A stretch of 64,000 nucleotides of DNA, from NCBI GenBank assembly GCA_963676565.1, contig OY781089.1:896001-960000 (forward strand), given 5' to 3'. Made by a program: the position numbers and the translations under genes. Under the pieces are notes generated by a model. That model was given only the letters and a program-made list of their open reading frames with translations, searched no databases and was not told where the DNA came from. Shown one piece after another: positions 1 through 64,000 of this stretch; positions within the stretch are counted from its first letter, which is position 1; each line of letters starts with the position of its first letter. The stretch is from Halarcobacter sp. GTDB lineage: Bacteria; Campylobacterota; Campylobacteria; Campylobacterales; Arcobacteraceae.

Positions 1-922
1 TTAAGTCCCATGCATGAGCATAATTTAAGTGAATAGAATATTGACCATCATCATATGGTACTGCAATAAATCCTAACATATCAACATCAGCATTTTTTGA
101 ATCATCTGTAGAATAAGCCGGACTAAACATATCAAATCTTGGAGTTGCATTTGTTAAACCTCTACCTCCACAGATTTTAAACCATGAACCAGTTGCACCT
201 GTAACTTTCTCTAAATCAAATTTTGCAGAAAATCCATCAAACTCTACATCAACTACATGTGATAGAGGAGAGTTTTCTTTTTGCATATTTCTCATATTAA
301 TTGGTAATCCATCAGTTGAAGGTCTTCTACCAACAGAAATAGTCCATGGGATTTGAGCTTCTCCAATAGTATCATCTTTATATAACCAATATGCTTCTTT
401 TACTTTCATAGTATTATCTGTAGCATTTTCATTAGTTACCCAATCAAAATCTGCATATCCAGGAGTTGTATTTGATTGTGAGTGATTTGCAGTGTCTCCA
501 AAAGCTTTGTTGTAAGATAACTTACCTTTAAATACTGTATTATCATTTGGAGCATATGCCGCACCTAACCATAATCTACTTGTAATTAATGCGTCATTTT
601 TTGCATCAGACATTCCATTTCTTTTATAATTTATATTATCAATTTGTGTTCTAAAGTCAATATCCCATTTAATATTGTCAGATGCACTTTGTTTTTTTGC
701 GCCAAGTGCAAGGTTTTTATTACTTTGAACTTGTTTTTCTAATTTTGTAAATCTTTCATCACTAACTGCTTTTTCAGTTTTGTCAAATTTACTTTCTAAT
801 ACGGCAATTTGAGCTTTAAGCATCTCAATTTGTTTTAGCATAGCTTCATTACTAACATCTGCAGCGAATGAAGTTGTTGATAATGCAGCTATTGCTGATA
901 GCACAACTATTGATTTTTTCAT
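1..922 (-). CDS. DUF3373-family outer-membrane (porin-like) protein, 3' end truncated by window edge
   Basis: Not in ORF track (no stop in window). Read manually: ATG at 922 preceded by AAGGAA; signal peptide MKKSIVVLSAIAALSTTSFAA, a coiled-coil stretch, then DNIKWDIDFRT..SRLWLG..KVKEAYW..SVGRRPSTDG motifs typical of DUF3373 proteins. Confidence 0.8.
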   Translation of the reverse strand, partial: MKKSIVVLSAIAALSTTSFAADVSNEAMLKQIEMLKAQIAVLESKFDKTEKAVSDERFTKLEKQVQSNKNLALGAKKQSASDNIKWDIDFRTQIDNINYKRNGMSDAKNDALITSRLWLGAAYAPNDNTVFKGKLSYNKAFGDTANHSQSNTTPGYADFDWVTNENATDNTMKVKEAYWLYKDDTIGEAQIPWTISVGRRPSTDGLPINMRNMQKENSPLSHVVDVEFDGFSAKFDLEKVTGATGSWFKICGGRGLTNATPRFDMFSPAYSTDDSKNADVDMLGFIAVPYDDGQYSIHLNYAHAWDL

Positions 923-954
923 CTTTTTTCCTTTGTGTTAAATAGTTTAAAAAG

Positions 955-1007
955 ATTATATAACATTTTATTTAAGTTAAATTTAAGTATAGATAATCAT
1001 TCATTAT
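955..1007 (-). promoter_or_regulatory. Putative promoter of DUF3373 gene: TATAAT -10, TTAAG direct repeats and ATAAT-N5-ATTAT dyad
   Basis: -10 at 955-960 (minus), TTAAG at 972 and 983, dyad at 993-1007; same layout recurs at 1496-1549. Confidence 0.5.
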
Positions 1008-1066
1008 GATAATTAAAACTTATACTTATAATACTTAATTATTTTATATAAAACTTTTTGTCAATC

Positions 1067-1100
1067 AAAAAAAGGAGAGCTAAAATAATCTCCTTTTTTT
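1067..1100 (-). terminator. Intrinsic terminator-like hairpin after 1137..1460
   Basis: AAAAAAAGGAGA...TCTCCTTTTTTT inverted repeat with A/T tails on both sides. Confidence 0.7.
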
Positions 1101-1136
1101 ATAATATTAATCTAATTAAGAGTTTTATTTATCAGA

Positions 1137-1460
1137 CTAACAAGATGGAACATTTCCTGAATCACTTGCATACTCAAATGAAAAATCATAAATATGTTGA
1201 ATCCATTTCTCTTTAACATCGTCAGCTTTTACATTTGGACAAATTTTAATCATCTCGTCAACAAATTTACCTTCATCCATAATTGCTTTCCACTCACCTT
1301 GAGTATGTTTAACTGCAAATTTAGCGCCATTGAAGCCACAAGGCTTTTTAAATTTTTTGATAAAAATCTTTTGACCCTTTACTGGGTCTGCTGATGCAAC
1401 AGTTGTTGCAACACCTAAAAATACTGTAGCTGCTAGAGCTAATTTAAGAAGTTGTTTCAT
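1137..1460 (-). CDS. Small secreted 'cytochrome c-like' protein lacking CxxCH (paralog 1)
   Basis: Signal peptide, KGQKIF..C..KHTQxEW..C..H..YASDSGNVPSC; no CxxCH; SD AAGGA upstream. Confidence 0.75.
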   Translation of the reverse strand: MKQLLKLALAATVFLGVATTVASADPVKGQKIFIKKFKKPCGFNGAKFAVKHTQGEWKAIMDEGKFVDEMIKICPNVKADDVKEKWIQHIYDFSFEYASDSGNVPSC

Positions 1461-1572
1461 AACTTTTCCTTTTAATTTTAATATAAGCTGATGTAATTAT
1501 ATAGTCTAAAAAATTAAGGTAAGATTAATTATGAATAAGTATTCATTATAATTCTTAAATTTTTGAAATAAA

Positions 1573-1603
1573 AAAAGGGAAGAAGTTAAACTTCTTCCCT
1601 TTT
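1573..1603 (-). terminator. Intrinsic terminator after 1627..1956
   Basis: AAAAGGGAAGAAGTT / AACTTCTTCCCTTTT perfect inverted repeat. Confidence 0.8.
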
Positions 1604-1626
1604 ATAAGTAAAATTTATATTAAATA

Positions 1627-1956
1627 TTAACAAGATGGAACATTTCCAGAGTCACTTGCATATTCAAATGAGAAATCATAAATATGTTTAATATATTTAT
1701 CTTCTAAGTATTTATTGTCTGGTTTTACATTTGGACAAATTTTCATAAGTTCATCTGCAAATTTTCCTTCATCCATAATTGCTTTCCACTCACCTTGAGT
1801 ATGTTTAACTGCAAATTTAGCACCATTGAAACCACAAGGTTTTTTGAATTTTTTAATAAAAATCTTTTGTCCTTTTACTGGATCTGCTGATGCAGTTGAA
1901 GCTGCAATACCTAAAAATACTGTAACTGCTAATGCTAGTTTAAGTAGGTTTTTCAT
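1627..1956 (-). CDS. Small secreted 'cytochrome c-like' protein lacking CxxCH (paralog 2)
   Basis: Near-identical to 1137..1460 over most of its length; SD GAGGAG; extended -10 TGCTATAAT at 1993-2001 (minus). Confidence 0.75.
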   Translation of the reverse strand: MKNLLKLALAVTVFLGIAASTASADPVKGQKIFIKKFKKPCGFNGAKFAVKHTQGEWKAIMDEGKFADELMKICPNVKPDNKYLEDKYIKHIYDFSFEYASDSGNVPSC

Positions 1957-2051
1957 TTAACTCTCTCCTCTTCTAATTATAATTTGGCTACAATTATAGC
2001 ACATGTTGATAAAAAACTGCTGTAATCTTAATAAGTAAAAGTGAATTTATT

Positions 2052-3380
2052 GTGAAATACTATCTATTAAAAGAAGTCATTAACTATTTAAAAGAAAATG
2101 CCCAAAATATAAAGCTTTGTAAGCGAATTGATAACAATACAATTATAATCGAGTTTAATAATAAAAATATTGTTTACTTTGATATGAGCAAGGGAAATAG
2201 TTTAATTTATAAAAGAAAAGAAGACCCAAAATCAAAAAAAGATTTCAATGCGCCATTTGATGTAGTTCTTCAAAAAAGGTTCAATAAAGCAAAAATTGAA
2301 GACATTGAGCTTTATAATGATGATAAAATTATAAATATAAAAGTTAGCTCTTCCTCTTCATATAAAAAGCTTACAACAATATTGCAATTAGAATTTACAG
2401 GAAAACATACAAATATTATAATACTTGATGAAAACAGAGTTATCTTGGAGGCATTAAGACATATTGATGAGTTTTCTTCAAGTAGAGTTGTTAAAGTTGG
2501 AATAAAACTTGATGAGATTCCAAAACAAGACTTTGTACCTAAAATTGAAAAAGTAGAAAATATAGAAGAGTATCTTTTTAACGTTTATGAACAAATTGAA
2601 CAAAAAAATATTCAAAATATAAAAAAACAAAAAATCACTCAAGTTGAGAAAAAATTAAAGAAACTTCAAAAAACTGTAAACTCTTTACCTAAAAAAGAAG
2701 ACTTAGAAAAAGAGTCAAATGAATTATATGAAAAAGCAAATTTAATTCTTTCTAATCTACACACAATTAAGCCTTATCAAAAAAGTTTTAAAACATATGA
2801 TTTTTCAGGAAATGAAGTTGAAGTAACATTAGATGAAAAATTTCAAGCTTCTACATATTCAAATGAGCTTTTTAAAAAGGCAAAAAGAGCAAAACATAAA
2901 GCAAATAATATAAAAATAGAAAAAGATAATTTAGAAGAAAAAATCGAATTTTTAAATAGACTTATTTTAAATTTACAAAATTCTAAATCTATTGATGAAA
3001 TGGAATTTTTATATCCTAAAAAACAGAAGAATCAAACAAAAACAAAAAAATCTCAAATGTATGAAAGCTTCTTTTTTGAAGGATATAAAATCATGTTGGG
3101 TACTAGTGAAAGGGAAAATATATATTTACTAAAAAATAGTAAGGCAAGTGATTTTTGGTTTCATCTAAAAGATAGACCATCTTCCCATGTAATTGTTCAA
3201 AACTCTAAAAAAACAATTCCTGAATCTGTGATTGAAAAAGCAGCAATTATATGTGCACAATTTTCAACAGACCATAGTGGAACATACGAAGTTGACTACA
3301 CACAAAGAAGAAATGTAAAAATACAAAATGGTGCAAATGTTCTATATAACCCTTATACAACTATAGTAATAAAAACTTAA
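2052..3380 (+). CDS. rqcH: NFACT/FbpA-family ribosome quality control protein (RqcH/Rqc2-like)
   Basis: LQLEFTGKHTNIII N-terminal motif, central coiled coil, C-terminal NFACT-R (EN..L..DFWFH..PSSHVI..VDYT.RRNVK). Confidence 0.85.
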   Translation: MKYYLLKEVINYLKENAQNIKLCKRIDNNTIIIEFNNKNIVYFDMSKGNSLIYKRKEDPKSKKDFNAPFDVVLQKRFNKAKIEDIELYNDDKIINIKVSSSSSYKKLTTILQLEFTGKHTNIIILDENRVILEALRHIDEFSSSRVVKVGIKLDEIPKQDFVPKIEKVENIEEYLFNVYEQIEQKNIQNIKKQKITQVEKKLKKLQKTVNSLPKKEDLEKESNELYEKANLILSNLHTIKPYQKSFKTYDFSGNEVEVTLDEKFQASTYSNELFKKAKRAKHKANNIKIEKDNLEEKIEFLNRLILNLQNSKSIDEMEFLYPKKQKNQTKTKKSQMYESFFFEGYKIMLGTSERENIYLLKNSKASDFWFHLKDRPSSHVIVQNSKKTIPESVIEKAAIICAQFSTDHSGTYEVDYTQRRNVKIQNGANVLYNPYTTIVIKT

Positions 3381-3426
3381 GACAAGGCAAACTTTAGTAT
3401 AATCAAGCTTTATTCTAATAATTAGG

Positions 3427-4191
3427 TTGAATATGACAGAGATAATAAAATCAAGTGGTACTAGGATCAAAACAGGTGTAATTCTAATTTTAGCAGTATT
3501 ATTAATTGGGTATATTGACTCATTTTTTATTATGTGGCTTTTATTTGGAGGACTTCTTGTAATTTCAATAAGTGAATCAAAAAAGCTTTATAAAACACAG
3601 ATTGACTTTGTTTATTTATATAGTGGTGTTTTGTGGTTTTTAGCATATTTTTATCCAAATCCTGAGGATTTGATATTTGTATTAGCTATTGTTTATGCTT
3701 CAGTTTTAGCTTATAAAAAAAGTATTGACACAAAAGCATTTTTGATTCTTTTATATCCAACAGCTTCTTTTCTTTTTCTATTTTCACTTTATATTGAATA
3801 TGGTGTTATGTCTTTATTATGGTTACTTGTAATTGTTGCAGGTGCTGATATTGGAGCATATTTTGTTGGTAGAGGTATGGGAAAAACAAAGTTTTGTGAA
3901 ACAAGCCCAAATAAAACTATCGAAGGTGTAATTGGTGGTTTACTTGTTGCAACTATTTTAGGAACTATTTTCTCAATTGATAATTTATCAACTTTTGGAG
4001 CAATAGTAATCTCTCTTATTGTAGCCTTAGCTTCAGTATTTGGAGATTTATTTGAAAGCTATTTAAAAAGAGAAGCAGGGGTAAAAGATAGTGGAAATAT
4101 TTTACCTGGTCATGGTGGAATTTTAGATAGAACAGATGGTTACCTTTTTGGTGGAGTGATTATGTTAGTTCTTTTACGAGCAATAATGTGA
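3427..4191 (+). CDS. cdsA: Phosphatidate cytidylyltransferase
   Basis: D.GAYFVG, SPNKTIEG, GDLFESYLKR.AGVKDSG.ILPGHGGILDR.D motifs; upstream of dxr. Confidence 0.95.
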   Translation: MNMTEIIKSSGTRIKTGVILILAVLLIGYIDSFFIMWLLFGGLLVISISESKKLYKTQIDFVYLYSGVLWFLAYFYPNPEDLIFVLAIVYASVLAYKKSIDTKAFLILLYPTASFLFLFSLYIEYGVMSLLWLLVIVAGADIGAYFVGRGMGKTKFCETSPNKTIEGVIGGLLVATILGTIFSIDNLSTFGAIVISLIVALASVFGDLFESYLKREAGVKDSGNILPGHGGILDRTDGYLFGGVIMLVLLRAIM

Positions 4192-5255
4192 TAGTTTTAG
4201 GAAGTACAGGTTCTATTGGGGTAAACACCCTAAATATTGCAAGAAGATTTAATCTTAATATTGAAGTATTAGTGGCTGGTAGAAATATTGAAGTTTTAAA
4301 TAAACAAATTGCTGAATTTAAACCTAAAAAAGTAGTTATTGCAAATAAAGAAGATATTTCTAAAGTAAATCATAAAAATGTATCTTTTGGTGAAGATGCA
4401 ATTTTAGAAGCAATTGAACAAAGTGAAGCTAAAACTGTTGTAAATTCACTTGTTGGTTTTTTAGGACTAAAACCAACTTTAAAAGCGATTGAATGTGGTA
4501 AAAAAATTGCCCTTGCAAATAAAGAATCACTTGTTGTTGCTGGAAAATTTATAGACCAAACAAAACTTAGTCCAATAGATAGTGAACACTTTGGTTTATG
4601 GTATTTATTACAAGATAAAAAAATTGATTCCATGACAATAACTGCAAGTGGAGGTTCTTTTAGAGATTATCCCTTGGATGAACTTAAAAATGTATCAATA
4701 AAAGAAGCCCTAAATCACCCTAATTGGTCAATGGGAAATAAAATCACAATTGATAGTGCAACAATGACAAACAAGATGTTTGAATTACTAGAAGCTGCTT
4801 GGTTATTTGATATAAGTAAATTAGATGCAATAATAGAAACAAAATCGTTAATTCATGCAATGGTAAACTTTACCGATGGAAGTACAACAGCACATATTGC
4901 AAATGCTTCTATGCAACTTCCAATTGCTTATGCAATTTTAGGAAAGTGTGATGAAGAGATTTTAAAACCTGTAAATTTACTTGAAGTTGGAAGTTTAGAA
5001 TTTAAACAAATTGAAACCTCTAGGTATCCAATTTGGGAAGTAAAAGATGAGATTTTAAATAATCCAGATTTAGGAGTTGTGTTAAATGCTGCAAATGAAG
5101 TTAGTGTTTATAAATTCTTAAAAGGTGAAATAGGGTTTTTAGATATTTCAAAAACAACATTAAATGCATTAAATAAATTTAATAGTGTAAAACCTCAAAA
5201 TATTGATGATATTTTCGAAATAGATAAGCAAGTTAGGAGTTTTTGTGACTCTTGA
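4188..5255 (+). CDS. dxr: 1-deoxy-D-xylulose-5-phosphate reductoisomerase
   Basis: LGSTGSIG, LANKESLV, PIDSEH, TASGG, HPNWSMGNKITIDSA, LNAANE motifs. Confidence 0.97.
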   Translation: MIVLGSTGSIGVNTLNIARRFNLNIEVLVAGRNIEVLNKQIAEFKPKKVVIANKEDISKVNHKNVSFGEDAILEAIEQSEAKTVVNSLVGFLGLKPTLKAIECGKKIALANKESLVVAGKFIDQTKLSPIDSEHFGLWYLLQDKKIDSMTITASGGSFRDYPLDELKNVSIKEALNHPNWSMGNKITIDSATMTNKMFELLEAAWLFDISKLDAIIETKSLIHAMVNFTDGSTTAHIANASMQLPIAYAILGKCDEEILKPVNLLEVGSLEFKQIETSRYPIWEVKDEILNNPDLGVVLNAANEVSVYKFLKGEIGFLDISKTTLNALNKFNSVKPQNIDDIFEIDKQVRSFCDS

Positions 5256-5523
5256 TTTATTGATCCCCTTTGGAATATTACTAGTTTTAGTGATTTATTT
5301 AATTTATTCAAGAACAAAGTTTGAAAAAAATGTTGTTGATGTTTATGAAAAAAAATTTGAAGAGTGGAAACAGCACGATAGTTCAAATGAAAAGAAAACA
5401 AAACTATGTAAAGAGCTTGTTGGATTAATTTATAAAGAAGAGTATAATATTACATTGGAACTTCTTGATGAAAGTGTAAAATCACAAATTCAAAGAGGAA
5501 AGTTTACTTTAAAGGATAAATGA
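5245..5523 (+). CDS. Hypothetical protein with N-terminal membrane anchor
   Basis: GTG start with AGGAG SD, single hydrophobic helix, overlaps neighbours in operon fashion. Confidence 0.7.
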   Translation: MTLDLLIPFGILLVLVIYLIYSRTKFEKNVVDVYEKKFEEWKQHDSSNEKKTKLCKELVGLIYKEEYNITLELLDESVKSQIQRGKFTLKDK

Positions 5524-5954
5524 TGAAATATTTATTCTTGGTCTTACTCTTAATTAGTTTTAGTTTTTCTAACGATTTTAGAAGAGATGGCACAAGAAAA
5601 GTTGTAGTTGATTCAACTGCAAAATTAATGTGGATAGATAACTTTTCAAATGTAAAGAATAGATTAAATCACAGTGATGCAACTGATTATTGTGAAAGTT
5701 TATCTTATGCTGGGTATGACAATTGGAGATTACCTACAATAGAAGAGTTTGAACTTATTGTAGATAAGACAAATGAAAGAAGTTATATAAATAGGGCATT
5801 TAAATTTAATATGCCTGTAGGATATTGGGCGAGTAAAGCCCATTGGCGTACATTTTGGTTCTATGCTGATTATATGTTTTTTGTAAGTGGAACGCCATAT
5901 TATGACAGTCGTCATAAAAAGAAATTTGTAAGATGTGTAAGGGATATTAATTAA
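5520..5954 (+). CDS. DUF1566 (Lcl C-terminal) domain secreted protein
   Basis: V.D..T.LMW, A..YC..L..AGY.NWRLPT.EE, YW.S, VRCVR. Confidence 0.85.
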   Translation: MMKYLFLVLLLISFSFSNDFRRDGTRKVVVDSTAKLMWIDNFSNVKNRLNHSDATDYCESLSYAGYDNWRLPTIEEFELIVDKTNERSYINRAFKFNMPVGYWASKAHWRTFWFYADYMFFVSGTPYYDSRHKKKFVRCVRDIN

Positions 5955-6508
5955 TGAAAGAGAAAAGAGTTTTAATACTTCATGGTTTAGGTGGGAGTGA
6001 TTTTCCCCATTGGCAAGCAAATTTAGCAAGGGATTTAATAGAACAAAATACACCAGTATCATTTCCTACTTTGCCAAATAGAGACAATCCAAACCTAGAA
6101 GAGTGGAAAGAGTTTTTAAAAAAAGAGATTGAACATTTTAAACCAACTGTTGTTGTTTGCCACTCTTTGGCAAATCTTTTATGGTTTCATACTTGTGAAG
6201 AGTTGGATATAAAATTAGATAAGTTAATGTTAGTTGCACCAGTTAGAGATAAGGTTTTAGAGGCTGCTCCAACATTTTTTCCTTATCCCCTAAGTGAAGA
6301 TTTAAAATCAGAAGAAATTATTATGGCAACTTCAACAAATGATCCATATATTACAGTTGAAGAGGCTATTAGATTAAGTAGTAAAATAAAAGTTGGAATG
6401 AAAATACTTGAAGATGCAGGACATATAAATGCTGATTCTGGATATGGAAAACTTGATTGTGCGTTAGAGTGGATAAATAGAGTTGAAGAGTGTGAGGAAA
6501 GTAAGTAG
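5954..6508 (+). CDS. RBBP9/YdeN-family alpha/beta hydrolase
   Basis: ILHGLGGS..PHWQ, HSL nucleophile elbow, NDPY, AGHIN. Confidence 0.9.
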   Translation: MKEKRVLILHGLGGSDFPHWQANLARDLIEQNTPVSFPTLPNRDNPNLEEWKEFLKKEIEHFKPTVVVCHSLANLLWFHTCEELDIKLDKLMLVAPVRDKVLEAAPTFFPYPLSEDLKSEEIIMATSTNDPYITVEEAIRLSSKIKVGMKILEDAGHINADSGYGKLDCALEWINRVEECEESK

Positions 6509-7507
6509 ATGATTTTATCTATTGAAAGTTCATGTGATGATAGTTCAATAGCAATCACTGAAATTGAATCAAAAAAATTAATTTATCACAAAAAAATATC
6601 TCAAGAATTACAACATAGTGTTTATGGTGGAGTTGTTCCAGAACTTGCTGCAAGACTTCATGTTGAAGCACTCCCAAAAATACTTGAAGAGTGCAAAGAG
6701 TATTTCCCTAAACTAAAAGCAATAGCTGTAACAAATGCTCCAGGACTTTCAGTAACACTTATGGAAGGGGTAACTATGGCAAAGGCTTTAAGTCTTAGTT
6801 TAAATCTCCCATTAATTGCTGTAAATCATTTAAAAGGGCATATCTATTCACTATTTATTGAAAAAGAAGAAGTTTTCCCAACAACTATTCTTTTAGTTTC
6901 AGGTGGGCACACTCAAATAATTGAGGCAAATGGATTAAATGATATGAAATTAGTAGCTTCAACACTTGATGATAGTTTTGGAGAGAGTTTCGATAAAGTA
7001 GCAAAAATGATGAAGCTAGGTTATCCTGGTGGTCCAATTGTTCAAGAAAAAGGTTTAAAAGGGGATGAAAATAGATTTGATTTTCCAGTTCCTTTAAGAC
7101 AAAGTCCAAATATTGAATTTAGTTATAGTGGGCTTAAAAATGCAGTTAGGATGCAAATAGAAAAACTTGAAAATGAAGGAAGTTTGACGGAACAAGATAT
7201 CTGTGATATTTGTGCTTCCTTTGAAAAAACTGCAGTTGCTCATATTATGCAAAAAATGAAAAAGTATTTTAAAACTAAAAAACCAAGAAATTTGGCAATT
7301 GTAGGTGGGGCAAGTGCAAATATAAGACTTCGTACCGCAATTGAAGAGTTATGTTCAAAAAACAATACAAAACTATTTTTAAGTCAGTTGAAATACTGTT
7401 CTGATAATGCAGCTATGATTGGACGTGTGGCAATGGAACAATATAAAATAGGTGAGTTTACAACTATTGAAGATATTGATGTTCAAACAAGATTGAAAGG
7501 ATTTTAA
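6509..7507 (+). CDS. tsaD: tRNA N6-adenosine threonylcarbamoyltransferase
   Basis: [45 protein letters not shown]. Confidence 0.97.
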
Positions 7508-7857
7508 TGATGGGTTTAGCAGACTTATTAGCTCAAAATATGGGTGCTTCTTTAGATGGAGATAAACATGAAACAAAAAAAGAGGATAAGAAAAACCCAA
7601 AAAAATCTTCAAATGAAATTATTCCTAAAAATCAACACCAATTAGTTTTTACCTTTGAAAAAAGAAAAGGGAAACCTGTTACTTTAGTTGGAAGATTTAA
7701 TATTCCTGAAAATGAGAAAAAAGAAGTTTTAAAGCTTTTAAAGAAGAAACTTGCCTGTGGTGGTAGTATCAATGGTGAGTGGATTGAACTTCAAGGGAAT
7801 TTAAAAGAAAAAATAAAACTCGTTTTAGAAAAAGATAATTGGAAGTTTAAGAAGTAA
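7507..7857 (+). CDS. yciH: SUI1/YciH-family translation initiation factor
   Basis: EKRKGKPVTLV..LKKKLACGGS..IELQG. Confidence 0.85.
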   Translation: MMGLADLLAQNMGASLDGDKHETKKEDKKNPKKSSNEIIPKNQHQLVFTFEKRKGKPVTLVGRFNIPENEKKEVLKLLKKKLACGGSINGEWIELQGNLKEKIKLVLEKDNWKFKK

Positions 7858-7988
7858 TATAACTTTAGCTTATGCCTAATATAATAAAAGATTAATATAA
7901 AAGTAAATATAATCTTACTATTAATAATTGATATGCAAAATTAATCATTAGTTAAGGAGCAAAATCTGCTCTATTTTAAGGATTAAAA

Positions 7989-8351
7989 ATGAGACTAGTA
8001 TTCCCTACTAATGAAAACATGGGTTATTTAAGTAAAAGAGGTGCACACTTCGGTAAAGCAAAATTTTATACAGTTATTACATTGGATAATGAAAAAATAT
8101 CTGATGTTGAGGTTATAGAAAATGCAGGTCATGATGGTGCTTGTTCTGGTGCTGTAACAAATATAATGGCATTAAATCCAGATGCTCTTGTAGTAAGTGG
8201 AATTGGAGCAAATCCTGCTAGAGGTTTCCATGAAGCTGGACTTGATGTATACTTTGACAAAGAGAGTAAAAAAGTTCAAGACTCGATTCAAATGTTTATT
8301 GAAGGTAAGTTAATTAAACTTCAAGATCAAGGTACGTGCACAGCACATTAA
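7989..8351 (+). CDS. NifB/NifX (FeMo-cofactor-binding-like) family protein
   Basis: HFGKA..Y motif, EN..H..C, GIG..P..AG; C-terminal CTAH. Confidence 0.8.
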   Translation: MRLVFPTNENMGYLSKRGAHFGKAKFYTVITLDNEKISDVEVIENAGHDGACSGAVTNIMALNPDALVVSGIGANPARGFHEAGLDVYFDKESKKVQDSIQMFIEGKLIKLQDQGTCTAH

Positions 8352-8357
8352 TCTTTT

Positions 8358-8789
8358 ATGAAAGATAAAAAAAGTATAAAAGAAGCATTTTATAAAGCCC
8401 TTAATGGTTTTACTTCTATGCTTCCTATACTTTTTGCTATTATTTTACTACTTGGTATTTTTGATACCTATATCACAAATGAAATACTCATTTCACTATT
8501 TACATCAAATAAATTCTTTGACACTATTATTGGTACAAGTATGGGAGCAGTTTTAACTGGAAATCCTATGGTTAGTTATATTTTAGGTGGTGAATTAACT
8601 ACTGCTGGCGTATCATTGTTTGCTGTGACTGCATTTATTTTATCATGGGTTTCTTTGGGAATTGTTCAATTACCTGCTGAGGTGGAAATCTTTGGTGTAA
8701 GATTTACTTTTTTAAGAACCTTACTAACATTTATATTTATAGTTCTTATCTCTTTTGCAACTGTTTTAACTTTGAATTGGATTGTCTAA
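8358..8789 (+). CDS. Predicted permease subunit (DUF318/ArsP-like)
   Basis: Hydrophobic; G.VLTGNP.VSY.LGGEL..GVS..AV.AFI.SWV..G.VQLPAE...G.RF...R. Confidence 0.7.
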   Translation: MKDKKSIKEAFYKALNGFTSMLPILFAIILLLGIFDTYITNEILISLFTSNKFFDTIIGTSMGAVLTGNPMVSYILGGELTTAGVSLFAVTAFILSWVSLGIVQLPAEVEIFGVRFTFLRTLLTFIFIVLISFATVLTLNWIV

Positions 8790-9295
8790 TGAAACAAAAG
8801 GGGATAGAGTTTAAAGGGATTAAATTTCTTTTTTTTGTTATAATCATTCATATATTTATATTTTTGTATGATAAAACTAGTAGTAGTTTAGCTCTTACAA
8901 AAAGCTTTGAGGTATTATTAAAGTTATTACCTATTTTTGTTGTAATTATATTAATGACAACTTTAATAAACTATTTTCTAAAGCCAAAATCGATTATGAA
9001 GCATTTTGGTAAAGATAGTGGAATAAAAGGGTGGATATATGCAACATTAGGTGGAGTTATTAGTCACGGTCCTATGTATGCTTGGTATCCAATGATAAGT
9101 GAATTAAGACAAAATGGATTAAAAGATGGGCTTTTAGCAACTTTTATGTTTACGAGGGCTATTAAAATCCCATTTATCCCTATTATAATAGATTACTTTG
9201 GTGTATTATTTTGTGTGATTTTTTTGACAAATATTTTAATTGCAGGGATATTACAAGGACTAATCTTTGAGGCTTTAAATAAAAAAAGAAATTAG
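8789..9295 (+). CDS. Predicted permease subunit (DUF318/ArsP-like)
   Basis: TAATG coupling to previous gene (start moved from 8777); I.KHFG..SG.KGW, SHGP.Y.WYP, AIKIP. Confidence 0.7.
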   Translation: MKQKGIEFKGIKFLFFVIIIHIFIFLYDKTSSSLALTKSFEVLLKLLPIFVVIILMTTLINYFLKPKSIMKHFGKDSGIKGWIYATLGGVISHGPMYAWYPMISELRQNGLKDGLLATFMFTRAIKIPFIPIIIDYFGVLFCVIFLTNILIAGILQGLIFEALNKKRN

Positions 9296-9303
9296 GATTT
9301 TCT

Positions 9304-10689
9304 ATGCAAAAGATTTTTTATGAGGTAAACTTTTTAGACAAAAGATGTTACGAAAAGTTTGCTTTAACTGAAGATATACTTATGGAACATGCAAGTTTTT
9401 CAATGGCTAACTATATTGAAAACAATTTTGAAAATAAAAAAACAGTTTTAATTGTATGTGGAGTTGGAAATAATGGTGCAGATGGGATTGCCTTAGCTAG
9501 ATTGCTTTATTCAAAATTTAATGTCAAACTATACATTCCATATGGTGTTAAATCACAAATGGCACAATTGCAACTAAAAAGAGCAAACTTGATTGGTATT
9601 GATATTGTTGAAGATATTTGCCAATGCGATATTGTTGTTGATTGTTTATTTGGAAGTGGTTTAAATAAAGATTTAGATAAAAGTTCCCAAGAGTTAATTG
9701 AAAGTTTAAACCTACTTGATGCTTTTAAAATTGCTTGTGATGTCCCAAGTGGAATAAGCTCAACAGGAGAGATTACAACAGTAGCTTTTAATGCAGATGT
9801 AACTATTACTATGGGTGCATTAAAGGTTTCACTATTTTCTGATATGGCAAAAGATTATGTTGGTAAAATTGAGGTTTCAAATCTTGGTGTTCAAAGGGAA
9901 GTTTATGAAGATGATTCAACTCTTTTCCTACTTGATAAAGAGGATATGAAATTACCTCTTAGAGATAAAAAAGATGCTCACAAAGGAACATATGGACATC
10001 TAAATGTTGTTGCAGGGGCTAAAAAAGGTGCAGGAGTAATTGCTGCTAAAGCTGCTTTTGGTTTTGGAGCAGGGCTTGTAAGTGTTATTTGTCATGAGTG
10101 TATAGATTTACCATATCATATAATGCAAACTCATAAACTAAGTGAAAATTGTACAGCTATAGCAGTTGGTATGGGACTTGGTAATTATGAAGAAAAAGAG
10201 ATTGAAGTAATCTTAGAATCAAATATTCCAACAATCATAGATGCTGATTTATTTTATGAAGATGTTATTTTGAAAGCTTTAGATAAAAATGTTGTTTTAA
10301 CTCCTCATCCAAAAGAGTTTTGTGCTCTTTTAAAACTTACTGGTATAGCTAATATTGATGTGCCTACATTACAAAAAGATAGATTTAAATATTTAAGTGA
10401 ATTTTGTACTAAATATCCAAAAGTAGTATTACTTTTAAAAGGCGCAAATGTTTTAATAGGACAAGATAAAAATATTTATGTAAATACCTTTGGAAGTGCA
10501 GTATTAAGTAAAGGTGGAAGTGGAGATGTTTTAAGTGGTCTTGTTGCTGGATTATTAACACAAGGCTATAGTTGTTTAGATGCAGCTATTAGTGCAAGTT
10601 TAGCCCATACAATTGCTGCAAATAACTATAGAAAGAACAACTACTCTTTAATCCCATCAGATTTGGTTGAAGAGGTAAAGAAATTATGA
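9304..10689 (+). CDS. nnr: Bifunctional NAD(P)HX epimerase/dehydratase
   Basis: LMEHA, GNNGADG, D.LFG.G, DVPSG, HKG.YG, IDAD, LTPHPKEF, KGGSGDVL. Confidence 0.93.
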   Translation: MQKIFYEVNFLDKRCYEKFALTEDILMEHASFSMANYIENNFENKKTVLIVCGVGNNGADGIALARLLYSKFNVKLYIPYGVKSQMAQLQLKRANLIGIDIVEDICQCDIVVDCLFGSGLNKDLDKSSQELIESLNLLDAFKIACDVPSGISSTGEITTVAFNADVTITMGALKVSLFSDMAKDYVGKIEVSNLGVQREVYEDDSTLFLLDKEDMKLPLRDKKDAHKGTYGHLNVVAGAKKGAGVIAAKAAFGFGAGLVSVICHECIDLPYHIMQTHKLSENCTAIAVGMGLGNYEEKEIEVILESNIPTIIDADLFYEDVILKALDKNVVLTPHPKEFCALLKLTGIANIDVPTLQKDRFKYLSEFCTKYPKVVLLLKGANVLIGQDKNIYVNTFGSAVLSKGGSGDVLSGLVAGLLTQGYSCLDAAISASLAHTIAANNYRKNNYSLIPSDLVEEVKKL

Positions 10690-10994
10690 AACCAATAATT
10701 GTTCAAACCACTTGTTCTGATAAAAATGAAGCAAAAAAAATAGCAAAAGTATTGATTGAAGAATCCCTTGCAGCTTGTATACAAATGGAAAATATTGAGT
10801 CATTTTATAAGTGGGAAAATCAATTTTGTAACGATAAAGAGGTTCTTTTAAACATAAAAACAAAAAAAGAAAACTTCAAAAAAATCAAAAGCAAAATTAA
10901 AGAATTACATAGCTATGATGTGCCCGAAATTATCTGTATAAAAATAGAAAATTTGAGTAAAGATTACAAAAAATTTATAAGTGAAAACTGTTAG
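10686..10994 (+). CDS. cutA: Divalent-cation tolerance protein CutA
   Basis: LAACIQ..S.Y.WE, E..L.IKT, HSYDVPEII. Confidence 0.92.
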   Translation: MKPIIVQTTCSDKNEAKKIAKVLIEESLAACIQMENIESFYKWENQFCNDKEVLLNIKTKKENFKKIKSKIKELHSYDVPEIICIKIENLSKDYKKFISENC

Positions 10995-11021
10995 AGCAGT
11001 TAAAATGGAGGAAAAATAAAG

Positions 11022-11801
11022 ATGAGTGATATCCTAAAAATAGGTGAATACGAATTTAATAGTAGACTAATTGTTGGTTCTGGAAAGTATAAAGATTTTC
11101 AAACAACTAAAGATGCAACATTAGCTTCAGGAAGTGAATTAATTACTGTAGCAATTAGAAGAGTAAATATTACAAATCCAAATGAAGAAAATTTATTAGA
11201 CTATTTTAAAGATACAAATGTAAAACTACTTCCAAATAGTGCAGGATGCTTTACGGCCGAAGAAGCAATTACAACTTTTAGACTTATGAGAGAAGCAACT
11301 GGAATTGATATTATTAAACTTGAAGTTATTGGTGATGCACAAAAAACTTTATACCCAGATGTTATTGAGACAATCAAAGCTTGTGAAGTATTAAAAAAAG
11401 ATGGCTTTACAATTATGGCATATACTTCAGATGATCCAATTATTGCAAAACAATTAGAAAGCGCAGGGGCAGATGCGATTATGCCTTTAGCTGCACCTAT
11501 TGGTTCAGGATTAGGTATTCAAAATCCATATAATATTGCATTTATTAGAGATGCAGTTAATGTACCAGTTTTAGTTGATGCTGGATTAGGATGTGCATCT
11601 GATGCTTCTTATGCTATGGAATTAGGAGCAGATGGTATTTTAGCAAATACTGCAATTGCACAAGCACAAGACCCAATGGCAATGGCTGAAGCTTTTAAAT
11701 ATGCAACTATTGCTGGAAGATTAAGTTATAAAGCAGGAAGAATCCCTAAAAAACCTTATGCAACAGCTAGTTCACCTGTTGATGGATTAATCCAATTTTA
11801 G
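11022..11801 (+). CDS. thiG: Thiazole synthase
   Basis: [47 protein letters not shown]. Confidence 0.97.
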
Positions 11802-11804
11802 GCA

Positions 11805-11838
11805 AAAAGTAGGAATTTTGAAAAAAAATCCTACTTTT
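11805..11838 (+). terminator. Terminator-like hairpin after thiG
   Basis: AAAAGTAGGA...TCCTACTTTT inverted repeat. Confidence 0.65.
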
Positions 11839-11850
11839 CACAAAAAACCC

Positions 11851-11886
11851 TTGACAATGTAAAAAAAACATAGTATAATTCCGTCC
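11851..11886 (+). promoter_or_regulatory. Consensus sigma70 promoter of tRNA operon
   Basis: TTGACA (11851-56), 17 bp spacer, TATAAT (11874-79), GC-rich discriminator CCGTCC. Confidence 0.9.
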
Positions 11887-11911
11887 ACTTTTTGAAGAAA
11901 GAGTGACTGTT

Positions 11912-11989
11912 CGGGGCGTAGCGCAGTCTGGTTAGCGCACCTGGTTTGGGACCAGGGGGCCGGAGGTTCGAATCCTCTCGCCCCGACCA
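11912..11989 (+). tRNA. tRNA-Pro(TGG)
   Basis: Cloverleaf CGGGGCG..CGCCCCG-A-CCA, anticodon loop TTTGGGA, GTTCGAATC T-loop. Confidence 0.97.
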
Positions 11990-12002
11990 TTTTTTAGTAA
12001 GT

Positions 12003-12080
12003 GGTAGGTATAGCTCAGTTGGTTAGAGCATCGGGTTGTGGTTCCGAGGGCCGTGGGTTCGAATCCCATTACTTACCCCA
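12003..12080 (+). tRNA. tRNA-His(GTG)
   Basis: Anticodon loop TTGTGGT, G-1/C73, encoded CCA. Confidence 0.96.
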
Positions 12081-12093
12081 TTTTTTATTTATT

Positions 12094-12170
12094 GCGTCTG
12101 TAGCTCAGCTGGATAGAGCACACGCCTTCTAAGCGTGCGGTCAAAGGTTCGAATCCTTTCAGGCGTGCCA
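12094..12170 (+). tRNA. tRNA-Arg(TCT)
   Basis: Stem CACGC/GCGTG, loop CTTCTAA, GCCA end. Confidence 0.96.
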
Positions 12171-12242
12171 CTTTTATAGATTTGAGTTGATTTATCAACT
12201 GAATCTTTTTTTTTGTCTTTTTGAAGACACTTTTTTAATGTT

Positions 12243-12327
12243 GCGGATGTGGTGAAATTGGTAGACACGCCAGACTTAGGATCTGGTGCCTCACGGTGTG
12301 GAGGTTCGAGTCCTCTCATCCGCACCA
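12243..12327 (+). tRNA. tRNA-Leu(TAG)
   Basis: Loop CTTAGGA, long variable arm, ACCA end. Confidence 0.96.
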
Positions 12328-12362
12328 CTTTATAAAAACAAGCATTTCATATTATCTTGAAC

Positions 12363-12437
12363 TGGGGTATCGCCAAGTGGTAAGGCAACGGTTTTTGGTA
12401 TCGTCATTCACAGGTTCGAATCCTGTTACCCCATCCA
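12363..12437 (+). tRNA. tRNA-Gln(TTG)
   Basis: TGGGGTA acceptor (U1-A72), loop TTTTGGT, CCA end. Confidence 0.95.
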
Positions 12438-12459
12438 CCTTGGATAAAATCTTTCAAAT

Positions 12460-12536
<77 letters not shown>

Positions 12537-12627
12537 ATCAAAAAATTAAATATCAAAATACAAATCAATTACTTTAAGACTAATTTAAACGAATTTAAGA
12601 ATTCTTTTAAATTAATCTTCAAAAAGC

Positions 12628-12656
12628 TTGCTATTTATACTTGATTCAGTTATGAT
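12628..12656 (+). promoter_or_regulatory. Putative promoter of cold-shock gene, implying a ~140-nt 5' UTR
   Basis: TTGCTA-17 bp-TATGAT; long leaders are typical of csp genes. Confidence 0.55.
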
Positions 12657-12801
12657 GTCCGAACTTAAAGAAAATTAGTCTTATTTACATTGTTTGAATT
12701 CTATTAACATCTGCGTTGACATTAACTCTCAAATATTTAAAACTTGGTTTACACTTTACTAAAACTTCATAAATGAAGTATATACATATAAAAGGATCTC
12801 T

Positions 12802-13020
12802 ATGTCAAATAGATACAATGGAACAGTTAAATGGTTCAACAATGAAAAAGGTTTTGGATTTATCCAGAGAGAAGATACAGGAACAGATATTTTTGTTCAC
12901 TATAGAGAAGTAACTAACACTGGTTATGGAAGAGTTTCACTAGATGAAAATCAAAAAGTAAGTTTTTTAATTGGTAATAATACTAAAGGTGACTTTGCAC
13001 AAAGTGTAGAATCTATATAA
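12802..13020 (+). CDS. Cold-shock protein (CspA family)
   Basis: GTVKWFN.EKGFGFI (RNP1), DIFVHY (RNP2); SD AAGGA. Confidence 0.95.
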   Translation: MSNRYNGTVKWFNNEKGFGFIQREDTGTDIFVHYREVTNTGYGRVSLDENQKVSFLIGNNTKGDFAQSVESI

Positions 13021-13195
13021 CTATCTTCTAATACTTATATAATACTAAGTTTATAAGGCCACAAATAAAATGGCTTTGTAAACTTTTTTACTTATTTTAA
13101 CTCTAATAAATTTTTTAATAAAACATTATTGATATATTAAATAACAGCATTGGTGAACAATAATATTGTTGAACATAATTAACTAAAGGAATAGA

Positions 13196-13330
13196 ATGTA
13201 CATTCTTACAAAAAAATACAAATATGAAGTTTTTCAAAGACTATTAAAAATTGAAGAAAATTTTGAAGTTGCTTGCTCAAAGTCAGGGATTACTCAAAGT
13301 CAAGGAAAAAGTTTTTTAGCTAAAAATTAA
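13196..13330 (+). CDS. Small 44-aa hypothetical protein (below ORF-track cutoff)
   Basis: AAGGA SD 5 nt before ATG; MYILTKKYKYEVFQRLLKIEENFEVACSKSGITQSQGKSFLAKN; ends at a hairpin facing the convergent regulator gene. Confidence 0.55.
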   Translation: MYILTKKYKYEVFQRLLKIEENFEVACSKSGITQSQGKSFLAKN

Positions 13331-13342
13331 GTTTTAGCTAAA

Positions 13343-14023
13343 CTAAAATGTAGAAATATCTTTACTTATAAATTTATACCCAACACCCCTAATATTTGCA
13401 ATCATCCCATTTTTTAATTTTTTTTGTAACTTGTGAATTACACTTCTCATACTAACGGCTTCAACAGCTTTATTATCCCAAACATATTCATGAATCATTT
13501 CTGATGTAACTGTTTTATCAAGATTATCTACAAAAAGAGTTAATAGCAGTTTTTCCTTATGGGTTAAAACAATTTCATGGTCATGTTTATATAGGTTTTG
13601 ATCTTTTAGATTAAATTTATATCCAAAACCTAATTCAATAACATCTTTATCTATATCATTTTTTAAAATTGTTTTAATATGATATTTTAGATGTAAAAGA
13701 AGTTCCTCAAGTTCAAAGGGTTTTTTTAAATAATCATTGCATCCAAGTTCATAAGCCTTTGAGATATTATCAATATCTAATTGGGCACTTACTATTATAA
13801 CTGGCAAATTGTCATGCTTTTTTCTAATCTCCTCTAAGACTTCATGTCCAGAAAAACCTGGTACATTTATGTCTAAAATATATAAATCATAGTTGTTGTT
13901 CAAGATATTTGTCATTGCATCATAACCATTATCTACACTTGTAACAAAAAAACCTTTTTGTTCTAAGGCATTGCTGATTAATTTATTTAATGAAAAATCA
14001 TCTTCTAGTAAAAATATTTTCAT
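13343..14023 (-). CDS. OmpR-family response regulator
   Basis: REC (LLEDD, ILDINVP, KPF) plus winged helix (LT.KE..LL, VW, I.NIRGVGY). Confidence 0.93.
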   Translation of the reverse strand: MKIFLLEDDFSLNKLISNALEQKGFFVTSVDNGYDAMTNILNNNYDLYILDINVPGFSGHEVLEEIRKKHDNLPVIIVSAQLDIDNISKAYELGCNDYLKKPFELEELLLHLKYHIKTILKNDIDKDVIELGFGYKFNLKDQNLYKHDHEIVLTHKEKLLLTLFVDNLDKTVTSEMIHEYVWDNKAVEAVSMRSVIHKLQKKLKNGMIANIRGVGYKFISKDISTF

Positions 14024-15078
14024 ACACTCTTCTTTGTAATTGCTTCAATATCAAAAATAAATTTTGTTCCACAATTTTTTTCACTTCTAATATCAATAAG
14101 TATTCCATATTTATCACAAATCTCCTTAACTATATTAAGCCCTAAACCCAAACCTAGCTTTTTATTTGATTTTTGATAGTATTCCTCAAAGATAAGTTCT
14201 GTATCTTCAATACCAATACCAAAATCCTCAATACTTATTATGGTTTTATTATCTTCAATTCCAAAAAATACATCTATTTCAGATGATTCTTTACTATATT
14301 TTATAGCATTACTAATTGTATTATCAATTAATCTTTCAAATTCATATCTATTTATAAAAACCTCTAATTCATCTGAAAACTCAAGATTTATATGAATATC
14401 CTTTGTATTTGCTAATTCATCAAAAAATTGTATTCTTGAACTAATAAACTTCAAAAGATTTATCTTCGTGATTTTATACTCACGGCTTTCTTTTTTAACT
14501 TTGTAAGATAAATCTCCATATATGGAACTTAGTGTTTTACTTGAGGCTCTTATAGATTCAATCTCCTTTGACAAACCATATTTTTGTTCAATCAATTCAG
14601 TATTTAAAGATATTATTGAAACAGGAGTATTCATCTCATGCATAATTTTTTTTACAAATAAATCTTGTTGTTCTAGTAAAGAAGCAATGGTTATTTTACT
14701 TTTATATATTTCAAGTTGGGTTCTAACTCTAGCTTTAACCTCTTTTGGTTCAAATGGCTTAGTGATATAATCAACACCACCTTGGCTAAAAGCTTTAACT
14801 TTACTATCTATATCATCCAAAGCAGAAATAAAAATAATAGGGATATCTTTTAAGTTCTCCTCTTCTTTTATTATCTTACAAACTTCAAAACCATCCAAAT
14901 CTGGCATTTTAATATCAAGTAAGATTAAGTGTGGAGGATTGTTTTTTGATGATTCAATAGCAAATTTTGCATCTATGGAAGCTTTTATCTCATAGTTTTC
15001 ATCTTTTAATATCTCATTTAGATATTTTAAATTCTCTTTTTTGTCATCAATTATAAGTACTGTGTAGTTTTTAGTCAT
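14020..15078 (-). CDS. Cytoplasmic hybrid REC-HisKA-HATPase protein
   Basis: IIDD, LLDIKMP, ITKPF; MHEMNTP H-box; DN.ISNAIKYS, D.GIGI, GLGLGL. Confidence 0.9.
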   Translation of the reverse strand: MTKNYTVLIIDDKKENLKYLNEILKDENYEIKASIDAKFAIESSKNNPPHLILLDIKMPDLDGFEVCKIIKEEENLKDIPIIFISALDDIDSKVKAFSQGGVDYITKPFEPKEVKARVRTQLEIYKSKITIASLLEQQDLFVKKIMHEMNTPVSIISLNTELIEQKYGLSKEIESIRASSKTLSSIYGDLSYKVKKESREYKITKINLLKFISSRIQFFDELANTKDIHINLEFSDELEVFINRYEFERLIDNTISNAIKYSKESSEIDVFFGIEDNKTIISIEDFGIGIEDTELIFEEYYQKSNKKLGLGLGLNIVKEICDKYGILIDIRSEKNCGTKFIFDIEAITKKSV

Positions 15079-15153
15079 ATATTAATCTTCTTAAACATCC
15101 TAGTTTGTTAAGATTATAGAATAATTAATGTAAAAAGCTATTTAGGATTTTTA

Positions 15154-17445
15154 GTGAATTTAAAAAGACTCTTCATGTTACTGTTTATTTTAAATACAGT
15201 TTCATTTATCTGTGTTGCTATTGTGATTAATAAATATCAAAAGGCAGCAAACGAATTGGAAAATGCATATAAAATGCAATACAAATCTTTGATTTTAACT
15301 CAAGAATTAAGACAAAGTAGTGATGACTTAACAAGGATGGCAAGAACCTATGTAATAACTGGTAATCCAATGTTTGAGGAGCAGTTTAAAACTGTTCTTG
15401 ATATTAGAAATGGAGATAAACCAAGACCTAAAAGATATAATGGAATCTTTTGGGATTTTTTTACTTTAGGGGATAAAAAACCAAATTTCAATGGTGAAAA
15501 AATTGGTTTAAGAGATTTGATGATAAAAGCAAACTTTACAGAAGAAGAGTTAGATATGCTTTTTGAATCTCAAAAGGAATCTGACGATTTAACTAACCTT
15601 GAACATAAAGCTATGAATGCAGTAAAAGGGATTTTCCAAGATGAAAAGGGTGATTATACTATTTATGGTGAACCTGATTTTAAATTAGCTAGAGAGATTA
15701 TGCATGGGGATGAATATCATAAAGCAAAAATTAGGATTATGAAACCCCTTGATGATTTTTATAGAGCCTTTGAATCAAGAACAAAACAAAAGGTTGATGA
15801 TGCAAAATTAGTTTTGCAAAAACAAGAGTTTAATGTAAATGTTATTGTTCTTTTTTCTGTACTTTTATTTTTATTATCTTTCTTTATTATTCTTTTTAGA
15901 ATCATTTACCCTATAGATTTACTTAGAATTGCCATGGTAAAACTATCTTCCAATGATATGAGTGTAGAGGTTGAAAAAAACAAATATGAAGATGAGGTTG
16001 GGGATATGATTGGTGCAGTTCAAATTTTCAAAGAAAATACTGAAAAACTAATTGAAAGTGAACAACAAATTAAAAAAGCAATGCAAGAAGCAACCCATGC
16101 AAACAAAGCAAAATCTATATTCTTAGCAAGAATGAGTCATGAGCTAAGAACACCTTTAAACGCTATATTAGGATTTACAAATCTACTAAATAAATCAGAA
16201 AATATCAATATACAAGAAAAAAAGAATTTAGATACCATAAAAAGAAGTGGAAAACATCTTTTAAATATTATTAATGAGATTCTTGAATTATCAAAAATTG
16301 AAGCAGGAAAAATAGAGCTAAATCCTAAAGCCTTTCAACTGCATGAATTGATTAAAGATATTGATTCTATGTTTGCTTTTAGATGTGAATCAAAAGGTTT
16401 AACTTTTAATCTAAATGTTGACTCAAATATTCCTAATATCATAAAAGCAGATGAACAAAGACTAAGACAAATTCTAATTAACCTTTTAGGCAATGCTTTA
16501 AAGTTTACAAAAAAGGGAAAAATCACACTAAATATTTATGAAAAAAACAAAAGATTGTTTTTTGAAGTAAAAGATACTGGAATTGGTATTGAAAAAGAGG
16601 ATCAAAAAAAGATTTTTAAACCCTTTGAGCAGATTAAAAAAGATGATTATAAATCAAATGGAACAGGACTAGGGTTATCAATCACTAAAGAACTAATCAC
16701 TTTAATGGGCGGTTCAATCTATGTAAAAAGTTTTGTAAAATCTGGTAGTGAATTTTATTTTAGTATTGATTATGAAGATTCAGATGAAATACAATTTGAA
16801 GAAAAAGGCTATTTAAAAGATATTGTAGGAATAGAAAAAGTTGAAGATGCTACTATCTTAGTTGTTGATGATATAAAAGAAAATAGAGATTTAGCAATTC
16901 AGATATTAGAGCAGTATGGTTTTATAACTTGTTCTGCTTCTTCTGGTGAAGAGGCAATTGAGATTGTTAAATCAAAAGATATTGATTTGATATTTATGGA
17001 TACATTAATGCCTGGAATGGATGGACATGAAACTACAAAGGTGATTAAAAATCAATTAAAAAAACAAGATATACCTATTATAACCCTTTCAGCAAATGTT
17101 TTTGAGGATGATAAGCAAAAGGCGATTAAAAATGGTGCCGATGATTTCTTAGCAAAACCTATAGACGAAAAACAATTAATAAAAATACTTCAAAAATATC
17201 TTCATGTAGAATTAAAATTTGATGAGACAAAAAAATCACAAGAAGAAGATGAAGAGATTTTTACAAATCTATCAAAGGAGTTTTTTATTAGTTTAAAAAA
17301 CTTTGCATTACAAATGGATAATAGCTCAATATATGAATTACTTGAAAAAAGCTCAATTGATGATAAAAGTAAACTACATATAAAAAACTTAATAGAGGAG
17401 TTTGATTATCAGGCACTTGTAAAAGTTTGTGATCAAAGGTTATAA
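15154..17445 (+). CDS. Membrane hybrid sensor histidine kinase (periplasmic sensor, HAMP, HisKA, HATPase, REC)
   Basis: Two TM helices, FLARMSHELRTPLNAILG, QILINLLGNALKFT, GTGLGLSI, C-terminal REC (VVDD, FMD, KP). Confidence 0.93.
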   Translation: MNLKRLFMLLFILNTVSFICVAIVINKYQKAANELENAYKMQYKSLILTQELRQSSDDLTRMARTYVITGNPMFEEQFKTVLDIRNGDKPRPKRYNGIFWDFFTLGDKKPNFNGEKIGLRDLMIKANFTEEELDMLFESQKESDDLTNLEHKAMNAVKGIFQDEKGDYTIYGEPDFKLAREIMHGDEYHKAKIRIMKPLDDFYRAFESRTKQKVDDAKLVLQKQEFNVNVIVLFSVLLFLLSFFIILFRIIYPIDLLRIAMVKLSSNDMSVEVEKNKYEDEVGDMIGAVQIFKENTEKLIESEQQIKKAMQEATHANKAKSIFLARMSHELRTPLNAILGFTNLLNKSENINIQEKKNLDTIKRSGKHLLNIINEILELSKIEAGKIELNPKAFQLHELIKDIDSMFAFRCESKGLTFNLNVDSNIPNIIKADEQRLRQILINLLGNALKFTKKGKITLNIYEKNKRLFFEVKDTGIGIEKEDQKKIFKPFEQIKKDDYKSNGTGLGLSITKELITLMGGSIYVKSFVKSGSEFYFSIDYEDSDEIQFEEKGYLKDIVGIEKVEDATILVVDDIKENRDLAIQILEQYGFITCSASSGEEAIEIVKSKDIDLIFMDTLMPGMDGHETTKVIKNQLKKQDIPIITLSANVFEDDKQKAIKNGADDFLAKPIDEKQLIKILQKYLHVELKFDETKKSQEEDEEIFTNLSKEFFISLKNFALQMDNSSIYELLEKSSIDDKSKLHIKNLIEEFDYQALVKVCDQRL

Positions 17446-17492
17446 ACCTCAATGTATACTAAATATACAAATAAATTTTATAGTTACTTAAA

Positions 17493-17527
17493 AAAACAAC
17501 ACTAAAACAACACTTCTTTTTTATACT
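17493..17527 (+). promoter_or_regulatory. Tandem 11-bp direct repeat plus -10 upstream of urtA (OmpR-type site)
   Basis: AAAACAACACT x2 exact (17493-17514) followed by TATACT (17522-27). Confidence 0.6.
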
Positions 17528-17599
17528 TCATCTCAAGAAAATATCAAACTAAAAAAACGCGAATTTTTTAGTTTGGTATTAAATCTAATAGGAGATCGT

Positions 17600-18880
17600 A
17601 TGAAGAAATTTATAGCTAAATCATTGTCTGCTGCTGCAATCGTTGCAATGGCAACTGTAGCACACGCTGCTGATACTATTAAAGTTGGTGTATTACACTC
17701 ATTATCAGGAACAATGGCTATTAGTGAGACAACATTAAAAGATACAGTTTTGATGTTAATTGAAGAACAAAATAAAAAAGGTGGGGTTTTAGGAAAAAAA
17801 CTAGAGCCTGTAGTTGTTGACCCTGCGTCAAATTGGCCTTTATTTGCTGAAAAAATGAGAGGACTATTAACTAAAGATAAAGTAGATGTAACATTTGGTT
17901 GTTGGACATCAGTATCTAGAAAATCTGTTTTACCAGTTGTTGAAGAGTTAAATGGATTATTATTCTACCCAGTACAATATGAGGGTGAAGAGTCATCTAA
18001 AAATGTATTCTATACAGGTGCAGCGCCAAACCAACAAGCTATTCCAGCAGTTGATTACTTAATGAAAGATTTAGGTGTAAAAAGATTTGTTTTAGCTGGT
18101 ACTGACTATGTTTACCCAAGAACTACAAACAAAATCTTAGAGTCTTACTTAATTGCTAAAGGTGTAGCAAAAGAAGATATCATGATTAACTATACTCCAT
18201 TTGGACACTCTGACTGGCAATCAATCGTATCTGATATCAAAAAATTTGGGTCTGCAGGGAAGAAAACAGCAGTTGTTTCTACAATCAATGGTGATGCTAA
18301 CGTTCCTTTCTATAAAGAATTAGGTAACCAAGGTATTAGTGCTGAAGATATTCCAGTTGTTGCATTCTCAGTTGGTGAAGAAGAGTTATCAGGACTTGAT
18401 ACTAAACCATTAGTTGGACACTTAGCTGCATGGAACTACTTCCAATCTGCAGAGTCTGAAGAAAATAATAAATTTATCGCTGCATGGAAAACATTTATCA
18501 AAGATGATAAAAGAGTTACAAATGACCCAATGGAAGCAACTTACATTGGATTTAATTTATGGGTAAAAGCTGTTGAAAAAGCTGGAACTACTGATGTAGA
18601 TGCTGTTTCAAAAGCAATTATTGGTCTTGAAGTTCCTAACTTAACAGGTGGAACTGCTAAAATGCTTAAAAACCACCACTTAACAAAACCAGTATTAATT
18701 GGTGAGATTCAAGAAGATGGTCAATTTGAAACTGTATGGTCAACTGATGGTGAAGTAGCAGGTGATGCATGGTCAGATTTCTTACCTTCATCAAAAGATG
18801 TAATCTCTGATTGGACAGCTCCAATTAACTGTGGTAACTACAACACTGTAACTAAAAAGTGTTCAGGTCAAAACTACTAA
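17600..18880 (+). CDS. urtA: Urea ABC transporter substrate-binding protein
   Basis: IKVGVLHSLSGTMAISE, DPASNWP.FAEK, FGCWTS.SRK, YPVQYEG, GTDYVYPR; start moved to ATG 17600 (SD GGAG). Confidence 0.95.
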   Translation: MKKFIAKSLSAAAIVAMATVAHAADTIKVGVLHSLSGTMAISETTLKDTVLMLIEEQNKKGGVLGKKLEPVVVDPASNWPLFAEKMRGLLTKDKVDVTFGCWTSVSRKSVLPVVEELNGLLFYPVQYEGEESSKNVFYTGAAPNQQAIPAVDYLMKDLGVKRFVLAGTDYVYPRTTNKILESYLIAKGVAKEDIMINYTPFGHSDWQSIVSDIKKFGSAGKKTAVVSTINGDANVPFYKELGNQGISAEDIPVVAFSVGEEELSGLDTKPLVGHLAAWNYFQSAESEENNKFIAAWKTFIKDDKRVTNDPMEATYIGFNLWVKAVEKAGTTDVDAVSKAIIGLEVPNLTGGTAKMLKNHHLTKPVLIGEIQEDGQFETVWSTDGEVAGDAWSDFLPSSKDVISDWTAPINCGNYNTVTKKCSGQNY

Positions 18881-18889
18881 TAGAAAATC

Positions 18890-18917
18890 TAAAGAAGAGA
18901 GTTTTTTCTCTTCTTTA
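18890..18917 (+). terminator. Hairpin after urtA (terminator/attenuating or mRNA-stabilising stem)
   Basis: TAAAGAAGAGA / TCTCTTCTTTA. Confidence 0.6.
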
Positions 18918-18935
18918 ATCCTACAAGGCATTCTT

Positions 18936-20540
18936 ATGAAAAAATCAAATTTAATCAAAATAATCTTTCTTAATTTATTTTTTTTAACTTCACTTTTTGC
19001 TTCTTTTGAGACTGATATTGAGGCATTAAAAACAAAATCTTTTAAAAAGAAACAAGAAGTTATAACTCAACTAGTTGAAAAATACTCTGATGATGAAAGA
19101 ACAGAAACTCTTTTAAAGAAAATGGTCGATGGTGACCTTTTTTATACAGAAAAAGAGGGAACATTCGTAATCTTAGAAAAAAAAGAGGGAAGTACTTACC
19201 ATACAAAAACTTTTTTAGATGGAAAAGTTTTAGAACCTCAAAATAAAAAAGAGTTTAACAAGGTAAAAACAAATAATAGATTAAGAAGTGTTATTAAGTC
19301 AAATCTTGCTGAAATGAATCTTTTTTCTAAGAAAAAGGAAGTAAGGCTAAAATCTGCAAAAAATATTCTTTCAAATGTTGATGAAGATTCAAAAGAGTTA
19401 ATCAACAAAGCATTATCAAAAGAGAAAGATAGCGATGTAAAAGAGGTTTTACTTGAAGCAAAAACTATAATTCTTGCAAAGTATTCTAGTGGTGAAGAGC
19501 AACTACAAGCAGTTAAAGATTTAAGTGATTTTATCTCTTCAGATACTTTAGCAACTTTAAAAACAATTGAAAATAAAGAAGATATTTCAACAGAACTAAA
19601 AAAAGCTGTAACAAGCTCAATCTCTACTGTTGAAACTATTAGATCATATTATGGTGTTTTAGAAAAAGCATTTTTTGGTCTAAGTATGGGGTCTGTTTTA
19701 TTACTTGCTGCAATTGGACTTGCTATTACCTTTGGTGTTATGAAAGTAATTAATATGGCACATGGTGAAATGATGATGATTGGAGCATATACAACTTATA
19801 CTCTTCAACAAGTTATGCCAGGACTTATTGAGTATTCAATTTTAGTTGCTATCCCTGCTGCATTTATTGTAAGTGGTATTGTTGGGATTATTATTGAAAG
19901 ACTTGTTATTAGACATCTTTATGGAAGACCACTTGAAACATTATTAGCAACATTTGGGATTAGTTTAATATTACAACAAATTGTAAGAACAATCTATTCT
20001 CCACTAAATCAAGAGGTTAAAACTCCTGATTGGATGAGTGGTGCATGGGAAATAAATAGTGCACTATCTTTAACATACAACAGATTATATATCATAATTT
20101 TTGCATTACTTGTGTTTGTTGGGGTTTTAATGGTTTTAAATAAAACAAGTTTAGGACTTAAAGTGCGAGCTGTAACTCAAAATAGACAAATGGCACAAGC
20201 TATGGGTATCAAAACTTCATGGATAGATGCAATGACTTTTGGTATTGGTTCTGGTATTGCTGGTATTGCAGGAGTTGCTTTATCTCAACTTACTAATGTT
20301 GGTCCAAATCTAGGGCAAGCATATATTGTAGATAGTTTTATGGTTGTTGTATTTGGTGGTGTTGGTAACCTTTGGGGAACACTAATTGGTGCAATTACAC
20401 TAGGTGAGATTAATAAATTTATTGAGCCAGTTGCTGGGGCAGTTCTTGCAAAAGTAATTATCCTTGTATTTATAATTTTATTTATTCAGAAGAAACCAAG
20501 AGGTCTGTTCCCACAAAAGGGAAGAGATGCTCAAGATTAA
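18936..20540 (+). CDS. urtB: Urea ABC transporter permease UrtB (with large periplasmic N-terminal domain)
   Basis: GLS.GSVLLLAAIGLAITFGVM.VINMAHGE, YGRPLETLLATFG, FPQKGR. Confidence 0.93.
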   Translation: MKKSNLIKIIFLNLFFLTSLFASFETDIEALKTKSFKKKQEVITQLVEKYSDDERTETLLKKMVDGDLFYTEKEGTFVILEKKEGSTYHTKTFLDGKVLEPQNKKEFNKVKTNNRLRSVIKSNLAEMNLFSKKKEVRLKSAKNILSNVDEDSKELINKALSKEKDSDVKEVLLEAKTIILAKYSSGEEQLQAVKDLSDFISSDTLATLKTIENKEDISTELKKAVTSSISTVETIRSYYGVLEKAFFGLSMGSVLLLAAIGLAITFGVMKVINMAHGEMMMIGAYTTYTLQQVMPGLIEYSILVAIPAAFIVSGIVGIIIERLVIRHLYGRPLETLLATFGISLILQQIVRTIYSPLNQEVKTPDWMSGAWEINSALSLTYNRLYIIIFALLVFVGVLMVLNKTSLGLKVRAVTQNRQMAQAMGIKTSWIDAMTFGIGSGIAGIAGVALSQLTNVGPNLGQAYIVDSFMVVVFGGVGNLWGTLIGAITLGEINKFIEPVAGAVLAKVIILVFIILFIQKKPRGLFPQKGRDAQD

Positions 20541-20549
20541 GGTATAAAA

Positions 20550-21695
20550 ATGGAAAATATAAAAAGAAAACCAATAATTTTACAAATTTTAAATAATGAC
20601 CTTGGTGGGAAAATAGTTCTTGGTGTTTTAGCTTTGGTGGTAATCTATGTTTCCTTTGCAAATCTAGTATTACCAGAAGGTTCAACATTTCATATCTCAA
20701 CTTATACAGTAACACTTTTAGGTAAATATTTAGCCTTTGCTCTTTTAGCATTGGCACTTGATTTAGTGTGGGGGTATATTGGAATACTTAGCCTTGGTCA
20801 TGGTGCATTTTTTGCCCTTGGTGGTTATGCTATGGGTATGTACTTAATGAGACAAATAGGTGATAGAGGGGTTTATGGAAATCCTGAATTACCAGACTTT
20901 ATGGTATTTATGAATCTAAAAGAGCTACCATGGTTTTGGTATGGTTTTGATAATCCTATTTTTACACTTATTATGATTATGTTTGTGCCTGGATTATTAG
21001 CTTTTGTTTTTGGATATTTAGCATTTAGATCTAGAGTAACTGGGGTTTATTTATCAATTATAACTCAAGCTATGACATATGCTCTTATGCTTGCATTTTT
21101 TAGAAATGACATGGGTTTTGGTGGAAACAATGGTTTAACAGATTTTAAAGATATCTTAGGGTTTGACTTGCAAGCTGATGGTACTAGAATCGCTCTTTTA
21201 ATTATCTCATTTTTAGCTTTAACAGGTGGTTACTTAATATCTAGATTTATTATGAATTCAAGACTAGGACGTGTTTGTATAGCAATTCGTGATGGTGAGA
21301 GTAGAACTAGGTTTATAGGTTATAGAGTTGAACAATATAAGCTATTTATTTTTGTAGTTAGTGCAGCTATGGCTGGTATTGCAGGGGCTTTATATGTACC
21401 ACAAGTAGGAATTATAAACCCTGGTGTTTTCTCACCATTGTTTTCAATTGAGCTTGTTATTTGGGTAGCAATTGGTGGACGTGGAACTTTATATGGTGCA
21501 ATCGTTGGAGCTTTCATTGTTAATTATGCAAGTACATATTTTACATCAGCACTTCCAGAAGTTTGGTTATATGCTTTAGGTGGATTGTTTGTAGTGGTTA
21601 CTTTATTCTTACCAAAGGGTGTGGTTGGGTTAATCTCACAAATAAAAGACAACTTAAATAAAGACAAAGGTGAAGTTCAAAATGCTACTGCTTAA
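20550..21695 (+). CDS. urtC: Urea ABC transporter permease UrtC
   Basis: LDLVWGY.GILSLGHG, LPDFM, FRSRV.GVYLSIITQA, GGNNGLTDF. Confidence 0.93.
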   Translation: MENIKRKPIILQILNNDLGGKIVLGVLALVVIYVSFANLVLPEGSTFHISTYTVTLLGKYLAFALLALALDLVWGYIGILSLGHGAFFALGGYAMGMYLMRQIGDRGVYGNPELPDFMVFMNLKELPWFWYGFDNPIFTLIMIMFVPGLLAFVFGYLAFRSRVTGVYLSIITQAMTYALMLAFFRNDMGFGGNNGLTDFKDILGFDLQADGTRIALLIISFLALTGGYLISRFIMNSRLGRVCIAIRDGESRTRFIGYRVEQYKLFIFVVSAAMAGIAGALYVPQVGIINPGVFSPLFSIELVIWVAIGGRGTLYGAIVGAFIVNYASTYFTSALPEVWLYALGGLFVVVTLFLPKGVVGLISQIKDNLNKDKGEVQNATA

Positions 21696-22470
21696 ACATG
21701 AAAATGAACAAAATGTAGGAGATTTAAAAAAAGGTGATAGAATCCTTTATTTAGATGATGTAACAGTAAGTTTTGATGGGTTTAAAGCTTTAAACTCTTT
21801 ATCTTTATCTATTGAATATGAAGAGTTAAGATGTATCATTGGAGCAAATGGAGCTGGAAAGTCTACGATGATGGATGTTATTACAGGGAAAACTAGTCCA
21901 GATAAAGGGCAAGTTATATTTGGTAAAGCTGTAAATTTACTTGAAATGGATGAGCCAAGTATTGCTGAAATTGGGATTGGAAGAAAGTTTCAAAAACCAA
22001 CAGTATTTGAAGGACACTCAGTTTTTGAAAACCTTGAATTAGCTATGAAAGATGATAAAAGGTTTTTTAAAACACTTTTTGCAAAATTAAGTGGTGAACA
22101 AAAAGACAAAATTGAAGAGACTATGGAACTAATTGGTTTAAAAGATTTTTATAATACCCAAGCAGCTATTTTATCTCATGGTCAAAAACAATGGTTAGAA
22201 ATAGGAATGCTTTTAATGCAAAGCCCAAAGCTACTTTTAGTTGATGAGCCAGTTGCAGGTATGACTCCTGGTGAAGTTGAAAAAACAGGACAAATTTTAA
22301 CAGAATTATCAAAATCACACTCAGTTGTTGTGGTTGAACACGATATGGAATTTATTAGAAGTATTGCAAAAAAAGTAACCGTTTTACATGAAGGTTCTGT
22401 TTTAGCTGAGGGTTCTATGAAAGATGTACAAGAAAATGAAAAAGTTAGACGTGTCTATTTGGGAGAGTAA
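21682..22470 (+). CDS. urtD: Urea ABC transporter ATP-binding protein UrtD
   Basis: VSFDGFKAL, GANGAGKS, GRKFQKPTVF, LSHGQKQWLEIGM; start moved to ATG 21682. Confidence 0.93.
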   Translation: MLLLKHENEQNVGDLKKGDRILYLDDVTVSFDGFKALNSLSLSIEYEELRCIIGANGAGKSTMMDVITGKTSPDKGQVIFGKAVNLLEMDEPSIAEIGIGRKFQKPTVFEGHSVFENLELAMKDDKRFFKTLFAKLSGEQKDKIEETMELIGLKDFYNTQAAILSHGQKQWLEIGMLLMQSPKLLLVDEPVAGMTPGEVEKTGQILTELSKSHSVVVVEHDMEFIRSIAKKVTVLHEGSVLAEGSMKDVQENEKVRRVYLGE

Positions 22471-22471
22471 T

Positions 22472-23167
22472 ATGCTAGAAATCAAAAAATTAAATCAATT
22501 TTACGGACAAAGCCATACTTTATGGGATTTAGACCTTGAAATCAAACAAGGAAGATGTACTTGTCTTATGGGAAGAAATGGTGTTGGAAAAACAACACTA
22601 ATGAAATCAATTATGGGGCTTCTTCCAATAAAAGGTGGTGAATTACTTTTTGAAGGAAAAGATATTTCAAAACTTGGAAGTGAAAAAAGAGCAGGTATAG
22701 GAATAGGGTATGTTCCCCAAGGAAGGGAAATATTTTCACAACTAACAGTTAAAGAGAATATTGATATAGGATTACTTGGAAATAGAAATGGATTAAAACA
22801 AGTTCCTGATAAAATCTATGAACTATTTCCTGTATTAAAAGAGATGTTAAAAAGAAAAGGTGGAGACCTAAGTGGAGGTCAGCAACAACAACTTGCAATT
22901 GCAAGAGCACTTTGTCTTGAACCGAAGCTTTTAATACTTGATGAGCCAGCAGAAGGTATTCAACCAAATATTGTGCAACAAATTGGAGAGGTTATTGATT
23001 ATCTTACAAAAGAGGAGAAGATAACAGTAATCCTTGTTGAACAAAAACTTCCTTTTGCTAGACGTCATGGGGATGATTTTTACCTTGTTGATAGAGGTAG
23101 AGTTGTAGCAAACGGTGAAATTGAAAATCTAAATGATGATATAGTAGAACAATATTTATCTGTATAA
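22472..23167 (+). CDS. urtE: Urea ABC transporter ATP-binding protein UrtE
   Basis: YGQSH.L, GRNGVGKTT, YVPQGREIF, GGDLSGGQQQQLAI, EGIQPNI; start moved to ATG 22472 (SD GGAGAG). Confidence 0.93.
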   Translation: MLEIKKLNQFYGQSHTLWDLDLEIKQGRCTCLMGRNGVGKTTLMKSIMGLLPIKGGELLFEGKDISKLGSEKRAGIGIGYVPQGREIFSQLTVKENIDIGLLGNRNGLKQVPDKIYELFPVLKEMLKRKGGDLSGGQQQQLAIARALCLEPKLLILDEPAEGIQPNIVQQIGEVIDYLTKEEKITVILVEQKLPFARRHGDDFYLVDRGRVVANGEIENLNDDIVEQYLSV

Positions 23168-23247
23168 AAGTATAAGTTTTATACAAATGTAAAAATATTA
23201 ATCTTTTATTTTTTGATATACTAAAAAATATATTTACAAGGGTAATA

Positions 23248-23997
23248 ATGAGTATATCAATAGGTTTTGAAAAAGATGTTTTTTCCTTAGAAAAACTAAA
23301 ACTTCCCACAAGACATTACTATTTTAACGATACAGAAAATTATGTAAAGTTATTAAGTATAGGGGAAGGAATCTTCCCCAAAGATAGAATAAAAACAAAT
23401 ATTAAATTAGAAGACTCAACGGCAATAGTAACAACAGAAAGTGCTACAAAAGTATATCCTTCAAAGAAAGAGTTTGGAATAAACTATATAAATATTGATT
23501 TAAAATCTTCAAACTTAGAAGTATTAAATGATGAGTTGATTTTATATAAAGACTCAAAACTTCTTCAAATATTAAGGCTTAATGCCGATAAAAACTCAAC
23601 TTTTTTTTACTCAGATATTTTGACTCAAGGTAGAAGTTATGAACACTTTGACTTTGATTCTATGTTAGTTAGAAATAAATTCTTTCATGAGAAGAAACTT
23701 GAATATTTTGAAAATTTTGAAGTTTTAGGTAAGGATTTAAAAGATTATATAAAAAGACATGAAAGTCAAAATTATATATATTTAAAAATTTATATTAAAA
23801 CAAAAGATGATGATAATTTTTTAAAAGAACTTCATAGTAATAACTTTAATTCCTTTACTTTTACAAAATCAAAAAAGATGATTTTAGGTTCAATTTGTGC
23901 AAATAGTATGATAGAGATAAAAAAATTGCAAATAGAGATTTGGAATTTATATAGAAAAAATTTAAATAAAGAGGAATTTTGTTTAGGCAAACAATAA
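23248..23997 (+). CDS. ureD: Urease accessory protein UreD/UreH (divergent)
   Basis: G.GIF..D, TTESATKVY, D..T.GR..E.F.F motifs; follows urtE and is the only accessory gene missing from the downstream ure cluster. Confidence 0.8.
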   Translation: MSISIGFEKDVFSLEKLKLPTRHYYFNDTENYVKLLSIGEGIFPKDRIKTNIKLEDSTAIVTTESATKVYPSKKEFGINYINIDLKSSNLEVLNDELILYKDSKLLQILRLNADKNSTFFYSDILTQGRSYEHFDFDSMLVRNKFFHEKKLEYFENFEVLGKDLKDYIKRHESQNYIYLKIYIKTKDDDNFLKELHSNNFNSFTFTKSKKMILGSICANSMIEIKKLQIEIWNLYRKNLNKEEFCLGKQ

Positions 23998-24039
23998 GTT
24001 TTCCTAAATAGATTAAAAGATAAATAATTAAGGTGTTAG

Positions 24040-24558
24040 ATGAAAATTGAAATAAAACCAAAACCTCTTACCCGAGAAGCTTTCAAAAAATTTGGTGAAG
24101 TAATAAGTAAAGAGGGTAGGGATTCAATAAGTATTAACAGAGATTCTGCCCAAAAATTTTACGAAATATGTAATATGGATACAAATGAAAAAAGTGGGAT
24201 GACAACCTTACATATTTATATAGGGAATAAAAGAGAATTCCCTTTACAAATTGATATGTTAGAAAAACATCCATTATTTTCACAAACATTTATTCCAAGA
24301 AGTAAAGAGCCATTTTATTGTGTTGTTGCATTAGGTGGTAGGGAACCAGATTTATCAACTTTAGAAATCTTTGAAACTAATGGTGACCAAGGAGTTCATT
24401 ACAATAGGGGCATTTGGCATTTTCCATTAATATGTGTTAAAGATAAAGAAGAGTTTATTGTTTTAGATAGAGCAGGATTAAATAAAGAAGAAAAAATAAT
24501 AGTTGAACAAGTAGAATATAATATGAAAGATGAAGAGATTTATTTAGTAAGAGAATAA
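24040..24558 (+). CDS. allA: Ureidoglycolate lyase (copy 1)
   Basis: PLTREAF..FG.VI, MLEKHP..SQTFIP, F.TNG.QGV.Y.RG.WH.PL. Confidence 0.9.
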   Translation: MKIEIKPKPLTREAFKKFGEVISKEGRDSISINRDSAQKFYEICNMDTNEKSGMTTLHIYIGNKREFPLQIDMLEKHPLFSQTFIPRSKEPFYCVVALGGREPDLSTLEIFETNGDQGVHYNRGIWHFPLICVKDKEEFIVLDRAGLNKEEKIIVEQVEYNMKDEEIYLVRE

Positions 24559-24573
24559 ATCTCCATCTTTTTA

Positions 24574-25377
24574 TTACTTGTCTAATAACAATTTATCATC
24601 ATCTAACTCTTCACCATCTTCTCTTGCAAGGGCAAATAAATTAAGTAAATCTTTTACCTCATAATCAGATCTTTCTTTACCTTTTAAATCAAAGATAATT
24701 TTACCTTCGTGTAACATAATAGTTCGGCTCCCATGGTCTAAAGCTTGTCTCATTGAGTGAGTTACCATCATTACTGTTAATGATTTTTCTTCAATAATTT
24801 GTGAAGTAATATCCATAATAAGAGCTGCTGTTTTTGGATCTAATGCTGCTGTATGTTCATCTAGTAATAAAATACTACTTGGTTGTAAAGCTGACATTAA
24901 AAGACTAACTGATTGTCTCTGCCCTCCAGATAAAAGTCCCATTTGAGAATTTAATCTATCTTCAAGTCCAAGATTTAGTCTGCTTAACTGCTCTTGAAAG
25001 AGTTTACGTAAGTTACTATTTAGTGCAAAAGATAATGTACCTCTTTTACCACGACCATATGCTAAAGCCATATTCTCTTCAACTGTTAAATCACCACACG
25101 TTCCAGCAAGTGGGTCTTGAAATACTCTAGCTATATCTTTTGTACGACCAGTTGCAGGTAAAGATGTTACATCTCTATCATTAAAAAATATCTGCCCATG
25201 GGTTGCTTCAATATCACCTGCTATAGTATTAAGCAAGGTTGATTTTCCTGCACCATTTGAGCCAATAACTGTTACAAATTCACCTGTAGGTATAGTTAAA
25301 TCAACACCTCTTAAGGCTAACTTCTCAGTTGCTAAGCCATGGTTAAAAGTTACATGTAAATCCTTACAACAAATCAT
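24574..25377 (-). CDS. ABC transporter ATP-binding protein (ABC_sub_bind/TrpX-like system)
   Basis: VIGSNGAGKST, RVFQDP..GT, LSGGQRQ, LLLDEHTAALDPKT. Confidence 0.88.
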   Translation of the reverse strand: MICCKDLHVTFNHGLATEKLALRGVDLTIPTGEFVTVIGSNGAGKSTLLNTIAGDIEATHGQIFFNDRDVTSLPATGRTKDIARVFQDPLAGTCGDLTVEENMALAYGRGKRGTLSFALNSNLRKLFQEQLSRLNLGLEDRLNSQMGLLSGGQRQSVSLLMSALQPSSILLLDEHTAALDPKTAALIMDITSQIIEEKSLTVMMVTHSMRQALDHGSRTIMLHEGKIIFDLKGKERSDYEVKDLLNLFALAREDGEELDDDKLLLDK

Positions 25378-26276
25378 ACTTTTTTCCTTTTAGCTTTTTT
25401 CGCTTTATATTCACTTCGTAGTTTTGGGAATATTAATGATAAGGTAACAAGTACAGCCGTAAGTAGATTTAAGTCAGATGCTTGGAAACCTAAGAAGTCT
25501 GCATTAAGTGCCATTGAAACTGCAACCCTATATAAAATAGAACCAAGAATACAACTTAATACTACAACTAACATAGATTTTGTTCCAAATAAAGACTCAC
25601 CTATAATAACAGCAGCAAGTCCTACAACAATAGTTCCAATCCCCATTGTTGAATCTGCAAAACCACTAGTTTGCGCAAATAAAGCTCCTGCAAGTCCTAC
25701 TAAACCATTTGATAAAGCAAGTCCTACATACACTTTCTCTTTTACAACAATACCATTTGCTTGAGCCATTCTTTTATTAGAACCAACTGCTCTCATTGCT
25801 AAACCGTATTGTGTGTATAAGAACCATGCCAATAATAATCCACCAATAATTGCGCATACAGCTACAAATATAACTTTTAGATACATAGCTGGAATTCCTA
25901 AATCTTCAAATGGAGTTAACATAGTAGGCTCCATGATTAATGCAAGATTTGGTTTTCCCATTACACGAAGATTTATTGTGTATAAAGCTGTCATTGTAAG
26001 AATACTTGCAAGTAAATGAAGAATATTAAATCGTAAGTTTAACCATGCTGTAACAATACCTGCACATGCAGCTGCAAGTGTACCTAATAAAGTTGCTAAA
26101 TAAGGGTTTACTCCTGAGACTATTAGAGCAGCAGTTGCAGCCGCTCCTAGTGTAAAACTTCCATCAACAGTTAAATCTGGAAAATCTAAAATACGAAAAG
26201 TAAGATAGACTCCCATAGCAACTAAACCATAAATAAACCCTATTTCAAGTGTTCCTAAAAAAGCATAAAGTGACAA
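25374..26276 (-). CDS. ABC transporter permease (ABC_sub_bind/TrpX-like system)
   Basis: FRILDFPDLTVDGSF.LG, LYTINLR.MG.PN, MG.GTIV.GLA.VIIGE; TTG start. Confidence 0.88.
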   Translation of the reverse strand: MSLYAFLGTLEIGFIYGLVAMGVYLTFRILDFPDLTVDGSFTLGAAATAALIVSGVNPYLATLLGTLAAACAGIVTAWLNLRFNILHLLASILTMTALYTINLRVMGKPNLALIMEPTMLTPFEDLGIPAMYLKVIFVAVCAIIGGLLLAWFLYTQYGLAMRAVGSNKRMAQANGIVVKEKVYVGLALSNGLVGLAGALFAQTSGFADSTMGIGTIVVGLAAVIIGESLFGTKSMLVVVLSCILGSILYRVAVSMALNADFLGFQASDLNLLTAVLVTLSLIFPKLRSEYKAKKAKRKKV

Positions 26277-26291
26277 GTTGACAACTTTTAA

Positions 26292-27251
26292 TTATTTAAC
26301 AATTTTAGTAGCTTTTTCAAGTACTGATTTTGGAACTTCAATTCCCATTCTTTTAGCCATTTTTGGATTAACATAAAGGTCAGTTCCCTTAGCCATTTTT
26401 ACATCAATATCCCCTGGTTTTTCACCCTTTAAAATTCTTATAACAATATCTCCAGTTTGTTTCCCTAAATCAAAGTAGTTATAACCAACAGCAGCAATTG
26501 CTCCTCTTTCAACTGTACTTGTATCACCAGCAAAAACTGGAACTTGTGCATCAATACCAACTTTTACAACTGACTCAACAGCAGAGATAATAGTATTATC
26601 AATTGGACAGTAAATTGCATCTACTTTACCAACTAATTGTTTAGCTGCAATCATTACATCAGAAGATTTTGGAGCAGCTGCTTCTACAATTTTGATATCC
26701 ATTTCTTTTGCTACATCTTTAGCACTATTTAACATTGAAACAGAATTTGCTTCACCTGGATTATATGGAATACCAATTGTTTTTAGATTTGGTATAAAGT
26801 TCTTAATTAAAGTAAAATGTTCTTTAATATTAGCCATATCTGATAGACCTGTAACATTTCCACCTGGTTTTTTAAGTGTTGGTACAAGTTTTGCCGCAAG
26901 AGGGTCTGTTACTGCTGAAAATACAACAGGGATTGTTTTAGTAGCAGTAACTGCTGATTGCGCAGATGGTGTTGCAATTGCAACAATTATATCAGGGTTT
27001 TCACCTACCATTTTTCTAGCAATTTGTGAAGCGATATCAGGTTTTCCCTGAGCACTTTCATAAGTAAACTTAAGGTTTTCACCACTGTAACCATTATCAT
27101 TTAATGTTTGTTTGATACCATCTCTAACAGCATCTAAAGCAGGATGTTCTACAATTGCAGTTGTTGCAATATACACAGGTTTAGCTTGTAAAGCAGAAGA
27201 TACTAAAAGTGTTGATACAAGAGCACTTTTAAAAATTGAACTTAATCTCAT
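26292..27251 (-). CDS. ABC transporter substrate-binding protein (ABC_sub_bind, aromatic-amino-acid-type)
   Basis: VEHPALD, AQG, IATP.AQ, F.AVTDP, NVTG.SD, YN..E.NS, P.DNT. Confidence 0.88.
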   Translation of the reverse strand: MRLSSIFKSALVSTLLVSSALQAKPVYIATTAIVEHPALDAVRDGIKQTLNDNGYSGENLKFTYESAQGKPDIASQIARKMVGENPDIIVAIATPSAQSAVTATKTIPVVFSAVTDPLAAKLVPTLKKPGGNVTGLSDMANIKEHFTLIKNFIPNLKTIGIPYNPGEANSVSMLNSAKDVAKEMDIKIVEAAAPKSSDVMIAAKQLVGKVDAIYCPIDNTIISAVESVVKVGIDAQVPVFAGDTSTVERGAIAAVGYNYFDLGKQTGDIVIRILKGEKPGDIDVKMAKGTDLYVNPKMAKRMGIEVPKSVLEKATKIVK

Positions 27252-27438
27252 AATGAATTCCTTAGAATGATTTATTATTTATTTAAACTTAAAAATTTTT
27301 TTTAATAAAAATGTGAATTATTGTATATCTTTACAACTAAATGGTTACTTAGATGAAAAAAAATATAACTTAATTTTTATTTAATCCTCACTGACTAAAA
27401 TATGCCCTTGCAAAAATTTATAAAAGTAAGGAACTTAA

Positions 27439-28611
27439 ATGCAAAGTTCATCACTTAAAATATCATTTACTCTATTTTTTGTAGTATCAATAATATTTTC
27501 AACAATCTATACTCCACAAGCAATTTTACCCGTACTAAAACAAGAATTTAATATTAGTATTTTACAAACAAACCTATTATTATCTGGGATGTTATTTGTT
27601 TTAATGATAGCTACACCTTTTTATATCCCAATAATCAATCGTTTTGAGAAAAAGAATATTATGGTTGTCTGTACTTTTTTTCTTTTTATCTCTGTACTAA
27701 TCTCTGCTTTTTCTACAAACTTTTATATTTTACTTTTAAGCAGATTTCTACAAGGGATATTTTTACCAGGAATTACAGCAATTATACTTTCATATATTCA
27801 AGAGGTTTACTCTGAAAAACATAGGGCGATGGGAATAGGAATATATATGGCAGGGACAAGTTTTGGTGCTGTAATAGGGAGACTTTTAGCTGGGTGGATA
27901 ACATTTCTTTATTCATGGCAAAAAGCATTTCTTGCTTTTGCTGTTTTATTAGCAATAGCATTTATGATTACACTATTTACTTTCCCTAAAACAGAAAAAA
28001 ACCACCATGAAAAAAAAGGAATTACTACAAAAGAGTTGTTAAAATATATATCAAATATAAAAGTCTTAACAGCTCTTTTAGTTCCAACTATAGTATTCTT
28101 TTCTTTTATGGCTATTTCCACTTTTGTGACATACCATTTAGTAGAAGAACCTTTTAACCTAAATACCCATCAAGTGGGAAATATATTTTTAGTATTAATA
28201 TTAGGAATAATCATAAGCCCAATAGCAGGAAAAATCTCAGGTATTTTTGGGCACTTAAAAATCATATATCTAGGGATCTTTCTTTTGATTATAGGAATCT
28301 TTTTAACCTTGACAAGTTCAGTTGTTGGTGTTATTGTCGGTATTGCTTTTGTTACTATGGGTATGTTCTGTGCACAATCTGTAAGTCCTAGTTATATTTT
28401 TAAACTAATCCCAAATGAAAAAGAAAAGATAGCTATTGTACATCAAACTTTTTTCTATTTGGGTGGATCTTTAGGGACTTTTTTACCATCACTTTTATGG
28501 GAATATTACAAATATGATGGGGTTACATATTTTTGTATTTTCTTACTTTTATTTTTAATTACAATTTTGACTTTTCAAAAATTATATTATATAAAGCAGA
28601 GTAAAAATTAA
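27439..28611 (+). CDS. MFS transporter (YnfM-like)
   Basis: ~12 TM; Y.PQ.ILP, RFLQG, YI.E, G.Y.AG...GA..GR, FYLGGS.G. Confidence 0.8.
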   Translation: MQSSSLKISFTLFFVVSIIFSTIYTPQAILPVLKQEFNISILQTNLLLSGMLFVLMIATPFYIPIINRFEKKNIMVVCTFFLFISVLISAFSTNFYILLLSRFLQGIFLPGITAIILSYIQEVYSEKHRAMGIGIYMAGTSFGAVIGRLLAGWITFLYSWQKAFLAFAVLLAIAFMITLFTFPKTEKNHHEKKGITTKELLKYISNIKVLTALLVPTIVFFSFMAISTFVTYHLVEEPFNLNTHQVGNIFLVLILGIIISPIAGKISGIFGHLKIIYLGIFLLIIGIFLTLTSSVVGVIVGIAFVTMGMFCAQSVSPSYIFKLIPNEKEKIAIVHQTFFYLGGSLGTFLPSLLWEYYKYDGVTYFCIFLLLFLITILTFQKLYYIKQSKN

Positions 28612-28622
28612 GATTTACATCC

Positions 28623-28654
28623 TTATAAAATAGTCAAAATTGACTATTTTATAA
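28623..28654. terminator. Bidirectional terminator between convergent genes
   Basis: Perfect 15-bp arms TTATAAAATAGTCAA / TTGACTATTTTATAA. Confidence 0.7.
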
Positions 28655-29377
28655 TACAGCTGAAAGGAAACCTTGCAACTCTTTTGTTTGAGGATTTGCA
28701 AAGACCTCCTCACTTTTTCCAGTTTCCCAAATTAAACCATCATGCATAAAAATAACCCTATCTCCTATGTCCCTTGCAAAATTCATTTCATGGGTAACTA
28801 AGATTAAAGTGATTCCTTCACTTGCAAGTTCTTCAAGTACTTTTAAAACTTCGCCAACTAATTCAGGATCTAAAGCAGATGTAATCTCATCACATAATAA
28901 TACTTTTGGTGACATGGCTAAACTTCTTGCAATTGCAACTCTTTGTTTTTGACCACCTGATAAACTTTCTGGATATTGATTGAAAAAGTCTGCCATTCCA
29001 ACTTTTTCTAAACATTTAATTGCTAACTCTTTTGCTTCTTCTTTACTTTTGCCAAGTATTAACCTTGGAGATAACATTACATTTTCTCCTGCTGTTTTAT
29101 GTGGATAAAGATTAAAACTTTGAAATATCATTCCACAAACTTTACTTATCTTTTGTAATTGCAAATCGTTTGTAGTAACTTCTAAGTTACCTACAATTAT
29201 ATTTCCTTTTTGATGCTCTTCAAGACCATTTATACATCTAAGAAGTGTACTTTTACCAGAACCAGACTTTCCAATAATAGAGATTACTTCTCCAGCTTTC
29301 ACCTTTAAGTCTATCCCTTTTAGGATATGTTTCTCTCCATAATATTTATGTACACCTTCTAAACTAACTAGAGACAT
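28649..29377 (-). CDS. Polar amino-acid-type ABC transporter ATP-binding protein
   Basis: GKSGSGKSTLLRCINGLE, FQSFNL.PH, LSGGQKQRVAIAR, DEITSALDPELVGEV. Confidence 0.92.
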   Translation of the reverse strand: MSLVSLEGVHKYYGEKHILKGIDLKVKAGEVISIIGKSGSGKSTLLRCINGLEEHQKGNIIVGNLEVTTNDLQLQKISKVCGMIFQSFNLYPHKTAGENVMLSPRLILGKSKEEAKELAIKCLEKVGMADFFNQYPESLSGGQKQRVAIARSLAMSPKVLLCDEITSALDPELVGEVLKVLEELASEGITLILVTHEMNFARDIGDRVIFMHDGLIWETGKSEEVFANPQTKELQGFLSAVL

Positions 29378-30014
29378 TTAACTTCCTTTCTAAATATTTA
29401 CTATATTTTGTAAGTGGGAAACAAATTAAAAAATATAAAATTGCCACAAAAGTGAATACTTTAAATGGTTCAAAAGTTGCATTATTTAACATTGTCCCAG
29501 CTTTTGTAATTTCAACAAAGCCTATAATTGAAGCTAACGCTGTTCCTTTAACAACTTGAACAGAAAAGCCAACAGTTGGAGCAGTTGCTAATCTTACTGA
29601 TTGAGGAATTATCACATGAATCATTGTTTGATAATAGTTTAATCCCATAGTTTTTGCTGCTTCCCATTGTCCTTTGTCAACTGACTCAAGACAACCTCTC
29701 CAGATTTCAGTTAAAAAGGCACTAGTAAAAAGTGTTAATGCCAAACTAGCAGCTCCCCAAGCACCTAATTCTATGCCAATTAATGATAAACCAAAAAATG
29801 CAAGGAAAAGTTGCATAAGAAGGGGAGTTCCTTGAAAAACTTCCACATAGATTTGAATTAAAATTGTTAGAAATTTATTATTTGTCATTCTAAGAATTAA
29901 TAAAACACCAGCAACAATACCTCCACCAATAAATGCAATAATTGATAAAAGTACTGTCCATCTAGCTGCTAATAATAAGTTTTGAAATATATCAAAAGTA
30001 GTAAATTGTTCCAT
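29364..30014 (-). CDS. Polar amino-acid-type ABC transporter permease
   Basis: FQGTPLLMQLF, EIWRG..GQWEA, PQS.R, KGTALASIIG. Confidence 0.92.
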   Translation of the reverse strand: MEQFTTFDIFQNLLLAARWTVLLSIIAFIGGGIVAGVLLILRMTNNKFLTILIQIYVEVFQGTPLLMQLFLAFFGLSLIGIELGAWGAASLALTLFTSAFLTEIWRGCLESVDKGQWEAAKTMGLNYYQTMIHVIIPQSVRLATAPTVGFSVQVVKGTALASIIGFVEITKAGTMLNNATFEPFKVFTFVAILYFLICFPLTKYSKYLERKLNVSS

Positions 30015-30017
30015 TTT

Positions 30018-30680
30018 TTAACCTTTATTAAAAAGCTTATTACTTATAAAAGTCAAGATAAATCTTAATACAATTGCAAGTATAAGGTAAATTATTGTGA
30101 TGATAAAATAAGACTCAAAACTTAAAAAAGTTCTAGACTGTATGAAGTTAGCAGTGAAAGTAAGTTCTTCTACTGAGATTTGAGATAATACAGCAGAACC
30201 TAACATTACAATAATACATTGGCTAATTAGTGCAGGAGAAACTTTTTTCAAAGCTTGTGGTAAAACTATATGAAAAAAAATCTGAGACCATCTTAATCCT
30301 AGAGTCTTTCCTGCTTCCCATTGTCCTTTTGAAGTTGATTCAATTCCAGCTCTTATAATTTCAGTGGAATAAGCACCTAAATTTATAATCATAGCAATCA
30401 TGCCAGCTTCAAGTGCAGTTAATTTTATTCCCAATGAGGGTAAACCGAAAAATATAAAAAATAATTGAACAATAAAAGGGGTGTTTCTAATAACTTCAAC
30501 AAACCCTCCAATAAGGGTTTGCAAAAATTTATTTCTTCCAACCCTACATGCTGCTCCTAAAACCCCAACAGCTACACCTAATATGGTAGTAGCTGTTGTA
30601 ATTTCAATAGTTAATAATAAACCATTTATAATATTTTCATGGTATGGTAAAATTCCAGAAAAATCAAATTCATAATTCAT
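30018..30680 (-). CDS. Polar amino-acid-type ABC transporter permease
   Basis: RNTPFIVQLFFIFFGLP, AYSTEIIRAGI..GQWEA, MLGSAV.SQIS. Confidence 0.92.
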   Translation of the reverse strand: MNYEFDFSGILPYHENIINGLLLTIEITTATTILGVAVGVLGAACRVGRNKFLQTLIGGFVEVIRNTPFIVQLFFIFFGLPSLGIKLTALEAGMIAMIINLGAYSTEIIRAGIESTSKGQWEAGKTLGLRWSQIFFHIVLPQALKKVSPALISQCIIVMLGSAVLSQISVEELTFTANFIQSRTFLSFESYFIITIIYLILAIVLRFILTFISNKLFNKG

Positions 30681-30689
30681 TAATTACTC

Positions 30690-31469
30690 TTACAATTCTT
30701 TTGGTAAATCAATTTTTAACCATTTTTTAGATGTTTCATTTAATTTTCCATTTGATTTTAGTTCACTAATTAAACTATTTAAAAACTCTTTTAATTCAGG
30801 TTCTTTTTTATTGATTCCTACATAACAAGGTGAGTTTTTAATCATAAATTTTGTTTCAGGAGCAGTTTTAGGATACTTATTTGCTATTTCACTAATAATT
30901 AAATTTCCAGTTGCAATTAATTTAACCTGACCAGATACAAAAGCTGAAATTGTTGTGTTGTTATCCTCAAATCTTTTTAAAGTTGTTGTTGAATTAACTA
31001 ATTTACTAAGTTCTAAATCCTCAACAGAACCTCTTGTTACTCCAACTGTTTTGTCATTTAAATCTTTTACATCTGAAACTGCCATATCTTTAGTTCCAAA
31101 TACACCAAGGAAAAATGGTGCATAAGCATCAGAAAAGTCAATAACTTTTGCTCTCTCAGCATTTTTACCTAAACTTGAAATAATTAAATCAGCTTTTCCT
31201 GTTTTTAAATAAGGAATTCTATTTGCACTTGTTACTGGAATAAGTTCTAGTTTGACATTTAGTTTTTCAGCAATAAATTTTGCCATATCAACATCATAAC
31301 CTTGAACACTCATATCTTTTGAAGCAGAACCAAATGGAGGAAAATCTTGAGGAACAGCTACTTTAACAACACCAGCTGATTTGATATCTTCTAATTGATT
31401 TGCATTTAACAAACTTGTTGCAACTAAGGCACCCATAGCTAAAACTTTAATTAATGTTTTTTTAAACAT
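30690..31469 (-). CDS. Family-3 ABC substrate-binding protein (resembles hpx-cluster ureide transporters)
   Basis: AVPQDFPPFGS, GYDVDMA, PVTSANR.PYL, SSLGKN.ER.KVIDFS.AYAPFFLGVFG. Confidence 0.85.
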   Translation of the reverse strand: MFKKTLIKVLAMGALVATSLLNANQLEDIKSAGVVKVAVPQDFPPFGSASKDMSVQGYDVDMAKFIAEKLNVKLELIPVTSANRIPYLKTGKADLIISSLGKNAERAKVIDFSDAYAPFFLGVFGTKDMAVSDVKDLNDKTVGVTRGSVEDLELSKLVNSTTTLKRFEDNNTTISAFVSGQVKLIATGNLIISEIANKYPKTAPETKFMIKNSPCYVGINKKEPELKEFLNSLISELKSNGKLNETSKKWLKIDLPKEL

Positions 31470-31504
31470 TTTTAATCCTTAATATTGATGATTTTTCATA
31501 TAAA

Positions 31505-31527
31505 TTGTAAACAATGATTGTTGACAA
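31505..31527. promoter_or_regulatory. Tandem GntR-type operator (TTGTNNACAA x2)
   Basis: TTGTAAACAA-tga-TTGTTGACAA, 13-bp period, just upstream of the minus-strand ABC operon. Confidence 0.75.
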
Positions 31528-31717
31528 TTTATTAGATACATTGGAATATTAGATTAATTAGTTCATATAGTCAACAAAATTTTGTCTATTAAATAAACAT
31601 ATAAAATTGTATTTTTCTAATATTAATTGAAAGAATGACCTTTTTATGGAGCTTTAATCATTTGTAATTATTAATAGTCAATTAAAAATTTTTTCCTAAA
31701 TTATTTAATTGTATAAA

Positions 31718-31764
31718 TTGTAAACAATTATTGTAAACAATCATTGTAGACAATGTGCTAACAT
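31718..31764 (+). promoter_or_regulatory. Triple GntR-type operator plus extended -10
   Basis: TTGTAAACAA-tta-TTGTAAACAA-tca-TTGTAGACAA followed by TG-c-TAACAT. Confidence 0.8.
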
Positions 31765-31815
31765 GTTTTTCATGATTTATCAATGATAAATACTAATTAA
31801 AATTTAGGAGACGAA

Positions 31816-32985
31816 ATGAAAAGGTTTATGAAACTTAGTTTAGTAGCTGGGCTACTAAGTAGTACACTTTTAGCACAAGACACAATTAAAATTGGTTTTG
31901 TTGGGACGCTTTCTGGAGCAAATGCTGCATGGGGAACTTCAAATGTAAGATCAATGGAAACATCTGCAGATATTTATAACGCACAAGGCGGAGTTGAAAT
32001 TGGTGGAAAAAAATACAAAGTTGAAGTAATTCCATTTGATGATGCATATGATCCGAAAATTGCAGTTGCAGGTATGGAAAAAATGGCTCAAGAGCAAATC
32101 AAATATGTAATTGGACCAAATGATGATGCACAAGCAATTGCAGTTAGACCAATTGCTGAAAAAAATAAAATAGTATATTTCCCATATGCTTTTAATAAAA
32201 GTTTATATAAAAAACCAGCTAATTATGCAGTTTTTGGGATGATTGCTTCTTATCAATGGGAACCAGCAGTGTATAAATGGTTACAAGATAATAAAGATGT
32301 TAAAACTATCGCATTTCTTGCGGCAAATGCAGCTGACCCACTAAATCAAAGAGACAATGGTATTAAAATTGCCAAAGATTTAGGTTTAGATGTTGTTGAA
32401 GCAAAAGCTACATATAAAGCTGATACTAGAGATTTCTTCTCTGTAATTACTCCAGTTATCAAGAAAAAACCTGATTTATTAGTTCTTTCAGGAGTATCTC
32501 CTGCAACTGCACCGCTTATTATTAAAACTGCTAGACAATTAGGGTTTAAAGGTTTTATGGCAGCTGGAACTGCACTTGATGCTGGTATTTTAAAAGAGGG
32601 AGCAGGGGACGCTGCTAATGGATTTATTTGTCAAGGTGGAGCAGATGCTTCTATTCAATCTGAAGTTATGGAAAAATGGGTAGATACTTATACAAAGAAA
32701 TTTGGTGAGTATAATGATGAATCAAATACAAAAGTATTTGCTTTAGAATACATTTTAGAAGTTATGAAGTCAAATCCAAAAGCTATTAATGATGCCGATG
32801 AGTTCTTAAAAACTGTTGATTCAGGATGGGAAGCTCCAAATAAATTCTTCAAAGATAAAGATGCAAAACTTAAATTTGTAGGTACTACTACATTTGGACA
32901 AGATAGACAATTAGGTGTTCCATTAACTCCAAAAATCTATAAAGATGGGAAGTTCGAAACACTATTTGTTGGTTCTGCAGACTAA
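31816..32985 (+). CDS. Liv/HAAT-family ABC substrate-binding protein (probable allantoin/ureide)
   Basis: IKIGFVG.LSG..AAWG, N..GG..IGG, DD.YDP; heads operon with racemase. Confidence 0.85.
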   Translation: MKRFMKLSLVAGLLSSTLLAQDTIKIGFVGTLSGANAAWGTSNVRSMETSADIYNAQGGVEIGGKKYKVEVIPFDDAYDPKIAVAGMEKMAQEQIKYVIGPNDDAQAIAVRPIAEKNKIVYFPYAFNKSLYKKPANYAVFGMIASYQWEPAVYKWLQDNKDVKTIAFLAANAADPLNQRDNGIKIAKDLGLDVVEAKATYKADTRDFFSVITPVIKKKPDLLVLSGVSPATAPLIIKTARQLGFKGFMAAGTALDAGILKEGAGDAANGFICQGGADASIQSEVMEKWVDTYTKKFGEYNDESNTKVFALEYILEVMKSNPKAINDADEFLKTVDSGWEAPNKFFKDKDAKLKFVGTTTFGQDRQLGVPLTPKIYKDGKFETLFVGSAD

Positions 32986-32992
32986 TTTAAAA

Positions 32993-33012
32993 GGGGCATC
33001 AAGTGATGCCTC
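32993..33012 (+). terminator. Hairpin after substrate-binding gene (likely mRNA stabiliser/attenuator)
   Basis: GGGGCATCA-ag-TGATGCCTC. Confidence 0.5.
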
Positions 33013-33041
33013 GAACAATTAATTTTTTAGGAAAAGACTTT

Positions 33042-33914
33042 ATGGAACAAATATTACTTAATGGTTTAATCTCAGGCTCACAATATGCTTTAATTGCCCT
33101 TGGATTAACCCTTATTTTTTCACTTATGAGTATTCTTAATTTTGCCCATGGGCAGATGTATGTTTTAGGTGCCTTTGTTACTTATTATGTATATGGAAAA
33201 TTAGGATTACCTTTTATTGTAGCTGTTATTGCTTCAGGTTTAACGTTAGCACTAATAGGTGCGATATTCGAAAAATATCTTTTTAACACAGTTTTGAAAA
33301 GGTCAGTTAGGGAAGAAAGCTCAATGCTTTTGGCTGCTGGGACTGCTTTTTTTCTAGATGCTTTGATTTTAATTGTTTTTGGTGAAAAACAAAGAAGTGT
33401 TCCTGCCCTTGTAGATGGTGTATTTTGGGGTGAAGAATTTGGTTTAGATATTATCATTCCATACAATAGAGTTGTTATTGGGGTAATTGCAGTTGTAATG
33501 ATTGTTTCATTTATTTTGTTTATGCAATACTCAAAACCAGGTAGGGCAATGAGAGCCTTAGCTCAGGATAAAACAGCTGCTCAACTTATGGGAGTTGATT
33601 TAGATAGATATAGTTTAATTGGATTTGCACTTGGTGCAATGCTTGCGGGTGTTGCTGGAAGTTTACTTGTAACTATTACAGGTGTTAATTCAGGTATCGG
33701 TGGAGGTATTTCAATACAAGCCTTTACTATGATTATGATTGGTGGTGCTGGAGTAATTTCAGGTGCCATTTTAGGTGGATTTATCTTAGGATTAGTAGAG
33801 GCTTTTGGACTTTATTACTTACCTGGAGATATAACATATCTTACGATTTTTGTTGGTCTTATGATATTTTTAACTTTACGTCCACAAGGACTTATGGGTA
33901 AACCTTGGGGGTGA
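33042..33914 (+). CDS. Liv-type ABC permease (LivH-like)
   Basis: NGL..GS.YALIALGLTLIF....LNFAHG, GRAMRA.AQD..AA.LMG, RPQGL.G; start moved to ATG 33042. Confidence 0.9.
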   Translation: MEQILLNGLISGSQYALIALGLTLIFSLMSILNFAHGQMYVLGAFVTYYVYGKLGLPFIVAVIASGLTLALIGAIFEKYLFNTVLKRSVREESSMLLAAGTAFFLDALILIVFGEKQRSVPALVDGVFWGEEFGLDIIIPYNRVVIGVIAVVMIVSFILFMQYSKPGRAMRALAQDKTAAQLMGVDLDRYSLIGFALGAMLAGVAGSLLVTITGVNSGIGGGISIQAFTMIMIGGAGVISGAILGGFILGLVEAFGLYYLPGDITYLTIFVGLMIFLTLRPQGLMGKPWG

Positions 33915-33917
33915 TTT

Positions 33918-34883
33918 ATGGAAAATAAAAAATTTATAATACAAGTATCAATAGCATTAGTTTTTCTTCTAATTTTAATCCCTACAGTTTTGATTGCAAT
34001 GGGAAGAAATGATTATCTTTATGGAATAACATCAGTAGCAATTTTAGCAATGATTAGTTCAGGTGTTTGGTTAACTTTTTACATGGGAAGAATAAATATT
34101 GGACAAGGAGCTTATGCTTTAATTGGAGCATATACAACAGCTGTTTTAGTTACCCAATTGGAATTATCTTTTTGGATATCTATTTTTGTGGCCGGTTTTG
34201 TAGCGGCATTTTTTAGCATCTTAATTGGTTTGCCAATCTTAAGATTAAAAGGTGTTTATTTTTCAATGATTACTCTAACTTTAACAGAGGTTACAAAACT
34301 ACTAGCAATTGCATTAGTTCCTATTACAAATGGTCCTAGGGGAATTACAAATATTCCAGTTCCTGGTGAATTAAGTATTTTTGGACTAACAATTATTCCA
34401 GATTTTGCAACAATGGAAAATAGTAAAATTGGATTTTATTATCTTGCAGTTATTGCTATGATTATAACCTTTGCGATAATGTATAGATTAACAAAATCAA
34501 GAATGGGTATTCTGCTTAGATCCTTGCAACAAAATGAAGAGTTAGCTTCATCATTTGGGGTAAATATTGCGTACTTAAGGGTTATATCATATGCAATTGC
34601 TTCATTTTTTGGTGGAGTTGGTGGAGCTATATTTATAAACCTAACCCAATCAGTTTATCCAACAACTTTCCAAGTTGCTGATTCAATTAATTATATGCTT
34701 TATACATTTTTAGGTGGATTGGCATATGTCTTTGGACCTATTTTAGGAGCTTTTGTTTTATATTTTTCTTGGGATTTACTGTTTATTTTCAAAGAATATC
34801 AGTTATTAATTTATTCTGGAATTATGATTTTACTGATGATATTTTTACCAAATGGGATATTAAGTTTAAGGTTTAAAAAATGA
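33918..34883 (+). CDS. Liv-type ABC permease (LivM-like)
   Basis: GQGAY..IGAY, LRLKGVYF...TL, TNGPRG, LGGL....GP..GA, LPNGI. Confidence 0.9.
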   Translation: MENKKFIIQVSIALVFLLILIPTVLIAMGRNDYLYGITSVAILAMISSGVWLTFYMGRINIGQGAYALIGAYTTAVLVTQLELSFWISIFVAGFVAAFFSILIGLPILRLKGVYFSMITLTLTEVTKLLAIALVPITNGPRGITNIPVPGELSIFGLTIIPDFATMENSKIGFYYLAVIAMIITFAIMYRLTKSRMGILLRSLQQNEELASSFGVNIAYLRVISYAIASFFGGVGGAIFINLTQSVYPTTFQVADSINYMLYTFLGGLAYVFGPILGAFVLYFSWDLLFIFKEYQLLIYSGIMILLMIFLPNGILSLRFKK

Positions 34884-35662
34884 GAAAAAGAATTTTAGAA
34901 ATAAATAACCTAAGTAAAAAATTTGGTTCTTTATATGCAGTAAATGATGTAACCTTTGAAGTTTATGAAGGTGAAATTTTATCTGTAATTGGACCTAATG
35001 GAGCAGGTAAATCAACAACATTTAAACTAATCTCTTCATTTTTAAAACCAAGTTCTGGAGAGGTTGTTTTTAATGGTGAAAAAATATCAGGATTGAAACC
35101 ACACTTAGTGGCTAGAAAAGGGGTTGTAAGAACTTTCCAAGAGACAACAGTTTTTAAAAGTATGAGTGTTAGGGATAATATAATTATTGCCCATCAATTA
35201 CAAGCAAAATCAAATCTTTTAGGTTTTTTCTTTAATACAAAATTGGCAAAAGAAGATAATGAAAGATTTGGTAAGTCAGCCGATGAAATTATCGATTTTC
35301 TAGGACTTTCTGAAGTACGAGATGAATTAGCTTCTAATTTACCCCATGGATTATTAAGGGCTTTAGGTATTGCAAATGCTTTAGCTTGTAAACCAAAAAT
35401 ATTACTTCTTGATGAACCATTTGCAGGGATGAACCATGATGAAACAAGAAGATGTATGGATATGGTAAAACAGATTAAAAGTTCAGGAGTAACTGTATTA
35501 TTAGTTGAACATGATATGCCAGCAGTTATGGAAATATCAGACAGAATTGTAGTTATTAGTTTTGGAGAAAAAATAGCTGAAGGAAAACCAGCTGAAATCC
35601 AAAAAAATCCTAAAGTAATTGAAGCTTACTTAGGTGTAGAAGATGAAGAGTTAGGAATTTAA
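34880..35662 (+). CDS. Liv-type ABC ATP-binding protein (LivG-like)
   Basis: IGPNGAGKST, RTFQ, LPHG..R.L.IA, LLDEP.AG, VIEAYLG. Confidence 0.92.
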   Translation: MRKRILEINNLSKKFGSLYAVNDVTFEVYEGEILSVIGPNGAGKSTTFKLISSFLKPSSGEVVFNGEKISGLKPHLVARKGVVRTFQETTVFKSMSVRDNIIIAHQLQAKSNLLGFFFNTKLAKEDNERFGKSADEIIDFLGLSEVRDELASNLPHGLLRALGIANALACKPKILLLDEPFAGMNHDETRRCMDMVKQIKSSGVTVLLVEHDMPAVMEISDRIVVISFGEKIAEGKPAEIQKNPKVIEAYLGVEDEELGI

Positions 35663-35663
35663 A

Positions 35664-36383
35664 ATGGCATTATTAGAGTGTAAAGATTTAGAGATAAATT
35701 ACGACCAAGTTAGAGCTGTAAAAAAAGTAAACTTAAGTCTTGAAGAGGGTGAAACGATAACTTTAATTGGTGCAAATGGAGCTGGAAAATCTTCTATTTT
35801 AAAAGCAATTACAGGACTTAAAAAACCAAGTTCAGGAGAAGTTTTATTAAATGGTGAAAAGTTAAATGGATTAAGCCCATCTAAAATAGTTGAAAAGGGG
35901 ATTGCTATGACTCCTGAAGGAAGAAGAGTGTTTCCTTATATGAGCGTAAAAGATAACCTTTTAATGGGTGCCTTTACAAGAAAAGATAAAGATGGAATAA
36001 AAGAGGATTTAGAGAAAGTGCTTGATAAATTCCCAAGATTAAAAGAAAGATTTAAACAACAAGCAAGCACCATGAGTGGTGGCGAGCAACAAATGATGGT
36101 TATTGGACGTGCTTTAATGTCAAGACCAAAAATACTTCTTATGGATGAACCTAGTCTTGGTATTGCACCAAAATTAGTTCAAGATATTGCAAGATCAATT
36201 GTACAAATTAATAAAGAGGATAAAGTTTCTGTTATCTTAGTTGAACAAAACTCAAGAATGGCACTTAAAATTTCTAATAGAGCATATGCAATGCAATTAG
36301 GGGAGGTTTTATTAAGTGGAAACTCAAAGGACTTAATCCACGATGAAAGAATAATTGAATTGTATTTAGGAGGAACCCATTAA
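35664..36383 (+). CDS. Liv-type ABC ATP-binding protein (LivF-like)
   Basis: GANGAGKS, PEGRRVF, SGGEQQM, DEPSLG.AP, LVEQN. Confidence 0.92.
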   Translation: MALLECKDLEINYDQVRAVKKVNLSLEEGETITLIGANGAGKSSILKAITGLKKPSSGEVLLNGEKLNGLSPSKIVEKGIAMTPEGRRVFPYMSVKDNLLMGAFTRKDKDGIKEDLEKVLDKFPRLKERFKQQASTMSGGEQQMMVIGRALMSRPKILLMDEPSLGIAPKLVQDIARSIVQINKEDKVSVILVEQNSRMALKISNRAYAMQLGEVLLSGNSKDLIHDERIIELYLGGTH

Positions 36384-37081
36384 TGAAACTTGCAATAATA
36401 AATCCAAACTCAACAGAATCTATGACAAAAAAATGTGAAGAGGTTGCTTTAAAATTTAAAAATCCTGATACACAAATTTGGGCTTCAAATCCAAGTGATA
36501 GTCCTAAAAGTATTGAAGGTCATTTTGATGAGGTGAAATCTTTGATGGGATTAATGAGTGAAATCAAAAAAGCAAAAGAGTGGGGAGCAGATGCATATGT
36601 AATTGCTTGTTTTGATGACCCAGGATTAGAAGCTGCAAGGGAACTTGTAGATGGTCCAGTTATAGGTATTTGTGAAGCTGCTATGCATATGACTTCAATT
36701 GTCTCTTCTAGTTTTTCAGTTGTAACTACTTTAAATAGAGCCATTCCTATTATTGAAGAGTTAAGTCATAAATATGGTATGGATAAGTTTTGTAGAAAAG
36801 TAAGAGCTGCGAATATTCCAGTTTTAGCATTAGAAGATGGAACATGTAATGCAATGGAAAAAATAGAGAGTGAGATTTTAAAAGCAGTTAAAGAGGATAA
36901 TTGTGAAGCAATTATTTTAGGGTGTGCTGGAATGGCTGATTTAACAATTGAGTTATCAAAAAGATGTAATATCCCAGTAGTTGATGGTGTTTTATGTGCA
37001 ATTAAGATGGCTGAATCAATGGTTGGAGCAAAGCTTCAAACAAGTAAAATAAATTCATATGCTTATCCTATAGAAAAATAA
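36383..37081 (+). CDS. hpxA: Allantoin racemase (Asp/Glu/hydantoin racemase family)
   Basis: INPNST..MT, SIEGH.DE, IACF.DPGL.AARE, LGCAGM catalytic cysteines; context with puuE/alc. Confidence 0.85.
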   Translation: MKLAIINPNSTESMTKKCEEVALKFKNPDTQIWASNPSDSPKSIEGHFDEVKSLMGLMSEIKKAKEWGADAYVIACFDDPGLEAARELVDGPVIGICEAAMHMTSIVSSSFSVVTTLNRAIPIIEELSHKYGMDKFCRKVRAANIPVLALEDGTCNAMEKIESEILKAVKEDNCEAIILGCAGMADLTIELSKRCNIPVVDGVLCAIKMAESMVGAKLQTSKINSYAYPIEK

Positions 37082-37090
37082 AGTTTATAA

Positions 37091-37699
37091 ATGGGGTCAT
37101 TTTCAGAGTTTGTTTTATGGTTTGGGGTAATTTTTCCATTAGTTTTTAGTGCAGGCCCAGGAAATGTATTATGTGCAGTTTGTGGTGCAACAAATGGATT
37201 TAAAAATTCAATTCCTTTTATACTTGGATTAAATCTTGTTTATACCTTTTATTCTTTACTTGCTGGTTTTGGATTAGCTTCAATTTTAAACTCTTTTCCT
37301 AAACTGTTTTTTGTAATTCAACTTTTAGGTGTTGGGTATATTTTTTATCTTGCCTATAAGTTTTTAATAAGAAAAAATATTGAAAGAAAAGAGTCAAGAA
37401 CAAAATTAGGATTTAAAGATGGTGTAATATCCCAAGCATTAAATATAAAAGGGATTTCAATAGTTTTTACTATGTATTCTCAATTTTTAAATAAAGATGA
37501 GACTTTAGTTTATGAAGTTTTAACTCTTAGTTTAGCTTTATTGGTTTTAAATCTATTTACCCATATGACTTGGGTCTATGGTGGATCTTGGATAGCAAAA
37601 AAGTTTGCGTCCAATTATGCTATTGAGTTACAAAGTAAAGTTTTTGGTGTGTTATTGATGTTAATTGCCTTATGGTTACTGTTTCAATTATTTAATTAA
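37091..37699 (+). CDS. LysE/RhtB-family exporter
   Basis: S.GPGN, G..Y..YLA, F..G......N.KG; ~200 aa hydrophobic. Confidence 0.85.
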   Translation: MGSFSEFVLWFGVIFPLVFSAGPGNVLCAVCGATNGFKNSIPFILGLNLVYTFYSLLAGFGLASILNSFPKLFFVIQLLGVGYIFYLAYKFLIRKNIERKESRTKLGFKDGVISQALNIKGISIVFTMYSQFLNKDETLVYEVLTLSLALLVLNLFTHMTWVYGGSWIAKKFASNYAIELQSKVFGVLLMLIALWLLFQLFN

Positions 37700-37779
37700 T
37701 AGATTGTTTACAGAAACTAGAATGTAAATTATAATATAATAAATAAGTACAAAATGAAAAAAAGTGGGAGAAACTTTTA

Positions 37780-38463
37780 ATGGATAAAAATGATTTATTT
37801 ACTTTAGAAGATAATATAGTAAATTTTATATTTGATGCAATATTTACAAAAAAACTTCAACCAGGTACTAAATTATCAGAAAGTGTTTTAGCAAAAGAGT
37901 TAAACACAAGTAGGGATGTTGTAAGAAAAGCTTTTAGTAAACTACAAACTATGGGAATTTTGAGTTATAAAAAAAATCAAGGTTTTAATGTAGTTTGGAT
38001 TAGTGAAGAGAATGCAAAAGATATTTTTGCAACGAGAAAAATAATTGAAGCAGGTATTGTTGAGATTGTTACAAAAAGACATGAAAAAGAAAATTTAGAC
38101 CTATCAGGACTTTTGGAAAATATTGATACAGAAGAGTATCTAAAATTATCTCATAGAAATGGGGAATATGTTAAATCATCTTGTGATTTTCATTTAAATT
38201 TGGCTGCATTAAGTGAAAATGAGTTTTTAATTAATGCCCTAAAACCTCTAATCCCTTTAAGTATTCTTGCTGCTTTAATTTATGAAGATGAAAATACAGA
38301 GTTTTCTTCATATGATGAACATAGAGTTTTAATTGAGACAATTCAAAGTAATAATGTTACTAATGCAAAAAATGTTATGTCAGAACATTTAGATCATTGT
38401 CTTGATATTTTAGATTTTGATTTGGATACAATTAATAAAAAGAATAAATTTCTTTTTGCCTAA
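37780..38463 (+). CDS. GntR (FCD/FadR-type) transcriptional regulator
   Basis: L.PG.KLSE..LA..L..SR..VR.A wHTH; FH..LA..S.N, EH..LI..I, M..HL. Confidence 0.92.
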   Translation: MDKNDLFTLEDNIVNFIFDAIFTKKLQPGTKLSESVLAKELNTSRDVVRKAFSKLQTMGILSYKKNQGFNVVWISEENAKDIFATRKIIEAGIVEIVTKRHEKENLDLSGLLENIDTEEYLKLSHRNGEYVKSSCDFHLNLAALSENEFLINALKPLIPLSILAALIYEDENTEFSSYDEHRVLIETIQSNNVTNAKNVMSEHLDHCLDILDFDLDTINKKNKFLFA

Positions 38464-38486
38464 CTAAGTAGTTATATACTTAGTTA
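38461..38486 (+). terminator. Terminator-like hairpin after gntR
   Basis: TAACTAAGTA / TACTTAGTTA. Confidence 0.5.
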
Positions 38487-38537
38487 ATCTTACATTTCCT
38501 CTATTTTAAAAACAATTGTATAAAAAATAAACACAGA

Positions 38538-38571
38538 TTGTAGACAATCATTGTAGACAATCTGCTAGAAT
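38538..38571 (+). promoter_or_regulatory. Tandem GntR-type operator plus extended -10 upstream of puuE
   Basis: TTGTAGACAA-tca-TTGTAGACAA followed by TG-c-TAGAAT, same spacing as at 31744-31764. Confidence 0.8.
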
Positions 38572-38624
38572 TCTCTTATAAATAAATTAAGAAGTCTTTT
38601 TGGCTTTTTTTATGAGAGAAAAAA

Positions 38625-39533
38625 ATGATATATGAAAACTATCCAAGAGATTTAATTGGTTATTCAAATAAACCTATAAATCCAAAATGGCCTAACAATG
38701 CAAAAATAGCTTTACAGTTTGTTTTAAATTATGAAGAGGGCGGTGAAAACTGTATCTTACATGGTGATGAGGCTAGTGAGGTTTTTCTATCAGAAATGAA
38801 TAACCCACAAGCTTTTTATAATCAAAGACACAAATCTATAGAATCACTATATGAATATGGTTCTAGGGTTGGTGTTTGGAGATTACTAAAACTGTTTAAA
38901 GATTTTGATATCCCCGTAACGATTTTTGCAGTTGCTATGGCAATTGCAAGAAATCCAAAACTTGCTGAATATCTTGCACTTAACAACTATGACATCTGTT
39001 CTCACGGCTACAGATGGATTAACTATCAAACAATAGAAGAATCGATTGAAAGAGATCACTTATATAAAAGTATTGAAATATTAGAAAAAATGATTGGTAC
39101 GAGACCCCTTGGTTGGTACACAGGTCGTGATAGTGAAAATACTAGAAAACTTGTTGCCCAAGAGGGTGGATTTTTATATGATAGTGATGCTTACAACGAT
39201 GACTTACCTTACTTTTCCCATGAAATTACAGATAAAAAACATTTAGTGATTCCCTATACGATGGATACAAATGATATGAGATTTGTATTTGGTGGATTTA
39301 ACCATAGTGATGAATTTTTCAATTATCTAAAAGATAGTTTTGATTGTTTATATGAAGAGGGACAAACTAGTCCAAAAATGATGAATATAGGGATGCATTG
39401 TCGAATTTTAGGAAAGCCTGGAAGATTCCAAGCAATAAAAAGATTTTTAGAATATGTAAAACAATTTGATGATGTATGGTTTTGTAAAAGAATAGATATT
39501 GCTAATCATTGGCACAAAAATTTCAGTATATAG
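38625..39533 (+). CDS. puuE: Allantoinase PuuE (polysaccharide-deacetylase fold)
   Basis: YPRDLIGY, WP..A.IA.QFVLNYEEGGE, ES.YEYGSR.G.WR, SHG.RW, GWYTGR.S, PYT.D.NDMRF. Confidence 0.95.
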   Translation: MIYENYPRDLIGYSNKPINPKWPNNAKIALQFVLNYEEGGENCILHGDEASEVFLSEMNNPQAFYNQRHKSIESLYEYGSRVGVWRLLKLFKDFDIPVTIFAVAMAIARNPKLAEYLALNNYDICSHGYRWINYQTIEESIERDHLYKSIEILEKMIGTRPLGWYTGRDSENTRKLVAQEGGFLYDSDAYNDDLPYFSHEITDKKHLVIPYTMDTNDMRFVFGGFNHSDEFFNYLKDSFDCLYEEGQTSPKMMNIGMHCRILGKPGRFQAIKRFLEYVKQFDDVWFCKRIDIANHWHKNFSI

Positions 39534-39541
39534 AGGATTTA

Positions 39542-40558
39542 ATGAAAACAAATAATGAAGTGAATAATTTAACAAATGTATCAAGTATCGACCTTGGAGC
39601 AAATGTAATTTATACAACAGATGAATTTTTCGCTAGTGCAAATAGAATGTTAGCAGAAACAGAAGCTGTATTTAAAGATGAGTTTGATGACAATGGTCAC
39701 TGGATGGATGGTTGGGAAACTAGAAGAAGAAGAGATGGCGGAAATGACCATTGTATTATTAAACTTGGTGGCTTATCAAAAATCGAAACTTTTTTAGTTG
39801 ATACTTCACATTTTAGAGGTAACTATCCATTAGCAGTTTCAATAAAAGGATGTTGCGTAAAAGATATTGAAGATAAAGATTTTATTGATAAAAAAGATGA
39901 TTTTGAATGGCTTGAATTATTAGAACAAAGTAATTTACAAGGTGATTCAAAACAATATTTTGATTGTAAATCATATGATGAATTAACTCATTTAAGAGTA
40001 GATATTTATCCTGATGGTGGAATTGCTAGATTTAAAGCTTTTGGAACTTTATGTTTTGATGAGAAACTTTATGAAAAAGAGAATGTAAATGTAACATCTA
40101 TGAGTAATGGAGCTAGAGCAGTTTATGCAAATAATGAATTTTTTGGACCATTAAAAAATATCTTAAAAGATAATGTTGCAATTAACATGGGTGATGGATG
40201 GGAAACTAGAAGAAGAAGAGAACCTGGATTTGATTGGGGAATCATTGAGTTAGCACAACCTGCAATTATTGATAATATTATGGTTGATACAAACTTCTTC
40301 AAAGGAAATTTTGCAGATTCTTTTTCTATATGCGCCGCATATTTAGATGAAACAACTGACAGTGCAGTGGTTACTCAAAGTATGTTTTGGGAAGAGTTAG
40401 TTTCAAAGCAAAAACTACAAATGCATTCAAAACATGAGTTTGACAATTCATACATCTTACATAATAAACCAATAACACATATAAGAATTAATATTTATCC
40501 TGATGGTGGTATTTCAAGACTTAAAATGTTTGGAAAATTTGTAAAAAAAGAGAAATAA
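39542..40558 (+). CDS. alc: Allantoicase
   Basis: Two repeats with DGWETRRRR, VDT..F.GN, IYPDGG..R; start moved to ATG 39542 (SD GAGG). Confidence 0.95.
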   Translation: MKTNNEVNNLTNVSSIDLGANVIYTTDEFFASANRMLAETEAVFKDEFDDNGHWMDGWETRRRRDGGNDHCIIKLGGLSKIETFLVDTSHFRGNYPLAVSIKGCCVKDIEDKDFIDKKDDFEWLELLEQSNLQGDSKQYFDCKSYDELTHLRVDIYPDGGIARFKAFGTLCFDEKLYEKENVNVTSMSNGARAVYANNEFFGPLKNILKDNVAINMGDGWETRRRREPGFDWGIIELAQPAIIDNIMVDTNFFKGNFADSFSICAAYLDETTDSAVVTQSMFWEELVSKQKLQMHSKHEFDNSYILHNKPITHIRINIYPDGGISRLKMFGKFVKKEK

Positions 40559-40567
40559 AGAATTATT

Positions 40568-41086
40568 ATGAGTTTAGTTTTAAAACCAGAGTCTTTAACT
40601 AGTAAAAGTTTTAGTGAGTATGGAAAAGTTTTAAGTGTTGAAGAGACTCAATCAATAACTATAAATGATGGCTTTGCACAAAAACATTTTAATCTTTGCA
40701 ATATAGATGCAAATGACAAAGGTGGTGTTGCAACTGTTCACTTTTATATAGGGAAAAAAAGAGAATTTCCTTTATCCATAAATATGATGGAGAAACATCC
40801 TTGTTTTTCACAAACTTTTATACCAAGAAGTAACAATCCTTTTTTAGTGGTTGTTTCTTTAGGTGATGATAAACCAGATTTAAAAACACTTAAGGTTTTT
40901 AAAACAAATGGAAACCAAGGGGTTCACTATAAAAGAGGAATTTGGCATTTTCCTTTAATCTCGATTGAAGACAATGAACAATTCGTTGTAATTGACAGAA
41001 ATGATTTAGGAAAAAGTGAAAATAAATTGGATGACTGTATTGAAATAAATATTGATATGGAAATTAAAGTTTTAAAAGAGATGTAA
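40568..41086 (+). CDS. allA: Ureidoglycolate lyase (copy 2)
   Basis: MEKHP.FSQTFIPRS, TNG.QGVHY.RGIWHFPL; directly after alc. Confidence 0.9.
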   Translation: MSLVLKPESLTSKSFSEYGKVLSVEETQSITINDGFAQKHFNLCNIDANDKGGVATVHFYIGKKREFPLSINMMEKHPCFSQTFIPRSNNPFLVVVSLGDDKPDLKTLKVFKTNGNQGVHYKRGIWHFPLISIEDNEQFVVIDRNDLGKSENKLDDCIEINIDMEIKVLKEM

Positions 41087-41253
41087 TGAAAGTAAAAGTT
41101 AATAAATCTCCACCATAAAGATGACTTTTAAGCTCTCACAAAAAAGTCATACGGGCAATGTGATTATAAGAAAACAAACGTAAAAAGTTGTTTAAGAGAG
41201 CCGGTTATTTGGGAAATGTTTATAAATTTATTTAAATAAAAAGGGAAAATAAC

Positions 41254-42678
41254 ATGATTGAAAATATCAATAATGATTCTTTGGCTCCAACATCAAAGAG
41301 TGAAAAAAAATGGAAATGGTTTGAGGTGTCTAATATTTGGGCAAATGATATACAAAGTTTATTTGGATATACCCTTGTTGCATCACTTTTTATAAGTTAT
41401 CAAGTTACAGGATGGACTGCTTTTGCAGCACTTATAGTTGCAGGATTACTTGTAACTTTTTTAGTTAATATTTCAGGAAAAGCTGGTGTTGATTATGGAA
41501 TTCCATATCCAGTATTAGCAAGATCTAGTATGGGAATAAAAGGGGCAAAACTATCAGCAATTATTAGAGCAATTGTTGCAGTGTTTTGGTTTGGTGTTCA
41601 AACGTATTTTGCTTCAACTGCACTTCATCTTTTAATTACTGCCCTTACAGGTATAAAATTAGAAACAACATATTTAGGAATTGATGCTATTGGATGGTTA
41701 TCATTTTTTATTGTTTGGGTTCTTCAAATGGTTATTTTCTCAAAGGGTATGAACTGGGTTTCTAAGTTTTTAAATTTTGCTGCTCCTTTTGTTTATATAA
41801 TTATGATTGGTTTATTAGTTGTTTTATGGAGTAAATCAGGTGGTGAGTTATTTAGTGTGGCTAATAATATCTTCTCAAATGAACAATCAAGTTTAAGTAG
41901 TGAAGTTAATGGTTTTTTTGCAATTTTAGGGACAATGATTGCTTACTTTGCAGCTGTTATGATTAACTTTAGTGATTTTTCAAGATATGCAAAAGATAAT
42001 AAATCAATGGTAGTTGGAAACTTAGTTGGACTTCCTTTTAATATGGTATTTTTCTCTGCTTTAGCCCTTTTAATTACAGCTGGTTCAGTTGTTGTATTTG
42101 GTGAAAAACTTACAAATCCTATGGATATTGTTGAAAGAGCTGATAGTACAATTTTGAGTTTAATTGCTGCAATTACATTCTTTACTGCAACAGTTGGAAT
42201 TAATTTAGTAGCAAACTTTATCCCTGCTGTTAATGGTATTTCAAATTTAGCACCAAAAAAACTGTCATTTAAAAAATCAGGGCTTATTACCTCTTTCTTT
42301 GCACTTATTATTGGTGGGTTTTGGGTAAGCTTTATTAGTCAAGTTGGTATTAGTCCAATTGTTAATACTCTAGGTGCTACATTAGCTCCATTGTATGGAA
42401 TTTTAGTAATTGATTACTTTTTAGTTAAAAAACAAACTTTAGATATAGACTCTTTATATGATGAATCACAAAATAGTGAGTATTTTTATGAAAATGGATG
42501 GAATAGTAGTTCAATTATCGCTTTTATAATAGGTGCAACATTTTCTATTTGTACTGTATGGATTGAATCTTTAAGTTCATTAAATGGATATGGATGGATA
42601 ATTGGAGCAATCTTAGGAGCAATAGTGCATTTAGTTTTATCAAAAAAAGCAACACAAAATCAATTAGCATTTAATTAA
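41254..42678 (+). CDS. NCS1-family nucleobase:cation symporter (probable allantoin/ureide permease)
   Basis: W.NDI.SL.GY, GIPYPV..R.S.G..GA, WFG.QT, NFSDFSRY, INLVANF. Confidence 0.9.
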   Translation: MIENINNDSLAPTSKSEKKWKWFEVSNIWANDIQSLFGYTLVASLFISYQVTGWTAFAALIVAGLLVTFLVNISGKAGVDYGIPYPVLARSSMGIKGAKLSAIIRAIVAVFWFGVQTYFASTALHLLITALTGIKLETTYLGIDAIGWLSFFIVWVLQMVIFSKGMNWVSKFLNFAAPFVYIIMIGLLVVLWSKSGGELFSVANNIFSNEQSSLSSEVNGFFAILGTMIAYFAAVMINFSDFSRYAKDNKSMVVGNLVGLPFNMVFFSALALLITAGSVVVFGEKLTNPMDIVERADSTILSLIAAITFFTATVGINLVANFIPAVNGISNLAPKKLSFKKSGLITSFFALIIGGFWVSFISQVGISPIVNTLGATLAPLYGILVIDYFLVKKQTLDIDSLYDESQNSEYFYENGWNSSSIIAFIIGATFSICTVWIESLSSLNGYGWIIGAILGAIVHLVLSKKATQNQLAFN

Positions 42679-42688
42679 AAGAGGAAAA

Positions 42689-44863
42689 ATGGGAAATAAA
42701 ATTTTACAAGGAAGTTTAAAAGTAGATGAGTCTTTATTTAATTTAGTTAATGAAGAGATTTTACCAACGACAACTATTTCAAAAGAGAGTTTTTGGAATA
42801 GTTTTGAAAATATTATTGAAGAATTATCACGGGAAAACAAAAATTTATTAGAAAAAAGAGATACCCTACAATCTTTAATTGATTCGTGGCATCAAAATAA
42901 TAAATATGATGCCAACAATTTGCTTGAATATAAAAATTTTTTAAAACAAATTGGCTATTTAATTGAATCAGATGAGAGTTTTAAAGTTGAAACTTCAAAT
43001 GTAGATGAAGAAATAGCTATTCAAGCAGGTCCTCAACTTGTGGTTCCTGTTAAAAATGCTAGGTTTGCATTAAATGCAGCAAATGCTAGATGGGGAAGTT
43101 TATATGATGCCTTATATGGAACTGATGTTATCCCAAAAGAGGGTGATTTAGCACCAACAAAAGAGTATAACATCAAAAGAGGTGAGGCAGTTGTTTCCTA
43201 TGCAAAAAAGTTTTTAGATGAATCAGTACCATTAGAAAATGGCTCATTTAAAGATGTAAAAGGGTTTAAAATTGATGGAAATATTCTTCAATTTATTTTA
43301 ACTGATAACTCATCTACAAGTTTAAAAAATAAAGAAAAGTTTCTTGGATATATAGCAGATAAAGCAAATCCTAAAGCATTGATTTTTAAAAACAATAATT
43401 TACATATTCAGATTTTATTAGATAAAGAAAGCTTCATAGGAAAGCTTGATATTGCTGGAATAAAAGATATAGTTTTAGAATCAGCAGTTTCAACGATTAT
43501 GGATTGTGAAGATTCAATTGCAGCAGTGGATGCTCTAGATAAAGTTGAAGTTTATAGAAATTGGTTTGGTCTTATGAAAGGTGATTTAGAAGAAAGTTTT
43601 ACTAAAGGTGATAAAACAATCACAAGAAAATTAAATGATGATATTGTTTATAAATCTTTAGATGGGGAAGAAAAAATCTTACATGGAAGAAGTTTATTAT
43701 TTGTAAGAAATGTAGGACATCTTATGACAAACCCTGCAATTTTAGATAAAAATGATGAAGAGGTTTTTGAAGGAATTATGGACTGTATGATGACAGTTTT
43801 ATGTTCACTTGTTGATATTGAACAAAAAAATTCTAAATCAAATTCTAGAGAAAAAAGTGTTTATATTGTAAAACCAAAAATGCATGGTCCAGCAGAAGTT
43901 GCCTTTACTGTTAAACTTTTTGAAAAGGTAGAAAAAGCCTTAAATATTCCAGAAAATACAATTAAAATTGGAATTATGGATGAAGAAAGAAGAACAACTA
44001 TAAATTTAAAAGAGTGTATAAAACAAGCAAAACAAAGAGTGGTTTTTATCAATACTGGATTTTTAGATAGAACAGGTGATGAGATTCACACTTCTATGTT
44101 AGCAGGGGCGTTTGTTGCTAAAACAAAGATGAAGGAACAAACTTGGATAAAAGCATATGAGAGTTGGAATGTTGATATTGGTTTAGAGTGTGGTTTACAA
44201 GGTAAAGCTCAAATTGGTAAAGGGATGTGGGCAATGCCAGATGAAATGGCAAAAATGATGACTGAAAAAATATCTCATCCAAAATCAGGGGCAAATACAG
44301 CTTGGGTTCCCTCTCCAACAGCAGCAGTTTTACATGCTATGCATTATCATAAAATAAATGTTTTTGAGGTTCAAAATGAACTAAAAAATAAAAAAAGAGC
44401 ATCAATTGATGATCTTTTAACACTTGCACTTATGGATGAAAATGAAATTATAAGTAAAGATGAAATAAAAAAAGAGCTTGATAACAATGCTCAAAGTATT
44501 TTAGGATATGTTGTAAGATGGGTTGATGCAGGAATTGGATGTTCAAAAGTTCCTGATATCAATAATATTGCACTTATGGAAGATAGGGCAACCCTTAGAA
44601 TCTCATCTCAACATTTGGCAAATTGGATTGAACATGGTATTTGCTCTAAAGAAGAGGTTATGGATTCTTTAAAAAATATGGCAGTTGTTGTTGATAAACA
44701 AAATGAAAATGACCCTACATATATAAATATGGCACCTTTATATGATGGCTTTGCCTTTAAAGCTGCTTGTGATTTAGTGTTTAAAGGAAAGGCTCAACCA
44801 TCAGGTTATACAGAACCATTATTACATAAATATAGACAGGAGTTTAAGCAAAATAACTTATAA
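42689..44863 (+). CDS. glcB: Malate synthase G
   Basis: AGPQLVVP..NARFALNAANARWGSLYDALYG, IMDCEDS, RNVGHLM, VKPKMHGP, FINTGFLDRTGDEIH, MEDRATLRISSQ. Confidence 0.97.
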   Translation: MGNKILQGSLKVDESLFNLVNEEILPTTTISKESFWNSFENIIEELSRENKNLLEKRDTLQSLIDSWHQNNKYDANNLLEYKNFLKQIGYLIESDESFKVETSNVDEEIAIQAGPQLVVPVKNARFALNAANARWGSLYDALYGTDVIPKEGDLAPTKEYNIKRGEAVVSYAKKFLDESVPLENGSFKDVKGFKIDGNILQFILTDNSSTSLKNKEKFLGYIADKANPKALIFKNNNLHIQILLDKESFIGKLDIAGIKDIVLESAVSTIMDCEDSIAAVDALDKVEVYRNWFGLMKGDLEESFTKGDKTITRKLNDDIVYKSLDGEEKILHGRSLLFVRNVGHLMTNPAILDKNDEEVFEGIMDCMMTVLCSLVDIEQKNSKSNSREKSVYIVKPKMHGPAEVAFTVKLFEKVEKALNIPENTIKIGIMDEERRTTINLKECIKQAKQRVVFINTGFLDRTGDEIHTSMLAGAFVAKTKMKEQTWIKAYESWNVDIGLECGLQGKAQIGKGMWAMPDEMAKMMTEKISHPKSGANTAWVPSPTAAVLHAMHYHKINVFEVQNELKNKKRASIDDLLTLALMDENEIISKDEIKKELDNNAQSILGYVVRWVDAGIGCSKVPDINNIALMEDRATLRISSQHLANWIEHGICSKEEVMDSLKNMAVVVDKQNENDPTYINMAPLYDGFAFKAACDLVFKGKAQPSGYTEPLLHKYRQEFKQNNL

Positions 44864-44946
44864 AACTGCTTATAAAATAAACAATTGTAAATATAGTAAA
44901 CTATATTTTTTAGATAAAATATCATACAAAACAAAGGGGGTATTGG

Positions 44947-45630
44947 ATGTTTTTAACAAATCGTGAACAAGAAAAATTGATGATTTATACAGCGTCAAAG
45001 CTTGCACTTGAAAGAAAAGAAAAGGGATTAAAACTAAATTTCCCAGAAGCAAATGCGATTATAAGTTCTTTTATACTTGAAGGAGCTAGAGAGGGTAAAA
45101 GTGTTGCTCAACTTATGGTAGATGCTACAAAAGTTTTAAAGGCAGATGATGTTATGCCTGGTGTTGCTTCTATGATGCATATGGTTCAAACAGAAGCTAC
45201 TTTTGATGATGGTACAAAACTTGTTACAGTTCACAATCCAATACCTGTAAATCAAACTGAGATAACTCCTGGTGAATATTTTATTGATGAGGGTGAAATT
45301 GAATTAAATGAAGGTAGTGAAGTTACTACAATAGAAGTTGAAAATGTAGGAGATAGACCTATTCAAGTGGGTTCTCATTATCACTTCTTTGAAACAAATG
45401 CCTTTTTAGATTTTAATAGAGAATTAGCTTATGGTCAAAGATTAAATATCCCAAGTGGTACTTCTGTTAGATTTGAACCAGGTAGTAAAAAACAGATTGA
45501 AGTAGTTCCATTTAAAGGGAAAAGATATATAGCAGGATTTAATGGTTTAGTAAATGGTTATTTAGATGAAAAAGAGACAAAAGAAAAAGCAATGAAGAAT
45601 TTAGAAACATTTATTGGAGAGAGATCATGA
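44947..45630 (+). CDS. ureAB: Urease fused gamma/beta subunit
   Basis: [24 protein letters not shown] (gamma) fused to [23 protein letters not shown] (beta). Confidence 0.96.
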
Positions 45631-47330
45631 AGATAAGTAAATCAAAATATGCATATATGTATGGACCAACAACAAATGATAGATTTAGACTTGCAGACAC
45701 CTCTTTAATTGCAAAAATTGAAAAAGATTATACAACATATGGAGAAGAGTCAAAATTTGGTGGTGGTAAAACTATTAGAGATGGAATGAGTCAATCTCCA
45801 TTAGCTGTTGAAACTGCTGATTTGATTATTACAAATGCTGTTATTATTGATTATACAGGTATTTATAAAGCTGATATAGGTATCAAAGATGGAAAAATTT
45901 CAGCTATTGGAAAATCGGGTAATCCATACAATTGTGATGGTATAACTGAAGGCTTAGAGATAGGTGCAAATACAGAAATACTTTCAGCTGAGGGAAAAAT
46001 TATAACTGCTGGTGGGATAGATTCACATATTCATTTTATAAGTCCTGGTCAAATTGATGAAGCACTAGCAAGTGGAGTTACTACTATGATTGGTGGGGGA
46101 ACAGGACCAAACACAGGAACAAACGCTACAACTTGTACTCCAGGTGAGTTTAATATTCAAAAGATGATTGAATCTGTAGATGATTTACCATTAAACTTTG
46201 GATTTATGGGAAAAGGAAATAGTTCAAATTATGATGCTTTAAAACATCAAATTGAAGCTGGTGCCATGGGATTAAAACTTCATGAAGATTGGGGAACAAC
46301 TCCAAATGCCATTGATACATGTTTAAAAGTTGCAGATGATTTTGATGTTCAAGTTGCTATTCATACAGATACTTTAAATGAATCAGGATTTGTAGATAAT
46401 ACAGTAAATGCTTTTGCTGGAAGAACAATTCACACTTTCCATAGTGAAGGAGCTGGAGGTGGTCATGCCCCTGATATTATGAAAGTAGCTGGTTTAGAAA
46501 ATATCTTACCATCAAGTACAAATCCAACTTTACCATATACAAAAAATACAATAGAAGAACACCTTGATATGCTTATGGTTTGTCACCATTTAAGTCCAAA
46601 AATTCCTGAAGATGTGAGTTTCGCAGAAAGTAGAATTAGAGGTAATACAATTGCCGCAGAAGATGTTTTACATGATATTGGAGCAATTTCAATTACAAGT
46701 TCAGATTCACAAGCTATGGGAAGAGTAGGAGAAGTGGTTACAAGAACTTGGCAAGTAGCAGATTCTATGAAAAAACAAAGGGGCGCTTTAGAAGGTGATG
46801 ATTCTTTAAGTGATAATGAGAGAATTAAAAGATATGTTGCAAAATATACTATAAACCCTGCTATTGCTTGTGGTATTGATGAACATGTTGGAAGTGTTGA
46901 AGTTGGTAAAATGGCAGATTTAGTTCTTTGGACACCTGCATTTTTTGGAGTTAAACCAGAACTTATCATAAAAGGTGGATTTATTGCTTTAGCTATGATG
47001 GGTGATTCAAATGCATCTATTCCAACACCTGAACCAAATGTTTATAGACCTATGTTTGGAAGTTTAGGGAAAGCCGCAGCTAACACAAGTGCAATGTTTG
47101 TATCCCATTTAGCAATTGATAGAGGACTTGAAGAAAAGCTTGATACAAAAAAAGTGATGCTTCCTGTTAAAAACACAAGAAATATTGGTAAAAAAGATAT
47201 GAAGTTAAATGATTTTATCGGGGATATTCAAGTTGACCCTGAAACATATGATGTAACAGTAAATGGTGAAACTATAACTTCAAGTTACCAAGAAGAATTG
47301 CCAATGGCAAAAAAATACTTCTTGTTTTAG
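45627..47330 (+). CDS. ureC: Urease alpha (catalytic) subunit
   Basis: [51 protein letters not shown]. Confidence 0.98.
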
Positions 47331-47341
47331 GAATAAATATT

Positions 47342-47776
47342 ATGATTTGTAAAGTAACAGAAATTATTAGAGATGTAGAAGCAGATGATGAGGTACTACT
47401 AGATTGGTTTGATATGCAAAAACCGAATCTATGTGCAATAAGTAAAAATGGTTTAGAGTTTATTGTTAAAGCAAAATATACTCATCTTCATGAAAATGAT
47501 ATTTTAGTTTGTGAAGATGGGCATAAAATAAAAATCTCTAAATCAGAAGATGAGATTTATACTTTAACATTTTCTGACCATATCACTTTTGCAAGAATTG
47601 CATATGAGATAGGAAATAGGCATCAGCCAGTTTGTATAGAGGATTACAAAATCACAATTTTAGAAGATATCTCAACCCAAGATATTATTAAAGCGTGTGA
47701 ATCTATTGATAAAGTAGAAGTAAAAAAACATAGGGGTATTTTTAAACCAAATGGTAATGCACACCACAGTCACTAA
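47342..47776 (+). CDS. ureE: Urease accessory Ni chaperone UreE
   Basis: AYEIGNRH.P motif, short His tail AHHSH. Confidence 0.88.
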   Translation: MICKVTEIIRDVEADDEVLLDWFDMQKPNLCAISKNGLEFIVKAKYTHLHENDILVCEDGHKIKISKSEDEIYTLTFSDHITFARIAYEIGNRHQPVCIEDYKITILEDISTQDIIKACESIDKVEVKKHRGIFKPNGNAHHSH

Positions 47777-48458
47777 TAGTAAAAATCAAGCAAGAGCTTT
47801 AAGTAGATTTTTACAACTTCTAGATGGAGTTTTCCCCTCTGGAGCATTTGTTCATTCCTTTGGACTAGAACCTCATATTGTTTTAGATTTTGTAAATGAT
47901 AAAGAATCTTTAAAGCAATATCTAGAAAATATAGTAATAGATCAATATCAAAATCTAGAGTTTGTAGCTGTAAAAAAAGCATATAAACTATTAGAAGAAG
48001 ATAGATTAAATCATTTAGTAAAAGAGGATGAAAAATTTTCTTCAATGCTTAGTTTTGAATATGCTAAAGCTTCAAAAGATTTAGGTGAAAACTATTTAAA
48101 GCATATAAATTTTGATATAAAAGAAAAGATTGTTCAAGAGTATTTTGAATTTGTAAAAAATAAAAAAAGTTTTGGGAATGAACTTTTCATTTTAAGTGCG
48201 TATGCTTATGAATTGGGACTTGAATGTGATACATTTTTACTTTTCTGGACAAAAAAGGCTTTGATAAATATAGCAAGTGCTAGTTTAAAAATATCTAGGA
48301 TTAAACCAACTGAAATACAACAGATTTTGTTTTGGTTTGATGAGGTTTTAGAAGAGAAAATTAGTTCAAGTTCAAAGAACATAAGTAACTTCAATCCTTT
48401 ATTTGAAGAAGTTATCTTTAGTCACTTAAATCTTGAACCAAAAATGTTTGCAACATAG
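47751..48458 (+). CDS. ureF: Urease accessory protein UreF
   Basis: LQL.D..FP.GAF.HSFGLE; C-terminal H......MF.T. Confidence 0.9.
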   Translation: MVMHTTVTNSKNQARALSRFLQLLDGVFPSGAFVHSFGLEPHIVLDFVNDKESLKQYLENIVIDQYQNLEFVAVKKAYKLLEEDRLNHLVKEDEKFSSMLSFEYAKASKDLGENYLKHINFDIKEKIVQEYFEFVKNKKSFGNELFILSAYAYELGLECDTFLLFWTKKALINIASASLKISRIKPTEIQQILFWFDEVLEEKISSSSKNISNFNPLFEEVIFSHLNLEPKMFAT

Positions 48459-48561
48459 GATAATTGTCTTTTTACACAATTTCTTCGTTAAAAGTTCATT
48501 CATTTACAGTAGTAAACTTCATAAACTTTTGCCTTGAACTTGCACAAAAAATTCAATTATC
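48459..48561. repeat. ~100-bp imperfect palindrome (REP/MITE-like element)
   Basis: GATAATTG...CAATTATC termini, nested AAAAGTT/AACTTTT and TTTAC/GTAAA arms. Confidence 0.6.
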
Positions 48562-48640
48562 AAGTTTTTTGAAGAGAAGTATTTGGTATTTTTTTAGATA
48601 GAAAGAAAATTTATATTAACTACATAAGAAAACCTCTGCA

Positions 48641-48680
48641 ATGGTAGGGTAAAAATCTTTGATTTTTGGGCACCCACCAT
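48641..48680. repeat. GC-rich REP-like hairpin
   Basis: ATGGTAGGGT-AAAAATC-ttt-GATTTTT-gggc-ACCCACCAT. Confidence 0.5.
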
Positions 48681-48731
48681 GAAGCCGTTTTCATTGTGGT
48701 TGATATAAGTTTTTACAGGATAGGAAATTTT

Positions 48732-49319
48732 ATGAGTATTAAAATAGGAATAGCAGGACCAGTAGGAAGTGGAAAAACTTCTATTATTGAAAAACTAACA
48801 AATATGTTAAAAGATGAACACTCTTTAGGTATTGTTACAAATGATATATATACAAAAGAAGATGCAAATTATCTAAAAAATAAACTTGATTTAAATAATG
48901 ATCAAATCATTGGAGTTGAAACAGGTGGTTGCCCTCATACAGCAATTAGAGATGATATCTCTATGAATCAAAAAGCAATTGAAGAGCTTGAAGAAAAATT
49001 CAATCCTGATATTATCTTTGTGGAAAGTGGAGGGGATAATCTTAGTGCTACTTTTTCATATGAATTAATTGATTATTATCTTTATGTAATTGATGTGGCT
49101 CAAGGAGCTGATATACCAAGAAAAAAAGGTGCAGGACTACTATTTTCAGACCTTTTAGTTGCAAATAAAACTGACCTTTGCCCTTATGTAAATGTGGATT
49201 TAGAAAGTTACAAAAAAGATGTTCATGAAAGTAGAAAAAATAAACCAAGTATCTTCTTATCAAACCAAGATGAACAAAGTTTTGATAAATTAAAAGAGTG
49301 GATAAAAGCCTTAATATAA
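48732..49319 (+). CDS. ureG: Urease accessory GTPase UreG
   Basis: GPVGSGKT, VTNDIYT.EDA, VETGGCPHTAIR.D, ESGGDNL, NKTDL; start moved to ATG 48732 (SD AGGA). Confidence 0.95.
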   Translation: MSIKIGIAGPVGSGKTSIIEKLTNMLKDEHSLGIVTNDIYTKEDANYLKNKLDLNNDQIIGVETGGCPHTAIRDDISMNQKAIEELEEKFNPDIIFVESGGDNLSATFSYELIDYYLYVIDVAQGADIPRKKGAGLLFSDLLVANKTDLCPYVNVDLESYKKDVHESRKNKPSIFLSNQDEQSFDKLKEWIKALI

Positions 49320-49431
49320 GTATTTTTTTAGACGGGATTTAAATAGTATAATTATTATTCAGAAGTCAAAAATGTTTTTAGTATTATTTGCGTATAATCT
49401 TATAACTTTAGAAACAAAAGGTTAAGTCTAT

Positions 49432-52400
49432 ATGAATACAAAAAATAATGATTCTTTATTAGATGAATATTTTAATTCAATTGAAAAAATAATTCTTTCA
49501 AGACAAGATCCAATAACAGGTTTATTACCAGCAAGTACCGCTATTACAGCACATGGAGATTATACTGATGCCTGGGTTCGAGACAATGTATATAGTATAC
49601 TTTGTGTTTGGGGTCTTAGCCTTTCTTATAAAAAATATGACCCGGACCATTTTAGAACATATTATTTAGGACAAAGTGTTGTAAAACTAATGAGAGGTCT
49701 ACTTTTATCAATGATGAAACAATCTGATAAGGTGGAAAGGTTTAAACACACCCTAAATCCAACTGATGCACTTCATGCTAAGTATGGTACTAAAACAGGA
49801 CTTCCTGTTGTAGGTGATGATGAATGGGGGCATTTACAGCTTGATGCAACTTCAATTTTTATTTTAATGTTAACTCAAATGATTGCTTCAGGACTTAGAA
49901 TAGTATATAGTATTGATGAGGTTAATTTCGTTCAAAACTTAGTACATTATATTAGTAGAACATATTGTACTCCTGATTTTGGTATTTGGGAAAGAGGACA
50001 TAAAATCAATACTGGTAATGCAGAGATTAATTGCAGTTCAGTTGGTATGGCAAAAGCAGCACTTGAAGCAATAGATGGTTTTAACCTTTTTGGAAATGTT
50101 TCATCAAAAGAATCAATAATTCATGTTATTCCAAGTGATGTAGCAAGATCTAGATTTACTTTATATAATCTACTACCAAGGGAATCAAGTTCTAAAGAAA
50201 CAGATGCAGCACTATTAAGTATCATTGGATTTCCAGCTTATGCAATTGAAGATAAGCAAATTGTTAAAAAAACAAAAGATAAAATCCTTAAAAAACTTCT
50301 TGGAAACTATGGTTGCAAAAGATTCTTACTTGATGGTCACCAAAGTTTTTTAGAAGACCATACAAGATTACACTATGAAGTTGATGAGTTAAGAGAATTT
50401 GAAAATATTGAATCTGAATGGCCATTGTTTTTTACATATTTACTTTTAGATTCCTTGATGCAAGGAGATAAAGAGGAAGCAAAATATTGGAGAGATAAGC
50501 TTGAAACTTTATTTGTGGAAGTTGATGGAGTTAAATTATTACCAGAACTATATATTGTTCCAAAAGATTTAATTGATGCAGAAAAACAAAATCCAGGTAG
50601 TCAAAAAAGAGTTCCAAATGAAAATATACCTTTAGTTTGGGCTCAAAGTTTATTTTTACTTTCAGATATGATTCAAAATGATTTATTAACTCCAAGTGAC
50701 ATTGATCCTTTAAATAGAAGAAAAAGAATTGGACATAAAAGAAAAACTTATCCAATGGTTACTTTCTTAAGTGAAAATGAGATTGTTAAACAAGAGTTAT
50801 TAAATTTAGGTTTTGAAAGTGAAACTTTTGAAGACTTGAAACCTTTAAAAATAATGCATGCTTCTCAACTAAGTGAAGTACAAAATCTTATTGGGAAAAA
50901 TGACAAATTAGGATTAAGTGGTAGACCATCGTGGGTACCACGGTCTATAACAACTGCAAGATTGTATATTTTAGCTGGTGAAAAAATATTATTCTTACCA
51001 TACTATTTTAATCCAAAAGGTTTTTATTTTAGTCATGATAATAAATTTTTAGTTGAACAATTCAAAGCTTCACTAATATTTCTAGCAAATCATTGGGACC
51101 AAGCAGGTCAACCTATTTTGCCTTTTTTAATTAGGGAAGATATGTTAAATGATATTAACAGAGATAAGGTTCTAAAACTTTTAAATGAACTTCAAAATGG
51201 AAGTATTGAAGGTTTTGAGATAAAAACTGCTCCATTGGGACAACTTTTAAATACTGCTGCCGTTGAAAGAGTTCAAAACCTTCATGGTTTTGAGTTAAAA
51301 AGCTTTGAGGCAAACTCTGATAATAGAACTTTTTATAGTACCTCTTTATTAGGTTGTGATGCTAAAAATAGCGAAGAGAATTTAAGTTCATATAATTTTA
51401 AAGATGACAATGAATTACAAAATCTACTTAATGAAAATATTTCATTAAAGGCAAAAGCACATATTATTGAAATTTTATATTCAAGATTTGGGTTTGATTA
51501 TAAAGTTCAAAGTGAAGATAAATATATAGATTTAAAATCATTGGCTCAATACTATTATGAAAATGGATCTAATTGTCATAATTGGGCTGTTGTAAGAAAA
51601 ATGGCAGATATTTTAGAAATATTTGATGATAGATTAGAGGATTCACTTTTAGAAGTTATCATTAGACAAAAAAGATTAGCTGTTGGAAGAGCGTATAGCG
51701 AAAGTGCAACATTTTCAAAACCACTTGAAAGCTTCAATATTTTAAAAACTATAAAAGAATCATGTGGGGAAAATTCCGCTGAAAATGTTTTAACACAAGA
51801 GATACTTTTACATATAGGACATTTAATTAGAATTGAACCTAAACTTTTTGAAAATATGATTACAATTAGAACATGGTATTTAGTTCAACTTCTTGTATCA
51901 AATATTAGTAGAGAAAATTCTGTTCCTATTGGAGATGCCTATGAATATCTTCTCTCTTTGGCTCCCCATGCAGTTTATGATAATCTTAGGGTTATTTTAG
52001 AATCATTTTCAAATGAAGTTGGAATGATGAAACAAAATGAAAATATCCAAGCCTCAGGAGTAGAAGATATTCAAAAAATTTCTACACCTAATGAAAAAGT
52101 TGAAATAGAGATGGATAAAGATTGGGCCATTTGGAGAAAAAATATAGGGATGATAGGAAGTACAAATTCACAATTTTATAAAGGTGTTTGGTACTTACTT
52201 CAACAATGTAATGGTTTAGTTATTGGGGATAAGTATAATCAGTACAATAGAATGGGGTCTGATTTAACCCTTGATACAACAGCAGGGGAGAGAAACTTTG
52301 AATTAAGGGTTGATTCTTTGCTTCAAAGCATAAAGGCTTCAGAATACAGACAATTAAACATCGAAGCCTTACAATCTTTATCTAGAGTCTTTAAAGAAAA

Positions 52401-52605
52401 TCCTGAAATTAAAATTGATTCAGACATTTTAATTGATGTATTAATAGGACATGCAGTAAGATTGGCTTGGCAAAAAGAGCATGAAAATGAAAATTATGAT
52501 GAGCAAAAAGGTCAAGCATGGAGTGCCTTTTATGAACTTTCACCAAAGAAAACAGATGAGTTTTTTATTGAAAGTTTTATGCATTTACTAACATTAAAGG
52601 ATTAG
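49432..52605 (+). CDS. Glycoside hydrolase family 15 / phosphorylase-b-kinase regulatory-subunit-like protein
   Basis: QDP.TGLLPAST, WVRDNVY, WGHLQ.DA.S, PD.GIWERG, LPRES.SKE.DA, YGCKRFL.DG, ESEWPLF, LPELY, PL.WAQS; 1057 aa. Confidence 0.85.
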   Translation: MNTKNNDSLLDEYFNSIEKIILSRQDPITGLLPASTAITAHGDYTDAWVRDNVYSILCVWGLSLSYKKYDPDHFRTYYLGQSVVKLMRGLLLSMMKQSDKVERFKHTLNPTDALHAKYGTKTGLPVVGDDEWGHLQLDATSIFILMLTQMIASGLRIVYSIDEVNFVQNLVHYISRTYCTPDFGIWERGHKINTGNAEINCSSVGMAKAALEAIDGFNLFGNVSSKESIIHVIPSDVARSRFTLYNLLPRESSSKETDAALLSIIGFPAYAIEDKQIVKKTKDKILKKLLGNYGCKRFLLDGHQSFLEDHTRLHYEVDELREFENIESEWPLFFTYLLLDSLMQGDKEEAKYWRDKLETLFVEVDGVKLLPELYIVPKDLIDAEKQNPGSQKRVPNENIPLVWAQSLFLLSDMIQNDLLTPSDIDPLNRRKRIGHKRKTYPMVTFLSENEIVKQELLNLGFESETFEDLKPLKIMHASQLSEVQNLIGKNDKLGLSGRPSWVPRSITTARLYILAGEKILFLPYYFNPKGFYFSHDNKFLVEQFKASLIFLANHWDQAGQPILPFLIREDMLNDINRDKVLKLLNELQNGSIEGFEIKTAPLGQLLNTAAVERVQNLHGFELKSFEANSDNRTFYSTSLLGCDAKNSEENLSSYNFKDDNELQNLLNENISLKAKAHIIEILYSRFGFDYKVQSEDKYIDLKSLAQYYYENGSNCHNWAVVRKMADILEIFDDRLEDSLLEVIIRQKRLAVGRAYSESATFSKPLESFNILKTIKESCGENSAENVLTQEILLHIGHLIRIEPKLFENMITIRTWYLVQLLVSNISRENSVPIGDAYEYLLSLAPHAVYDNLRVILESFSNEVGMMKQNENIQASGVEDIQKISTPNEKVEIEMDKDWAIWRKNIGMIGSTNSQFYKGVWYLLQQCNGLVIGDKYNQYNRMGSDLTLDTTAGERNFELRVDSLLQSIKASEYRQLNIEALQSLSRVFKENPEIKIDSDILIDVLIGHAVRLAWQKEHENENYDEQKGQAWSAFYELSPKKTDEFFIESFMHLLTLKD

Positions 52606-52607
52606 AG

Positions 52608-53594
52608 GTGATTTTAGCTGGAGATATTGGAGGGACTAAAACAAATCTTGCTTTATTTGAGTTAGTTGATGGAAAGTTAGAAACTATTGTTCAAGAACAA
52701 TTTGCAAGTAAAGATTATGGTAAATTTATGGATTTAATCATAGCTTTTAAAGAGAAAAATGCCATAGAACAAATTGAAGCTTTATGTTTAGGAATTGCAG
52801 GTCCTATTATTGATGAAAGGTGTAGGACTACAAATCTTCCTTGGGATATAAAAGCAAGTGAACTAAAAGAAGAGTTTGGAATATCTAGCGTTAAACTTTT
52901 AAATGATCTTGAATCAACAGCCTATGGAATGCTTTATTTAGATGAAGAAGAGTTTATAAATCTAAATCCAACGGGAAGAAAGAAAAAGGGAAATATAGCT
53001 GTAATTGCCGCAGGAACTGGATTAGGTGAAGCGATTTTATATTTTGATGGTAAAGGTTACAACCCTATTGGAACAGAGGGAGGTCATACTGATTTTGCTC
53101 CAATTACATCACAACAAGATGAGTTATTAAGCTGGTTAAGACGTAGATATCCTGGACATGTAAGTTATGAAAGAATTGTTTCTGGAATTGGAATTTATAC
53201 CTTATATGAGTTTTTAGCAGAAACAAATTTTGCTCCTCAACCACAAGCTATGTTAAACTTAGAAGATGGTGTAGATAAAAGTGCAATGGTAAGTTGTTGT
53301 GCTTTAGAGCAAAATGATCCATTATGTTTAGAAGCATTAAGAATTTTTGCAGAGATTTATGCCGCTGAAGCTGGTAATTTAGCCTTAAAATCTATGTCTT
53401 TAGGTGGAGTTTATATTGGTGGTGGTATTGCTCCAAAAATTTTGCCAATCATAAAAAGTGAGTATTTTTTAAATGCTTTTTTTAGCAAGGGTAGATTTGA
53501 AGATTTACTTAGGGTTATGGAATTAAAAGTATCACTTAATCAAGAGACAGCTTTAATTGGAAGTGCTAGATATGCCTTTGATAAATTAGTCTAA
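52608..53594 (+). CDS. glk: Glucokinase (E. coli Glk type)
   Basis: LAGDIGGTKT, GIAGP, TNLPW, LNDLE, AGTGLG, EGGH.DFAP, E...SG.G, GGVYIGGGIAP. Confidence 0.93.
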   Translation: MILAGDIGGTKTNLALFELVDGKLETIVQEQFASKDYGKFMDLIIAFKEKNAIEQIEALCLGIAGPIIDERCRTTNLPWDIKASELKEEFGISSVKLLNDLESTAYGMLYLDEEEFINLNPTGRKKKGNIAVIAAGTGLGEAILYFDGKGYNPIGTEGGHTDFAPITSQQDELLSWLRRRYPGHVSYERIVSGIGIYTLYEFLAETNFAPQPQAMLNLEDGVDKSAMVSCCALEQNDPLCLEALRIFAEIYAAEAGNLALKSMSLGGVYIGGGIAPKILPIIKSEYFLNAFFSKGRFEDLLRVMELKVSLNQETALIGSARYAFDKLV

Positions 53595-53606
53595 AGATAA
53601 ATATAG

Positions 53607-56372
53607 TTGAAATTAATTACAAACAATCAAAACTCAAACTTTTATAATCATATCTCTTCTTTGTTGAGTGAGTGTGACAGTTTTATTTTTAATGTTGCTT
53701 TTATAAACTTTTCTGGTGTTCAATTACTTTTAGATATTTTTAAACAACTTGACAACAAAGGGATAAAAGGTAAAATCCTAAGTTCTACATATCTAAATTT
53801 TACAGAAGTTAAAGCCTTAGAAAAATTAAAAGAGTTCAAAAATATTGAACTTAAAATATATGATAGTAGTGAGATTGGTTTCCATGCAAAAGCTTATATT
53901 TTTGAATTTAAAGATGACTATAAAATTGTTCTAGGTTCTTCAAATATAACCTCAAGTGCTTTTAAAAAGAACATTGAGTGGAATCTTAAAACAATACTAA
54001 AAAAAGATGCCGAATTTTCAAATGAAATTTTAAATGAGTTTAATCAACTTTGGAAACAATCAACAATCGTTGATGAAGCTTTTTTAAACTCATATCGAAG
54101 TTATAAAAAACAAATTCAAAACAGTTTCAAAAGTTTTAGCTCTCAAAAACAGATTCTTGCAAACTTTATGCAAGAAAAGGCTTTAGAAAAATTAGATTTT
54201 TTAAGACAAAAAGGTGAAAAAAAAGCTTTAGCAATCGCTGCAACAGGTTCAGGGAAAACATATCTTTCAGCCCTTGATGTAAAAGCCTTTAAACCTAAAA
54301 AAATCTTATTTATAGTTCATAGAGAAAATATATTATTAAAAGCAAAACAAAGTTTTGAATCTTTGATTAGTGATTTTTCATGTGGTTTATTTACTGGAAA
54401 TAAAAAAGAAAATTGTGATTATCTTTTTGCAACAATACAAACCCTTAGCTCAAATTATAAAAATTTTAAAAAAGATGAATTTGAATATATAATTGTTGAT
54501 GAAGCCCATCACATAACAAGTGCTAGCTATGAAAAAGTTATTGCTTATTTTACTCCTAAATTTTTATTGGGCTTAACTGCAACACCAAATAGAATGGATA
54601 AAGAATCGATATATGAAGTTTTTGATGAAAATATAGCCTGTGATATTAGATTAAATGATGCCCTTGAATCTAATTTAATTAGTTCTTTTCACTATTTTGG
54701 AATAAGTGATATAAAGACAATTGATTATTCAAATATCAACTTAAAAGATATTCAAAGTTTATCAAAACTTTTAATGGTAAATTCAAGGGTTGATTTTATT
54801 ATAGAGAAGATGAACTTCTATGGATACTCAGGGGAAAAAAGAAAAGTTCTTGGGTTTTGTGTGTCAAAAGAACATGCAAAATTTATGAGTGAAGAGTTTA
54901 ATAAAAAGGGAATAAATTCAACATATCTTACTAGTAATGATAATATTTTGCATAGGGAAAAAATCATTGAAAGATTAGAAGATAAAGAAGACTCTTTAGA
55001 GGTTGTTTTTTCTGTTGATATTTTTAATGAAGGTGTTGATATCCCCTCTATTAATACTGTTTTAATGCTCAGACCAACAAACTCTCCCATTGTTTTTACT
55101 CAACAATTAGGAAGGGGCTTACGAAAAGTGAAGGGGAAAGAGTTTTTAACACTTTTAGATTTTATAGGAAATCATAATAGAGCATATTTAATAGCAATTG
55201 CTTTAAATGGCAATAGAATAATTGATAAAGAGAGCGTGAAGTTTTCTATTTTAAATGATTTTGCAAATATGAAAAATGCCCATATTTTGATGGATGAAAT
55301 CTCTAAAAAAAGGATTTTGGAACAAATTAGTAAAGAAAATTTTAATGCCTCTAAGTATTTAAAAGAGCAGTATTATGAGTTTAAAGCAAATTTAGGAAAT
55401 AAAATCCCTATGTTAGTTGATTATATAAATTATGATGAATTTATTTCTCCACTAAATTTCATAAGTGATTCAAAATCATATATTGAGTTTTTAAATAAAG
55501 TAGAAAAAGATGAAAATTTTAAACTTCTTTGTGAAGATGAAAATTTTTTAAAAGCAAGTAGATTTTTACAAGGATTACTCCCTATAAAAAGGATTTATGA
55601 GTTTGCCATTTTAAAATATCTTATTTCAAATGAGTCATGCGATATTGAAAGAATAAGTGGTTTTATAAATAAATATTTAGAAAAAGTTTCAAAAAGAACA
55701 ATTGAACATGCCTTTTCTTTTTTAAATCAAGAGTATTTCGATTCAGCTCAAATCTCAAGATTTTTAAAACTTGTTGAATTAAGAGATAAAAAACTTTTTA
55801 AAACTAAAGAGTTTGAAGAGATATTAAAAGATAAAAGAAAAAAAGAGTTTATTGAAGATAGTTTAAAGTATGGGATATTAAGTTATGAAGAATCATTTGG
55901 AATAAAAGATTATGGGATGCCATTTTTAAAACTTTATGAAAAATATAATATGTTAAATATTGCCCAATTATGTAATTTCAATAAAATACATAGTTCATTT
56001 AGAGGAAGTGGTTTTTTAAAATTTGAAAACGACTTTTTTTTATTTATAACTTTAGAAAAAGATAAGTATTCAAAGGCATCAAAATATATAAATACTTTTT
56101 TTGATAAGCAACATTTCTCATATGTTAGTAAACCTTCCCATTCTCAAGATAGAGGGGATGGTCAAAGGTTATGTGATAATAAAAAATATGGGGTAAAACT
56201 TCACATTTTTATTAGAAAATTTTCCCATGTAGATAAAAAAGTTCAACCATTTATCTATTTAGGTTTAGCAAATTGTGTTGAGTATAAAGATAATAAGCCT
56301 ATAAATACTATTCTAAAATTGCAGAACTCTTTAACTGATAGTTTATATCATGAATTTACTAAGATTCTGTAA
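53607..56372 (+). CDS. PLD-nuclease / SF2 helicase / DUF3427 protein, SauUSI-like putative type IV restriction enzyme
   Basis: FHAK.Y...GSSN.T..A...N.EWN (PLD), ATGSGKT, DEAHH, GLTATP.R.D, VDIFNEGVDIP, QQLGRGLR, C-terminal LFITL.K..Y.N..L.IF.RK..F.YLG. Confidence 0.8.
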   Translation: MKLITNNQNSNFYNHISSLLSECDSFIFNVAFINFSGVQLLLDIFKQLDNKGIKGKILSSTYLNFTEVKALEKLKEFKNIELKIYDSSEIGFHAKAYIFEFKDDYKIVLGSSNITSSAFKKNIEWNLKTILKKDAEFSNEILNEFNQLWKQSTIVDEAFLNSYRSYKKQIQNSFKSFSSQKQILANFMQEKALEKLDFLRQKGEKKALAIAATGSGKTYLSALDVKAFKPKKILFIVHRENILLKAKQSFESLISDFSCGLFTGNKKENCDYLFATIQTLSSNYKNFKKDEFEYIIVDEAHHITSASYEKVIAYFTPKFLLGLTATPNRMDKESIYEVFDENIACDIRLNDALESNLISSFHYFGISDIKTIDYSNINLKDIQSLSKLLMVNSRVDFIIEKMNFYGYSGEKRKVLGFCVSKEHAKFMSEEFNKKGINSTYLTSNDNILHREKIIERLEDKEDSLEVVFSVDIFNEGVDIPSINTVLMLRPTNSPIVFTQQLGRGLRKVKGKEFLTLLDFIGNHNRAYLIAIALNGNRIIDKESVKFSILNDFANMKNAHILMDEISKKRILEQISKENFNASKYLKEQYYEFKANLGNKIPMLVDYINYDEFISPLNFISDSKSYIEFLNKVEKDENFKLLCEDENFLKASRFLQGLLPIKRIYEFAILKYLISNESCDIERISGFINKYLEKVSKRTIEHAFSFLNQEYFDSAQISRFLKLVELRDKKLFKTKEFEEILKDKRKKEFIEDSLKYGILSYEESFGIKDYGMPFLKLYEKYNMLNIAQLCNFNKIHSSFRGSGFLKFENDFFLFITLEKDKYSKASKYINTFFDKQHFSYVSKPSHSQDRGDGQRLCDNKKYGVKLHIFIRKFSHVDKKVQPFIYLGLANCVEYKDNKPINTILKLQNSLTDSLYHEFTKIL

Positions 56373-56376
56373 GTTA

Positions 56377-58155
56377 TTATGAAAGGTTTAATTTTATGGT
56401 AAAAATAGCTCCATCTTTTCCATTTTTAACTTCAAGTTTACCGTTTAAGTGTTTTTCAATCATTGTTTTACTCATATAAAGCCCTAGTCCTGTACCTTGA
56501 TATTGATGCTTAGTTGTAAAATAAGGATCAAAGATTTTTGTCATGATATCTTTACTAATACCACCTCCATTGTCTTCAACTATTATAATTAGATAATTCT
56601 TTTCAGTTTTTTGAGTAATTTTAATCCAGCCATTATTGATTTTATTTTGAACTATTGCATCTTTTGAATTATTTATTAAATTTATAACAACTTGAGAAAG
56701 CTCGCCGCTAATCATTTTTAATGTTATTGGATTATCATAATCTATTTCATTTATCAATTTAATATGATGACTAGAAATTGTAGCACTAACAATGTTTATA
56801 CATTCATCAAGTTTTTCTTGAATGTTAACATCTTTTAAAGCCTTTTCTTCTTTTATAAAATCTCTGAAAATATCTATGGTTTTTGATAGATGTTTTGTAT
56901 TTTCAACTATTAGATCCATTTGTTTAGGTATATCTTTTATATCTAATATATTATATTCATAATTTATTTTTAGGCCACTTGCAACGGTACTTATAGCACT
57001 TAGTGGTTGCCTCCACTGATGGGCTATATTTCCTAACATCTCACCCATTTGGGCCAGTTTAGCTTGTTCTAAAATCTGTTTATCTTTTTGCATCATCTCA
57101 CGAAGTTTTTCTTTATCCATGATATTGGTTACTTTTTGCTGATAAAATAGTAAAACTAATGCTAGATAAAACAGAATAAAAAGGGTTGAAAAGGCTTCAT
57201 AATTATCATTAAACAATCCAATTGTTGAACCCTTTGTCAAAATAGATATAAACCCTTGATTTTTGTTAGTTATACTATCTATCAAAGGTATGATGGTTGC
57301 AATAGTTTTTTTATCTTCAATATAATAAGATCCAGGTACATTCTTTTTCCCAATATTGTATAGTATATTGGTGATTCTCTCTTCAGGTTTTAACCCATCA
57401 AGGTTTTTTGAAAATTTATTCTGAATCTCTTTTAAAATAAGAACATTATGTAAAAAACCTTTTTGGTGAGCATCTTTATATAGTTTTGATTCTTTTATAT
57501 ATTCTGCATTAAATAATTCTTTTCTTAGAATAATATTTGCTATAACATTGTATTGCTTCATCAATAAAGAACTTATTGCTTGCTCATTAAAAGTGATTAT
57601 CATTGCAGCTAAGAGTTTATTCTCTTCTATTATTGGAAAAACGAATTTAAGACCTGAAGTATTGTCTCTAATTTCAAAGGTACTTTGGGGAACTCTAGTC
57701 CATTTAAGTTTTTTAAATAATGTCCTATTGTCTGAAATCTTATAATCATTTTTTAAAGGGTTTTTCATATCTAAAAACATTGTCCCATCATTGAGAATAA
57801 ATTCGATATTTGAAACATGTTTTTGTCTTAAAGTTTTAAATCTTCCTAGTGTTTCAATAAAAATAAGTTTTCTTAATTGATCTTTTTCTTCTTTTGATTT
57901 TTCTTGTATATTTTCAAGTTTTTTATCAAGACTTGAATTGGTTAATATCCCAGAAAAGATTATATTTGCGAGCTCTTGATGTTGCTCATAAATGATTTTA
58001 TAAACCTTTGTATAACTAAATGTTTTTTCATACAAAAATTTTTCTTTATTTAAATTTTTTACAAACTCTAAAAAATATAAGGTAGAAAAGCTTAGTATTA
58101 GAAAAATGATAAAATATTTTATTTTTGTTTTTTTTATGAGAGATTTAGAATCGAT
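56377..58155 (-). CDS. Membrane sensor histidine kinase; frame extends upstream of TTG 58035 to a probable ATC start
   Basis: MGEM.GNIAHQWRQPL, N...N..DA, DNGGGI, PYFTTK..GTGLGLY; first TM helix lies upstream of 58035 in the same open frame; SD AAGGGG at 58161-66. Confidence 0.8.
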   Translation of the reverse strand: MDSKSLIKKTKIKYFIIFLILSFSTLYFLEFVKNLNKEKFLYEKTFSYTKVYKIIYEQHQELANIIFSGILTNSSLDKKLENIQEKSKEEKDQLRKLIFIETLGRFKTLRQKHVSNIEFILNDGTMFLDMKNPLKNDYKISDNRTLFKKLKWTRVPQSTFEIRDNTSGLKFVFPIIEENKLLAAMIITFNEQAISSLLMKQYNVIANIILRKELFNAEYIKESKLYKDAHQKGFLHNVLILKEIQNKFSKNLDGLKPEERITNILYNIGKKNVPGSYYIEDKKTIATIIPLIDSITNKNQGFISILTKGSTIGLFNDNYEAFSTLFILFYLALVLLFYQQKVTNIMDKEKLREMMQKDKQILEQAKLAQMGEMLGNIAHQWRQPLSAISTVASGLKINYEYNILDIKDIPKQMDLIVENTKHLSKTIDIFRDFIKEEKALKDVNIQEKLDECINIVSATISSHHIKLINEIDYDNPITLKMISGELSQVVINLINNSKDAIVQNKINNGWIKITQKTEKNYLIIIVEDNGGGISKDIMTKIFDPYFTTKHQYQGTGLGLYMSKTMIEKHLNGKLEVKNGKDGAIFTIKLNLS

Positions 58156-58179
58156 TATTTCCCCTTAATTATAATTAAA

Positions 58180-58695
58180 CTAATTATAACTAATTTTGTT
58201 TAAAACTTTTTCTAAATCGCCATGAAAAATCTTAGAAATTGAGCATGAAAGCATAAGATTTAGTGGGTAGTTAAAATCCTCAATCGCTTTTCCATTTTTG
58301 TCATAAAAGGTATTGTTTTCAAGTACTTTTTCTTCTTCACTAAATTGATCTATATAGTTTTTTTCTCTTGATAAATAAGCATAAACTTCCTTCCCTAATG
58401 CATAAGCGTAACCACATTCCCAAACTGTACCACTATCGCTTTCTTTTCCTCTAAAAGAATCTAAGTTTGCAATCACAATATCACATTCATCAATCATTTT
58501 TTTATTTGCTAAAAAAATATCTTGGGCGATTTTTTGTTTCTCTTGATTGAAGTTAACTACATTATCAAGGGGATATAATCCTTCATATCCATATTTTTCA
58601 CATAAATTAACATAATGTTTTCCAAGTTCAATTGAGTTCTTTTCAAAAACATCTGGACCTGCCAAATATATTTTCTTCTTCATTTTATTTTTCAC
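58180..58695 (-). CDS. Nucleoside 2-deoxyribosyltransferase-family protein (NDT/DNPH1-like)
   Basis: IYLAGPDVF, D.VIANL..FRG...DSGT.WE.GYA.ALGK, NLML. Confidence 0.88.
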   Translation of the reverse strand: MKNKMKKKIYLAGPDVFEKNSIELGKHYVNLCEKYGYEGLYPLDNVVNFNQEKQKIAQDIFLANKKMIDECDIVIANLDSFRGKESDSGTVWECGYAYALGKEVYAYLSREKNYIDQFSEEEKVLENNTFYDKNGKAIEDFNYPLNLMLSCSISKIFHGDLEKVLNKISYN

Positions 58696-58697
58696 TT

Positions 58698-59045
58698 TTA
58701 TTTCTTTTTCCCATATTCTATTTTTTCCCCATTTTCATCAAAAAGTGGGTATTTTTTTTCATTTAGTTTCATTTTTTCTAATATTGCTTCTTCTAAATCA
58801 ATATTCAAATCCATGCACATCCTAATTAAGTAAACAGCAATATCAGCAATCTCTTGCTTTGCATGTTCTTTTTTCTTTTCATCTAGGGATGAAGCTTGTT
58901 CTAAAGTAAGCCATTGGAAAATTTCTAGAAGTTCAGAAGCCTCAACACTAAGTGCCATTGAAAGGTTTTTAGGGTTATGAAATTTATCCCAATCCCTTTG
59001 TTGTGAAAATTCACTAATGATACTTTGAATTTTTTTCATATTCAT
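58698..59045 (-). CDS. MazG-like nucleotide pyrophosphohydrolase (dCTP pyrophosphatase/RS21-C6-like)
   Basis: F...RDW..FHNPKNL..AL..EA.EL.E.FQW, E.ADI..YL, K...N..KYP. Confidence 0.9.
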   Translation of the reverse strand: MNMKKIQSIISEFSQQRDWDKFHNPKNLSMALSVEASELLEIFQWLTLEQASSLDEKKKEHAKQEIADIAVYLIRMCMDLNIDLEEAILEKMKLNEKKYPLFDENGEKIEYGKKK

Positions 59046-59101
59046 TTTAAAGCCTTTGAAATAGTATGATTGTATAATAGCGAAAATTCAACTAAAGAAA
59101 A

Positions 59102-60106
59102 GTGATGACAAAAAGAGAATTTATCCAAACACATAAACCAATTGATTTTAAGTTTTATCAAAATGAAGATGACTTTAAAGTTTTAGAAAAGCCAATAAAA
59201 TTTACAGATCGTGGTAATTTTATTATTATGAAAATTAAAAAAAGAAATCTAGGAACTTGGGATTTGTTAGATTCTTTGGCAAAAGGATTAAGAGTTTATG
59301 AAAGTGAGTTGGGTTATGCAGGACTAAAAGATAAAAATGCAACAACAACTCAATATATCTCAATTCCAAGAAAATATGTTAAAGATTTAAAAAAGTTTAG
59401 ACATCCAAAAATTGAGATTTTAGAGACTTTTTTACATAGTACTAAATTAAATATTGGGGATTTGATTTCAAACTCCTTTGAGATTAACTTACATGAAGTT
59501 AAACAAGAAGATATTTACAAAATTGAAAAGTTATTAAAGCAAATTAGTAAAATTGGAATGCCTAATTATTTTGGGTATCAAAGGTTTGGTTTTGATGGGG
59601 ATGAAAATCTTGATAAAGCAAGAAAATATATATATGAAGATTTGATTATTAAAGATAAAAAAATCTCTAAAATGCTAGTTGCTCAATACCAAAGTGATTT
59701 TTTTAATAAGTGGCTTGTCCAAAGATTAAAATTATCAAATGATGAGTTTAAAATTCTTTCTGGGGATGTATTTAGAGTTTATAAAACTGATAAGTTTTTT
59801 ACCCCTAAAAATTTAACGGATGTTATTTTAGAAGATTTTAAAGATAAAAAGATAGTTCCAACTGGTTTACTTCCAGGACGACAAGCTTTTAGGGCAATAA
59901 ATGAAGCTAGAGAGATTGAAGAAAAATTTGATGATACTTATATTCAGGAAAAAGGTTTTAGACGAGATGCGATAGTTTATCCAACAGATATAAGTGTTAA
60001 ATTTGATAAGGAAACTTCAAAGTGTAAAGTTAAATTTACACTTCCTAAAGCTTCTTATGCAACTGTTTTAATAGAAAATATTGCAAATAGAAATCTAAGA
60101 GTTTAA
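59102..60106 (+). CDS. truD: tRNA pseudouridine(13) synthase
   Basis: DF.V.E, GYAGLKDK.A.T.Q..S, N.F.I.L, G.PNYFG.QRFG, F.LP..SYAT. Confidence 0.93.
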   Translation: MMTKREFIQTHKPIDFKFYQNEDDFKVLEKPIKFTDRGNFIIMKIKKRNLGTWDLLDSLAKGLRVYESELGYAGLKDKNATTTQYISIPRKYVKDLKKFRHPKIEILETFLHSTKLNIGDLISNSFEINLHEVKQEDIYKIEKLLKQISKIGMPNYFGYQRFGFDGDENLDKARKYIYEDLIIKDKKISKMLVAQYQSDFFNKWLVQRLKLSNDEFKILSGDVFRVYKTDKFFTPKNLTDVILEDFKDKKIVPTGLLPGRQAFRAINEAREIEEKFDDTYIQEKGFRRDAIVYPTDISVKFDKETSKCKVKFTLPKASYATVLIENIANRNLRV

Positions 60107-60118
60107 ACTCTTAGATTT
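60091..60118. terminator. Perfect 28-bp palindrome spanning both convergent stop codons
   Basis: AAATCTAAGAGTTT|AAACTCTTAGATTT. Confidence 0.55.
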
Positions 60119-61127
60119 TATCAGATAGATCAATATTAATCCCTGCATCAATTAATTCTTGTTGTCTAGGACCTAAATAATCTAAAAATGTTGGATATTC
60201 TTTATAGTATCCACCACTTACGTATCTAAATAGCTCTTTAAAGTGGAAACTAAATAAAAGTGCATCGATTCTTGCTATCTCTTTTTTATTGTCAAAAAGT
60301 AAAATTCCTGGTCTATAATCTAAAGTAATCTGCTTTGCCCAATCATATGGTGTTGTAGTTGTCCCATCAGGAGTTATAATCTTTTCTTTTGAGGTTGCAT
60401 CAAGTCTTACAACAGTATATTTAGCCATCTCTTTTTGTACATCTTTATTTTTGTAAGTTGTGTTATACATATAGTCACATTGAGTACAACTTCCATCTTC
60501 AAAAATAACAGCTAAAGGTGAATCTATTTTTGATAAATCAGTGATATTCTTATAAATAGGATTATCTTTTAAAGTATAAAAAGTTTTGTTTTTAACTTTT
60601 TCTAAATAAGTTGTTAATTCCATATTTTTATACTCTTTGTTTTTTACATAATCAAGTATAAGTTTAAAGTTTGGTTCTGATCTGTAACCATTTACTCTAA
60701 CAACTTGTTCATTATCTTGGTTTAGAAAGATAATTGTTGGTGTATACATAACTTTTAAGTAGTCAGCATACTCTTTTTCAGTCATTCTTTGATCTTCATT
60801 TAAAGCTAATTCTCTACTTCCTTTAATATTAATTCCAATTACATCAAAATTGTTTTCAATATATTCTTGGTTTTTTGCTCCCACTTTGAAGTTATCATCA
60901 AGCATCTTTGTACAATATGGACAAAAATCAAGACTTAAAAACAAAATTACATGCTTATCTTCTCCCTTTGCTTCTTCAATATCTTCCCCAATATCTAGAA
61001 AACTTTCTTTAAACCAACTTGGCCACTCATGGTAAGAACCACCAGTAACTTTCCCTTTTTCATTTGCGTTTAGATTAGTTAAGAACATTGAAGCAATAAA
61101 AATTAAAGCTAATAGTTTTTTTAACAT
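60111..61127 (-). CDS. Periplasmic tandem thioredoxin-fold protein (SoxW-like)
   Basis: Signal peptide, P.WFK.SFLD..ED, CPYC and CTQC motifs, TPT..F / RP.I..FD. Confidence 0.8.
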   Translation of the reverse strand: MLKKLLALIFIASMFLTNLNANEKGKVTGGSYHEWPSWFKESFLDIGEDIEEAKGEDKHVILFLSLDFCPYCTKMLDDNFKVGAKNQEYIENNFDVIGINIKGSRELALNEDQRMTEKEYADYLKVMYTPTIIFLNQDNEQVVRVNGYRSEPNFKLILDYVKNKEYKNMELTTYLEKVKNKTFYTLKDNPIYKNITDLSKIDSPLAVIFEDGSCTQCDYMYNTTYKNKDVQKEMAKYTVVRLDATSKEKIITPDGTTTTPYDWAKQITLDYRPGILLFDNKKEIARIDALLFSFHFKELFRYVSGGYYKEYPTFLDYLGPRQQELIDAGINIDLSDKI

Positions 61128-61262
61128 TCCGTCATCTCCCTTTTTTAGTTTATAAGGAAAATAGTAGATTAACTCTACTTAAAAAGAATGATAAAAAATA
61201 TTTATAAAACTTATATAAGTATAGTTTAAAATTAGTAGTGTCTTTTTGTATCAATTTTTCAA

Positions 61263-61293
61263 AAAGAAGAGTCTATTAGTTAGACTCTTCTTT
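61263..61293 (-). terminator. Intrinsic terminator after ccp
   Basis: AAAGAAGAGTCTA / TAGACTCTTCTTT. Confidence 0.8.
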
Positions 61294-61298
61294 AATTT

Positions 61299-62324
61299 TT
61301 AGTTCATATCTGGTTTTGGAGTTTTTTCAGTTATAACTGGTAACTGTGGATATGAGATTTCAGGTTTTTTACCTGTTAAAGATTTTAAGAATGTAACAAT
61401 TTGAGAAGTCTCTTTATCTGATATTTTCATTCCTAATTGAATATCACCCATAAGTTTAACAGCTTGACCTAATGACCAAACATTACCATTATGGAAATAT
61501 GGAGCAGTCTCTTCGATGTTTCTTAGAGTTGGAGTTTTAACCATCCCATCTTTTGTTCCTGTAAATCCACCAACATTTAAGTCGTATTTTGAAGCATCAA
61601 ACGGCATCATTGTTCCACCTAAACCAATATCATTGTGACAACTTGCGCAACCTTTGTCAATGAATACTTTAAGACCAGTTTTCTCTTCTTTTGTTAAAGC
61701 AGCAGTGTTACCATGCATAAATGCATCAAATCTTGATGGAGTGATTAAAGTTCTTTCAAATACTGCAATTGTATCTGTGATTAATTCAAAAGTGATTTTT
61801 ACATCTGGACCATATGCTTTTTTGAATTCTGCAACATAATCTGGCATTGATGTAACTCTGTCAAGAACTAAGCTTTTTGGAGCAGCCATTTCAGGACCTG
61901 CTTGAACTGGACCTTGAGCTTGAGCTTCTAAGTGTGGATCTCTACCATCCCAGAATTGAGCTTTGTTTAATACAGAGTTATAAACTGTTGGTGAGTTTAA
62001 GTGAGCTGGATTTGGAGTCCATTTATGACCAACAGCAGCTCCTACACCATCAACACCACCCATAGCTAAATTGTGACATGTATTACATGAAATAATACCA
62101 GATTTAGATAGTCTTGGGTCAAAGTATAGCTTTTTACCTAGTTCAATTTTACAGTCAGTAATAGGGTTTTTAGGATTGTCAACTAGTTTTAGAACTTCTA
62201 GCTTTGATTGTGGAATTGGTTTTAAACCTGCTTTTTTAGCTTGGTCTAATAAATCAGCGTCCCCCGCACCAAACATACTTGAACATGCGAAAACAACAGA
62301 TGCCAAAATTATAGATTTTTTCAT
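61299..62324 (-). CDS. ccp: Di-heme cytochrome c peroxidase
   Basis: LG.KLYFDPRLS, SCNTCH, distal GH.W, N.PTV.N, QFWDGR, QA.GP....EM, GCASCH, PTLRN...TAPYFH.G. Confidence 0.93.
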   Translation of the reverse strand: MKKSIILASVVFACSSMFGAGDADLLDQAKKAGLKPIPQSKLEVLKLVDNPKNPITDCKIELGKKLYFDPRLSKSGIISCNTCHNLAMGGVDGVGAAVGHKWTPNPAHLNSPTVYNSVLNKAQFWDGRDPHLEAQAQGPVQAGPEMAAPKSLVLDRVTSMPDYVAEFKKAYGPDVKITFELITDTIAVFERTLITPSRFDAFMHGNTAALTKEEKTGLKVFIDKGCASCHNDIGLGGTMMPFDASKYDLNVGGFTGTKDGMVKTPTLRNIEETAPYFHNGNVWSLGQAVKLMGDIQLGMKISDKETSQIVTFLKSLTGKKPEISYPQLPVITEKTPKPDMN

Positions 62325-62414
62325 TTCTTTCTCCTCTTATGAAATATAATTACAATTTTAAAGAAAAAAAATGTGGAAATTATGGGAAAATAAAAATAAG
62401 CTAAAAATTCAATT

Positions 62415-63914
62415 CTATTTTTTAAATTTGATAATAAACAAAGCACCAGATTTTGTATTTGTTGCTTCTAGTTTACCATCACTTTTTTCAATTATGATTT
62501 TTGACATATAAAGACCAATACCTAAACCCTTTTCTTTTGTGGTGAAATATGGCTCAAAAATCTTTTGGAGGAGTTCATTTTTTATACCACCTGCATTATC
62601 ACCAATCTCTAATTTAATCTCATTTTTTGAAATTTGAGTTTTAATTGTGATTTTTGGATTTTTAGTATTTCTTTTTAAAAACTCATCTTTTGCATTATTT
62701 AAAATATTAAAAATAACTTGTAAAAATTCTCCTCGATAAGCTTTTATCTCTATACTTTTGTTTAAATTGGTTTCTATTTCAATCTCATGGTGGGCAAAAC
62801 TATCTTTTAACAAATTCATTACTTCATTTACAGAAGCACTTAAATTAAAAATCTCTTTATTATTAGTATTTCTAAAAAAATCTCTAAAATCATCAATAGT
62901 GTTTGACAAATATTTTATTTGTGCATTTGCCATTGTAGTTTTTTTATCAAAATATTCAGGTGTTAACATCTTCTTTTCATAAGCAGTTTTTAAATTCATT
63001 AATAGAAAAGAAAGGTGAGTTAGTGGTTGTCTCCATTGGTGAGCAATATTACCTATCATTTCTCCCATTGATGCAAGTTTACTTTGGTATGTTAAGTTTT
63101 GAAGTTGTTTTTGTGAAGTTATCAGCTTTCTATAAAATAGTGTAAAAAGTGATAGGAAAAGAGCAACTAAAACAAAAAGAATGTTTAGTGTTAAATATAC
63201 ACTATTTTGTGCAGATTCTCTTTGTTTTAATAAGGACTCTTTTGCATCCTTTAAAAGTATATCAATATTGCTGTTTATTGCAATATCTTGATATTTCAAT
63301 TGAAAGTTTATACTCTCTTGTAAAGCTTCTACTTTTTGAATAAAGTTTTTAATAAAGATATTATCAATCTCAAAGTCTAAGTCATAGTATTTGACAATAT
63401 CTATATTATAAGAGCCTTTATTCTCTAGACTTTCAAGGATATCAATTCTTATATTGTTTAGTTTATCGTTTACTTCTTGATCTAAATCTTTTAATTCTTT
63501 ATATGACCTATCTAAAATGATTGAGATTATTCTTTTATTTGCTGCTTTTCTTGCTTTAAATCTTTCTAGCCAAATTGTTTTTTCATTAAATTGAATTAAT
63601 AATTCATCTAAGATTTTGATATATTGGCTTTTAAATTTTGTTGAAACCGCATCGGTTTTTAATTTTTCCAATGAGTTTAAATTATAATTGATATCTTCAT
63701 TTAAAATATCAAAATTGTTAATTTCACTACTACCTTTTATATAGTTATTTAGTTTATTATTTAAAGCAGTGATAATATTTATTTGGTCATTGTGATTAAA
63801 GAAAATTTGAGTATTTTTTTTATGAACTATAATAATATAAATCATAAATAAAAAAACTACAAGTAAAGTTACTAATACTATATAGATATTGTTTTTAATT
63901 AGATATTGTTTCAT
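62415..63914 (-). CDS. Membrane sensor histidine kinase with all-helical periplasmic domain
   Basis: Two TM helices, QSKLASMGEMIGNIAHQWRQPL, DNAGGI, EPYFTTK..G.GIGLY. Confidence 0.9.
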   Translation of the reverse strand: MKQYLIKNNIYIVLVTLLVVFLFMIYIIIVHKKNTQIFFNHNDQINIITALNNKLNNYIKGSSEINNFDILNEDINYNLNSLEKLKTDAVSTKFKSQYIKILDELLIQFNEKTIWLERFKARKAANKRIISIILDRSYKELKDLDQEVNDKLNNIRIDILESLENKGSYNIDIVKYYDLDFEIDNIFIKNFIQKVEALQESINFQLKYQDIAINSNIDILLKDAKESLLKQRESAQNSVYLTLNILFVLVALFLSLFTLFYRKLITSQKQLQNLTYQSKLASMGEMIGNIAHQWRQPLTHLSFLLMNLKTAYEKKMLTPEYFDKKTTMANAQIKYLSNTIDDFRDFFRNTNNKEIFNLSASVNEVMNLLKDSFAHHEIEIETNLNKSIEIKAYRGEFLQVIFNILNNAKDEFLKRNTKNPKITIKTQISKNEIKLEIGDNAGGIKNELLQKIFEPYFTTKEKGLGIGLYMSKIIIEKSDGKLEATNTKSGALFIIKFKK

Positions 63915-64000
63915 TGTACAATAGTAACTTTTCCATTTAAAGATTTTAAAAACTCTTCAATTAAGAAAATCTCCTCATCTGTTAAATCTAATCCTAGTTG
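63911..64000 (-). CDS. 3' end of a second cytochrome c peroxidase-family protein (truncated by window edge)
   Basis: Manual translation QLGLDLTDEEIFLIEEFLKSLNGKVTIVQ*, parallel to QLGMKISDKETSQIVTFLKSLTG of the complete CCP; TGA overlaps the kinase ATG (ATGA). Confidence 0.7.
   Translation of the reverse strand, partial: QLGLDLTDEEIFLIEEFLKSLNGKVTIVQ

Follow-up and report, generated by a model that had tools for sequence, protein, structure and literature searches.

Ureide breakdown genes nested between ureD and ureAB in Halarcobacter sp., with predicted GntR-type and nitrogen-responsive operators

The ureide breakdown genes of Halarcobacter sp. (genome G000; relatives carry G-numbers) are nested between ureD and ureAB of the urease cluster. 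In the window, meaning the whole 64,000-nucleotide stretch analyzed, ORF coordinates and family scans placed ureD (23248–23997) 20.9 kb from the fused gamma/beta gene ureAB (44947–45630). We read the locus, with a probability of about 0.75, as a nitrogen-scavenging island in which ureide catabolism is under predicted GntR and nitrogen control and urease has a promoter of its own. The genes named in the sequence-only reading were all reproduced at their places, and its assignment of a PuuE, allantoicase, AllA and urease route with malate synthase was upheld by the family scans.

Gene content of the locus

The region of urtA is adjoined by Pfam-assigned genes of an OmpR-type response regulator (13343–14023, minus strand), a REC-HisKA-HATPase kinase (14020–15078, minus) and a hybrid histidine kinase (15154–17445, plus); a homologue of the hybrid kinase also lies upstream of urtA in G190, G274 and G245. 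The urea ABC importer urtABCDE (17573–23167, plus) matched TIGR03407, 03409, 03408, 03411 and 03410, all five above the NCBIfam cut-offs. After a spacer (23168–23247) follows the accessory gene ureD (plus; PF01774, 78 bits, cut-off 27), with orthologues of 64–93% identity in 17 of 24 congeners. The gap to ureAB holds two allA genes, three ABC importers, an MFS transporter, an HpxA-type allantoin racemase, a LysE-family exporter, a GntR/FCD regulator and the run puuE-alc-allA-NCS1-glcB.

From puuE through ureG, every gene is on the plus strand. PuuE (38625–39533; TIGR03212, 473 bits, cut-off 425) is followed by the allantoicase gene alc (39509–40558; TIGR02961, 387 bits, cut-off 278), allA-2 (40568–41086; PF04115, 151 bits), an allantoin-permease-like NCS1 permease (41254–42678; PF02133, 253 bits) and glcB for malate synthase G (42689–44863; NF002825, 1204 bits, cut-off 565; TIGR01345, 1084 bits). 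Then come an 83-bp spacer (44864–44946), ureAB (NF009671, 304 bits, cut-off 243) and, by family scans, ureC, ureE, ureF and ureG, ending at 49319. The second ureidoglycolate lyase gene, allA-1 (24040–24558, plus; PF04115, 148 bits), encodes a product 54% identical to that of allA-2 and has orthologues directly 5' of ureD in eight congeners. Both copies scored below the NCBIfam equivalog cut-offs.

The genome (3.34 Mb, single contig, 99.97% complete) encodes one malate synthase, one urease and two AllA proteins. Uricase, HIU hydrolase and OHCU decarboxylase gave zero matches across the whole genome, and the best genome-wide match to xanthine dehydrogenase, an XdhB-like one, scored 29.6 bits, far below the cut-off of 849.5; the absence of these four, first reported for the window, thus extends to the entire genome. 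Since no enzyme leading from purines or urate to allantoin is encoded, the substrate of the pathway must come from outside the cell. Isocitrate lyase was not found genome-wide either, the sole family match being the methylisocitrate lyase PrpB (515 bits, cut-off 353), so malate synthase G does not belong to a glyoxylate shunt.

Racemase and transporters

The racemase (36383–37081, plus; Asp/Glu/hydantoin racemase family PF01177, 197 bits) matched PDB entry 3qvj along its full length (E 5.7e-65) and 5lfd, named 'Allantoin racemase' (E 2.3e-42). It retains both cysteines (VIACFDDPGL and LGCAGMA), which are serines in the mutant chains 3qvk and 3qvl, and the earlier identification as HpxA-like is borne out. 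The LysE gene (37091–37699, plus; PF01810) is accessory and occurs only in G000 and G023. The MFS gene (27439–28611, plus; PF07690, 167 bits) is found in the gap of 7/10 other block-bearing congeners and in G190 and G274.

The substrates of both AllA copies, NCS1 and all three ABC systems were assigned from gene context, and the three ABC systems themselves were recognized by family scans. The Liv/HAAT-type system (binding protein, two permeases, two ATPases; 31816–36383, plus) always lies directly 5' of the racemase gene, in 8/10 other block-bearing congeners and in G405, and we predict that it imports allantoin or another ureide; the best PDB matches of its binding protein were amino-acid and amide binders (E ~1e-13). 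The polar-amino-acid-type system (ATPase, two permeases, SBP_bac_3 binding protein; 28649–31469, minus) has GntR-type operators adjoining the start of its operon and is likewise a predicted importer of a ureide, allantoin or allantoate. Besides an MFS, it is the only transporter with a homologue in the blocks of G002, G274, G245 and G190; in G017 the agmatinase module described below brings further transporters. NCS1, which scored 267 bits against NF008476 (below the cut-off of 620), is missing from the blocks of G002, G017, G274, G245 and G190. The remaining ABC transporter (ATPase, permease, ABC_sub_bind/TrpX-like binding protein; 24574–27251, minus) is probably outside the ureide regulon, because it is kept in the block-less G004, G012 and G016 and no GntR operator precedes it.

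Conservation of the ureD–ureAB junction

Synteny was examined in 24 congeners, 16 other families and genomes of other genera. PuuE genes are missing from all 7 congeners that lack urease. The block sits between ureD and ureAB in each of the 11 genomes of the genus that have puuE (gaps of 9.7–22.6 kb), and the nesting is repeated in three genomes of other genera, namely G274, G245 and G190, the last with alc-allA and without puuE. Judged from this recurrence, in 10/10 other puuE-positive congeners and three genomes of other genera, the nested layout is not a chance neighborhood.

As the sequence-only reading had expected of relatives lacking the block, ureD abuts ureAB (9–26 nt) in G009, G013, G018, G021, G032 and G039, four congeners and two outgroup genomes. 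However, the expectation did not hold for G004, G012 and G016, which lack puuE and still have ureD 2.9–4.1 kb from ureAB. The closed junctions support, at the level of synteny, an insertion at this point, as was proposed. Nevertheless, it would not be recent in the strain, for the layout is genus-wide and occurs in at least two other genera. Some block-less states appear to be secondary, because G016 retains a 3' stump of glcB, along with part of an ABC ATPase gene. In a UreD+UreAB tree, the closed-junction genomes were placed, with weak support (81/93), among lineages that carry the block.

Across the genomes compared, the junction is a variable site that holds modules in differing combinations. 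The insert of G017 includes an agmatinase (TIGR01230, 200 bits, cut-off 174) and a GABA transaminase (577 bits, cut-off 507), a module that likewise releases urea. In Pseudomonadota, a similar GntR-NCS1-racemase-puuE-alc-allA set was present in 29/77 loci.

Predicted operators

Both operator types described here, and the operon structure, are predictions. The GntR/FCD (FadR-type) regulator gene (37780–38463, plus; PF00392 and PF07729) was found in every block, and homologues with 26–33% identity lie near alc in 45/77 Pseudomonadota loci. Tandem ATTGTnnACAAT sites precede puuE, the Liv-type ABC/racemase operon and the polar-amino-acid-type ABC operon. Two are located before the latter at 31504–31528 in a 13-bp phase. 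Before the Liv-type operon (31710–31754), three overlap a variant of the N-box described below, TGTATAAATTGTAAACA, with one mismatch; the position of these operators is shared by those relatives in which the operon occurs. The puuE promoter region (38517–38561) consists of an N-box variant (TGTATAAAAAATAAACA, 38517–38533), two tandem predicted operators (ATTGTAGACAAT, at 38537 and 38550) and TGcTAGAAT, which resembles an extended -10 element. Seven of the 13 exact ATTGTnnACAAT copies in the genome fall, in 13-bp phase, in two spacers totaling 507 bp. The operators keep their places in 10/10 block-bearing congeners and are missing from the ureD–ureAB intervals of the six block-less congeners examined. 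We predict that the GntR/FCD protein is the repressor of the ureide regulon.

The N-box is a 17-bp palindrome, TGTATA-N5-TATACA, found before glnA, amtB and urtA and, in weaker form, before ureD, ureAB and puuE. Exact copies number seven in the genome against 2.3 expected, all of them intergenic and before nitrogen-assimilation genes or urtA. The one at 17453–17469 is upstream of urtA; the other six precede two amtB genes (with P-II genes), the GlnD operon, glnA, and the genes of an NMT1-like ABC binding protein and a formate/nitrite transporter. With up to one mismatch, 33 copies were observed against 72 expected. As the enrichment is limited to exact copies, single variants, here those of ureD, the Liv-type operon and puuE, would carry little weight unless conserved in relatives. 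The N-box/GntR operator/-10 layout before puuE is kept in 14/14 other blocks (10 congeners, G274, G245, G190 and G405), with an exact N-box in G023, G274, G245 and G190. Just 5' of urtA, the box is exact in G190 and G274, and in other genera boxes with 0–1 mismatch precede urtA, the GntR-puuE operon and ureAB. At urtA, ureAB and puuE the box lies 31–33 nt 5' of the -10 element.

The urtE–ureD spacer contains the variant AGTATA-N5-TATACA (23169–23185) and a copy of a ~50-nt promoter-like element that is also present before ureAB. Only G000 and G014 show this spacer in full, and the G010 stretch covers just its 3' part; in the remaining genomes ureD is directly adjoined by urtE or an allA1-type gene.

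Control of urease and alternative explanations

The insertion had been suggested to place urease under allantoin control, possibly with ureABCEFG expressed mainly by read-through from the puuE-glcB operon. Such read-through is possible, since the glcB–ureAB spacer showed no consensus terminator; moreover, the genes share a strand, the spacer is short and folds no better than its shuffles (z -0.11), and ureAB is preceded by a degenerate N-box that has three mismatches in G000, G014 and G010 (1–2 in most relatives). However, the spacer has its own order of elements, TGCTTA-N5-TAAACA, a T-run, AGATAAAAT and GGGGG before the ATG. This promoter-like element, which resembles that at nitrogen-assimilation promoters, is conserved, together with an RBS, throughout an alignment of 18 genomes that come from more than one genus and carry the block or a remnant of it. 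It is present also where glcB does not precede ureAB, and in G004, G012 and G016, which lack the puuE operon. Read-through could be weakened in G000, G014 and G010, the only genomes whose spacer shows an A/U hairpin with a T-run behind it. Because ureAB has this conserved element and its spacer contains no ATTGTnnACAAT operator, these comparisons lend no support to a direct control of urease by allantoin, and we regard a mainly allantoin-inducible urease as doubtful.

It is improbable that the junction merely tolerates insertions and received the ureide genes by chance. Some cargo has no obvious link to urea (the ABC_sub_bind transporter, MFS and LysE, or TauE, gamma-glutamyltransferase and a TRAP set in the gap of G023), and in G405 the ureide block and urease are on separate contigs. 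Nevertheless, both pathway steps whose genes lie in the gap set free the urea used by the flanking genes, the agmatinase module of G017 is urea-releasing too, the promoters have the N-box in common, and allantoicase never occurred without urease in the 16 allantoicase-positive Campylobacterota genomes examined. In an independent case, a gammaproteobacterium has allantoicase directly before ureA, with ureD split off. Equally improbable is a block serving mainly carbon and energy metabolism or glyoxylate detoxification. The operon does include the only malate synthase gene, and an earlier genome paper on a related strain (PMC4584990) lists malate synthase with central-carbon genes; however, only two of the four allantoin carbons reach glyoxylate, acetyl-CoA is consumed, isocitrate lyase was not found, glcB is missing from the blocks of G190 and G274, and the promoters share a box with glnA and amtB. 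We give even less credence to a locus whose transporters and racemase handle hydantoins or ureides other than allantoin, with PuuE, Alc and AllA serving a different set of natural substrates. The depositors of 3qvj named it 'putative hydantoin racemase' and any characterized relatives of the ABC binding proteins are distant, but PuuE and allantoicase exceeded equivalog cut-offs, the racemase matched 5lfd, and the Pseudomonadota loci hold a similar gene set.

Proposed function

In the nitrogen-scavenging island that we favor, UrtABCDE would take up urea, and allantoin or other ureides would probably enter via the NCS1 permease and the Liv-type and polar-amino-acid-type ABC systems. HpxA would racemize (R)- to (S)-allantoin, PuuE would open the ring to give allantoate, allantoicase would convert it to ureidoglycolate and urea, and AllA would release glyoxylate and a second urea. 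The single urease would hydrolyze both ureas, and malate synthase G would condense glyoxylate with acetyl-CoA. The GntR/FCD repressor would act at the tandem sites overlapping the promoters of the puuE-alc-allA-NCS1-glcB, Liv-ABC-hpxA and polar-amino-acid-type ABC operons until a pathway intermediate lifts repression. A putative global nitrogen regulator would act at the boxes of urtA, ureAB and puuE; its box also marks glnA, amtB/glnK and glnD, and variants precede ureD and the Liv-type operon. Through a promoter of its own, urease would answer mainly to nitrogen status, to which read-through from glcB could add.

A literature search found no description of the pathway in Arcobacter or Campylobacterota, in agreement with the sequence-only reading, which knew of none in Campylobacterota. 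The enzymes themselves are familiar, and a known pathway here stands in a new arrangement and lineage; what is new is the arrangement with its predicted control, including the two predicted operators. In this marine Arcobacter-like bacterium the allantoin genes lie between two parts of the urease cluster, so that a single locus carries the genes for uptake, for releasing and splitting urea and for disposing of glyoxylate.

Gene organization of the locus

Six-frame ORFs scanned against NCBIfam and Pfam bore out the gene calls and coordinates of the sequence-only reading, including its observation that ureide genes lie between ureD and ureAB. A hybrid histidine kinase gene (15154-17445) is located upstream of urtABCDE (17573-23167), whose five genes all scored above equivalog cut-offs. 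They are followed by ureD (23248-23997), allA-1 (24040-24558), a three-gene ABC transporter on the minus strand with an ABC_sub_bind-type binding protein (24574-27251), an MFS gene (27439-28611), a polar-amino-acid-type ABC importer of four genes, likewise on the minus strand (28649-31469; binding protein at 30690-31469), a Liv/HAAT-type ABC importer of five genes (31816-36383; binding protein at 31816-32985), an Asp/Glu/hydantoin racemase gene of the HpxA type (36383-37081), a LysE exporter gene (37091-37699) and a GntR/FCD regulator gene (37780-38463). The last part consists of puuE (38625-39533), alc, encoding allantoicase (39509-40558), allA-2 (40568-41086), an NCS1 permease gene (41254-42678) and glcB, encoding malate synthase G (42689-44863). 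The fused ureAB (44947-45630) begins after an 83-bp spacer, and ureC, ureE, ureF and ureG extend to 49319. The G+C content was 27-34% across the window with no step at the edges of the ureide block, so composition gives no hint of a recent transfer.

The ureF-ureG spacer (48459-48665) is 207 bp long and non-coding, and no repeat or RNA family was found there, whereas in three genomes of other genera (G190, G274 and G245) ureG directly follows or overlaps ureF. The stretch 3′ of ureG (49432-56372) encodes a 1057-residue protein with GH15 glucoamylase-like and phosphorylase-kinase C-terminal-like domains, then a glucokinase and a 921-residue PLD-helicase-DUF3427 protein. An Rfam scan of 15000-50000 detected no riboswitch. 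Its sole match, with 59 bits against a gathering score of 40 (E 5e-13), was RF02514, the 5′ ureB small RNA of Helicobacter, at 45774-46054 on the minus strand, where it runs antisense to the 5′ portion of ureC. This model is itself antisense to a conserved coding region, so that coding conservation alone may explain the match. Each of six public DNA runs from three studies contained 69% or more of the 31-mers sampled from 41000-47000, meaning that strains very close to this one have been repeatedly sequenced. No public RNA run with this stretch was among those listed, and four RNA runs sharing a species label with the matching DNA runs had zero reads on 37700-49400, which has no bearing on expression.

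Enzyme and transporter assignments

All enzymes belong to known families and the pathway is a textbook one. PuuE matched TIGR03212 with 473.2 bits (cut-off 424.6) over 295 of 297 positions, and its polysaccharide deacetylase domain matched PF01522 (45 bits against 23). These matches assign it as a metal-independent allantoinase of the polysaccharide-deacetylase fold, predicted to convert (S)-allantoin to allantoate. The allantoicase scored 387.2 bits with TIGR02961 (cut-off 277.9) and matched PF03561 in two stretches (320.8 bits). Both AllA proteins passed PF04115 (147.9 bits for allA-1 and 151.0 for allA-2, cut-off 23) and remained below the best NCBIfam equivalog, NF002949 (146.9 and 141.3 bits, cut-off 230), and the subfamily model NF009932 (118.9 and 119.2 bits, cut-off 160); their predicted AllA membership thus holds at the fold or family level, not at the equivalog level. 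Malate synthase G was identified by NF002825 (1203.8 bits against 565) and TIGR01345 (1084.3 against 989), and it carries the MSG-specific insertion domain PF20658 (MSG_insertion, 75 bits). The predicted nickel urease set is complete, with the structural subunits UreAB (NF009671, 304 bits against 243) and UreC (TIGR01792, 936 against 680), UreG (TIGR00101, 244 against 204), and UreD, UreE and UreF above their Pfam cut-offs (78, 38 and 69 bits, respectively).

The closest solved relative of the racemase is the Klebsiella structure 3qvj (E 5.7e-65), aligned over residues 2-231, the full length; 5lfd, deposited as "Allantoin racemase", matched with E 2.3e-42. The alignment placed Cys at both positions that are Ser in the mutant chains 3qvk and 3qvl, and, in keeping with the mutant deposits, we take these two residues to be catalytic. 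The NCS1 permease scored below the cut-offs of the curated models (NF008476, 266.9 against 620 bits; NF047713, 229 against 800; TIGR00800, 233.6 against 353), and of the models tried only Pfam PF02133 passed. The protein is therefore a family member whose putative substrate, allantoin, is suggested by the genomic context.

Proposed pathway and genomic background

As follows from established knowledge of these enzyme families, allantoin would be converted to allantoate, then to ureidoglycolate and urea, and finally to glyoxylate and a second urea. Hydrolysis of both ureas by urease would give a total of four ammonia, and the glyoxylate would be removed by malate synthase G. The ureide pathway needs urease, which would account for strict co-occurrence and for selection that keeps the genes together.

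The genome is 99.97% complete and consists of a single 3.34-Mb contig, of which the window is a part. No match to PF01014, PF00576 or PF09349, representing uricase, HIU hydrolase and OHCU decarboxylase, was detected in the complete genome, although control genomes were positive; the urate-oxidase search covered the uricase family PF01014 alone, as distinct from the FAD-type (HpxO) and cytochrome-type (PuuD) enzymes. The best genomic score for the xanthine dehydrogenase XdhB was 29.6 bits against a cut-off of 849.5. On these results, the classical route cannot supply allantoin from purines. Family searches of the genome gave one malate synthase, one urease locus and exactly two allA genes. A glyoxylate shunt, initially suggested by an isocitrate lyase Pfam match, was dropped. 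The sole PF00463 match is a 306-codon open frame, with 294 residues from the first Met, that scored 514.7 bits with NF008455 (PrpB, cut-off 353) and 70-83 bits with isocitrate lyase models (cut-offs 276-562). The protein is methylisocitrate lyase PrpB, no isocitrate lyase was found in the genome, and glcB is thus not half of a glyoxylate shunt.

The ureD/ureAB junction across relatives

We searched for UreD, UreAB and PuuE in 24 congeners and, within the order, in 16 genomes of other families. Of the 24 congeners, 17 had UreD, 17 had UreAB and 10 had PuuE, which was absent from all seven urease-less congeners; a UreD match in congener G008 (E 2e-4) was spurious. Each of the 11 genomes of the genus with puuE had the ureide block between ureD and ureAB, where the gap measured 9.7-22.6 kb. 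In congeners G009, G013, G018 and G021, and in outgroups G032 and G039, ureD adjoins ureAB (9-26 nt). This compact urt-ureD-ureAB-ureC-EFG cluster is orthologous to that of the window (UreAB 63-83%, UreD 41-75% identity), and urtE lies directly 5′ of ureD wherever upstream sequence was examined (G009, G013, G021 and the G032 contig); its gap holds no ureide block and leaves no room for a promoter. Congeners G004 and G012 have a gap of ~2.9 kb containing the ABC_sub_bind transporter alone. The gap of congener G016 (locus L005) contains the same type of transporter, a polar-amino-acid-type ABC ATPase gene reduced to ~150 of its 242 codons, and the 3′ terminal portion of glcB. By its gene content this remnant is the scar left by a deletion of the ureide block, the sole proven loss.

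The invariant core of the block is GntR-puuE-alc-allA-(NCS1)-glcB-ureAB, and the remaining parts vary. The blocks of congeners G002 and G017 have neither NCS1 nor the Liv-ABC-racemase unit, and LysE is limited to the window's own genome (G000) and congener G023. The second allA, of the allA-1 type, follows ureD in G000 and congener G014, and eight others have it directly 5′ of ureD. In G017 the gap (L016:2311-12956) also encodes a PotA-like polyamine-type ABC transporter, an agmatinase-family ureohydrolase (TIGR01230, 200 bits against 174), an NCS1 permease, an aldehyde dehydrogenase, a GABA transaminase (TIGR00700, 577 bits against 507) and a DUF6597 protein. Judging from these families, the agmatinase module is a second predicted urea-releasing route in the ureD/ureAB gap. 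In G023 (loci L012 and L013) a TauE exporter, a γ-glutamyltransferase (337 bits, slightly below the 358 cut-off) and a TRAP transporter, with no evident link to urea, are encoded between ureD and the allA1-type gene.

Among 401 genomes drawn evenly across the phylum, five, including G000, had allantoicase (TIGR02961), and urease was present in 16 of the 16 allantoicase-positive Campylobacterota genomes examined. The closest allantoicase loci in named records were from Halarcobacter sp. (87% and 74% identity) and a Campylobacteraceae bacterium (79%). The gene order in G274 and G245 is kinase-urtABCDE-ureD-(MFS)-ABC-GntR-puuE-alc-allA-(glcB)-ureAB-C-E-F-G, and G190 has the same order without puuE. 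In G405, a genome of another genus, Liv-ABC-racemase-GntR-puuE-alc-allA-NCS1-glcB lies away from urease, which is on another contig; the block (L105, L106) is flanked by genes for a nicotinate phosphoribosyltransferase and a TPR protein. Its proteins are 75-96% identical to those of the window and its allantoicase nests among Halarcobacter sequences, which suggests that the ureide block moves between genera as a unit. In G032, GntR-puuE-alc-allA was found on a separate short contig of 5.8 kb.

Age and direction of the event

The allantoicase tree joined the 16 Campylobacterota sequences in a single clade (SH-aLRT 100) set off by a long stem, and none of the groups among the best 77 loci of Pseudomonadota was clearly its sister. 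No recent donor is therefore visible. In the UreD+UreAB tree, the closed-junction genomes grouped weakly (81/93) with congeners G003 and G004 inside block-bearing lineages; with support of 81-86% at the key forks, this tree did not discriminate between gain and loss within the genus. Given this placement, the original insertion looks old and several of the block-less states may be losses. The earlier interpretation of a ureide block inserted into a urease operon is largely right, except for the recency that it implied and for allantoin control of urease, which is discussed below.

Candidate operators and promoter elements

We infer all regulation from sequence. In the spacers of the block, the palindrome ATTGTnnACAAT is repeated in tandem with a 13-bp phase: two copies (31504, 31517) adjoin the start of the polar-amino-acid-type ABC operon, three (31717, 31730, 31743) precede the Liv-type operon and two (38537, 38550) precede puuE. 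Exact copies numbered 13 genome-wide against 18 expected, and seven of the 13 lay in these spacers, which total 507 bp. The sites were conserved at the same positions in all ten block-bearing congeners, and none occurred in the ureD-ureAB intervals of the six block-less congeners examined. FadR-type GntR regulators are expected to have palindromic operators with TGT and ACA arms. The regulator encoded in the block has an N-terminal winged helix (PF00392, 40 bits) and a C-terminal FCD domain (PF07729, 46 bits), and ATTGTnnACAAT is predicted to be the operator of this GntR/FCD (FadR-subfamily) repressor.

A second palindrome, the 17-bp TGTATA-N5-TATACA (N-box), is a candidate nitrogen-regulon operator. 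It has seven exact copies in the genome against 2.3 expected, all seven intergenic and ahead of genes for nitrogen assimilation, at positions 228229, 229941, 230089, 784989, 913453 (window 17453), 967948 and 3310634 of the G000 contig C1. Exact copies precede two amtB genes with P-II genes, glnA, urtA and a divergent operon ending in glnD; others precede an NMT1-like ABC binding protein gene and a formate/nitrite transporter gene paired with a two-component system. Two ORFs without a Pfam match (L111:4622-5509 and 5538-6296) lie between one N-box pair and glnD. At up to one mismatch the N-box was not enriched genome-wide (33 against 72 expected), and a variant copy was therefore given weight only at a conserved position. 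Two sites showed such conservation, one before puuE (or GntR-puuE) and one before ureAB.

At the puuE or GntR-puuE promoter, 14 of 14 other blocks examined had an N-box, a 3-5 nt interval, two GntR operators and an extended -10-like TGnTA(G/A)AAT; the N-box was exact in G023, G274, G245 and G190. Before ureAB, an element of ~50 nt was alignable in 18 genomes, including G004, G012, G016, G190, G274 and G245. It reads TG(A/T)ATA-N5-TATACA, ~31 nt, (T/A)GATAnAnT and a ribosome-binding site, and its N-box is degenerate (three mismatches) in G000, G014 and congener G010. The ureAB-type element also occurs before ureD in G000 and G014, and the fetched stretch of G010 shows its 3′ part alone. The distance from N-box to -10 was 31-33 nt at urtA, ureAB and puuE. 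A σ70 promoter scan returned fewer sites than shuffled sequences (85 against 96; 51 against 78) and was uninformative in DNA of 29% G+C.

These elements bear on the suggestion that the block put urease under allantoin control. The suggestion is not borne out, as ureAB has no GntR operator and carries its own conserved promoter-like element. Read-through from glcB into ureAB is possible, since the spacer contains no consensus terminator and its fold z-score was -0.11. In the model that we propose, the ureide operons would be under dual control, by nitrogen limitation and by release of the GntR repressor, and urea uptake and urease would respond to nitrogen status alone. Passages of a comparative regulon paper (PMC5343134) indicate that the phylum has no orthologues of the regulators studied there, NtrC among them. 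We tentatively propose, with a probability of roughly one in three, that the ureD/ureAB junction in marine Arcobacteraceae is a dedicated collecting site for urea-yielding modules (ureide, and agmatinase/guanidino in one species), each wired into an undescribed global nitrogen regulon of Campylobacterota marked by TGTATA-N5-TATACA, and that the Liv-type and polar-amino-acid-type ABC importers have a new allantoin/allantoate specificity.

Comparison with known systems

The GntR-NCS1-hpxA-puuE-alc-allA clusters of Pseudomonadota (Burkholderia, Caballeronia and Paraburkholderia; loci L024-L094) share the enzyme families and chemistry of the window, and GntR, NCS1, racemase, PuuE, Alc and AllA occurred together in 29 of 77 allantoicase loci. 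However, identity to the window is low (Alc 44-48%, PuuE up to 62%, GntR 26-33%), and glcB was within 10 kb in none of the 77 loci and urease in one, whereas the window has both. The binding proteins and permeases of the Liv-type and polar-amino-acid-type importers have no homologue in these loci; the ATPases alone do.

The single urease-linked locus, L100 from the gammaproteobacterium Marinobacterium lacunae AK27, is arranged like the window as urtDE-ureD-[insert]-ureA-ureB-ureC-ureE-ureF-ureG, with ureD and ureA ~8.6 kb apart and allantoicase directly 5′ of ureA. Unlike that of the window, its insert has no puuE, allA, glcB, racemase or GntR; it encodes a glycosyltransferase and an Amt-PAS-GGDEF-EAL fusion protein and ends with an RpiR regulator and allantoicase. 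The urease γ and β subunits are separate genes in L100 and fused in the window. The L100 allantoicase does not fall near the Campylobacterota clade, and the locus looks like an independent parallel event.

Enterobacterial systems (E. coli allB-allC-allD-gcl with AllR/AllS; Klebsiella hpx) likewise use external allantoin as a nitrogen source and share a dedicated permease and regulator, and in Klebsiella also the HpxA racemase. In these bacteria, ammonia is released directly by allantoate amidohydrolase, no urease is needed, and glyoxylate goes to glyoxylate carboligase, not malate synthase. The DAL cluster of Saccharomyces cerevisiae (DAL1, DAL2, DAL3, DAL4, DAL7 and DCG1) corresponds to the window item by item in functional content. 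It is eukaryotic, and the likeness is an analogy of layout and not one of homologous clusters; DAL1 is an amidohydrolase-type allantoinase, not PuuE, and the yeast urea-removing enzyme is the urea amidolyase DUR1,2. Published passages (PMC13751858, PMC10120013) assign to the DAL cluster an allantoinase, an allantoicase, a ureidoglycolate lyase, an allantoin permease, a malate synthase and a probable allantoin racemase; the review among these sources places DUR1,2 outside it. Passages of the same sources mention bacterial glcB genes inside purine-degradation operons (PMC10120013) and a genomic association of urease with UGLYAH2-type allantoicases (PMC13751858).

Among the literature matches listed, no description of the pathway was found for Arcobacter, Halarcobacter, Epsilonproteobacteria or Campylobacterota. 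The genome paper of Arcobacter anaerophilus IR-1 reports urease activity and presents malate synthase as a distinctive central-carbon gene; its main text contains none of the strings "allanto", "purine" and "glyoxylate" (PMC4584990).

Biological meaning

The novelty consists in the fusion of the pathway with a urease cluster and its occurrence in this phylum, together with the modular junction and the pair of predicted operators. As no enzyme is new, the locus is of value for comparative and regulatory biology and not for mechanism. It provides two testable operator motifs, of which the N-box appears to define a nitrogen regulon of the phylum. The "unique" malate synthase of a related genome, earlier listed as a central-carbon gene (PMC4584990), can be re-read in this light. 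The locus illustrates how a pathway that yields urea can become one heritable unit with the urease on which it depends, a unit through which a free-living or invertebrate-associated member of Campylobacterota gains access to a nitrogen-rich excretion product.
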